A stretch of DNA of 55,076 nucleotides, counting the filler, from Basidioascus undulatus (Eukaryota), in the NCBI GenBank assembly GCA_000826855.1. It is 4 parts of 4 records of this genome, joined end to end, with 100 filler letters (N's around TTAATTAATTAA, not from the genome) between each part and the next. Parts side by side here need not be neighbours in the genome. Positions count along the whole stretch, not along the records: positions 1 to 13,724 come from JTLS01000790.1; positions 13,825 to 27,517 come from JTLS01000791.1; positions 27,618 to 41,272 come from JTLS01000792.1; positions 41,373 to 55,076 come from JTLS01000793.1. One strand, written 5' to 3'. The translations under genes and the position numbers were made by a program. The notes below the pieces were generated by a model. That model did not search any database, was not told the origin of the DNA, and saw only the letters and a program-made list of their open reading frames with translations. Below, piece after piece: positions 1-55,076 of the stretch (positions are counted from its first letter, which is position 1; each line of letters opens with the position of its first letter).

Positions 1-499
1 GCCAATGGAGGTGTCTGTCAGGGCTGGGGGGAGGTACATGAGGATGTCTGTGAAGAGGGATGGAGGGGATGGATGTGCATTTTGCATGGTGTGTTATACG
101 AGGGCGAGGTTTTCTCGGATTGAGAGGGTGTGGTGTGCGGGCTGTGTTGAGGATTGGCTGGTTGTGAAGAGTGGGATCTCCATAGGAGATCGTTCGTTGC
201 ATGCACGGCTTCAGCAGCTTGGTAGCTCAGAGCAGATTTCCTTCGCAACAATAGGTATCGCAGCTCAGTCACACTTTTTGTATGTCCTATTCCCGCCTTC
301 GAGTCTCTCAATCTTTACAATTTCTGCAGACCTTCCCCCCCGGCCTTGAGCGCTCATCTCTTCGAACCTGCCCCCAACCGAGCCGACTGGTCCGCAAGCT
401 TTCCACACGTCCGAAGACGCAGTCACTTCAGGCTGCACGGTCTGCACGCTGATGTACTTTTCGTCTTTGTCGGAACCCTGGACGGGATTTCTGACGGCG

Positions 500-2567
500 T
501 CATGGGGAGGCACTGCTCAGGTACTGCCTGTTAGAAATCCTGTGGGTAGGTGGGTTGGTGCGGTGAGGTGCGAACCTGTGCGTGGCTGGTTCGGGAGATA
601 GAGGAGTCTGAGGGACAGGTTTGTCAAGTAAGTTTAGGAAGTGTGCTCCGGGCAGGACTTTTCATGGTGCCTTACGTGAAGGGACGGAGGCACCTTTGGG
701 GGAGAAAGCGGAGAAAGCTGCTGAGCGACAGGGGGGCAACGAACCAAAAACTGCATAACCAACCATGTTGCCCAGAAGAGCGGAAATCAAGGACTTCCAG
801 ATGTAGTATCTGTGCGGAGATGGTAACGTCGAGCTTCTTGCCATCCGATGGAGCATTTGCGCAGGCAGGAATATGTGCCCCGCAGAGATGTCGGCACCGA
901 GCATCATCCCGACTGGGACTGGCAAGAGAGATATCAGTAAACAACCAATGTACATGTTAGCCACGACGTCTGCCATCTCTGCACCATCAGTTTCTCTGCC
1001 CATTGGGAGGAGACCAGATGACTGACGGTCGAAACCCTTCGCTACGGCTCTTGTGCGGGAAGACAACCAGTCAATTATCTTTGATACTTTGCTTAGAAGT
1101 CAAAGCCTTACACGTCCAGATAGGCATATGCACCGCCAATATCTTGCTCGCCGTCTCGCGCGCCGAGACGCTTTGCCAGACTGCCAAGCAGACCAGGACC
1201 CGATCGCTCGGAGGAAACTTCCGTACGCCTCCATGCTCAGCCACATGGTCTGTAAGGTTGAGGGAAAGACCAGGGGTACTCACATCTGGTGCCATTGGGG
1301 AGTGACGGCCTTCGATACAGCGGCTGCTGCAACTCCTTCGGCATACTCACCACTGCGAGCGACCGCTCGTGACAAGCTTTAGCGTGTGCTATGAGGGTGT
1401 AGCTCACTGGAATATGTCGTTACTGCGTAGGAGGAGTTTGAGCGTGAACAGGAGGACATTAAGTTTTGTTTCGGCTTACATATGACCAGAATCGCAGCGT
1501 AGAACAGGGACCCAACCAAGTTTCACCAGAACACGACAAACCACTGCGAACTCCGCGATTCCATAAGCTGACAGGGGAGGGTAAACAATGTGGCACGTTG
1601 GAAAGAAGGCCCCAGAACGGCACGCGCCCTTTCACGACAGCCATCTGCATACGACAGCCATCTGCAACTCCGATATTGAGTGCTGACAGGTGGGGCGAAG
1701 TGTTGAAGGCTCATTGGGAGGCTCTGGTTACGCCACCAGAATACTAGTGTTTTTGTGCCTGATTATCTTTAGTGGTGCCTGGATAAAGACTCCAAGAAGG
1801 ACGCACCATCATGTTCGATGTCAGAAGCTCTTTGGCCGGTAAGTACGATCATCTAGTAACCTACGCTCAGCGACGGAAGATCCAGAGCAGGACCTGTATG
1901 ACCAATGCTCACGATCGGGCCCAACGGAAAGACGAAGGCAGCAATAACCTAGCGAGTATAAAGCTCAACTGCATGTCCTTCTATATACATTGAAGAGCTC
2001 ACCTTGAGCAGGCCCGGGTTCGTCTGCTTCAGCTCAGGCGAGCCGCATGCGATTAATTACCGGAGATTCAGATGCGAACGTCAGTTTCGACCACCCAGAT
2101 TCCACAACTTCGGCCCACCTGATAGAAGACCGCTCCGAGGGACAAAAACAGTCCAGCCAGCACGGCCTTGACGAACGTCGCAACCACGCCTTGAGCATGC
2201 TTTGCTACTGCCGAGCGCACGACTGCCTCGGCCGTGAGCTGGGACGTCAACGCGTCTGAGGGGGATGGCAATGGAGATGGTCGTCCTGTCGCTGGCGTGG
2301 AATACAGGAGGCTGGTTCGTAATGGGTAGAACGGATTTTGGGCGGAGGGTAGGGAAGTGAAAGTTAGGCATCCCTCTACCAGCAAAAGATCTGAACAGAA
2401 AGTGAAATGAGAGAAGGCTGAAAGGCTGTAGCTGCAAGCACAGTTAGTACTCGGACGATGCGGCCTTCTACCTGACCTCCCCCGCTGCTTATCGTACAAT
2501 CATGTGCACAACGTGTCCTGCGCACGCCGTAACCCGGAGGTGGATAAGAAGATGGTTCCGAGCTCAT
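500..2567 (-). pseudogene. Formate/nitrite transporter (FNT family), multi-exon, disrupted
   Basis: Spliced segments read DALTSQLTAEAVVRSAVAKH..TFVKAVLAGLFLSLG, SPELKQTNPGLLK, AFVFPLG, MIVLTGQ/ELLTSNMM, MAVVKGRVPFWGLLSN, WFVVFW*NLVGSLFYA, LVCLAVWQSVSARETASKILAVHMPIWT, GFD(H)VVANM and KSLISALLGNMVG, all typical FNT motifs. There is an in-frame TGA at 1523-1525 where Gly of G-N-x-x-G is expected, and one extra base at 1831-1833 in LTGQELLTSN. The 3' end is approximate. Confidence 0.85.
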
Positions 2568-2679
2568 GCAACTACTGCCCTGCGCCCACCTCGCGCACCT
2601 CGTTCACATTCCGTGCACTCGTGATCAGTCTTGCATGCGTCCCGTTCGAGGTTCGGGTTGAGTAGGAATACAGGATTTC

Positions 2680-5089
2680 CAGAAGAGTCCTGATGCAATT
2701 TCTGTGATCGTTCCTAAACATGAAATGTGAGGCAAAGTGAATATACGGCAGTTGACAGCATTGGGCGGGCAGTGTACTAAAAACAGTGCATGAGTGTTAT
2801 GCGATAACCTCCTAAAGGTGCAGTGGATGCGTTCAGGGTTGCGCCGAAAAGAATAGAAGACGGGGGCAGACCTGGGTGACGAAGGGCCCAATAAACGCGC
2901 TGGTTTATTGAAGATGCTGAATGCCTGTATAGAATATTGATTGAGCGAGGTAGCCCTCATACTGGTCAAAGTTGGACGCACCGCAAACCACAAGTACTCT
3001 TTTTCTCGAGGGCAGATCTCCGACATCATGATGGAAGAATAGGAGTAGTAGGGGCAGCTGGGAGAAAGAGGGAGTCATCAGATTTCAGGCCAGCACTGCA
3101 CCAGAAAATTGGTGGCACTCACACAAGGAATCCGTAGAACGCCTAATAGGCATAGATCTCTCACATCTTGCGAAGCCAAAGTCTGCAAAAACGCTTCAGC
3201 TGTCAGTACCAGTACCACCAAAGAAGTGGAGTTGATGGATTGACGTACTCTCAGTGCACCACCCAATCATTCCCCAAGCGGGGAGCAAGACGATGAAGGT
3301 GTTGGAGAGTTGGAAGGCCGTCTTCGTGTGTCAGCCCAGCCGCTGCTGGACTTGCCAGAAGGCGTACATCCCAATGACTTGCCTGTAATGTGATAGGGAT
3401 GGTCAGTTCCTCAGCACTTGTAAAGTTTCAGAACTGAAGAGTCAAGTACGCGGCGGCGGAAATCATCTGAAAGTAGATCTGCAGAAGTGCAGCAACGTAA
3501 ACTCCGATCCGGCCAAGAAATAGACATCACGAACCAACTTCGTGTTGTTGAAGAACACGATATCATCGGTGGGTGGAGTCAGTGAACGCGCCTTCACAAC
3601 GAGGGCTCGCATGAACTTGCGGTGTTCAGAGCGTCGCTGACCCAACCGGAATGCGTTAGTGGCATATATGAAGGTTCGAAAGGTCCAATGGCTTACCCAA
3701 GCAGGAAGTAAACAAACAAATACAGAGCCGTCTGGTTGAGGATGGGGAAGCTCTTCACTGCGTGAAGGACTTGTTTGCAGCCGATAGTAAGGTAGTTTGG
3801 CACCGGGCGGAAGGCGTTGCGTGGTGCGCCGCTGCTCACCGAAAACCCACGGGAGGGCAAAGACGAGCCACCATGCTCCAGTGAAGGCAATGACAGGCGA
3901 GATGCCCCAGTTGCTGCCAAGAAGTTGGTTACTCCGGGGGTCTACCGCCAGGCTGAAATGCAACTCACTCCTGCACAGTGGAACCGTCGGCGTGGATGGC
4001 TTTACAATGCCGAGGCCGATGCAGCAGGCCACAAAGAGTCCTGAATCAGTTTTAGTTGGAATGCATGATGAAAAGAAGCTCAAGCTTCAAACCTACCCAT
4101 GTGGCAGATGGCCTGTCTTGGGTTGAGGAAAAATGCAGAAAGGTGATCGAGCGACAGAGGCTCTGAAAACGTACGAAGGACATATCAGAGATGCGGTTAC
4201 AGTGGTAGGAGTGCAGGTCATGGTGCTCTCCTCTCCCTAATTTCACCCTCGAGAAGCCGCTTGTGGGATGCCTTAACGTCTGGCAGATCGCGAGCCAGTT
4301 CTGGGAGTGAGGTTCACCGTCATTACTTTCACCGTGGCTTAAAGTAGCGACTTTTGAAAGTTACCACGAGGAAACTGAACAAGAGTATTAGGTGTCAACC
4401 AAGCTCATCCGTAGCAACAGAAAGGACAACGTACTGCCGCGCTCCAGAACTTTACACAAGCCCTGTAAATCACCGAGAATCATTTGAGAACCTTTTGCCA
4501 CGATTAGGAAAGGAAATAGGCGCTGGTATGCGCAGGAACAATGAGGTACAGACCAAAAGCCACCAGCCACTTGTCCGGTGTATTGCACACCCAAGAAGCC
4601 AAACGACAGCCCCCACCCGAGTACGGAGAAGAAGACGGTGATCATTGGCCGCCTGAACAGTCCGAGTTAGCCAATGGCCGTGATCAGGAATGGACTAGAG
4701 CCTATACGTACCACGAGCCGTAATCGGCAAGACTCCCGAAGGAAAGGAAGAGGATCGACTGGATCGCGAACGAAAGGCCGGACGCGATGAGAACGGCTGA
4801 GGGATTTCTACGTCAGAGACAGGGTCTACAGACACGCAGCATCGTGGTTGCTCACCCGCAGTTTCCAACGTATTAGCTGCACTCAGTATGTAAGAAAGCA
4901 GTTACGCTGGAAGTGAGGAGAACCGACTCAGGAGTAGTAGACCAGATCTCCTTGTTCGTCGTTGTCACTCCCGTACCAGACTCCGCTACCGCCCGCACAT
5001 TGTAGGCCGGCAGCTACCCCTGCCTGCTCGTATCCTATATCGCGGGCCTCACTCCTTCCTTACGCTGAGTCCGCAGCCTTCAGATCCAT
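2680..5089 (-). pseudogene. Atg22-like MFS transporter, disrupted
   Basis: Segments TTNKEIWS/YY, RRPMITVFFSVLGWGLSFGFLGV, VIAFTGAWWLVFALPW..QRLPPGA/NYLTIGCKQV..LNQTALYLFVYFLLG and AFSIFNK..LLGP resemble the Atg22 family. TAA ten codons after the putative ATG, in-frame TAA at 4667-4669, frameshifts near 4940 and 3796-3798. Ends approximate. Confidence 0.75.
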
Positions 5090-5588
5090 AATTGACGTCT
5101 ACAACAACTCAAGTGCAGTGATATTGCCGTTCAAAGACTAGTTTCGGTCTCCCGGCTTGGCAATGACCTGGGAATCAAGCCGGTCGTCCGCGACCGTGAC
5201 GACTGCACTGCTCTTGCCCACTCGCTTCGACTGCTCGAGCGTGCCTGCGAAAGAATCAACGCAAAGATCCCGCCAAATTCTTAGACAAATTTAGTTGCCA
5301 GTTCGAACTGACGGTGTACACATGTTCAAGCAGGAAGCGCATGCCGCCTTCTGCATTCTGGTCAGGGAAGGCACCGTTTTTCCTTCGATTCCTTCCCTCG
5401 CTCGGCGAATATCACAACACCGACATGAAAGGAATCACGCTAAGCCAGAGATGGGTGGGTTCCGACTTTGTGCGGCAGGACAGTCAAGTATATCAATCAT
5501 CGGTATCTCAACCATCCTCATCCTTCATTCGCGTCTCAATTGTCCTTCTCTCAGTCAAAACCCTCCATTCCCATCAGGGCCCAGCCCT

Positions 5589-7580
5589 TCAAGCAGTCTG
5601 CTCCCTCTGGCCGCTGTACGCGCACCCGCCACTCGCATCAGCATCCGTCTCCCTCCTTCCCTCAAGGTTCAAAAGAGGCAAGACTCACTAAGCCCGGGTG
5701 GCATACACGCCGTCCTTGACGATCAAGTTCTCCGGGCGGATCGCCTTGCCCGTCAGGTACTGCTCGAGGATCTCGCGCGTGCCGGCCGCGTAGCGCGCTT
5801 GCGCGTCGAGAGTGGTGCCAGAGTCTGCGGGCAAGAGAGCAGTAGGAATAAGTGAGAAGTTTGGGGTGCAGTGGGGGGGAGGAGGGGGAGGTGAGGAAGA
5901 CGGACAGTGCGGGGTCATCGCGCTCCCGCCGCCGATGGGGTTCTGCAGCGTGCGCCAGGGGTGGTCCTTCGGCGCGGGCTGTTGGGGAGGTGTGGGTAAG
6001 CGACGTGTTCTTTGGTAGTGGGGAAGAGGAGCGGAACTCGCCTGGACGTTCCAGACGTCACCGCCGTAGCCGGAAACCTGGCCAGAGGCAACGGCCTCCT
6101 TGACGGCTGAGACAAGGGACCGAGGAACGAAATGTCAGCGATACGTTCGCCTGCCGGATGAAAGTATGGGATCGCCGCACCGTCCGCGTTAACAATCGCT
6201 CCACGAGCAGTGTTGATGATCCACTATCATTCCCAAACCCCTCCTGTCAGGCAAGAAACTTCAAAGGGAAAACCGCGAGTCGTAAGCAACATACCGCCCC
6301 CTTTTTGACCTTCCCAATGTTGTCCTTGTTGATCAAGTTGCGCGTCTTCTCATGCAAGGGCGCATTAACAGTGATTACGTCCGCCTGGCTGAGTAAATCG
6401 TCGAGGTCGTCGACCTTGCGTGCGCCGACCTTGGCCTCCGCCTCGCGCGGCAGCGGGGCGTAGTCGAAGTACAGGAGCTCTTTGCAGTCGAAGGGAACCT
6501 GCGCTCCACGCTATCAATCTGCTGTTATACTTGCCAGAACAAAGGAAGGGAAGATCAACACACCAGACGCTCCAGCACGCGGTATCCGATCCGGCCGGCA
6601 CCAATCGTCGCGACCACCTTGTTCTCGAGGTCGAACGCGCCGCGCGCGATATGCGCGACGTTCCAGTTGCCGTTGACGATCTGCTCATGCCTGTGTGAGG
6701 GGACAGTACCACGTAAGTTGAGCACACAGCCCAGAGGGCGGGGATGCGGAGCAATACGCCGAACGCAGGGACGAAGTTCCGGACGAGCTCAAGGATGGTG
6801 AGGATGACGTGCTAGAAATTGGTAGGACAGGTTCACTTATGTTCACAAGCTATCTCGGGGAAGCCACAATCCTCACTCACCTCCGCGACAGAGACGACGT
6901 TGGAGCCCGACACTTCCGCGACGATGACCTTATGCTCGTTCGCAGCGTTCAGATCAATCTTTCCGAATTAAGGATTCAGCTGAAGCACAGGGGAGTGATA
7001 CGAGATAGAGACGGACGTGGTCAGAGCCCTGGTTGCGGAGTCGAAGCGTCAGCTCATGCTTCAAGGGCGAGAAGGACGAGACAGAGCGTACGACACCGGC
7101 GGTGATGGCGATCTTGAGGTTCTTCGCCTTCTGGAGGATCTCACGCGTAGCGTAGCCGGGGTGGAAGGGGGTGGTAATCAAGACGTCGGCCTGATTAATT
7201 GAGGAAGGAACGGTGAGCAGTGCCGTGTAGAGGTCCCGTCAAGGGCAACGAGAGACGCACATCGCAATCTCCTTCTCGAACACGTTCCCGGGCCCGTCCT
7301 TCGAGTCGGTAACAACGTACTCGTGGCCCTGGCTCTCGAGCCAGTCGCGCAGGCCGAGCTGGTTCTCAATAGTACCGAGGAGGCGGGGCCTGTCCGTCCA
7401 GACATCGTCAGCCTCCCCAGGTGGCCGAGAAGCACTGGATGCTGCTCACTCCTCCTTGGCGGCCTGCCCGCCCTTGTAAAGGACCGCGAGGACCTTGATG
7501 TCGTTCTTGGGGGTCGAGGAGAACGCGCGAGCGGCAGTGCCGGCGCGGGGGAGGATGCGGGTCGAGGCGCGGGATAACAT
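5589..7580 (-). CDS. FDH1: NAD-dependent formate dehydrogenase with N-terminal mitochondrial-type presequence (multi-exon)
   Basis: Spliced product [136 protein letters not shown]. Catalytic motifs are present and no lesion was seen. Confidence 0.95.
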
Positions 7581-9124
7581 GGTGGGTACTATGGCGGTGG
7601 GTATAAAAGTCTAGTGCCTTGAAAGTGGAAGTTGGATCGGGTATGGGTTCAAGAAGCGGTTCAAGGAGGAGGAGTTGATAAAGGTCGTGGACGGTGGTCC
7701 ATATTGCGGGGGGGATGTGCGTCGTGATGTGATCATCTGCCCGCAACGGTCGGGACAGACCGCCCCCAACGGTGGAGGCCCCCTTGTTACGGTCCTGAAT
7801 ATGTTCATATGGGCTGCCGTCGGGTTGGAGCAAGACGGATGCGCGAGCACGTTGGACTTCGCGAAGTCGATGATTGAGGGCTGACGGTCGGGTGCGCCGG
7901 CCCGGCGCTCGATCAGACCCCAATCGCCCACAGATTGCATCACTTCGCAGCACGGCCGTCTGAGCGATAAGCGCGCTGTCTCGTACGCGTTGCTTTGCCT
8001 CCGTTCTTTCTTTTCTTCCACCGCCCAAGTTGCTCCCGAAGCCTGCGCTTTCTAGCGAGCCTCGTGCCAGGAGGAACAGGAGCTACGGGCGGAGATTGAC
8101 AGGGGAACACACGGGAAGAAAACTACGGAGAGGACTAAACGACGCTTTCCGGCTGCGGTACGCTTCGCCCGTGAAGTCTTTTGCGGCCCACTTGGCCCTT
8201 GGGATCCTCGCTCGCAGCTGTCCTGGACGGCCGGTGGTATTTACAGCTGTTACGATGTGGGGGGAGCTTGAGGCTCTTTGTTGAACATCAATACCTCCGC
8301 CGCGACTTAGTAAAATAGACTGGAAGGTAAGCGAGCTCTTGCCGAGGTCCAGTTGTTAGAGCAGTCATGGTTTCTTCTTCTTTCTTGGCCGGGCATGCTC
8401 TGGGAACGAAGTCCTCGGGGCCTGTTGCTGCAATAAGGACCGCATCCACAGTAGAACGTCAGTGCAGGAAGTAATGCCTTGTCTAGGCAGGGGTGATCTC
8501 TTGCTCAGCTTTCATGTCCACCTCCCGTATTGCGGTTCATGTACCAGTATGAATATGTTCAAATTCGTTAATGTAACATCGGCCAGATGTAGAGGTGAGC
8601 GATTTGCAGCGTTTCGGCAGAGGAAAAGATCCGGCGATCCATTCGACAGTCACATCTCTACGAAACGTCCTCCCAGCCTAGTGCCGAAAGCCTGGATATC
8701 GCATAAAGTTGTGAATGCAAATGATTACTAGGTATGCGCGAGTAGTCCATGGTGCCTCAAACCCCCAGACGCAGGCACCCCTCTACGCAGCTGCACATCC
8801 TCCTCGGAAAAGGTGTTTTTCATTGTTCAGGACGAACTGATGTGCCGCTGCGCCGTCAAATTTGATATATGATACGCAGGCCGTACGCGACCGTATCACA
8901 CAGGCCGATAGCGATATACAGTCGCGTCAAAGTCTCAACATCACTGGAAATATTACAACAAGCAATACCACCACCACAACCGAACAACGAAACCCCTCCT
9001 TGCCGACCGCGTCCCAGCCGATCTTCCCAACCACCACCAAACGAACCCCTCACGCCAGAAACAGCTATAAAGAACCTCCCTCCCTCCCCCTTTCCTCCCC
9101 ATTTCCTCCCCCCTGAGCTCACGA

Positions 9125-10778
9125 TCAGTCGACCTTCTGCCTCTTCTCCGCCCCCTTCCCCTCCTCCCCCTGCAGCGCATACTCCGCGCTCCGCTTCTCG
9201 CCCACGACCGCGTCGGCTGAGTCCTGCGCACTCTGCGTCTGTGGCTGCGTCTGCGGCAGCTGCTCTCCCTCCTCTGTTGCGGGCGCGGCGGCGGCGGTGC
9301 CAGGCTCCTTCCACCCCGCCTCCCACGCGCGATCGCGCCACCGGGCCGCCTCGATTCGCCAGCCCTCCGACTCGCGCTTCAGGTCCGCGTGCGCGTTGTC
9401 CATGAGGAGCTTTTCGAGGGTCCACTGCGGCGATGAATCTTCATGTTAGACTTTTGTTGTGATGAGGGAAGGGACGAGGGACGGGCAGGGAGGTACGAGA
9501 CGGACCTTCTCGATGTTGCTCGCCTCGTTCGCCTTGAGCTGCCGGATATACTCCGCCGCGCGCGCGAGAATCTGGCCCTTGTTCTTGTCACTGCCGGGGA
9601 CGATTCGCGCGAGTGCGTTGATGCCCTCGTTGATCGTCTCCCTGCGCCGGCGCTCGACCTCTTTCTGTTCATCCATCACATCCCTCGTCCATAAGCAACA
9701 CGCCTGCTTTCCTCAGGACCGGACAGAGCGGACACACGTGGTTGTCCTTCCTCGTCCGATTCCACTCCTCGTCCGTCGGCTCTGGCCCGCCGTCCTCGCC
9801 CGCCTGGCTCTTGCGCCCCCGCCGGCTGCGCGCCGGCGCGGGCGGTGGCGTCGCGGTCGCGTCCTGCGCGTGCGCGTGCGCGGCTTGGTCATCGCCGCCC
9901 AAGAGCTGCGCGTCGGTCGGCCGCGGGAAGGATGGGCTCGGGAAGATCGGGTCGCCGGACGCGCTGGAGGCGGCGGTGGGGAAGGTGGGGTGGTCCAGCG
10001 GTCTGTGAGGAGAAGGTGAGATGGAGACGAAGCGTTACTTGGGGGAGACGGACGCACGGAGAGCGGTGATGAGAGGTCGGACTGGTGTGCGTCAGCCCGA
10101 GAGAGTGGAGAGCATTACTGAATTGCAGGCTGTTGAACGCATCATGATAGAGGGTATCAGTGCATGGACGAAGGGGAAAGGGTACGCGATTGGAGGGGCG
10201 AGATGAGGTGTCGATTTGAGCAAGGCAGGATTTTCGCCGTGCCCAACGACGAGGACAACAGTCCACCACGCAGTGTCTGCGGTCGCCGCCAGCGACGTCA
10301 ACGACAATCACTTCGACGCTATCGGGGACGTCGTCGATCCCGTGCCCGCCGACGCCGACTTTCACGCGCCAAACGCCCCATCCCACACGTGACTGGCCCG
10401 ATTGTCGATAAAACCCGCCCAGAGCAAGGACGCGTCCCTCATCTCCACCCAGTACCTCCCGAGGTGCCCAGCCGCACGGGACGCACCCTGCGGAGTTGAG
10501 TAGGCCGGGGGGGAGGAGGTGGTTCGACTTGTTAGAGCTGCTCGAGCTGTTGCCGCTGCTTTTGCCGCTGCCGCCGCCGTTGAGCGGGGGGAGGCTGACG
10601 CCCTATTAAGCCGGGGGAAGGGGGGTCTGAGCGAGTTCGAAACACGACTGGGTATGACCGCGCAGGCGCGTACCTGGCCCGACGCGAGCGCCTGCAGCGC
10701 CGCCGCCGAGGATGCGGCGCTCGCAGAGACGCCGTGGGAGGCGGTCGCGCGCTCGTGAAGCTCGGGCAGACTCGACAT
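9125..10778 (-). CDS. CBF1: bHLH transcription factor, Cbf1 (centromere/promoter factor)-like
   Basis: EEWNRTRKDNH|KEVERRRRETINEGINALARIVPGSDKNKGQILARAAEYIRQLKANEASNIEK|WTLEKLLMD is the Cbf1-type bHLH-zipper. Upstream exons (MSSLPEL..ALASGQ|GVSLPPLNGG..NSAG) join in frame across a 484-nt intron at 10003-10486. Confidence 0.85.
10386..10393 (-). promoter_or_regulatory. Perfect Cbf1/CDEI-type E-box GTCACGTG inside the long intron of the Cbf1-like gene
   Basis: The + strand has CACGTGAC at 10386-10393, which is GTCACGTG on the - strand and matches the RTCACRTG consensus of yeast Cbf1. Function is inferred only. Confidence 0.35.
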
Positions 10779-13066
10779 CGATTCGTCTGACGATGGTCCT
10801 GATAGAGTGCGCCCTCAGTCAGGCTGTGGTGTGTATGCTGATGAATTGTGCGCGCACGTTGTTGGCAATGGGGAGAACGAGGCGGGCAACGGCGCGAATG
10901 GCTGCCTGAATCGATTGGTGAGGTGATTAGGTAGACGTCTCTCCCCCAATCCAAACCCCGTGACCAGAATGGGTTAGGTAGGAGATGGTCGTTTCGCAGT
11001 TGCCCTTTTCACCTCCCTTTGGTGTGTTATGACAGTATTTCATAAGTTCATAATTTTGCAGGAATGATGACTGTGGGTATGAGGAAAGGGACGAGAAAGT
11101 GACCTGACAGTCCCAACCATGCGAGGGTAAGCAGTGCTGTCGCTGCAGCTCACTGCCTCGGCTTTCAACGGCCAGGACATCGCTCAACGATAATATAAAA
11201 TAAACATGGATGGAGAGCTTCTGACCATAAATAAAACATTTCAAGTACAACGGCCCATGCGGCAACGTGAGCCTGACCGCCAATACATACATACCAAACA
11301 GCGCTCTCGATCGATCGGTTCAATCCCGCCAGAAGCCTGGTCGTGAGTAAAGCGAACAGAAGAAGAGAGTTATGCCACTCATCTGTGCTCCCAAAGGAGA
11401 AGCAACAGGCATTACCTGACAGTCGGCTTTTGCGGTTGGCACTCACGAGTGAGAGTGCCGTGGAACGACCAAGGGTGACAGTCTTCAGGATGAGGTGTAT
11501 TGGGAGGATTTCGTTATAATTTAAAACTAACGAAGGTCTCCGGGGCCCACGCGGTAAAATGTAAGTGCTCTGAGATCCAACTTCGTACCGACTACCGACT
11601 CCCGCACATTGGTTGTCATAACACTTGGTTCGGTGGACCTGCATCCCAAAGTGGGAAAAAGCTTAGTCGTCTACCCTGCTGGGCTCAAGATGTCTCTCTA
11701 TCTCAGAGTACACAATGTTTTCGAGGCCTGACTAATCACGCTGCGGCAGCGACGACGCAGTCTCGTATTCTTGGTCTTGTGAAGGGCGGGACATACTGAA
11801 CCTATAGGCTACCCGATTATAAGTTCCACATTTCCTCCTTATACATATTTTTTCGTATGGGAACTGATGTGCCCACAGCACAGGAACACCACGACACGCC
11901 CACACACACGACTGCCAGGCTCTCGTTACCTGCGTTGCGAATCACCTATCTGCCCCGCTAGAAAGGGAGCAATTACAAGTAATCAAGGATCCCCCTGTTC
12001 GGGCAGGTTGAGTAATGATGTGGTAAACCGGCGGGAGACGTATGTGAGCCTGCAGGAATGGCGAAGATGGGTGCGACGCAAGCCAGCGTCGCTACTTTGG
12101 AATTGACATACAGCACACACAGTAAGCAGAAGGAAGAAACAGACAGGAACACAAAGGTCAGTAGCCTGTGCGCTCCAGAGAACGCATGGGGTGGGAGGAA
12201 TGGCGATGCTCCGCGCAATGGGCAGCTGTGCCCCCATGAACCGCGGCGACGAGGAGCTGGCGCTTAGCCTGACCCCTGGGTGAACCGAGGCTCAGCGAAA
12301 GCAGGGGTGTTCACAATCGCCTCAGTGCTTACCATGGAAGCAAAATTGTCTTGGGCGATCTCCATCATGGACCTCGGAGTACCGCGAGATCTTTGTCTTC
12401 TTCCCCGACGCACTCTGCTCGCCGTCGCTCCGAGTTGTGCTGTCCGCGCTTCGAGGAAGAACGTGTAGAAGGAGACATATTAGGGTAGTTTGCCCGCCTG
12501 TGAGTACTTGGGAGCGCTAGCAGCAAAGGGCGAGAAGTTGAGGAAAAACGTGGCGGCGGAGGACAAGCGGGCGTCCCCGACGTGGCCCTCCTTGGGTCGA
12601 GGCCGTGACCCGCCGCGCTGAGAAAGGGCGCCCACAAGCACATATCCGCAGAATCAGACTATACTGTAAGGGTATATAGGAAACTTTCAAGGAAAATGTT
12701 TCGTGTTCGTTCGCTGGCACCCCAGGCGAACAAGACTTCGACTGCCCATTGTCATGTCCAGGTGCTGCAGGCGGCTTTGGCCTGCGGGACTCGCATGACA
12801 GAACCCGCCGAGTACTTCTATACAATGTCCTCAAATTTCTTTCCTGTACCGTAATCCCTGTCGAGGCGCACAGCGCACTGCAGTGAGTAGACGGCCCGAT
12901 GCAGCCTGCTTTCAGCCCGATGTCGCGCGACCTTTCTTGACCTTTGACCGCCACCATCTTCTATCGCACCTTCGCCGCGCCATATTCACAGCGGTACATT
13001 TCTCCAAATCTATAAACTCAATCATCCTGTGAATACTCTTTATTCAACGCCAGAACCCCCCTGACT

Positions 13067-13724
13067 ATGTCCTCAGACGGCTGGTCGACCTCGCTGTGCG
13101 CCCTCGTCCTCTCAGCTTCCTAGCATACACGGGGCTGAGCTTCCCTCCCTCCCCATTCGCAGCCTTGACGGCGACCCATTCACTTCCGATGACGAGAACG
13201 ACTCTTCTGCCCCGCCGCTGCGGAAGCCTCTCCCATCGGAGAAAGAGGATGAGTGCACGGACGCATGGACAGACTTGAGCTACGAGGAGATGGAGCTGCT
13301 CGAGTGCGTCCCTTTCTCCGCTGTCTTTCCGCCCTTATCCTTCCCTGGAAAGCTCAATAATGGTGGACTTGCTGTGTTCCAGGCTCGACCTATCCAACCG
13401 CCCCGACGCCGCGCCCGAGGTTAAGCAGACGCCGTGGACGATCGCCCGCGCGAACGCCGCGGTGAGGCCCCGCAAGCCGGAGAAGACGCCTCCTATTGCT
13501 CGGCCTGCCAAGGGCAAGGGCAAGGCAGGCGCGAAGGACAAGCCCGGGAAGGCGGACTGGGCGGTCTGCAACGCTCCGAAGGGAAGCGCACCTCCCGTCG
13601 CTCCTCCGCGCACGTCTTCGCCCTCCCCCGTCCGCGCACCCACGAGCGTGGCCGACAGCTCCAGCGGGCCCCACACTCCTCTTCTCCACAATACCAACAA
13701 CCTTCCTCCTCCTCCCCTCCTCAC
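13067..13724 (+). CDS. Hypothetical protein, 3'-truncated by assembly gap
   Basis: ATG at 13067 and two GT-AG introns give in-frame MSSDGWSTSLLDGDPFTSDDEND..YEEMELLE-LDLSNRPDAAPEVKQTPWTIARANAA followed by a Pro/Ser-rich tail running into Ns. Confidence 0.65.
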
Positions 13725-13824
13725 NNNNNNNNNNNNNNNNNNNNNNNNNNNNNNNNNNNNNNNNNNNNTTAATTAATTAANNNNNNNNNNNNNNNNNNNN
13801 NNNNNNNNNNNNNNNNNNNNNNNN
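13725..13824. other. Assembly gap with artificial TTAATTAATTAA linker
   Basis: N44-TTAATTAATTAA-N44, identical at all three gaps; the spacer gives stops in all six frames. Confidence 0.97.
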
Positions 13825-16009
13825 TGGGAGATGGTGCGGAGGTGGTGGTGCGGCCGCGTGTGGATATGGCGGCGCGGCGGGGGCGGAGTGGGGGTGATGC
13901 GCGGCGGTTGGCGGGGGCGGTGAAGGATGATGTGCCTGCGGGTGTTGTGGAAGGGTATGGTTATGTTGCGGTGGTGGTTGTGGGTATTGGTGCGGCGGCA
14001 CCCCATGCGCCGCGATCGGCGGGCCCGGATGATAATGCACGGGCTGCATCGATCCTCCTCCTCCTCCGACCATGCCCTGGGGCGGGGACTGCATCCGCTG
14101 GCCCGACTGGCTCATCGCCCTCTGCGGCAAAGGCGCGAGCGGTCTCCTGAACCCGCCATCGGCGCCAGCGCTCCCGGAGCGCTCCTCCGCCGCCCCGCCA
14201 AAGCCGCCCGCGCCGGTGCTCGTGCGCTTGCGCGAGCCCGAACTCGTCCCCGTGCTCGGCCGCGGCTCGGGGTCAAACTCCCCGCCCCCGCCGCCGTCGT
14301 CGTCCGCTGCCGCGGCGGTGGACGCGCGCTTGGAAAGCCGCCGTCGGATCCGGATGTCTTTGCGGATGCGGATCTTGAGGCCTTGCCCGGCGAGGCATTG
14401 CGAGAGCTCGCTGGATCCTGTGTCCGGAGAAAGAGGTTCTGTCAGGAAAAGGAGGGAAGACGGCAGCAGGGAAAAGGAAGACGCACGCTCCATTCCGGGA
14501 AATCGCTTGGCGGAGAAGACGGTGAAGACATCGGAGTAAAGTGACTTGCAGTGATGGCATTTCCCGCTGCGAGGGTGGACGAGGTTTAGTCTGGCGGAGA
14601 AGGCAGGAGCCAGGGAAGACGTACTCGACAATCTCAAACAGTGAGAACTTTAGCCGAAAGCGCCCTTCCACCCTGACGGAGACGTCGCTGTCCGCAGGGC
14701 AACACAGCCCCTCGCGTCAGCCTGGAAGCAGGCGGAGATAGGAATAGAAAGCGGGACTCACGGAAAGACCGCAATGAGTATGTCGCTATGATCGATATCG
14801 CGCAGGCAGTACACGCTGCTCGTGACGTTGCCCGTCGTGTACCGCGTCTTGCTCTCCTTGAGCATGTGTAGCTCTTCGTCCTTATCCTCTTTCGCGAGCG
14901 AGCAGTAGATGAAGAAGTACGGGGACTGGAACGTAGAGTACGCGATGTCGCGCTTTTCGGACGCGGCGGCGGCGGAGGTGGAGGGGGAGGAGGGGGACGC
15001 GGTGGAGAAGACGCGGAGCTGGACTATAGGTGGGGGGTCGATAGGGCGACGGTCGGCTGGGGATTATGGGCGATGCGTGAGCGATATGGGACAGGGAAGG
15101 AGGGTCTGAGAAACACACCTTTCGAGCCGACACCGCACATCCGCGACTGCTTGGGCTGCTGCCGCATCGTGAGTTGGTACTCCCTGTTGGTGTTAGCGGG
15201 CATGGAGGAGAGACGGGGACGAGGGGACGAAGAGGAGGGGAAGGGGAAGGAACAGGAAGATGTTAGCTTGGTAAGTTGTGTTGGGATCTCATCATGGACA
15301 AAGGCAGAAGGGTCGCATCGCCCGACGATTCGGACAACGGTCGACTTAATCGAGCTCGAGCTTCGCTCAGACGGGCCGTCGCCAGATGTCAGCTGCCAGC
15401 CCGAGCGGCGGGCGGAGACGCGTGCAGGCTTGCAGCGGCAGAGGGGATCGCTCGTCCCAGAGCTCGCCCTCAAGTCAAGACCAGCGCGAAAATGAGCGAC
15501 GTGGCGATGGCCCAATTAATCAGATACGGAGCCCCTATAATCCGCGTGATAATCCCCGCGAGAAATGTGATGATCTGGTCTTGGGCGGGGAAAGGAACCG
15601 AAAGAAGACGCTCGAAAAGACGTCGGCGTCGACCGCTTCGGCCTCCGCCGTCTCCGCGTTCTTCGAACCTATGCCGCCATCTGCCACGGCTTCTTGAATC
15701 GCCGCAGACCCAGCCGCGCCAGAAATTCATATCTCGTGGGTAGAATCGCGTGCTGGCCATCCACGCACAACCCGGCCCGCGGCCAAGGGGCAGGTGTCCC
15801 GGCGGATGGCGCGATAGCAAAGGCTGCAGCACGAGGTGGAAGAGCGGGCCGATCTCGCCAAAGTTGGCCGAGAAGGAAGATCGCAGGGGAGCGGCGATGT
15901 GAAAGGTAGGGAAGAAGAAGACGCGACTGGGTGCCACTCACAGTCCATGGGTGCGCGACGGGTCTGCTTCGGACCCCGATGGCCGGGGGTAGGACGAGCT
16001 GGACGCCAT
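13825..16009 (-). CDS. Velvet-domain transcriptional regulator, 3'-truncated by gap
   Basis: EYQLTMRQQPKQSRMCGVGSK|ADRRPIDPPPIVQL..SPYFFIYCSL..TTGNVTSS..SVRVEGRFRLKFSLFEI..SDVFTVFSAKRFPGM..SSELSQCLAGQGLKIRIRKD is the velvet domain, followed by a Pro/His-rich tail. The predicted first exon (16009-15942) splices in frame over a 758-nt intron. Confidence 0.9.
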
Positions 16010-18926
16010 GGAATTTTGGGAGACGGCGGCGGCGGCGGTGGTGGGGAGAAGAGCGGCGAAAAGGCGCAGGAGAGAAAGGCGAAGAGGAAGGAAGGAAGAC
16101 CAAGCTGGAGGCTGAGGCACGCGATCGTGGGCTAAGCGCTAAATGAGCGACGCGAGGTGGAGTGGGAAAGTGAGAGAGCGTATGGGACCGGAATGAGCGT
16201 TGGCATCGACGGCGGGCTGTCACCGCTGTAGTGTGTGGTATGGCTGGGGACCGAGGAGGAGGAGGTGTGGATGTAAGAGCGCGTGGGGCGGGCGAAGCGC
16301 TGTACAGCAGCGGTAGCAGCAGCAGCGAAGCGAGAACAAGCTTCGGAAGGGGCAAAGGGGGCGAAGGAGCTGAAGGGACAGAGTCCAGAGGGCTCATCAA
16401 AGTTCGTGCTTTGCATGCTGCAGAGCACGAACCCAATACCAAGTCCGGGGCTGAGCGGGATTGAGACACGTCCGTCTGCCAGAGCAACACCAAGCATCCA
16501 CCGATGGCTGCGCGAGTGCGGAGTACTGGGCATGGTTTGACAGTTCGTCTGCCCTCCCGACGCACGTCGGCGGAGGCGCCGGGCCTCTGGGCCTAGCACA
16601 AATAGGTAGTGGAGTTCGCCGGCAGTGGAGGGCGCCCTCCGTTGGGATTCGTCGGCTGTCGAACTTTGAGAATGAGGGGCTTGCGGTACAAGCTTTGTCG
16701 GAAGGGATGCGAGACAGATTGGTTGAAGCGTCGGCAAGACGGCAAGAGAGCGGCTGCTGTGGCCATGGAATTCTGACGGGCGACGGATGGCTGACGCAGC
16801 TTGCCAGCGAACTCAGTTCGATCTCCCACTGGCCATGGGCAGTTTCTTCCATCAGCTTCAAGTTGTTCGTCTTGTCGGAAGCAAAAAGTCTAGCAAGGCA
16901 CGGAAGATATATGCAAACATTTCGATGTGATGGCGAGCAGGCCGTGAACCGAACGTCCAAAGAGACGTGCTTCGTGAACGCCTTGAGAGCTGGTCTCGCC
17001 GACCCGGGCCACATTGCAATAGAGAAGCAGGCGATAAGCGACTGATGGCGGTATCGCATTAAGCCTTCCAGGTGTCCTTGGAAGAACGACAGAAAACAAG
17101 AAGTGTGCGATGACGGTGAGGCTGGCTGCTTATCTATCGCGATGCAGGTGTGTGATAATGGCTGCGGGAGCTTCGAAACGATGTGAGGTGAGGATGCGAA
17201 GCTCGGGCAAATTGCAAAGTCACAGAACAAGAAAGTGGGAGCGGCAGTGGAACTGAAAAGGGTACTACCCTGAGCGAGGGCAGGCGCGCCGGCCTTGGTC
17301 GACCCGAAGGAGGATGTAATGCCTCATTTAACCGCCACGGGCCAGTGAGGTCGGAGCACACCGTTGCGTCTCAAGAATATCAAAAGGTAATATTCGATCG
17401 AAAGAGGGTGGGCTGAGGGCTACGAGGAGGAGCGAACAGTGGCAGACTACCGAGCGGGCCCCTGATCGAGCGCTCGGCGTGAGGGGAACCCGCCGAAACG
17501 GCAGAGGGGACGCTTCTCTTTTTGTCTTATTTCCCCAGTTTTCCCTATTGAGATCACAAGGAGAAAACCTTCACTGCAAAACTACCAGGTCGTCCCAGCG
17601 CAACACAAAACACCCCCATTGGTCTGCATGCAGCGGATAGCCACATGCAACAGCGTAACAACAGCGCTTTGACATCAAAGTATCCTGGGCTTATTCTCCT
17701 TAGCCACCTAAAAGTACTGTGGGCCGCTGAGTCTTGCCCCCATGAAATTCCCCATCCCAAGCGGTACCGGTACCCTGACGTGGCGACCCCTCTGTCAAGG
17801 CACCTTCACCCCTGTAGGTGCATCCAAGAAGTCACCCTGAAACAATCTGATTTGCGAGCACGCAGCTTGCTCGACTAAAGTGACCCGGGGCGAGAACTCG
17901 GTTGTGGACGCAGCGGATCTCGGACGCAGGTGGCGAACTTGCCGCTGCAGGGCTGCCCTCCCGCCATCGACCACTCGCTTCCACTCTCGCTTGACCGAGC
18001 GCATTTATCAATCTCTCAGTGCTCTATTGGCGGGGATATCAAGGATAATCCAGCACGTCTCGAGGCATTGAGGCTTAATTCAGCCTGAGAGCGCACTGCC
18101 TCGCCGGCGTCCACCGACCCGCGCCTGGTCGTCCGCGCCGGACCTTCGCAGGGTGCGGCTGCATGCCCTCAAAAGAAGGACGCTGAGCACGTTCTTGCTG
18201 AATTGAATTGCCTGACAATCACAGGTCTGTCGTCATGGATTGAAGCAGCGACAGCAATGTCCGCGCCCAGTCAGCGGCAGCATTGACGTCGGCTACTCCT
18301 CGCCCATGCAAAAGGGACATGAGACACGCCAACTTCTTCTCCTACTGATAGGCCTTAAAATTAAATAGGCAGAGTCTTGTGGTTGAACACAAATGGGGAC
18401 ACGAAGGCTGCGCCCAGCGCAAAGCGCCATCTGACTGTGTCTCATAGTCAGGCAGGTAAGACTGCGATAACTCCCAAAGCCTTGACGTCCACCCATGATT
18501 CAATGTCATAAGAAGGTTATTATAGGATCTGTAATCGTTGCCAACTGACTTGAACGGCAAGTGTGAGCAAAAAGGCCACTCTCCTTGACTGTCACTGACC
18601 TGCTCTTGGGATGGACTCGGAACGTATAACGTTTAGGCTAAACTGTGCTTGCCCAGAGCGGTATATCGTTTCGAAGACGTAACACACGTTGTTGACCTTG
18701 AAGCGTTCTACAAGACGGACTCCTTCCTCCTCCTCATGCGGTGCTCAAGTAGCCGACGCCTCGAGTGTCGCTCGCTTATCGCTGCACCTGTCCCCACGAG
18801 CCCTGTCAGCCAACTCCTGCCGAACCAGGCTTCAGCATAGCCTTCATTTCTTTCACAAACTGACCCCAACCTCTCGAACGTTATCGTCTCCCTTCACCTC
18901 GTCCACACCCATTCTTATCACTCATC

Positions 18927-20901
18927 ACGGCGCCCGTCGCCGTCCCGGAGGTCTCAAAGCTCGCGTCCGAGACCGTATAAACCTCGTTGGGAGGAGTGCT
19001 TCCCAACAGTTCCCTCACCCGCTCGATCCTCTCGGAGAAGCCGAAACTCTCGCGGTACAGAAGGCGCTGAAGGACAAGTACGAGAAGGTTTGGGTGAAGG
19101 CGACGAAGTGCGTCCTGGACCCTTCATCTAGCCTCCTCTGCGTTCCGCGTCTCGCGTACGTGCTCTTCCTCGCCGGCGCGCCGGGTGACCACTCGAGGCA
19201 CGAAGTGGTTTTCAACTCGGCACGGGCACGATGATCGACGACATTGCCGCGCCGTTCCTCCACGCTGCGATCGATGTTGGCGAGATGGAGCTCGCGGAGG
19301 GAGATTCTCAAGAATAGGGGTTCCTCGAGGCGGCGAAGAAGCTTGTGTTGCCGGAGGGGGCGTGGTCGTTGGGACCCTTGTGAGCCCCGAAACAAAGATT
19401 CTAACATAAGAGAGGAAGTGCTTATGAAAATCTGCGTGGCAGGGATCTACGGCTGCGACAGCATGAGCCTCAGCCGCCCCTCTTCACCTTCATTGTGAGT
19501 CTTGCTCGCTTCGACGGCTCACCGTGCAGTCTCAGTAATGGCATCTTCGGCATAGGTCTACATGCGCAACCCCAAGAACAACGACCCAGACTCGGACCAC
19601 TACCAGTTCTGCCAGGGATTGACCATTCACGATGTGCGATACGATGGTCGCTCGGGTGATCTACCGCATGAGCATCTCCGACATGGTACGTGAAACCCAG
19701 CCATCTGTGAAACACTGTACTGAATGTACCATCAATTACAGACGGTTCCTTATAGTGACCATAGAGCTCCGTTTCACCGGAAGCAGGTCCGGAAACATTC
19801 AAAAATCCTCCCGAGGGTGTCCCAGCAACTTGAGCTAACGGCAGTTGTCTTCCAGGATTTCGATCTCGGAGACGAAGGAGTCTTTCCGCCACCAATAGAT
19901 GCTGAGGTCAAACCACACAGGTCGGTGTGGGCGTCACAGCCAATGAGCTAAACCTCGGCTGCGATTGCCTTCTCAGTCAGCATTCCGGACCCGTCAATGA
20001 GCCTTCACAGGACAGCCGATGGAGGGGCTAACACCTTGGCCATCACCCAGGGTACCATCAGATACTTCGACGAGCTAAATCTGCGCTCATAACTTCCGGT
20101 TGTAAGACGATCTGACTATGTCTTTGTCTTCCCAGCAACGCAGCACGGTGGGCCGGAGATCGCAAAGAATGTGGTCTGCCTGCACGACCGAGGTGCGCTT
20201 CCGCTCCACAATTTTGGTTCATATGAGCAATTGTATTCATGCCAGACCTTTTCTTCTCGAATGTAGATGACGGCCTCCCCCGCTGTACGTAGTCGCGAAC
20301 TACGAGGCGCTTCTCCTTTGTCACAGTTCACTTCCCTGACCAGTACTGACATTAATTCTCGCCATAGTCAAGCACATATTCGCCTTAGGGTTCGACCAAG
20401 CGGGGGCGATCCACCTCGAAACACGCGCGACGGGCATCCTCTCGACGTGCTACATCGAAGACAGCGCAAGGAGCCCGTACGGCAATGTCGTTTCCCCCAG
20501 GGTTCTGGCCGCGAACCACCAGCACATCTTCTCCGTCGGGATTGATCCGGCTGTTGATGGACACTTGGACAGTACGCTGAGCCATCTTGCCCACTCTCTT
20601 TCGCCGGGGAATCGGTGCTGATGATTGTCGCATGTGATTCGCCAGCTGTCGTCCAGGAAGACTCCGTCCCCATGCCGCTGGACCCAAAGCGAACCCCTAC
20701 GGCGTGGTCCAGAAGACCCCGATCATGGTGTCTGGCTGGGCGGACGCGAGCCCGGTGTTTAAGGTCGGTCTTGGCGCTCCTCACCCACATTCAGGGCGAT
20801 TCTCACTCACCGGCGCCTGCCATCAGATCATCAACTCTCAAAAGATCAACTCGATTTCAAAGAGGCCGATAGGGTACAAGCTCGTCCCATCCGCGACTTG
20901 A
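18927..20901 (+). pseudogene. Copper-containing (TPQ) amine oxidase, disrupted
   Basis: HPLDPL (19016), YRMSISDM|VPYSDHRAPFHRKQ, FDLGDEG, NELNLGCDCL, ANYE (TPQ consensus, 20298-20306), ETRATGILS, NHQH copper ligands (20517-20525) and PIGYKL. The start appears mutated (ACG GCG CCC GTC), with an early TAA, frameshifts, a large internal deletion and a stop at 20899 before the C-terminal third copper ligand region. Confidence 0.9.
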
Positions 20902-21714
20902 AAGAATTCTCAAAAAGGCACCTTGGAATGTGACTCCTGCCCACCATGCATCCGTTATTCAACGTGGACGACTTGCAGCCTGCACAGGGCAACCAATACA
21001 GCATGGCCAATCGTTTCGGGAACTGCCGCCCCCTGTCTTGGCCTCCCTTCAGCTGCCAAAGAATACTCACGAATTTTTGGGAATCTTTCAACTACCTGTA
21101 TTGATCGGGGTTTGGTGTCCTTATCGGACTTGCTTGAGTAAAGCATTCAGTGCCCTGTCTGCGCTTCGCGACCTGCTTCGCGTCACCCTTGGCCGCTCGC
21201 GCGACGCTCGGTTTGCGACATGGCTCCATGTGTTTTGCCAACCATTGGATCTTTAGCAAATTCTTTTATCCACTTTTCTCCACTCCTGAGAGCAACTGGC
21301 GGGCCTCATGTCGGGACTGCGATCGAGGACCAGACTGCGTCCAGCCGGTGACGCGCATGGCGTGTCCGTGCCAGTTTCTCGCTGTCCTATGTCCAACACG
21401 TCAGCATGCCGTTCTAGAGATATATAGCTGCTACTGCTGTTTGGAGCCGTAGGCAGTCGCGAGCAGTGCTTATTCCAATCTTCTACGGATGCACATCGCC
21501 GACGGGACACGCACAGTGCCTGCCGTGGCAGGCCCGCGTCAACCACAGTCCAGGCCTCCTTCAGCTGCATGGCTGACACCTCATCCCGTCTCGGTATAAC
21601 TGAAAGAGGGTCATGAAGGAAGAATAATCGGCTGCTCATACCCCACATCCACCTTGTCAACTAACCACCACCATCTCCAATTGAGCCGGAACACTCACTT
21701 TCCAGTTCGCAACG

Positions 21715-22509
21715 ATGGAAAGCGTCCCTCCCTCGCCCTCGACTTACGCGCCGAGGGGCCCGCGCACGTCCCATCACTTCCCTTCTCAATACCATCATCC
21801 GCGTTTGTTGTCTCCGCGCAGGCGACTGTCCGAGGCGCTGCGGCAAGCGTCCGCGATTTTGGCGGAGCGCGAGCGCGAGCTGGCCCACATCCCACCCGGG
21901 CTCATCGGTTCGCGTTGGCTTGAGGAGGATTCTGTGTTTCGGAGGAAAGGGTCCCCGAGTAGCGTTAGCAGTAGCGGGACTAGCAGTCGGAAGGGCAGCT
22001 GGTCTCCCTCGGAAGGGGTGCGTCTCCTACAATCTTGGCTGAAATGCCCTTGCAGTGCGCTGATCTCGTCCTTTTACCTTGGAAAGTCCCGCTCCCGCCG
22101 GTCGTCGGAGGCTCCTATCGTCCCCGAGCATTACCCCGTCGACCACGTCTCGCCTCTGTCTACTCCTTCTCTCCGCTCCCTCTCGACCCTCCCCATGCAC
22201 CACACACGCTCCCAGTCTCTCTCCGTACTGTCGCATGCAGCCTCGCCGAATCCCTGTCATCATGCACACGCGTACCCGAACACCCTCCACCTCGCCCTCC
22301 ACCAACCAGAACCGCTGGACGCAACGACCATCGCGGGCGCGGCGGCAACCTTTGGGGGGGACTCGTCGCGGAGACAGCACGTGGACACGCCCCCAGTCTT
22401 CACGCCTTGGGATCTGAGGGGGCGGAGAGGGAGCGCTGGGCCTGAGATTGAGGAGTACTTCGCTTCTGCTTTCGGTGCGGGCGATGTCAAGCAGCAGCGG
22501 AGGCGGTAG
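21715..22509 (+). CDS. Hypothetical Ser/Pro-rich protein
   Basis: 264-codon ATG ORF with a probable in-frame 69-nt intron (GTGCGT..AAAG, 22018-22086), followed by a T-rich 3'-UTR-like tract. No family recognised. Confidence 0.55.
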   Translation: MESVPPSPSTYAPRGPRTSHHFPSQYHHPRLLSPRRRLSEALRQASAILAERERELAHIPPGLIGSRWLEEDSVFRRKGSPSSVSSSGTSSRKGSWSPSEGVRLLQSWLKCPCSALISSFYLGKSRSRRSSEAPIVPEHYPVDHVSPLSTPSLRSLSTLPMHHTRSQSLSVLSHAASPNPCHHAHAYPNTLHLALHQPEPLDATTIAGAAATFGGDSSRRQHVDTPPVFTPWDLRGRRGSAGPEIEEYFASAFGAGDVKQQRRR

Positions 22510-23701
22510 CGATTGTAGAGGGCGGATACTTCGCACATCTGTTTCTTTGGGTTTTCGCGTTTCTTTTCATTACTTCCTTATGGTTTTTCAGTAACAGCAT
22601 AGCAACCTCGTTTTTGATTCTGGTTTACCTCGCGCATACCTACATATCATCGCATTGTCACATGCCCACAAGCTTGCTGCGTGCTCGTCTTTGATCCCAC
22701 TGTGAGCGCACACTTCGAGAACAAAGGTCAAGTCCTCTGAATATCAGAGTGGTTTCTTTTTCTTCTTTGTTCATGCTATAGTTAAGAGCAATTCCCGCTG
22801 GACTCGTTCAGTGCCATCACAAAACCGAAGCAGGCAGCGCGCAGAGATACTCTGCACCGTCGTTGGCACACTGCTTCTTCGGTACCGACCCCTGCCACCT
22901 TTCTTACGTCAAAGTCTCCACCTTATTGCTTCTTCTTCTTCACTTGCTGAGGCATCCTCAGCCACGACGACGAAACCATCAGCGAAGGCACCACCCGCCC
23001 ACCCGGTGGCTCGGTGGATGCAAACATGGGGCCGCAGGAGGGCTAGAATCTCGCAGCCTCTTTCACCTCTTTCTCGGTGTCACTAAACAAGTGTCACCGC
23101 TGCCTCATCGCACAAGCCAGGAACAGGTATGTATGTAAGGACTTCGGTGCAAAGAGATTGTGTGAAGGTTCAACGTTCCGGCGGCTGTTCCGTCTCGTCT
23201 TCGGCGGCTGTCCGGTCTTCGCAAGGCAAGCGACTGCGGCGTCGATACTTGTCGCCCATCACCACCACAGAACCGGAAGAACGCTACGACCAGTCAAAAC
23301 GGTTTGAAAAATGATTATAATCTCCCGCCAAGACGTTCCACCCAGGGGGAACTGGAAGAAGAACCGACAAGACCACAACATCGAAGAGACGACATGCCCA
23401 GGAACACGGACCGGCCTGGCTTCTTGTTCCGATCAGAAATCCAAGAAAACACCGCGATGAGGTCCAGCATTGACGACATTGAGATGCATTGAAGATATGG
23501 AACAGCCCTGTTGCAAACCTCCAGCAACGCTCGAGAACGATTTGAATCTTTCGACAGTGAGTGTGCCGCCTTCACACACTCGTGACTGAGAGTGCCAACA
23601 TTGTAAATCTACCAAAGTCAAGTCGCCAAGGAACCGGAACACCAATTGCAACCTCAAGACTTGAGACGGATGACAACACATGCAGGCGGCGACGGTCGGG
23701 C

Positions 23702-26700
23702 TCAGATGTTCCTGCATCGCCCACTCCCCGTTCAGCGCCCTATCTCCGCAAAGAGAAAAGCCGACGAACCTCTGCTCCGGCGGCCTCCACGGCACCTGCC
23801 CAATCCATCAAGTATCAGCACCTCCTTCCTGAGCACGCATGAAAGAGGCAAGGCAGTATGCACTCCGAGGATCTTAAAGATCTCCTGCTCCGTGCGAGAA
23901 GCGATGATGATGCCCTCGGTCAACTTCGTGCCGTCCTGTCATGTGGAAAGCAAAGACTTCAGCATGCTGGACTGGCTAGGGAGGGGAGGGTGAATAGACG
24001 AAAAGGACGTACTTTGCGACGGCTGACACCTTGAGACAACCTGCTCGGTTTGCGTGGGTGAGCGTTCGAGCTACTACTCTTGTGAGCATAAGGATACGTA
24101 CCCGCGTTGGCTGGAATCGTTCGAAAGTCAAGGCTAAGTAAGTGTATCCCGGAAGAGAGGAGGGTGATAAGTCAACCACGCACTTGAGCGAGTACCCCTT
24201 CTTCCTCGCCAGCAGTCGCAGCGAGCGGTTGAACTTCACCCACCGTTCCGCCTCATCAGCCGCCTCTTCCCACATACTTCCCCCGCGCTCCTCAAACTCA
24301 CGATATCGTTCCCCGTAAAATAAATCAACGCCGCGCCGACCTGCTCAAACGGAATAGCGAGGATGTCTGCTCCATCCCCTTCCAGCGTGTCAGCCTCATA
24401 GCGCTTAGGAGAGTCGAGTTGCGAGCCACGCACCGATCCGGCGCTGCAGCCCGTTCGGGGAGAGCTGGCAGAGGCCCATGTACTTGCACTGCCCCACGCA
24501 TCGCATCAGCGCATCTTCCGCCGCTACAGTGGAAAGAACGCACCTCGAGCGCGTCCAGATCGTCAGGTAGTGCGAGGTGGTGCGTGAGGATGCCCTACCC
24601 AGCGATCCGCATCAGCATGAGCATGGAGAGAACGAGGAAGGAAGCAGGCGCACCTTCCGCTCGAGCCCGTGGATCAGCTTGCGCATCGCGCCCGCGTGCG
24701 ACCTCCCGTCGGCGGTATCGCGCGTCAAGAGAAAGTCGATATCGCCACAGCTCGCCGCGCCCCTCCGAAAGCTGCCCATGATCTCGACCCTCAATTCCCC
24801 ATCAACCTTCAGCGCTGCTCCCGATCCCCCAACCCCCAGGCTCAACGTCAGCACACATCACACCACAGATCACAAAAGGGCAGACTCACCGACAGACCGC
24901 ACCCTCTCAAACAGCGCCTGGCACTCGGCGCGCGGGATGCGCGTCTTGAGGTCGTCGTAGAAGCGCAGGCCGAGCTCTTGCGTGGGCGAGAGCTCGATGC
25001 CGCCCTTGCGCGCGTGTACGTCGGCGAGCGTGCGAACGCCGCGCTTGTACCACTCGCGGGCTTTCTGTGTAGCACGCGAGCACATCAGCGAGCACTTCCG
25101 ACTGTGATGATGGCAGCTGTACACACGCTCTGGCCTGCGAAGCAACGTTGCATTAGTCTCCGAGCCCTAGGGAAGGAAGCTGGCGTAGATAACGCACCAA
25201 CCCCATAGATCCCCGTAAACACTTCCGCGCACCGGTCCTCCTCGCTTGTCTGGTACGCCACTGTTCACCCACCCCCTCACATCAGCCTTCTCTCTCTCCT
25301 CCCTCTCCTCCCTTCCCCCTCTTCTCCCCAATCCCTCCTTTCCCCGACCTCCGACCCGACGCTGCCACCCGACCGCTCCAAGACTCACGGCGTCCCAGCG
25401 TCTTACTCTTGACAATCTCCAATATCTGCCGCCCCGTGCCCCCCAGTCCTCAGATGAGCCAAGGACAAGGAGGAGGGAGAAAAGTGGAAGGGAAGAAGCG
25501 AACCTTCCCCGCTGTCGACCCGTTCCCGATGTGCATCACGTCCTTCAAATCCGCGAGGCACTCGGGCTGCTCCTCCCCCCTATCCCTCAGCGCCTCGCCT
25601 CTCTCTTCCCCGTCTCTGTAAGACGCACCGTGTACGGTAGATTCCGGAGAGCGTTAATCGCTGGTCCCCCCCCTTTCAGCAAGATTGGAAGGGCAGAGAG
25701 AAGCGAACGCAGCCTACACACCTTTGCGTGTCGAGTTGATCCGGAACTTTGTCGCCTCGCTGTTGCCCAGCATCTCATACTGCTTAACCTGGAGCTCCAT
25801 CTGTCCTCCCCTCCTTCCCTGCCTCAGCCTCTCACTCTCCTCTCCCCTACCTCCTCTCCTCCACCGACCGACAGACGTACCACCCGGCAAATCCATTCGT
25901 TCCCCCCCTCCCCTTCCTCTCCCTCCGCCTTCCCACCCTTCATGCACTGGAACCCCGCCTCCCAGCCTCCCGCGCCGCGCTCCTTCCTCGCTCGCTCGAT
26001 CGCCGCTTTCTTTTCCACGCGCCTCGTGCGAGCCTCGTCGTCGGACGAGTCGGATGAGGAGCCGGGGGAGGCGAGGTGCTCGTGGGAGGGCAGGATCAGG
26101 CCGGTGGGGCTGTTCGGGTCCGCGTGGGCGTCGTCGGCGCGCAGCGGGGAGGAAGAAGAGGGGTGGAGGTCTTCGAGGTCGTCCTTGGCACAGAAACAAA
26201 ACGTCTAAATACGAAGATGCATGGACGGATAAGGAAGGGAGGCACCGCACCTCTTTAACACCAGCCACCTCAAGCTCCTTCACAGTCTCGAGCAGCTTAT
26301 CAAACTCCGTACTCCCGCTCCCGCTCGCCCTCCGCGCAGGCTCGGGCGCTTCCTCAACGCGGTCCGCCTCGTTTCCTTCGAGCGGGTGCGGCTGGGCGGA
26401 TGGAGCGGCAGCGGGAGGAGGACGGCACTTCGCCGGCGCCTCAGCAGGGAAGATGATGCGTCCGGCGGGCTCGTCGGTGTCGTTCCCGTCTTCGGGGGAG
26501 GAGTCGTCTGAGGGTGCGGAACCATGGTCCGAGACGATCCTTCCATATCCCACGACGTTAGCTACGGGGAAGAGCGAGGGAGGGGAGGGGAGGCGCACCC
26601 GTTCATCCGAGCCAGACGCGAGGGGTTCCTGCTCTGGCTCTTTCCCCTGCTCGCGTCGACATTGGAGCGAGAGCTGGGACGCGGCGGGAGAGGCCGGACG

Positions 26701-27517
26701 GGCCCGAGCTCGATGACTGAGAAGAGGCGCTCGAGCGCGCGCATCTTGGCCTGCGCGTGTGATCCTCGTCATCAGCCGAGTTGTTCTCGACCAAGAAGGC
26801 AAAGTAAAAGAAGGGAGAAGCCCACCTTTTTGCAGTTCCCCAACCAAGCAGCCCTTACAATACTCAGCCCCTCGGGCACATCGCCCGGCGCCTTGCACCC
26901 CAGCTCCCCCAGGATACGCGGGCCGTCGAAGTCGGTCAGGATGTGCGTTGTCTCGGGCGTGCGCGCCTCGACGGGGGTACCTCCGAGCTCTGTGACCTGT
27001 ACTCCCGGACAAGTGAACAAGGAGGAAGTGGGGATGGGGAGGGGATGGAGGGACGTACGATCTCCCACCGCTTCTTCTCTGCTTTCCCAAGCTTCTTCTT
27101 CCCCACTCCCACTGCCACAACGCATCCGACCAGACACCCCCCCCGCTCCCTCCCGCCCAGCCCCTCGCGCACACGCCGCTCGCGCTCCGTGATGCTCATG
27201 CCCTTCTCGAGCTCCTTCCCCGTCCGACTGCGTTTCGGGGCCGGCTCCTGGGAGGTTGATGTTGAGGGCGCGGGGCGAAGGAATGCCGAGGGAGGAAGCG
27301 TCCCGGAGCGGCGGGCAATGGAGGGCGAGTCGATGGGCGTGTCGACCTGCGTGGCGTAGTGCGCCGGGAGGGGGCGGGGGGTGAGGAAGGCGCGTTTCTG
27401 AGGGGCAGCGGGGTAGGTGGAGGAGACGGTTGATGCGGAGGGGCGGGAGGAGGAGGAGGAGGAAGAGGAGGTGGTGATGGTGGTGGAGATGTTTGGGGCG
27501 GAGAGCTGGAAAGGGGT
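23702..27517 (-). CDS. POL4: DNA polymerase family X (lambda/Pol4-like) with BRCT-like region, 5'-truncated by gap
   Basis: ETTHILTD..IVRAAWL (BRCT-like), EIMGSFRRGAASCGDIDFLLTR (Pol X nucleotidyltransferase motif), ILAIPFEQVGAALIYFTGND, FNRSLRLLARKKGYSL, IASRTEQEIFKILG|VPWRPPEQR|NI*. Confidence 0.92.
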
Positions 27518-27617
27518 NNNNNNNNNNNNNNNNNNNNNNNNNNNNNNNNNNNNNNNNNNNNTTAATTAATTAANNNNNNNNNNNNNNNNNNNNNNNNNNN
27601 NNNNNNNNNNNNNNNNN
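27518..27617. other. Assembly gap with artificial linker
   Basis: N run with central TTAATTAATTAA. Confidence 0.97.
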
Positions 27618-28331
27618 GCTGCGGCGGTAGCCTGACTAGGCTTAGTCTGGAACTCGACATGCCGCTAGACGACGCCGGACCTGTACTTTCCGCGTTGAAT
27701 CGGTTCACATACGTGCGAAGGCTTTCCTTGAGGCCTGAAAATCCTATGAACCGTCATAATACACATCTGACGCTCCTCGACTCGGAAAGCTTCATATTAG
27801 TTCGGACATGGTCGACACATCCGGCATTTCTGCTTTTCTGGAGCCATTTTCGCTTCACTCCGCCTCTTGGCCCTGCCGTTGGGATAGAGACCAGCGGAAG
27901 GTCTGGTCGACTTCTTGAGGCAGCACGGCCAAGGCATGCGTAGTATTCAGATCCACGTAGATCACGCGAGCGTCAATGTCACAGCCGTGCTGGAATGCTG
28001 CTCAAATCTTAAGGCTCTCCACTTTCTATCGACCCCGCAACTTTCAGGAACGGAGCTTGTAGGTGTCCTTCCATCGACGCTCGCCTACATGACCATAAGC
28101 TTCCTGGATACGTCGGTTCGTTGTCGTAGCATGCTCGAGGAGATTCTGATTCGCCTCGAGTCGTCACGTCTGAGGAGTCTTGACGCTGTTGCCCTGGTTT
28201 CGGAGTCGTCGGAATGCTTTGCGTGGGATGGGATGGGGGATCGGTCTTTCGTGAGGCGGGCCGAGCAGTTCAGCGTCAAGTTGGAACGGCAGGGGATCCG
28301 CTTGTGTGACGAAGGCAACTTCCACTGGTAG
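27618..28331 (+). pseudogene. C-terminal part of a possible leucine-rich/F-box-type hypothetical protein, apparently frameshifted
   Basis: Two overlapping ORFs (27659-27943 and 27915-28331) with LxxLxL-like periodicity (VLECCSNLKALHF, LPSTLAYMTI, SSRLRSLDAV). The family assignment is only by resemblance. Confidence 0.35.
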
Positions 28332-28895
28332 GCATGCGGCGGCGTCGTGTAATTGATAGACGTGCTTCTGTTGGGGTAGAGCTAAACTATTTCTCCTCCA
28401 GTGTATCGGAAAAGCGGGGCGGTCATAATCATGCACTTCCACCTCTTCGTTCTACAGATCCGGAGCTTCAAGGCAGTTGCAGGAAACAACAGCACTGATA
28501 ACGCGCTTGCTTACCACGGACCGAGGTCATTTTTTCTGCATGTACTTAGCAGCAATCTTCCCGGTTCCTGCCGGTTGAAGATTGTGCGGTCTATCAGGTG
28601 CGGCGCTTCGGCCTCCGGGACATGGACGAGGTTGCAAGAAAACATAGTCGCGTTGCTCGCTGGGGAATGGAACTGCTTCAAGGCTGCACATTCAGTTCCT
28701 CGATTATGAAGGTTTCCTATGTAAAACACATCGCTAGCGAAAGTCGGATGGCGTGCAATGTGAACCTCCTGCCTGGTCTCGTCTCAAACCCACAGTAGTG
28801 CTCCGCGTTGAGTTGCAACCTGGTTCTACACGCAAGCTGGACAAATTGCCTCTTAATATCTACCGATAAGAACCAATCCAGAAGCTATACATCGT

Positions 28896-29509
28896 TCATA
28901 GCCTAGCTACACGGTCCGCATCGTCGCCGAATTCTCCGCTGAATGCCTCGATGCCTCCCACGAGAACAAGCGACTCGCTTTGCCTGCGCAGGCCAGGCTT
29001 TTCAAGCGCTTCGGCATACCAAACCGCCCAGCGCGGACCGCGTCCATTCGACGACGAGCAGTGAAAGACGACCTTGGCGGATAGAGAGAGGACTCTGTGT
29101 TAAGGGCGAGCGGGAAATGGAGAACATGGTTGGGGAGAACGGGAACTCGTGTCAGGAAGTTGGCCCAAAATCGATGGAAAGGACGCATGATCGTATGGGC
29201 TCAGGCCTCGGAGGGTCTGGTAAAAAGAATGCGCAGGGAGGTTGATCGCGGTGCGAATGTAGCTGCCCTGAGGGATTGGACGGGAGATACTTCTTGAAAC
29301 ATACTCGACGTCCATACCACCATCACTCACAGAACTCACATCGAAATCCGTTCTGCGCACATCCACGACAATCACGTCCTTTCCAATCGTTCCCGGGCGG
29401 AGCAGCCCTATCAGGTCTTGGGGCGAAATGTGTCCAGGTGGAGTGGCAAATGAAGGAACGCCGCGTGCCAGGCAGGAGAAGGGGCGTACTCGTGAGCGGT
29501 GTTGACCAT
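28896..29509 (-). pseudogene. Cdc25/rhodanese-type phosphatase or arsenate reductase (Acr2/Arr2-like), frameshifted
   Basis: PAWHAAF/..ISPQDL..GKDVIVVDVRRTDF|..IRTAINLPAHSFYQTL..|VVFHCSSSNGRGPRWAVWY..LVGGIEAF. The HC-X5-R loop is at 29040-29063. A one-base frameshift lies near 29455-29460 in the first exon. Confidence 0.8.
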
Positions 29510-29757
29510 TGTGTGCTGAAGACGGAAGATGATTAAGGAGGGAGGAGTCTGTCGAGAGCAGCCGCACGAGATGGTTGGGAGAAGAGTAAGAACAGTCGAG
29601 AAGGGTGGAAGGGTGAAAAGAGTCGGGCACGGCTGGCTTGGTAAGCTTAAGCCCGCTGTTCTGCACAGGTTTTCATTGGCTGTGGGTAAGATGCAATTGC
29701 ACATCACCATTGCTGACGAGTCGAAGAATGAAGATCTGTGGTAGCCTGCGGCCAGAC

Positions 29758-30571
29758 ATGATCTGGATCCAGCTCAGCATCTCCCTCGTTCTCAACTGGG
29801 TTGTGAGCCTCTCCGCCCTCATGATTGCACATGAGATGAGGAACTGACACAACAGCTGAACAGGTGGCGCTGTTCATTGTGCTTGCCCTTGCGTGGGCTA
29901 CACTCCAGACCTCGAGCGCGAGCACAAGGGCGTGCTGCTAGTGGGCGTCGGTACGTTGATGGCCGTCACTTGATGAGCGTTTAGGCACTGATGCGTATTT
30001 CTATGGCTCACTGAAGCACGTTGCATTGGTGTGCTTAATTCACGGCTGAAACTACGCTGCAGCGGACGGGTCACTGACAAGCCCCGACCCACAGCCATGG
30101 TTCTGATGTGGAATGCTATCAGCCGTGGCGACGCCAACTACTGCACCATTCTCGTGATCTTCAACTCGCTCCTTCAGATACGTACTCCGCCGTGCTGTCC
30201 AGAGTTTTGTGCTGAGGTTGTGCGTGGTCGGCCTAAGGTCGTCCTGTTCTCGCCTACGTGCTGCTCTTCTGCAACATCCTCGGCTCTTCTCACCATTCGA
30301 CTTCCCCCGCTCTCCAGCTCGACTATCAACACGTAGCCAAGTCGGTCGGCATCATAAGCTCACTTGACATAGCCGCATGGTCTTGTCCGCAAGCTCACTT
30401 TCAGCTTCGGCGTGCAGTATCTCGGCATCCCACTCGCTGCCGGTGCAGTCACCCGCTTGATTGCCCAAGCTCACCCTTGGTCCCCGCGGTTTCAAGCGCT
30501 TCTTTGACTACTTCGGTCCGGTAGCGCTCATAGGCTTGCTCTACACTATCATCGTTCTTTTCGCTAACCAG
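29758..30571 (+). pseudogene. ACR3: Acr3 arsenite efflux transporter, internal fragment
   Basis: IWIQLSISLVLNW, LALAWATLPDL..GVLLVG, ARCI|AMVLMWNAISRGDANYCTILVIFNSLLQI, VLFSP/YVLLFC, YLGIPLAAGAVTR and YFGPVALIGLLYTIIVLFANQ are Acr3 motifs. Frameshift near 30253; N- and C-terminal parts are absent. Confidence 0.88.
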
Positions 30572-30714
30572 GTCAGTCCATTATCTCCGTGAAGGTGTTC
30601 TCTAAGTTGTGCACGTTTCTGAAAGTAGAGCTCTCCACACAGCGACAGTTCTGAAAAGGCGGTGTGGAGCGATGAATAATGTTTAAGAGGCTGAATCAAC
30701 GCTAGAACAGCTTA

Positions 30715-31227
30715 CCTGAGCAGAAGCAATCCGGAAGAGCATACACCGCTCAGAAGAACAGAAACGGCAACCAAGATGTAGAGACCATGGCAGTCCACTT
30801 TACCCTGTGACACCGAAGGTATACACTCAGCTCCGCGCTGTGGACTCTATGGGAAGGAGTTACAGCGGCATAGGACTGCGGGATGTTCCCGAGGAGTCCG
30901 ATGAGACCACCAAAGTAGCATGCCGGGCAGTAGAGCAGCATAGGCCATCTCCATCGTCGCTTCCTGATTGACGGCGACCAAGAGTTAGTTGCAAAACCTT
31001 AAAACAAGAACCGAGGAACTCACCCAGTGATGATGCTCCAATCAAAGGCGAAGGTCCCAATAGCCTCCCGCAGCCAGAAGCCCAGCAAAGCGAAGATCAA
31101 TGAGATAAAGGCATCTGGAGAAGCTTGAGCAAGGACGTGAATAAGCGTCCGAACGGACGCCAAAGTCGTGATGGTCCTCCGTACTCTGGAATTTAGCGAG
31201 CGTCTCCGGAGAGTTCCAGTCAACCAT
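30715..31227 (-). pseudogene. Basidiomycete-type multi-pass membrane protein remnant
   Basis: MVDWNSPETLAK..DAFISLIFALLGFWLRE..FAFDWSIITG|..WPMLLY resembles the N-terminus of an uncharacterised basidiomycete membrane family. It appears truncated or degenerate downstream. Confidence 0.5.
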
Positions 31228-31995
31228 GGCGGCGGAGAGTGGGGAAGAGCTTTAATAGTGGTGACTCCTACCTCCAGCAGCAGATGTGAGTGCATGATTA
31301 GGCAGTGAAGGGTAGGTGGCCAGCAGTAGCGGTGGTATAAAGTAGCTTCAGCAGCGTTGCTGTGTGGCGGCGTTTCGGGAGTAAGCGCCCTATGACTTCT
31401 TCGGAACATTTTAATAAAGACTTCGGAGGACGCACGGTCTGTGAGGCAGTTTCATTTGAACAGACAGTCGTCGCCCGAGGTCCACCACTGCATGCGCAGC
31501 CAAGAGCGCTGCCTGCTGCAAGGAGTGTGGTCTTGGAGAAACCAGGGGTCGGGGGGTGCTTCTGAGGTAAGTGAGAGTTTTTCAGTCTACTCTATGATTG
31601 GAGATGTCTCGTGGGCCTTGAAAGAATAAGACACAAGGAAGGGGCAACATGCAGTAAGCCAGCGCAAACGCGACGCTATAACGACTCAGCGAGGAGGTCC
31701 AGCGTGTCGGCTCGGGAAAAACCATACGTACCACTGGCGTGCACCTAGGATTACAGAGAGTTAAAATTTTGGAGCAAAAAAGCTACCGGGCCACACTGCC
31801 GTTGCCAACTGCAAGTGAGCTTCCGCGGATTTGCTCTGCTATCTCCGCGGACTTGCTCGCCTCGCTCCCTTCACGCGTCGCCCATCATCCTTCCTGCCTC
31901 TCAACCGCGACCTCCTCCTCCTCTATTCCTCGCTTCCTTCAAATACACTCGCTTAACACATCGTCGCACGTTTCTCTGTATTGTCGCAGCCCGCC

Positions 31996-33855
31996 ATGCG
32001 GCCGGACTTTAGACACGTCAACCTTCAGATCGAGGGTTTCGTCAAGCACGAGCTCGGCATCAAGCTCGACCGAGGTTCGACCCTTCAGCTCATCTTTCGA
32101 TCGCGCCTTCACAGCAGCTCACTCACACGTCGGCTTGGGTATGGTGGGCCGGAACGACTTTGCAGACTCTCAGTTATGTCCGCGGAACCTCACTCCCGTG
32201 GGCTGCCCGCTTGGCGAGGAGTGCCCGCTCCGCCATACGAACCCCGCCTCCACCAACTTCATCCCCCAGCCGCCATTGCCCACGTCCTATCGCGACCGAG
32301 AGTGCGTCCCTACCCGTCTCACAATCCCCGCTGATGTCTCCGCCCGTTCATTCGCGACGAGCACGCTGACCCGGCCGCTTTGCCCCGTCGTCTTCTGCAG
32401 ACGAGCCGTGACGGTCTGCAAGCACTGGCTGCGCGGGCTCTGCAAGAAGGGCGACCAGTGCGAGTTCCTGCACGAGTACGACCTGCGCAAGATGCCCGAG
32501 TGTTGGTGGTACGTCAAGTTCGGGTGGTGCGCGAACGGCGAGGAGTGCCTGTATCGCCACACGGACAAGATGGGTCGCCGGCGCGAGTGTCCCGAGTATA
32601 TCAGGGGGTTCTGCAAACGAGGTGAGTCGGTGATGGCGGGGTCGGTGATGGCGAGTACGTGTTTCTCGGAGGTTAGCAAGTTTGGGCTACGTGCGACCCG
32701 CGGACGCGGCCTGGGCAGCAGCAGGGGATGCGAAGGAGCTGGAGCTGGAGATGGACTTGTCAACGCCGCTCATGCATCTCATGCATCTCTGGACCCACCA
32801 CCGAGATCTGCGCTCCCTCGATTGGCCAAGCTGTGCGCCCGGCGTCGTGTTTGCATGCGTCGCTCGCAGCCATGCCCCAACCCTCTCAGAGCCCGATCTC
32901 ACAGCGCATTCACTCCTTCTCTTCTCTTCTTGCAGGACCCCTCTGTCCCTTCAAGCACGTACGCCGCACAGCCTGCCCCGCATACCTTACTGGGTTCTGC
33001 CCGTTGGGACCCAAATGCCCTCACGGCCAGTGCGTGCCTTCTTTCTCCTCCTTTCTCCCAACCCCTTCCACCCGAGCTCTTTCTAGCGTTCTCTCAGCCA
33101 TAGCGCACCTGATTGCTGACCGTCCATCCACAACCACAGCCCTAAATCACGACCCGCTCCGCCCTACAAGCTCGAAGACGCCGACGGCCCACCCCCTCCC
33201 GACCCAGAGCTCGGCCCTCCTCCGTGCGTTCCTCTCCCCCATACCAATCCCTGTCCCTCTCTTCGCTCACCAAGCCTCCCCCTTCCATCAGCGGGTACAT
33301 GGGCTACTCGTACGAGCGCGGCCCGTGGGAGTCGCGCCGCTTCGGCGCCGGGTTCGGCGGCGAGCCGGGGCAGGGCATCGCGTACGGCATCGGGCCGAAC
33401 GGCGTCACGGGCGGGTTCGAGCGCGGCGGCGGCGGTGGCGGGGGGAGGGAGCACCACCATCACCAACGCGGCGGCGGTGGGGACAGGGAGGGCTTCCATG
33501 GAGGCGAGGGAGGGGAGAAGAGGGCCCAGGTCCGCAGGGGGCTCGAGAGCGTGCTATGCTTCAAGGTGCGTTGCGGGTTGGGAGAGGCAGGAGTGAATAG
33601 GGAAGGCTGATGGAAGGTTGTTGGGTGGGTTTGCGGTGGATAGTGCGGCCAGCATGGTCATTATGCGAACCAGTGCCCGAACAAGAACGTCCCGGGTGAC
33701 CGCGGCGGTCCGTCTTGGCACCTCCTTTTCCCTTCTCTATTCGCAAACTCGGGCGTAATGCTGATGTGTCTTTGCATTGTGACCGGGACTCTACAGGTCT
33801 CGAGCGCGCGACCAAGGAGCGCGACTCGAGGAAATGGGAACGCGACAGCACGTAA
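31996..33855 (+). CDS. YTH1: mRNA 3'-end processing factor Yth1/CPSF30
   Basis: MRPDFRHVNL..ELGIKLD, then five CCCH fingers (CPRN..CPLGEECPLRH; VCKHWLRGLCKKGDQCEFLHEY; ECWWYVKFGWCANGEECLYRH; ECPEYIRGFCKRGPLCPFKH; ACPAYLTGFCPLGPKCPHG) and a C-terminal zinc knuckle CFK|CGQHGHYANQC. Confidence 0.95.
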
Positions 33856-35330
33856 CAAGTGCATGTGCGCCTTCCTCGGGTCGTTCACGGCGGGGCCCTG
33901 TGATGTACCTGGTGATTGTGTCAAGTTTTGTACTGTCGTGGCTTTGGGTCGAGCGCATCGCGTGCTTGCTTCCTACTTTTGAGTACTTCATGCGCTGGGT
34001 CTGCGAACCACAAAGGAGTAAACTAGAGCATTGAGGACTGATTTCGTACTGACGATTTGAACAAGCCTCAGGAATCGATCAAGTCTTTGGAAACGCAGGT
34101 CACATTGTCCTTACAAGTTGAACACCGCCTGCTCAGTATATAACTGATCAGTGCGAAGGTCTTTTGCAAGGGAATTTTTTCAGTCATCATCAGCGGAATG
34201 CTAGTTCTGAGCCTCTGAATGCCGTACGTTCTTCACCTTGTCCATAGTTCAGCCCCGACTGGGCGGGGACTGAATATGAAGGACGGAAGCGCGTCCACCG
34301 GCGGGCAGTGCCGCGGCCCCTTTGCGCTCCAGTCTTTCCCGCTCGAGCTTTCCTTTGAGGTGGCACCACCGAGGGAGGTGCGGAGTCGACGGAAATCCAG
34401 GCGACGACCTGGTCAATGACCGAGGCGTACGACGCACAGCCGACAGGCAGTGTCGAGTTCCAGGCCCGGCGGATGCTCATGTGGATGGGGTTGGCGGGCG
34501 CACTTTGAGTTGCGGTAGCGATTGTGGGGGCAGTGTGAAGGGGATAGTGGGTTTTGTGGTAGATAAAGGAGGGGGAGGGGGACGCAGAAGCTTAGCTGGG
34601 CACCGTGTGAAATAGCGAGGACTGCGTACAGACATGCGAAGCTTAGTCGAACTCGAACAGACAGCTGAGTGAGTACAACTTGAGATGTAGTTTCATATTC
34701 GATACGATAACCACAAGCGGCTGGACATATCCGGTATTCTGAGCCCGCTGCACCGAAATCAAGCTGCGAGCCGCAGCTGTCCCACACAGAGTTCATACTT
34801 CATACGGGCTTACGGCTCCTACGTCGGCACTCCTTCCTGTGGCCGATCGAGCGTCTAGGCTGAGCATAACGCAATGGTGAGAAGATGAGGGTGAGAAAGC
34901 AGAGCCATTTCGACGCCTACGCAGCCACGCTATGGCCTATCAAGGTGAACAGACCGGGACGTCCATCTACACCGCTCATCGGGGGCGAAAAATGTTGAAA
35001 AACACCTTGCGTCTGTCATGGACGTTGTTGGGTTTGAGTCGGCCGATAACGAGCGGCTAGCGGCGGGTGGAAGATACCGACCGATCGTGAGGATTTGCCG
35101 AGCTCGGCAACTCATTACCGCGCCGCCGTCGCCTTACGACTCGAAGACGCACGCGACATGGATCCAAATTTGCTATCCACAACTTGTCCCCTTACACTGA
35201 TCATATCGAAGCCGGATCAAGACCCAATATCGCTGCAGGACTAGCAGCTCAAATGTCGGCGCCAGAGCGTCCACTCTAACCGCTCGCATCGCCTCCCGCT
35301 CGCTCGCCTCCTGGCTGTCGCTCTTCGAAC

Positions 35331-37721
35331 ATGACTCGTGCCCCATCTCCCATGACTCCTTCGCCTTTCACGTCGGAAATTACCGTGCAAGGAATGCCGT
35401 CCTCATCTGATCTCGAAAAGTCGAGCCCCATAGACCCGGAGAAGGGAGAGGCTTCGCGAGAACCGGACGTTTACGACCGGTTCTCGAAGGGCCGGAAGCG
35501 CGCAATACTGGCAATCATGGCTTCCTCTGCGCTCCTCACCCGTGAGTAGTGCCCTACGGTTTCGCGTGACGCGGTTGAGGGCTGACACTCAAAGGCAGCG
35601 CTGGCGAGCTCGTCGTTCTTCCCGACGATCCCTCAGGTTGCGGCGGACATGCACACGACCGGCACGGTCATAAGTAAGTCTATCATGCCCCTGTCTTCCC
35701 GTACATAAGCTGAAGGATGTACCCACAGACTATAGTGCCGTAGCTGTATTCCTAGCCATCATCGGCCTTGCTCCCCTGCTCTGGGCGCCAGCGTCTGGGT
35801 ACTACGGCCGGTAAGGGTCTTCTCCTGTTGTTCATCCCCAACCCGACGCTTCCTGACCAAAATCATGTACAGACGACTAGTCCTACTCGTATCCTTCCCC
35901 ATCTTCATAGCAGGCAGCATCGGCTGTGCCGTCTCCAACTCGCTCGGTGCGCTGATCGCGACCCGCATCCTGCAAGGGTTCGGCGGCAGCTCGGTGCTGT
36001 CTGTTGGGGCAGGGAGGTATGCTGTTTCTTCTGTTTGTTTCTGTTTTACCGGCCATTGAAAGTCATTATCGCTTCATCGTGTCTCAGCATCGGCGACTGC
36101 TACCGTCCGACAGAACGCGCCAACGCGATGGGGCTTTTCTACAGTGGTCTCCTCAGTTCGCTCGCTCCTTCATGCTTCCTCTATCGCCGAATTAAACTCG
36201 CCTGCATGTACAGTCGGACCTGCGGTAGCGCCCACAGCAGCCGGCCTGCTCGGCCAGTACACCGCTCCCGGCTGGCGGTCGATGCAGTGGCTTTTGACAG
36301 GCAAGCGTCCCCCTCTGTCCCTCTTGCGCTTCCTAGCAAGCTCACTTCCCAACTCCCACCCACAGCACTTGGAGTCCTCGAATTTGTCCTCATCTTTGTC
36401 TTCCTCCCCGAAACATCGCACGGCGTCCTACCGCACGACGCCGCGCGCGCGCGCACAGGAAAGCGCTTCATCCTCTTCCGCTTCAACCCGTTTCAGTCTA
36501 TCGCGCTCCTGCGATACCCTAACATCTTCCTTATGGTGCGGTTGTCCATCACTCAGCCCCTCGGGCAGGTGTGGGCGGCTAATGATGCGGTCTTGAGCAG
36601 AGCCTACTTTCGTCTTGCGTGATGCTCACGCTCTATGTTATCCTGGTTCCGATATCTTATACCATGGTATGATACTTTCCCTTCTGGTTGCAGTCCAGGA
36701 ATGAAAGCTGATAGCACGCAGGGCCCTCGCTACAATATCTCGAACGCGGCCATCCTCGGCTGCCTCTACTTCCCGTCCGGCGTCGGGAACCTGGTCGGCG
36801 CGCGAATCGCAGGACGTGAGTTCTGCGTCTCCCTTTCTTCCTTCTAGTCACCCAGGGTAATTATGATCAGTTCTATAGGCGATGCTGATAGAATCGTCCG
36901 CAAGTGGATGACCAAGCGCGGGTACAGGCGGCCGGAAGATAGACTGCGAGCGACGCTCATCGGCGGGTTCGCCATCATGCCGCTTTCTGCCATTCTGCAT
37001 GGGTAGGCTTAAGCTCACTCACATTTCCCAACAATTGCTGATGCGTCTGTGCGGCAGATTTGCAATGCAGTATGGTGCTGTGAGGCGTCCCCGTGGCTTC
37101 TTCGAACTTGAATGCGAAGTTTGACGGAGTTGGTTTCTGTAGGGAGGGATCGCCATACCATGCGTCGCGATGTTCATTTCCGGCTTGGGGTTGATGGCAC
37201 GCCGCCATACCTCCTCATTCCGGCTCTATCAACGCTGACCTAGCCCCCCAGCTCATCTTAACCCCGAGCAACACATACCTCGTCGACTCCCTCCAATCGC
37301 GCTCCGCCGAAGTAGTCGCAGCAAACAGTAACCTTCCTCCCTGTTCCCCCTGTTCCCCCTGTTCCGCATCCTTCCCTCTCCCTGACGCCATCCCACAGAC
37401 GCAGTGCGCTACCTAGTCGCCGCCGGCGCGAGCGCGGCCGTCCTCCCCCTGGTGCGGGCCATCTCGCTCGGGTGGACGATGTTCCTCTGCGCGTGCTTGT
37501 GCTGGGTGGGGGAGGCGTTCGTCGTGCTCGTCATCATGCACGGCGAGGGATGGCGCGGCGCGGGGCCGCCGGCATCAGCAGCTGCGGAGGAAGCGAAGAA
37601 GGAGAGGGAGAATGTGGCGGTGCAGGGAAGGGCGCCGGGGATAGAACAGAAGGACCAGGATCGCATGAGGAGCGGGTACGCCACGCCCAAGCTGTACGCC
37701 ACGGCTTCCAATCATGCATGA
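35331..37721 (+). CDS. MFS transporter, DHA1 (drug:H+ antiporter, Qdr-like) family, multi-exon
   Basis: YDRFSKGRKRAIL, LASSSFFPTIPQVA, GLAPLLWAP..YYGR, IATRILQGFGGS, IGDCYRPTERANAMG, GPAVAP..G, GWRSMQW, FLPETSH, RPEDRLRA, SNTYLVD..RSAEVVAAN. Confidence 0.9.
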
Positions 37722-38379
37722 CTCTCTACGCGCTGCAGTTGTTTGTCAGGCTTGTAACGGGGACCTGGACGATGATCTGGTTACTCGCCGTCACCTACGC
37801 TTAAACTACGTCAGCGTCGTCGACTTCTCTTCACTCACGAGCGACCGCTTACCATCCCAACTTAATCACTTACGCTGTCCTTCGAGTACCACTGCGCACT
37901 TGGCTGTCTTCACATTAATGTTGACGACCTACTGGCGAGTCTTGTTTGTCAACTGTGTTGCCTTCCATTTGGGAGGTGCCTGTGGTGTTTGGAAAGTAAC
38001 CACACGGGCGATCACGCAATTTCAACTCCCAGAACCATATACCACGATCAGAGAAAGGGAAATGTACATGCGAAAACCTAACAGGCTGGGACGACAGAAA
38101 TTTAATGAAGAGCAGAATACTGGAAAGTGAGGTTGTGGCTGCCAGGCACGAGAGGGTGAAGGGGGAAATCGCGATCGGAGTACGTGAAATAACGTCTTGG
38201 GCCCTTACCCTCGAAGCGGGAATCGAAACGAGCTCCGAGGCGTAACACAAGGAAGCCCAACCGAAGGATAAGCTGAGAACGCGCCTTGGACGAGTCCTCG
38301 CCTAGGAAGACGCAAACGTTTCCATCAGTCTGTGCAATCCAGACACCCGCCGTGCAAGTAAAGGAGTCAAACGACACTC

Positions 38380-39613
38380 ACTGCTTTTGATTTCCCCAAC
38401 AATGAGCTCTAGGAGACCATTTCCCCAACCTTCCCAAGCCCCGGGCATCAACCTCCAGTCCAGCCTGTCCGAGCTCGACCCGGATGTTGAAACGCTGACG
38501 GACGGCGGCAGCGATGAGAATACTTCTTGTCGTTGCCATCCTGCAGGATATCGTTGTTGATGCGCTTCCTGTTGAAGCTGAACATGAGTCAACAGATGCT
38601 CTGTTCCAAGGGGAGAAAGTGACTTTCACATACGAGTTGTTCGTCCTCAACCATTACGCGCAATTGCTGCAACGCGCGCTTCAAGTTCTTCGCGCCTGCT
38701 TTGTTCTCGAGGTATCGCAAGGCGTCGTCCAGGAGGATCTGAAAAAAGGTGAACATCAGCTGCAGTACAATGTATGGTTGGGAGTCCATGAAAGGATGTG
38801 TATCGTGTCAGACAACAGCTTCTGCGCATACGGGAGCACACGCCGTGTAACACTTCTTCGACCCAAAGGTCTGCAGCGTTGGGCAGCCTCAAAAAGGCTG
38901 CCGTTGGGACTGGGAACAACGCTTGTCAGTCACCGTCTCATCGGAGAAGTGGGAGACACGCACTACCGTACGTCCCAGAGCACAACGTCAGGAGACGCGT
39001 TTACTGCTGTTTCGAATAGGCTACAGAAGAGAGGTGATGTGGTTTTCCATCGATCACTCTGCAATATAACATAAACAGAGAAGAAAGAGAAGAAGCGAAA
39101 CTGGCCCACACTTCCCCACCATGTTCGGGTATCAGATACCCATCCACCGTAGGAGGGCGCCGAACCCACTTCTCCCAGTGCAAGCTGATTTTCCTCTGGT
39201 TTTGATCGATACCGAGTCGCAGCTCCGCAGTGACATGGTGCCATAGCCATCGATAAGTCAGGAAGGGGGTGAAAGGCGAGAAAAGCACGCCCTTAACCAT
39301 AAGCGGACGGATCGTACGGAAGACCCATTCGCCGAGAGCGATCGAGAGCGCGCATACGACGACGCACCAGATGAGCAAAATTTCCAGGGCGATTAACGGT
39401 AGCATGAGTATCACAGATGTAGAAGTGAGGAGTACAGTGAAAATGAACGAGACGCCGAAGCCGAAGCCTGCGCCCAGTCGCAACGCAAGAGCCAAGCAGC
39501 CAGGAGGAGAAATGCGAATCGAATGTGTACCACGTATATATGTGAGCGGCGGATACTATAGAGCTTGTAAAGTGTGTGTTGCGAAGGCCATCACGGCGGC
39601 CAGAATGTCGGTC
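38380..39613 (-). pseudogene. Possible degenerate hypothetical membrane-protein gene
   Basis: The ATG frame (MTDILAAV..) hits TAG at 39556-39558, then continues in the same frame into a long hydrophobic segment (ORF 39001-39495). Further exon-like pieces lie downstream. No family recognised. Confidence 0.25.
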
Positions 39614-41272
39614 ATCAGGAGGCGGTTCGGCAAGCACGGGCGAGGGAAGTGAAGTGGCTGAGTGCCGAAGCCTAGGTGACGCGGAGGAGAATTGACGATG
39701 CAGATGCAGAATTGAGGGGTACTGGTGATTGATGGAATGTGCCTTGCTGAGGAGGGCACAGCTACGAGCAAGAACACGAGTGAGAGTTGAAAGTAGACAG
39801 AAGAAAGCCAATGAGGGCGCTAGCCGGAGAGGGAGAGTCATACGGAAAAAGGAAAAGAACAAGAATATCGAGCACAAAGGGGTCTGGGATGACTGACGAG
39901 TTCAGTGGTCGTGAGCTGGTCAACGAACTGTGCGGAACTGCAAGGAACCGCATGAAATCCCAGGGGACCGCATGGGTGGCTCTTCATGCAGCGTGGGTCT
40001 GAGCCCTTTACATCCCAACGCCCAGATTTGACAAGTTATATTACATGTACAAGGCAAGATAGTAAGACAGGACATGATGTCCGGGATCCCGTAAGTGACA
40101 TTGAACGCGAGGACATGCGTCCCCTCCTGGGTGAGCGGGAGCTTGTTGACTCCGCTGCGCCTCGTACGAGCACGCTGGGTGCATGCGCTGGGCGCTAACG
40201 GACCACCCGGCCAGGCCGGAGCTGGTTATGAGGTTGGTGGACCCGTCGGGATAAAAGATGGAGAGGACGATGTCGCGGAGCGTTCCTGAGGCGGTGGGGA
40301 GGAGGAGGGGTGTCAGTGGGTTTCGTGAGCTGCGGAGGCTGAGAGCCAGACACACCGAGCGTGAAAGCGGGGTCGTCGGGGTCCTGGTACCCCACGACTT
40401 GGTCACCTGATGCAGGTTCGCGCGGAGGAACAAGGCGGGGATGGGACACACTGACGTGCAGCGTGACGTTATGTGGTGGGAAGACGACTTCGAGGCCATC
40501 GGGGAGTTCGGCTGCCTTGGCGTACAGAGTGACGAGGAAGGTGAGGATTGTGGGGAAAAGGCGTGCATGCTTGATGGCTCAAAAGAAGGTATGAGGAAGG
40601 CGCATGATCGAGGGTGGTCTTGCTGGATAAGAAAACCAGTGTATGTGGTGAAGCAAAAGGAGACCCGGAGGCGGAGAGTCTAGCTCATTATATTGGTGAG
40701 AGGTGGGAACCATGAACATGTTCGCTACGTGGACGGAAATGCGACTGTGACTTGCAGGTGAGGTGCACCTACATTATTGCCCAAGGACACAACTACTGAA
40801 GAGTGGCCAGTACGTCCGCATCTCAGGGGAACGCATTTAGTTATGGCAAAGTAAGCGTCGAGTCTTGAGATCCATTGCTTCGGAAGGCTGACGCTGCCAA
40901 GAGACATGAGCGTGGACGCGAGGATGAGAAGAAGGCAGCTGCCGCGTGTGCGACGTACGATACAGCTTGAGATCGTAAAACTGGTCATCTGCTCAACCAT
41001 TTGTGCATTTCTTGCAGTAAGTATTAATGCTCTTCTTGTTTCCACCCTCTCGCATGAAGCAAAGAAAGTAGCAACGCAGCACATTCAGCAGCGTCGCCGA
41101 CTGTCCCGACATACATTTCGTCATTTTGGCGATACGGCGATTGCCCTCGACGTCTTCCTTGCCCTTGTGCTCTTGCCTTGCTCATCCATCTCCTAATCCT
41201 CCTCACATCTGTAACGCCATCCCAATCCCCAGCACCTTCCCACTCCTCCCGCGCACCATGGACCCTTTTTCA

Positions 41273-41372
41273 NNNNNNNNNNNNNNNNNNNNNNNNNNNN
41301 NNNNNNNNNNNNNNNNTTAATTAATTAANNNNNNNNNNNNNNNNNNNNNNNNNNNNNNNNNNNNNNNNNNNN
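41273..41372. other. Assembly gap with artificial linker
   Basis: N run with central TTAATTAATTAA. Confidence 0.97.
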
Positions 41373-41375
41373 CAG

Positions 41376-44300
41376 GAACGAGTTCTCGACTGTTGCCGCG
41401 TCGGATGAGGAGTCTGGCGGTGGTGATGTGAAGGTGCGTAGCAGTTGCGTGGGTCGAGGACTGTGAAGCGGCGCGCTGATGCAACCTGGTTGCAGTACCA
41501 CCTTGGCGCGAACTACGTCCGCCCGACCCCGTCCGGGAAGAAGGTCTCGCTCTCTCTCGTTGCGAACCCGTCCCACCTGGAGGCCGAGGACCCGGTCGTG
41601 CTCGGCAAGACGCGTGCGCTGCAGGTGAGCAAAGTGCAGACGGCTTGAACCCGACGTTGTTCACCATATTTGGCACGCAGTTCTTCGACAAGGACGAGGA
41701 GCGCAAGTCCGCGATGGGCCTGCTCCTCCACGGTGACGCTGCGTTCGCTGGACAGGGCGTCGTCTACGAGACTCTTGGCTTCCAGAAGTAGGTTGCTCAG
41801 TCTTTTCAAGTGGCGCAGTCGACGTGCTGACAGGGGTTTCCCTTTTCCAGCCTTCCCGGCTACGGTACCGGCGGTACTATTCACATCTGCGTGAACAACC
41901 AGATCGGCTTCACGACCGACCCCCGCTTCTCTCGCTCTAGTGCGTTATACCCTTGATGCAGCGATGTTAACTTTTCGCTCATCGTTTTCCCGTTCCTGTG
42001 CAGCCCCTTACCCTACCGACATCGCCAAGTTCATCGACGCGCCTGTCTTCCATGTCAACGCTGACAACGTCGAGTGCGTTATCTGTGCACCTGACTTGGA
42101 AGACCAACGCGGAGCTGACGCCGAGCAACCCTCAGGGCTGTCACCTTCGTCTGCCAGCTTGCCGCCGACTGGCGCGCGCGGTGGAAGAAGGACGTCGTCA
42201 TTGACCTCAGTCCGTCGACCTCGTCCATCTGCATTTGCTAGCGATGTCAATGCTGACTTGGCATGTCATTTCAACAGTCTGCTACCGTCGCCACGGCCAC
42301 AACGAGACGGACCAGCCGTCGTTCACCCAGCCTCGCATGTACAAGGCGATCGCGAAGCAGCCTACCGTGCTTAACCAGGCGAGTGTAATGTTCTGGTTCA
42401 TGCGTATGACCTGCTCACGAGAATCGAATGTCGTCTTGCAGTACACCGACTTCCTGCAGAACGAGGGCACGTTCACCAAGCAGGACACTGACGAGCACCA
42501 GAAGTGAGTTTTCTCAGCATGGCGTGATTCTGTGGATTCCGTTGCTCACATAGGTTGTTTCGCGCAGGTGGGTCTGGGGCCTGCTCGAGAAGGCGTTCCA
42601 GGACTCGAAGGAGTACAAGGCGCGTTGTGCGATCATGGACCCAGAATCTTCAGCGTATTGACATGACGTGACACGTACAGCCGAGCGCAAAGGAGTGGCT
42701 GTCTTCGGCTTGGGACGGCTTCCCCACTCCCTCCGAGCTTGCCCTGCTCGTCCTTCCCGTTCGCCCGACCGGCACCCGCGAGGAGACCCTTAAGCACATT
42801 GCTGAGGTCATCTCCTCCACGCCCGAGGTGCGTTTAATTTCCCCCTTCATCGGTACACGTCAAGCTCATGCGAACCGTTCGCCTGCAGAGCTTCACTCCT
42901 CACCGCAACCTCGCCCGTATTCTGAAGAACCGTGGCAAGGCTGTTGAGGAGGGCAAGGTGCGCTGAACGCCGATCTCCGGTTGTGCCCTTAGATTGACAG
43001 TTTTATTACAGGGCATCGACTGGAGCACTGCCGAGGCGCTCGCATTCGGCTCGCTCGCGCTCGAGGGCAACCACGTCCGCGTCTCCGGCCAGGACGTCGA
43101 GCGTGGCACCTTCTCGCAGCGTCACGCTGTCATCCACGATCAGAAAACGGGCGAGACCTACACCCCGCTCAATAACCTCGGCGGCGGCCAGGCGCCCGTG
43201 TCCATCTACAATTCGTCCTTGTCCGAGTTCGGCGTGCTCGGATTCGAGCTCGGCTACTCGCTCGTCTCGCCGGATTCCTTGACGATGTGGTACGTGGTAG
43301 ACCAGTTGCTGGCTGCCGAAGGGGTTGGGTGCTGAAAAGACGGATGGTGGTGGTGGTGAACAGGGAGGCGCAATTCGGTGACTTCGCCAACGGCGCCCAG
43401 GTCATGATTGACCAGTTCATTGCTTCTGGCGAGCGCAAGTGGCTGGTACGTGCTGTCTTCAGAGGAATCGGGCGCGATGCGTTTCCTAACTTAAGTTCGC
43501 GCAGCAACGGTCTGGCCTTGTCCTGTCCCTGCCGCACGGCTACGACGGCCAAGGTCCCGAGCACTCGTCGGGCCGTATCGAGCGCTTCCTGCAGCTTGTG
43601 TAGGTCTCGCTTTTTTCGATCGTCAGGTATGCGAATCTGATATTGTGGACTGGCAGCGACGACAACCCCCTCGTCTACCCGTCTGAGGAGCAGCTCATCC
43701 GCCAACACCAAGACTGCAACATGCAGGTCGTCTACCCTACCACCCCTGCCAACTACGTGCGTCTCTACCTCCTTTTCTTTGCGTTATGGCATCTATGAGC
43801 ACAGAGCGGACACTGACATGATCAAACACTGGTGCAGTTCCACGTCCTCCGTCGCCAAGTGCACCGCGGGTTCCGCAAGCCGCTCATTTGCTTCTTCTCC
43901 AAGTCCCTCCTCCGTCACCCCGAGGCGCGATCCGAACTGTCCGAGTTCGTCGGCAACACCAACTTCCAGCGGTACCTCCCCGAGACGCACCCGGAGTGCA
44001 TGGTGCCGGCCGAGCAGGTCCGCAGGCACATCCTCTGCTCGGGCCAGGTCTACCAAACGCTCGTGAAGGAGCGCGACGAGCGCGGGATCAAGGACATCGC
44101 CATCAGCCGCGTCGAGCAGCTCGTGCGTTTCTTGTTTCCGTTCTCAGGATAAGGCTCGGTTCGACAGACGCTGACTGTGTGCATGGACTGGGACGGTACC
44201 ATAGGCTCCCTTCCCGTACGACCTCATCAAGCCCCACCTCGACAAGTACCCCAACGCCGAACTCGTCTGGTCTCAGGAGGAGCCTGCGTAAGTATCGACA

Positions 44301-44624
44301 GTCGGCGCTTGCTTGGCTGCACCGTCGGCGGTCGCTGATCGGAGCGGAACATCAACCAGGAACAACGGCGCCTGGTCGTACGTCGCCCAACGGCTCATCG
44401 CGCTTGCGGACCAGACCGAGCACCACAAGGGCAAGACGTGCGTTCTTCTCTTTTATCCCATTTCTTTCGGACCGCTTCAGGTGCTGACGGGTTCTCTGTC
44501 CTGTTACAGGCCCGTGTACGCCGGCCGTATCCCGTCCTCGTCTGTTGCAACCGGCTCCAAGGCCGCGCACGCAGCCGAGGTCAAGCAGCTGCTGGATGAC
44601 GCGCTCACGGTCAAGTATGCTTGA
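41376..44624 (+). CDS. KGD1: 2-oxoglutarate dehydrogenase E1 component, 5'-truncated by gap
   Basis: [45 protein letters not shown] (ThDP motif), [112 protein letters not shown]. Confidence 0.97.
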
Positions 44625-45002
44625 GGGATGGACGTGGGGTGGGTGAGAGAGAGAGGGCATGGACGATATTGAGGCTGGCTGACTCTGTATTTCTTGATTT
44701 TCAATAATCTTCTGCATCGCATATCTCAGTCTTGCCCCGGCCGTTGTTTGGCTGTTTGGCAGGCCAGCCGGTGAGATACACTGACAGAAACGACGAAACG
44801 ACGAAACACCTCGTGGTCAAACAGCAATCCCGTCGCGGCCCGTTTGGCCTTCCCGCATCGTCAAGTCGAGTCAGACTCTTGAGCCTTCTCTCGTCCTTCT
44901 CTTAACCACTCTGTCACACTCGATTGCACAACTGCACGACAACGGCCTATCGTCTCGCAGACAATCACCGCGTCGCTGTGCACACCATTGGGTCCCTGAA
45001 CA

Positions 45003-45326
45003 ATGTCGACTGTTACTCCCCACGCGCGCGCTCTTCGCGACCTGAATGACACCCTCGACGAGTACGAGCGCGCAAAGAGCGAGTTCATGGCCGCTTCAAA
45101 CGACCTCGCAGAGCTCGAGCAGGCCATTGAAGGGGCACGGGCGCGCGCAAAGGCTGCGAAGGAGAAGGAGGTGGCGCTGAAGAAGGACGTGGAGGATAAG
45201 ACGCGGGCGGTGCTTGCGGCCAGGGAGGATGAGGAGGCGGGTAAGCGGAAGTCCAAAGGGGGTGAGACGTGGGGCTCGAAAGGTGGGGTGAATGGAGTAG
45301 CGAACGGGATGGAGGCGCAGGGCTGA
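45003..45326 (+). CDS. Small intronless coiled-coil hypothetical protein (107 aa)
   Basis: ATG in good context (ACAATGT), GC3-rich codons and a charged heptad-like sequence (LNDTLDEYERAKSEFMAASNDLAELEQAIE..). Confidence 0.6.
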   Translation: MSTVTPHARALRDLNDTLDEYERAKSEFMAASNDLAELEQAIEGARARAKAAKEKEVALKKDVEDKTRAVLAAREDEEAGKRKSKGGETWGSKGGVNGVANGMEAQG

Positions 45327-46033
45327 AAGGCGAGGGCCTGGTAGGGGGGGGTGGGGAGGCTGCCGTACACAACGTCTGAGGGGCTCGGGGGCTTGGTGCA
45401 TTGCTCGGCTTGTCGCTTCATATACTGCATCTGCTTGATACTCTGGTCGATGTCTATTTCTGAACTAGTTACGATCGAAATTGGTACCGATGCGCCCTCA
45501 ACTGTGATTCTACGAGAGACACAAGCGAGCAGTCACCTTTATTCACAGCCATGACCTTGCGGACCTCAAATTATCGTTTTTGTGCTCTACGAGCGAGCTC
45601 TCCAATGTTGAGGGAACATTTCTCAATTGCTGTGAATGGTCAGTGTACGAATCAGAGCGGCTCGCACAAGGGTTTGCACGAAACGCCTGCACTGCGGTTG
45701 GAGTTGACCGACCTGGCCAAGCTCACTGTCCAAGCGGCTTGCTCTTATTATTGATGGTGGTCCCAACTCTTTATCACCTATGTATTGAAATTCTTCTTGT
45801 GTTCTTGACGTGGGACGAAGTCCTGCTGCGGCCTCATGTCAAGGAGATCGACACAGTGGAGCACGCCAGCTGCCCGCGTCATATTCACCCCTTGCGCAGA
45901 CCCTTATGTCGTCAACAGGCACATCGCCATCGCCTCTCCACCGCTTGGAGTTCCTTGACATGTCTAGCAGGTCTTATAACACCTTTGCACCTCCCCACGT
46001 CCGAGCATTTCACTGACGTGCCATCGTCTCGAA

Positions 46034-48025
46034 ATGCGCTCGAGCTCGCTCCTTGCACTCACTCTCTTACCGGGCATTCTCGCGGCGGCTGTTCCTCCGC
46101 CGACACCAGTCAGGCAGGAGAAGCGAGCTCTCATAGATGCGCTCGCGTCCGCAACAGACATCCCCGACTCTGTCAGCTCGTACATTGCTTCGCTGCCCAC
46201 CGAGGCTTCGGGTGTTCTCCCTGTCTTCGATACCCTTCCAAGCCCCGAAGACGTTCAACAGGAGCTGGGGATCGACGACGAGCAGTTGGAAAATGTTCCT
46301 GTTCAAATTCTGAACATACCGTGGGTTTATTGCTTCTGAAAGGCCCTCCTCATTTGGTTGCTAAAGAGCTCTACACCAGCTCCTACGCCAACTGGACAGA
46401 CGGCGGCTGGTCGCTGCGCCTGCACGGCCAAGCGTACAAGCAACCGCCAGTAGACAACGAGACAATCGACCACGCCGCGTCCGTATTCCTCCCCGACCTC
46501 GACCAGTCCAACCTCACCCAGTCGCAACTCGCCCAGAGCCGCAACATCACGGCCTCGCTCCTCGCCATCCCGCAGTCCGGCCTGCGCATCAACTTCACCC
46601 TCGGCCGCCCCGAAAGCGGCGACGTCGTGCGAGATGTCGACTTCCCCTATGACACCGACGCCCGCGGCGAGTTCGACACCATGGTGCCGCTGGGCCGAGT
46701 GGAGAGCGTCCCAGATGGAAACTCGACAGACCAGGTTACCCAGCTCGACGTGTACTCGGACGATGCGACCAGTGCGTCTAACCCATCCACTCCGAGAGGA
46801 CCGACGCTAATGTCCTCCTGCCGCTGTAGCTGGAAATGCGACGGCGTATTTCGTTCCGCCCACTGGGATCACGATCGTCTCGTACGAGCTTTTCCAGCGT
46901 TGCCATCCTCCGGTTGTGCTGCCATCGCTAAACGAGCATGTCTCCCATCCCCAGCGACATCGACGACATCCTCCGCGTGACCCAAATCTACTCGCCCGAA
47001 GACGGTCTCCGCAACTCCTTCGCTTACGCCTACCAGCCCTGGAGCAACATGCCCGAGGTCTTCTCGGAATGGAACGCCAGAACACCGAACCTACACTTCC
47101 ACTATCTGACGACCACGCCCGAGCAGTTCGTCCTCGCTTACCTCTTTTCTGTAATTGCGTGGCTTCTAACTTGAGTTCAATCAGAGTGACCCGGGCATAC
47201 GTGTCGTTCACCTATGCCAACTATCCGCCAGGTTGCCGATTTCACGTGCTGCACTGTCCGGGTCGGCGCGCTGAAGCCGTAGGACTGTTTCAGGCTCGTT
47301 CGAAACCAGGCCGCTCAACTTCACCACCGTCGACCAAACCTTCTCCATCAGAAAAGTGACGCTGACCAAGATTTTCGAGCGAGTAGCCTTTCCGGAGAGA
47401 AGACAGCTGCCGGACGCTGACGAAAGCGCCTCGCAGGTCGTTCCCGCAGCGCAAGTTTGTGCTCATCGCTGACACCAGTAACCCGGACATCGCGAGCAGA
47501 ATTCCATTTATACCATCTGAGCGTGACTGAGTCTGAGGTTGATCTGCCCACAGATGACGGACTACTGCCTGATGGCGTCGACATTCCCCGACCGCGTTCA
47601 AGTTAGTCTTCCCGTCTCTTTCTCTGCAAACGCCCCGATCTGATAAAGCGATTCACAACCCAGTGCATTCTCCTTCGTAACACATCTGCGACGGATCCAC
47701 TCAACAAATTCCCGTACGACACGAGCGGCTTCGAGCCGCTCGACAACTCGACGTGGATGTTCTTCCGCGAGCCGGTGGGTTCCCCCTCTCGCACGACTCC
47801 ACTGCCTCTCTGAGCACCGCGAGGGTACAGAACGACATCATCAACCTCGACCTCGCTTCGGGACAGTGCCGGAACGAGTCCATCCCGCAGAACGTGACGT
47901 TCGGCTACCAGGACTTGCCGGACTCGCTGAGCGACATCACGGACAACGCTGCGACTGTGGGGAAGGTGTCGGTGTATTGGATGATGACGCTCTTGAGTGT
48001 GGCTATAGGGACCTTGCTCGTATAA
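46034..48025 (+). CDS. Secreted or membrane-anchored App1-domain (phosphatidate phosphatase-like) protein
   Basis: Signal peptide MRSSSLLALTLLPGILAA, then YANWTDGGWSLRLHG, ITIVS|DIDDILRVTQIY, HFHYLTTTPEQ, FPQRKFVLIADTSNPD, CILLRN, and a hydrophobic C-terminal tail (VSVYWMMTLLSVAIGTLLV*). Confidence 0.8.
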
Positions 48026-48899
48026 TGGAATGAATGAACGCTACGAAGAGTCTAATCCGTGCCAGACCGGACTGCCAGTGCTGATGCGTTCGCTGCAAAT
48101 CGGGTTCACCGTGCTGCCGTTGCTGAACGACAGCTGAGAAGCTGGCGCTATCCCTGATTGTGAGCATCCTATTTCAGGCTTTGTCTCGTTGTTCATTAGA
48201 TACTAAATGATGCCGTGCGAGAACAGCTTTATTACAGTCCCTTGGTAGCAGCATGTCGACTACATTCCAGCACTGAGCCCGGCCTAGCATGCTGGTGCCC
48301 TTCTATTCGACGAGACGATTGGGCTCAAATGCGGGCGATGTGTTTCAAGCGACGCTTGCATCTGCGAAGCGCTCGCATACTGTTAGAGCTCATACCTTTC
48401 CCGGGCGGGCGAGTTGCAAGAGGGCGCAGTCGTCTGATCAGGCGGTCTGCCCGAGATCTGTGGCACACTGGCGAAATCTCAACTCGGCGATGAATGAATT
48501 CGTTCGCCAACCTCTACATCGGGTTGGGCGGGAAAGAAGTAGCCGGGCGTTCGTAAGACTTTAGTTCCGCACAGAAAGCAGCGCAAACAAGCGCCTTCCA
48601 GGCCCCCTAATAGCTGTACATGAAGTGTGGGTTCTGCGTGTCTGTAAGGAGCCAGTGAGATGAGCAAAGCTTGATTTGAGAACACAGTGAAGATTGGACA
48701 AACGCACCCGCGATATCTTGCTGGCCCAGAATCTGACCTTCCCGCTCGCAATCCTCAGGAGACAAGCCCATATCGGCTTGAGCCTTGCGACGACGTGCGT
48801 TTGGAAAATATAGGAGTACCGCCAGACTTCAAGTGTGACGAAATCTTTCAGCTCTCAGCGGTCATGCTGAGCGGACGCGAGCAGGAGACCACTCACCGA

Positions 48900-49465
48900 G
48901 GATGAGGATACACTCTGCGCGGAAGCAGATGCAGCACCCGAGAGTCGCCGGGGTGTAGTGCGGGGCGTCCTTTTCCTCAAAGACCTGCGCTCCCGCCATC
49001 TATATTGGAGGCACAAGGGTTAATTAGGTGTGTGAGGCAGACAGAGAGAACGCTTACGTTTCCAGCGCAGTAGGCTATGAACACAAGCGATGTTGTGACC
49101 GTCTTCGTCGTCCGCCCAGCGATGTTGCTTGCTATAAGATAGAACGTCAGGAAGAGGGACAAGCTGAACGTGCACTACAATGCAAGGAAGTGTCAGCCCA
49201 CTTGAGCACAGGCAGTCAAGTGCAAACAAGATACTCGCATTCATGAGAAAGACTCTCCATCGTATCCAAGGGTTCTCGTACTGCGGCAAGCGTAGAAGAA
49301 ATAGCATCCTTATGAAAGATGGATGACCTGGGAGTGGGATAAGTAGACTGTAGTTTTCGGGCTAGGAGTGAGGTGTGCATGGGATGCAATGCGACGCCTC
49401 ACTCACCGAGAAAGCCATCAGCCACATCCGGAGGGTTTCCACCGGTTGCACACGAGTACAGCCTG
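48900..49465 (-). pseudogene. MFS allantoate permease (Dal5-like) fragment
   Basis: LFLTFYLIASNIAGRTTKTVTTSLVFIAYCAGN|MAGAQVF matches the SNxAGxTK..YxxGNxxGPQxF motif of this family. Only a short, degenerate piece is present. Confidence 0.7.
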
Positions 49466-51381
49466 TAAATTATGTATGGTTAGAACGAACTTCAACGAGA
49501 ACACAAGGGAGTAGAGATTTGCCTACCCCAATAAGACAGCAAACTTGTGAGCTTCAAGCGCGAGTCGTTGAGAGCGAGCGCCTATTGCGATTGGCTCTCC
49601 AAGCGAGCTCTGTCGCTTAGGTGTCGCATGAAGCAGGTGGCCGACAGTAAGACGGAAATTCAAGAGTTGTGTTCTATATTGAGTGGTCCGGTTTGCATGG
49701 GCATTTAAACACTTGCCCTGTTCTGGACCGAGTGATCACGAAAGGAGTCGCACCTGGACCGAGCATTCTCATCTCCAGCGTTCTTGATGGAGGTGAGCGT
49801 AGACTTTCCTCAAAATTATCAGGGTTCCCGTTTGACTTAGCATATTTGAACCTGTCTATAGACGAGCTGAACGGCCTGCGCGCCAACCAAAAACTGCTCG
49901 GCACGCTTGATGTTTCCCAGCTGAGGGGCACAGTGCTCGGGATGCACATCGTGAACGTGCGAGGGTATGATATCTTCTCTTGCCTGAGCACTACCTAGCT
50001 GAACTAATCTCGTATTAACTTTTCATCCCCGAGACTCGAGTTGAACAACAGCAACTACCCGACTTCTGCTAGGTCCGGTGGGCTGGTCGACCCCAACCGC
50101 ATCTGGCCCGGAAAGACACCTGCTCAAGGCGGAACGGTCCCCAAGCTTTGTCAATGAGCTTATCTCTAACCTCCGTGCTTTAACCCTTTCTAACGTTGTA
50201 CATTGGTGTCCCCAAAGTACGCTGTGGACCAACCTGCTTCGTGAAGGAAAGATACGCGATTGACCTGCATACCTCCACTACCGGTGCGACCGATGTTTCT
50301 CTTGAACCCGAACCAGACTGACCTATTTTCTGTAAGAGACGACTCCTCACTCTGCAATTATAAGGATACGGCTATGCCAGAGATCCCCCGTCTAGCGGGC
50401 CTCCTTGGGGCGGACTTCATCAAGGGTCAATGCTCTGTTCCTCTGAAGAGGCTTGCGAAGCACTGCTGATGCGTTTGTCTCCCGAAGAGGATGGAGGGGA
50501 GTAAAGGGCTCTTTCGGAGCCAGCTGGCTGCCGCGGGAGTCAAGGCAATCGCCGTACAATTGGGCGGCTCGAAGCACTGGACGACAGACTACATTCTGCG
50601 CACGCATGAGTTTCACCGTGTTCTCGCTCACGTCGGCATCCATATGCTGCCCAAATGGGTCACTACGCTTGATCAGGCCTGAAGGTTTAGTGCGTGGATT
50701 TATTTCTTCTTTCATTGCCATTATTGAGACATTATCTCATTCATGCTCTGAACTTCACAGCGCCAACACCTTCGATTCCACCACGGCCCCTCATGCCGGA
50801 TTCTGAGAGGCGGTCGTCAAGCCCTTGGACCAAGTCGCGTTGGGCGACTTGCTCGGAAACCTGCACGTATTGTGCATTCCATGATCTACGACCCCGCTCG
50901 CGAGCCTGGTGCTGAGCTTGTCTGGGTTGCTCGGGTCACGCGCAGGGCAACTCTTTGCATGCGGGTGTCGGTCTATAATGTAGCGAATATCTGAGCTACA
51001 TGTTTCTGCCTGTATGCTCATTTGCCATGCCTTTGTGGGTGCAAGAGCGAGTTTCCAACAACGTCTCATCGCGAGCATATCGTTGCTTTCAACTCTGAGC
51101 GCTTTGTTGCATAACACGAAGCAACCTGCCGTAAGGTCCTTCCTCTCTTTTATGTAGGTGTCACGAACTCTTTACTTGGCGGTTTCTGTAGAAACAAGCT
51201 TGCTCTGAAGTCGCCTATTGGTCGTGACTCGCGCCCGGTGAAGCGGATAAGATAGCCTATCCTACCACACTCACACTCCACCTTTCTTCCCATCCCACAT
51301 CTCCTCGCAGCGTATAACCCCGTCATTCCAACTATCACTTTATATTAACACTCCCAGGGCCCCTCCTGCACGTCTGAACGT

Positions 51382-51612
51382 ATGGCGCCAGTCACCTCGA
51401 ACTCGAGCTCTGAAGCGGCGCCCAAGAAGCGTATCACCCGCAGTCGAACCGATCAGTTTCCTCGGTACAAACGAATGTAGACGAATGTACTTTCTACTAA
51501 TGCGATGCTTCTCCCTTTGCTCTTAAGGATGTCTGCGCTGTCTGGAGAGGAAGGTCCAGTGCGAGGAGACGCGGCCGGTGTGTGCTGCATGCTCGCGACT
51601 GCGTCTGGATAC
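51382..51612 (+). pseudogene. Zn(II)2Cys6 transcription factor N-terminal remnant
   Basis: MAPVTSNSSSEAAPKKRITRSRT-G-CLRCLERKVQCEETRPVCAACSRLRLDT has five of six Cys. The intron donor at 51452 reads ATCAGT instead of GT, and there is no room for the rest of the gene before the convergent neighbour. Confidence 0.75.
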
Positions 51613-51843
51613 GCACGCGTCCCAAACCCTGTTCCTGCCCAACATTAGTTTCTGTAAGATACTTATATATCACTTGCAGACTGCCAGCATCCCGATGACC
51701 GACGGACAGCGACGCACAGTCGAATCCGGCAAGCCGACAGGCTTCTGTTCCTCTTTCCTAGACCGAACCTGGTCAGGTCTCCGAGACTCTCCGATCAAAG
51801 CAAGATCCAGGTTCGAACGCATCCAGGCGCAGAGAGACCAACT

Positions 51844-53220
51844 TCAGCACCATGCGAACCTATCACCCGTGCGCAAGCTCATCAGCCGCTACTCATCCCG
51901 CGCCTCGCTTCCAACCCAACCCAACACGACGTACCTCTCATTAACGACCCACTCGACGTCCCGCGGTTCCGCCCCCGGGTGATACCACGCGATCCCCGGC
52001 AGATGGACCGTCCTGTTCTCCAGCCTTCCGCCCTCCACGACCTCCCCCTCCACCTGCAAATCCACATTCCACGCCGTCACCCGCCCCAGGCCCTGCGCGC
52101 GCGCGACGTGCTTGGCGAGGCGCACGAGGCGCGCGAGCTCGGCTGGGTTGAAATGGGAGAACCGGAGGCGCAGGATGATGAGGGTGTGCTCGGAGTAGGA
52201 GGGGTGGAAGAGGATGAAGGGTGGTGGGGTGGTGCTGGAGGGGCGAAGGATAGCGCCAAGAGGGGGCACCGGGAGGGACAGTAGGAGCGCCTGGCGGTAG
52301 TGTGTGGAGCGGTGGAGGAGGTAGAGCGCGAGAGGCGGCGTGGGGAGAATCGCGCACCGGGCGGAGCCGGGGGGCGGAGGGTTGGCGGAGAGGGAGGCGA
52401 GCAGGGCTGCGTGGTCAGCTTCGAGCAGGGGCTCGAGGGCTTCGGGGGAAGTGACGAGCTCGAGGTCCGCGTCTTCCTTGTCCGGCTCGGACTCGGAGGG
52501 ATCCTCCACGTCCCAAACGACCTCGCGCTCGCCCGTCGTGCGCCAGCCCTGCCCCACACGCTCATAGTACCGTCCCACATCGGAGTAAAGCACGCTGAAC
52601 GCTGCGTCCCCGAACCCTTTCACAGGGACATCGCGCTCCGGGGGTGGGGAGAGAGGAACGGGGTGCGGCGACCCGGGCGGGGCGAGGCGGTAGTGCAGCA
52701 GCTCGAGCATCCGCTGGGCGTACCCCCGCCGCCGTAAGGCGGGCGGGCAGAAGACGGAGGCGATGCCGTAGGCGGTTACGGGGGTGGGTGAGGGGGAGGA
52801 GGGTAGCTGGATGTGCGTTGAGGGGCGGCGGTAGGTCTCGCAGGAGGCGAGGAAGGAGAGGGTTTGGGGGTCGGTATGGGGCACGAGAACCCTGTTGGAG
52901 GAGGGTTGGTGGATGCAGTGTAGGTCTGGGTGAGGGAAGGGGAAAGAGGAAGACGCACCAGGTAGTGAAGTTCTCGCCTGCGTGCTCCTTCTCCGCCAGA
53001 GACACCTCCCGGTCGAGGTACTGCTCGAACGTGTACTTTTCTGCAGCTGTTTCCCCACTTTTAGTATGAGAGATACGAATGTAATGGGAGGGGAGGGGAG
53101 GGGAGGAAGCGACGCACCGCCCCAGTGTGGGTGGCTGTTCTTGAGGCTCTGGTGGACCTGCCCGGGCGTCGCGGGGACGAGGACGAGGGACTCGAGAGGG
53201 GGGAAGGCGGGGGCGCTCAT
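51844..53220 (-). CDS. GNAT-family N-acetyltransferase (Lyc1-like)
   Basis: LVPATPGQ..HWG|..EQYLDRE..TTW|VLVP..LSFLASCETYRRP, AYGIASVFCPPALRRRGYAQRML (acetyl-CoA motif A), SVLYSDVGRYY, LPGIAWY, VEWVVNER|FAWC*. Confidence 0.85.
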
Positions 53221-53469
53221 TGTTGTGGATAATCTGTGTGGGTTTGTGGGCGAAGAAAGAGGATGGTGGGTTTGAGAAGAGAAGGAGAGCAAAGGAGAGA
53301 AGACGCTGTCGAGTCAATGCAGTTGCCAAGCTGCAGTTGCGTCCAGCCGGCCCTGACTTCCGATTCTGACATATCGACGACGCGTGGCAGTTTACAGTTG
53401 ACGTGGAGCGCCGCTTTCCTACTCGACTAGGCTGCCTTCTGACCCTCACTCCCAACCACACTCGTTATC

Positions 53470-55076
53470 ATGGTCCTCACCCGCCGCAAAGCGGCAGACA
53501 CGCAACCTGATCAACCCAGCCATCTCGACCACGATCACGTCCACATCCACGAGCACGGGCACGAGCGCCACGGCCACTCGCACTCGCTGTTTGGGGGGCA
53601 CTCGCACTCTGATGATGCGGGGCAGGTGCGTCCCGGACAGGTAGGTTCTTCGTTCGAATGCGCTCATTTTGGTGGGTGAACAGGGCGCGGAGCTGCTCAT
53701 AACCTCTTTGAGCAAGAGTGCGTCTTTGAGCATTGGGAAGGGGAGGACAGCACCGAGCTGACACTTGCACTTGTACGGCGGCGCAGATGATGCCGGCTCA
53801 CGCATCACGCTCATCGGCTTCGTGGCCAACGTCGTCCTCACCCTGTCCAAGGGCATCGCAGGATGGTGCGTTGCGTCCCAGCCCGCTCTACTCTAAGAGA
53901 AAGTTGACCCTCCCTCCGCCCCTCTGCAAGGACGCTTAACTCCGCCTCGCTCCTCGCGGAAGCAATGCACTCCGCGTCCGACATGCTCGCCGACATCGTC
54001 ACCCTCCTCACCTGGAAGCTCTCGTCCGTCCCCCTCCTCCATCTCTCTCCCCCGCACCTCACACCTCACACCCTCCCCAGGCGCCGCCCGCCCTCCCCGT
54101 CCTGGCCCCTCGGCTACGCCAAGTTCGAGACGTTCGGGACGCTTGGCGTCGCGCTCGCGCTCATGGGCGCGAGCCTCGCAATCCTCGTCCACTCCACCGC
54201 GCTCCTCGCTGCTGCGCTCGACACGTCCGGCTCGGGCGGAGGCGGGCTCGTGGGGTGGCTTGAGCATGCACGGGATGCCGTGGGCTTCTTGTGCGTCCCT
54301 CCCACCTTCCACCAACTTCGCCTGCTCCGTGCGTAGGGCTATGAGGGATCGCTGATGTTGGATTTGGAGAAAGCAGGGGACACACCCACTCGCACTCTGC
54401 TTCCGACCACGCGCACTCCCACTCCCACTCCCACTCTCATTCTGACGGCGACAGCGACCCCACCGCCGCTCCGCTTGGAGTGCTCAACCCACACGCAGCG
54501 TGGTTCGCGCTCTTCTCGCTCATCGGCAAAGAATACCTGTACCGGCTCAGTGCGTATCCTCCCCCATGCCCTCCCCTCCACCTTCTCACCTCTTTCACTC
54601 TCGCCTTCCCTCTTTCTTCTCTCTCTGAATCCATTTCCCGACTATGATCCCGTTCCCACTCCCAGCGAAACGTGTCGCCACCGCCGAGCACTCCTCGGTC
54701 CTACACGCCTACGCAACGCACCACCGCGCCGACGCCTCCTCCTCCCTCCTCGCGCTCCTCTCGATCCTCTCCGCGCATTTCGGTCTGCGAGCGCTCGACC
54801 CGCTCGGCGGGCTCCTCGTAGCCATCGGGATCGGTCTGCAATCCACGCGCATCGCGCTCGGGGCCCTCGCGGAGCTGGCGGACCGCGCCGCCCCGCCATC
54901 TAGCACTGCGGACGTGCGCATTGCGCTCGACCCCCTGCTTGTCGAGGAGGGCGGGATGCTTCTTAGTGTGAGGGGCGTGCGGGCCCTCAGGGCGGGCGGG
55001 GCGATCAGGGTCGAGCTGGAGCTGGAGCTGGATGGGCGGAGGGAGGTGAGGGAGGCGGTGCAGGTTGAGAGGAGGG
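53470..55076 (+). CDS. Cation diffusion facilitator (Mmt1/Mmt2-like metal transporter), runs off window end
   Basis: His-rich N-terminus, GSRITLIGFVANVVLTLSKGIAGW, NSASLLAEAMHSASDMLADIVTL (HxxxD), PLGYAKFETFG, a His-Ser repeat loop, KEYLYR, HHRADASSS (HxxxD) and LDPLGGLLV. Confidence 0.88.

Follow-up and report, generated by a model that had tools for sequence, protein, structure and literature searches.

Broken accessory genes beside intact neighbours on four Basidioascus undulatus contigs, probably relics of paralogue turnover

The window analysed here is a stretch of 55,076 nucleotides of Basidioascus undulatus DNA, made up of four separate contigs joined by spacers (each laid out as N44, 12 nt and N44) rather than one eroded region. 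Contigs C2758, C2759 and C2761 lie in it, and the third contig is presumably C2760. Its genes, relics and spacers, in window coordinates, are as follows.

758..2299, minus strand: formate/nitrite transporter (FNT) pseudogene (PF01226; spliced alignment to the C2834 paralogue; 3′ end provisional)
2700..5090, minus strand: Atg22-like MFS pseudogene, "B" subfamily (weak PF11700 matches; comparison with the C112 copy; ends approximate)
5589..7580, minus strand: intact model of 13 exons and 391 aa, which from its motifs we take to be formate dehydrogenase (self-trained gene model)
9125..10778, minus strand: bHLH factor, presumably Cbf1-like, 339 aa, intact model (gene model)
13725..13824, no strand: artificial spacer (contig join)
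13825..15203, minus strand: Velvet gene, uninterrupted, cut by the contig end (PF11754)
18917..20898, plus strand: copper amine oxidase pseudogene (profile alignment; C34 copy)
23702..27517, minus strand: DNA polymerase X, uninterrupted model, cut by the contig end (PF14792, PF10391)
27518..27617, no strand: artificial spacer (contig join)
28896..29510, minus strand: Arr2/Ych1-like reductase pseudogene (paralogue comparison; unitigs identical)
29758..30633, plus strand: Acr3 arsenite-efflux pseudogene, middle part only (paralogue comparison; unitigs identical)
30631..31227, minus strand: 5′ remnant of a gene for a fungal multi-pass membrane protein (sequence comparison; no Pfam family of substance)
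31996..33855, plus strand: CCCH/CCHC zinc-finger gene, presumably Yth1/CPSF30-like, intact and spliced (GT..AG joints in run X3)
35394..37804, plus strand: MFS transporter without visible lesion, spliced according to run X3 (run X3, gene model)
38093..39499, minus strand: spliced gene of unknown family, extent approximate (75% copy on C2360)
41273..41372, no strand: artificial spacer (contig join)
41373..44624, plus strand: 2-oxoglutarate dehydrogenase E1, intact, 5′ cut by the contig end
46034..48025, plus strand: APP1-domain gene, uninterrupted model (PF09949)
48607..49230, minus strand: permease relic, C-terminal part only, taken from its motif to be Dal5-like (profile alignment)
51382..51890, plus strand: Zn2Cys6 factor relic, truncated (PF00172)
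51889..53220, minus strand: LYC1-type GNAT gene, 396 aa, intact (PF22998)
53470..55076, plus strand: cation-efflux transporter, uninterrupted, cut by the window end (PF01545)

All eight genes that a first-pass annotation had called broken are disrupted by stops, frameshifts, disabled splice sites or deletions; seven were judged against a homologue by alignment or paralogue comparison, and the Zn2Cys6 factor by motif only, with no aligned homologue. The kinds of lesion it had named (a TGA for Gly, an ACG start, AT donors, 1-nt indels and large deletions) were found as well. The FNT pseudogene has ACG at about 2299 (read by eye) and no in-frame ATG where one is expected; its acceptor at 2057 reads TAA, a +1 frameshift lies at 1831, the TGA at 1525 replaces a Gly found in both paralogues, the acceptor near 1363 is non-canonical, and a deletion at 1198 shifts the frame. 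The Atg22-like relic matches PF11700 weakly (E 6.6e-5 to 4.6e-4) and has at least three frameshifts (about 4585, about 3803 and 2903) and, at 3333, a TGA in place of the Trp codon of the C112 copy; a search with this piece found no outside homologues, so that the B subfamily is without outside reference. The amine oxidase relic, whose best matches are in Tremellomycetes (72–74% over 69 aa), aligns over positions 278–545 only of a 679-position profile, with two frameshifts, and lacks the greater part of its N-terminal half as well as some 134 positions at the C-terminus. In the Dal5-like relic only positions 405–468 of 522 align, and a further frameshift was seen by eye near 48800. The Zn2Cys6 relic has AT donors at 51452 and 51609, and its frame continues into the LYC1 gene. 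An ORF at 49651–49995 had no match in an atlas search.

On the third contig, the Arr2-like relic (best match Auriscalpium, 54%) has a −1 frameshift at 29458 and an AT donor at 29196, and the Acr3 relic keeps residues 123–291 of 404 only, with frameshifts at 29903, 30253 and 30466 and AT donors at 30178 and 30354. One deletion took the 3′ part of the membrane gene together with the 3′ end of Acr3, fusing the 5′ part of the former to an intron of the latter. A scan for Acr3 relatives in prokaryote genomes found none. Read data were compared for this contig (Arr2, Acr3 and the membrane gene), and the lesions of all three are identical in read-derived unitigs: those of runs X1 and X2 match 28825–29797 and 29770–30742 with 0 differences and 0 gaps, either run being a possible source of the assembly. 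Run X3, labelled "DNA?", behaves like RNA in having GT..AG joints; its contigs, which leave most of Acr3 and the membrane gene uncovered and cover Arr2 thinly, were not used as evidence. Among the lesions are several 1-nt indels within short base runs, and five of the eight genes lie off the read-compared contig, which gives errors of assembly or consensus some footing, but such errors are hardly credible as the explanation against the exact unitigs, the several lesions of differing kinds in most relics, the clean neighbours, and proteasome subunit genes that show a lesion in 0/14 cases on 14 contigs.

The annotation had also described the neighbours as lesion-free and richer in GC at third positions, and both observations hold: ten neighbour genes have uninterrupted spliced models with GC3 of 0.77–0.88, against 0.62–0.75 in four measured relics (Acr3, FNT, amine oxidase and Arr2). 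As a marker of decay, GC3 was nevertheless rejected; intact paralogues of the relic families have values as low as those of the relics (0.64–0.84), so GC3 marks gene class rather than decay. Transport and detoxification genes are also found among the intact neighbours (the formate dehydrogenase, the spliced MFS transporter and the cation-efflux transporter). A metagenome scan with the one LYC1 gene found no relatives. The absence of recognisable transposon remnants was borne out by the 449 ORFs of the window from 11 kb onward, none of which has a transposon domain; reverse-transcriptase matches in the whole genome number 21.

Family-level intact copies exist elsewhere in the genome for six of the eight broken genes, an outcome that the first-pass annotation had itself named as refuting its reading. 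A lesion-free FNT lies on C2834, two intact Acr3 copies on C1433 and C2284 (n=2), the latter within an intact ArsH-Arr2-Acr3 cluster, and intact Dal5-like permeases on C2501 and C2903; the intact amine oxidases (C2254, C2505) and the intact Atg22 (C2858) belong to subfamilies other than those of the window relics. For the membrane gene, the sole other copy found is broken too. Introns stand at paralogous positions in the FNT, Acr3 and Arr2 relics. Because the families of most broken genes keep working copies, the relics look like unusually heavy turnover of spare genes rather than the footprint of life with a host, and fast birth and death of accessory paralogues in a saprotroph-type, intron-rich basidiomycete, with the relics as duplicated (non-processed) pseudogenes, is the explanation that we consider probable. 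The metalloid-resistance genes whose loss the first-pass annotation took as part of a niche shift have intact counterparts, arsenic resistance being retained through the arsenic cluster and the second Acr3.

The reading offered there, that erosion biased by function followed a move to dependence on a host, as symbiont or parasite, now appears improbable. Relics of transport, amine-use and metalloid genes beside a clean core control do speak for it, as do lifestyle-linked pseudogenes in the biotroph Cladosporium fulvum, as far as the available part of that account goes (PMC3510045). Against it stand the intact arsenic cluster, FNT, nitrate reductase (model of 935 aa), sugar transporters (7/7 tested clean) and at least eight AA9 LPMOs (8/11 clean), and 2-oxoglutarate dehydrogenase E1 is intact in two copies, the second on C2327 and 73% identical. 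Retained nitrate reductase alone does not exclude a host, since nitrate reduction can persist in an obligate fungal symbiont, according to the accessible portion of its description (PMC3673620). No outright loss of function was found, only possible losses at subfamily level, and whole-genome runs of 34.6 and 34.3 Mb against an assembly of 32.1 Mb leave little room for host DNA, a weak point to which filters apply. The claimed bias toward accessory genes itself stands, with accessory families hit and the proteasome spared; as a record of host dependence it is not supported, and a bias to transporters is also reported for the eight yeasts treated in the part of a survey open to us (PMC2876123).

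The Acr3 relic shows how such a copy may have lived. Against the C1433 copy it has dS 0.43 and dN 0.061 over 153 codons (dN/dS 0.14), compared with a dN/dS of 0.09 between the two intact copies; judged by these ratios, at least one loss, that of Acr3, came late in the history of the copy, after a time under purifying selection. The branch of the dead copy carries 16 synonymous and 10 non-synonymous changes and that of the intact copy 13 and 4, a non-synonymous excess that is non-significant (p 0.34) and to that extent counts against turnover. Repeat-induced point mutation (RIP) is not favoured as the cause of the lesions because the share of C>T/G>A changes is equal on the dead (18/26) and intact (12/17) Acr3 branches. 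Under paralogue turnover, old and newer dispersed duplications would make copies that work for a while under purifying selection, as in Acr3, until constraint is lost, perhaps through redundancy or narrowed need; ordinary mutations would then gather, among them G:C to A:T substitutions by which GT donors and Trp codons are lost, indels of 1 nt, and deletions, of which a single one may, as at Acr3, strike two convergent genes together. One or two copies per family would usually remain intact, as in six families here, some subfamilies would die out completely, and the four unlinked contigs of the window would happen to hold more relics than the average for a relic-heavy genome.

Fractionation after hybridisation or whole-genome duplication, with the relics as dying homeologues, is a very improbable source of these copies. 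Several window segments do have copies at 66–96% DNA identity, but the identities are scattered without a single peak, the proteasome subunits form one set, the CCCH and MFS genes are each present once, and what partner contigs have in common is one gene or the Arr2-Acr3 pair, with no longer stretch of shared gene order; a second syntenic copy of most regions was not found.

Outside the window, 14/40 accessory-family loci are broken against 0/15 core loci (Fisher p 0.006), although for most of these families a relic in the window was the reason for choosing them; the two families chosen otherwise give 2/18 against 0/15 (p 0.49), from searches that favour best-scoring copies. Core genes spared and accessory genes hit, read with that ascertainment bias in mind, is the pattern of symbiont erosion yet not specific to symbionts. 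The load is high for plain turnover, and whole subfamilies are dead: a quick tree places four of four members of the window gene's amine oxidase clade as broken and the two intact ones in a separate clade, and with both Atg22-B copies and both membrane-gene copies dead, a real loss of some functions may have occurred. Across 33 randomly drawn pieces of 10 kb there is one gene model per ~4.9 kb and a modelled coding fraction of 29%, a lower bound, since gene finding was biased toward genes of high GC3 and at least one spliced gene escaped it. These figures are what might be left by a single wave, across the whole lineage, of relaxed selection or strong drift (through a bottleneck, clonality or a narrowed free-living niche) that strips a larger accessory repertoire, the survivors being genes not yet lost, and this alternative is possible but rather unlikely. 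Copies with only 2–3 lesions (the C2269 FNT, the C2347 amine oxidase and the C836 AA9) would fit it, but decay stages differ widely: at one extreme a copy has two small changes, at the other most of the gene is gone, so that the annotation's "recent" describes some copies and not others. The random sample of 330 kb, moreover, holds just one clear Pfam-recognisable relic against four in the 55-kb window under the same ORF filter, which suggests that the window is richer in relics than the genome average. A tblastn search with 215 modelled proteins found no relics outside the genes of the random sample and of six larger stretches, and with so few reference proteins it is no measure of relic density. 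There is a limited chance that the genome is midway through a host-independent collapse of its accessory genes, with up to about one third of paralogues dead, one amine oxidase clade and Atg22-B gone, and much of the non-coding half made of gene relics rather than transposons.

Read as ordinary paralogue turnover, the case serves chiefly as a warning that a series of broken transport and detoxification genes is no signature of lifestyle before paralogues have been examined, and that the treatment of relics affects how many genes such a genome is said to have. If the load is genome-wide, it would allow a direct test of whether drift or niche narrowing yields symbiont-like decay in a fungus free of any host, and would supply many neutral sequences for basidiomycete mutation and deletion spectra; a true collapse would be a eukaryotic, free-living counterpart to early endosymbiont erosion.

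By its genome size, Fusarium graminearum has about one pseudogene per 40 kb, to go by the available part of its survey, against one per 7 kb here, a figure for a selected window and not a genome-wide rate. With 436 pseudogenes that have paralogues and 544 putative unitary ones, that filamentous fungus resembles the present case in its mixture of duplicated and unitary-like relics (PMC12311193, in part). As in Cladosporium fulvum, accessory families are partly pseudogenised while the family survives; unlike there, most tested AA9 genes are clean, and the analysis turned up no sign of a host or of biotrophy (PMC3510045, portion available). Host-restricted symbionts such as the aphid yeast-like symbiont likewise have accessory genes hit and the core spared, but here paralogues retain the functions and pathway-level loss is not shown (PMC3673620, same portion). 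Another likeness is to pseudogenes of the eight hemiascomycete yeasts, most of which, in the accessible part of the survey, come from duplicates with an active paralogue, are biased to transporters and cell-periphery proteins, as is matched here, and in some cases were re-duplicated after death, as the amine oxidase relic, a 96% copy of a 5′ relic on C34, appears to have been; the present case differs from the yeasts in being an intron-rich basidiomycete with splice-site lesions and with relics standing among core genes on four contigs (PMC2876123).

All eight accessory genes that the first-pass annotation had described as broken carry disabling lesions. Aligned with a paralogue on contig C2834 (69% identity), the formate/nitrite transporter (FNT) gene shows a TAA acceptor, a second non-canonical acceptor, a +1 frameshift at 1831, a frameshift at 1198 and a TGA at 1525; its start codon, judged by eye, is ACG. 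The Atg22-like gene shifts frame at ~3803 and ~4585, where its copy on C112 stays in one frame, has a TGA at 3333 (Trp at the same place in C112) and carries an additional frameshift at 2903. The copper amine oxidase, with two frameshifts, aligned only to positions 278-545 of a 679-position profile of 21 homologues, and in the Arr2-like reductase gene 1 nt is deleted at 29458 and the donor at 29196 reads AT. Residues 123-291 of 404 are left of the arsenite efflux gene Acr3, interrupted by three frameshifts and with AT at two donors. Both Acr3 and the convergent membrane gene lost their 3' ends in a single deletion (30631-30633), which fuses an Acr3 intron with a membrane-gene exon; the two truncations therefore count as a single event. 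The Dal5-like permease is reduced to a C-terminal stub, and in the Zn2Cys6 gene, judged from motifs, both donors read AT and the remainder of the protein would have no space. Protein-like frames on both strands at 49400-50700, the expected place of the Dal5-like 5' part, are possibly another relic; they gave no Pfam or atlas match.

Read data were compared for the third contig. Unitigs of the whole-genome DNA runs X1 and X2 over 28825-29797 and 29770-30742 show zero differences from the window across the two Arr2 and five Acr3 lesions and the two deletion junctions. Consensus error is thus excluded for these lesions, but the match does not amount to a second individual, because X1 or X2 may be the assembly source. 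X3 is listed as 'DNA?', yet its contigs skip GT..AG introns in the manner of an RNA run; they show spliced joints in three genes: the CCCH gene, the MFS transporter and, at 38.1-39.5 kb, an unnamed gene. This last gene (38093-39499), for which no Pfam family was found, has a 75% copy on C2360, and DNA-run unitigs also show a form without 38519-39113.

The relics differ in age. The window Acr3 would have been functional through most of its existence and decayed late, because its dN/dS to the C1433 copy is 0.14 (dS 0.43), compared with 0.09 between intact copies. Most of the amine oxidase sequence is gone and its 5' relic has a 96% copy with four frameshifts on C34, which together point to an older death. 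Relics had been described as less GC-rich at third positions than their neighbours; the contrast is real (0.62-0.75 in four measured relics, 0.77-0.88 in window neighbours) but mostly reflects gene class, as intact paralogues span 0.64-0.84, and only Arr2 lies clearly under its paralogue (0.62 vs. 0.72).

Acr3 has two uninterrupted genes, on C1433, where short telomere-like repeats (CCTAA/CCCAA type) lie immediately upstream (3750-3856 of stretch L021), and on C2284. The latter belongs to an arsenic-resistance cluster (6715-11559) with intact Arr2 and a gene, also intact, that is ArsH-like by its motif; the Arr2-Acr3 pair of the window resembles a second cassette of this type that has decayed. 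C923 holds a broken third Arr2, a membrane-gene copy with its start codon lost and further damage, and an 89% copy of window 27618-28800, a segment that also overlaps the end of C1028 exactly over 85 nt. The C2834 FNT model (261 residues, 13 introns) is lesion-free, its last exon lying outside the resolved part; the C2269 FNT has two non-canonical acceptors. For Atg22, the close C112 copy is broken and the uninterrupted model on C2858 belongs to a distant subfamily. Amine oxidases occupy nine loci (clean, C2254 and C2505; clearly broken, C2347, C2860 and C279; partial or weakly aligned, C392, C2792 and C2555), and a quick tree places the two clean copies in a clade separate from the four broken copies placed. 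Dal5-like genes are clean on C2501 and C2903, broken on C1240 and C254, and carry one doubtful frameshift on C2334; C2011, cut by a contig end, was left out of the count.

Broken accessory loci outside the window (broken/scored; C34 fragment, nitrate reductase and ArsH excluded)
Amine oxidase, 6/8
FNT, 1/2
Atg22, 1/2
Acr3, 0/2
Arr2, 1/2
Membrane gene, 1/1
Dal5-like, 2/5
AA9, 2/11
Sugar transporter, 0/7

Outside the window, 14/40 accessory loci are broken vs. 0/15 core loci (p 0.006). Proteasome subunits are free of lesions (0/14 contigs), and both copies of 2-oxoglutarate dehydrogenase E1 are intact. Fungi usually have a single copy of the latter gene; the two here (window 41373-44624 and C2327) are 73% identical and share introns. 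The two families not chosen via the window, AA9 LPMOs and sugar transporters, have 2/18 broken loci (p 0.49): sugar transporters are clean in 7/7 (best 9 of 192 candidates scored), and AA9 LPMOs gave 25 matches on 16 contigs, with 8 of 11 modelled genes clean, the exceptions being C836 (broken), C2305 (a single frameshift) and C1212 (scored as not broken, with a single doubtful splice site).

The window, whose intron-rich, fungal genes have best matches in basidiomycetes, is not one locus; it comprises four ~13.7-kb contigs of the 32.1-Mb, 2992-contig assembly (1-13724 is C2758; the second and fourth pieces are C2759 and C2761), joined by three runs of N44 + 12 nt + N44. Lesions were called with a spliced, frameshift-aware aligner and genes with a self-trained finder that prefers high-GC3 genes and sometimes misses small exons, both purpose-written rather than published, benchmarked programs. 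In 33 10-kb pieces of other contigs there were 68 models (29% coding), vs. 10 (25%) in the window. The best 300 of 2914 non-genic ORFs in these pieces included one clear relic (a BTB gene), the remainder being three probably intact genes skipped by the finder, small or edge genes and a virus-like block; the same filter found four relics in the window (p 0.002, or 0.005 with one doubtful gene scored broken). This shows enrichment over random pieces rather than a genome-wide rate, because the window was chosen for its relics and the filter recovers 4/8 of those known in it. On C2820, a block of long intronless ORFs (L103, 1189-9942) carries a family-B DNA polymerase, the Rpb1 domain 2 of RNA polymerase, kinases and an AAA/DUF5906 protein, and resembles a giant-virus-like insert within a fungal assembly. 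A reverse-transcriptase match within a 1509-aa open frame (C413, 2529-3011) is possibly an intact retroelement. Window segments 21715-22509, 13067-13724 and 45003-45326 probably hold further genes, which have no confident Pfam assignment.

These pseudogene features are real and ordinary in kind, with a load above the usual. As observed here, paralogues are dispersed in the genome, splice-site, indel and deletion lesions have built up, and members of the families survive; for Acr3, purifying selection preceded decay. Copies would have been freed by redundancy or narrowed need, and their release may have been steady or a single wave. The dead amine-oxidase clade and the window Atg22 subfamily (Atg22-B) may represent real functions lost. 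Function-biased erosion of the kind seen in host-dependent symbionts or parasites, as proposed earlier, is not supported, given intact copies or models elsewhere of Acr3, Arr2, FNT, Dal5, AA9 and a nitrate-reductase-like gene (935 aa, C2645). The argument from nitrate-reductase retention is weakened by an obligate fungal symbiont in which nitrate reduction can persist, according to PMC3673620. A literature search by topic rather than organism, with few subscription papers, turned up no saprotrophic basidiomycete described as carrying a heavy pseudogene load. PMC12311193, PMC3510045 and PMC11413187 offer further comparison; in eight yeasts, as PMC2876123 describes, pseudogenes derive mostly from duplicates and are biased toward transporters.
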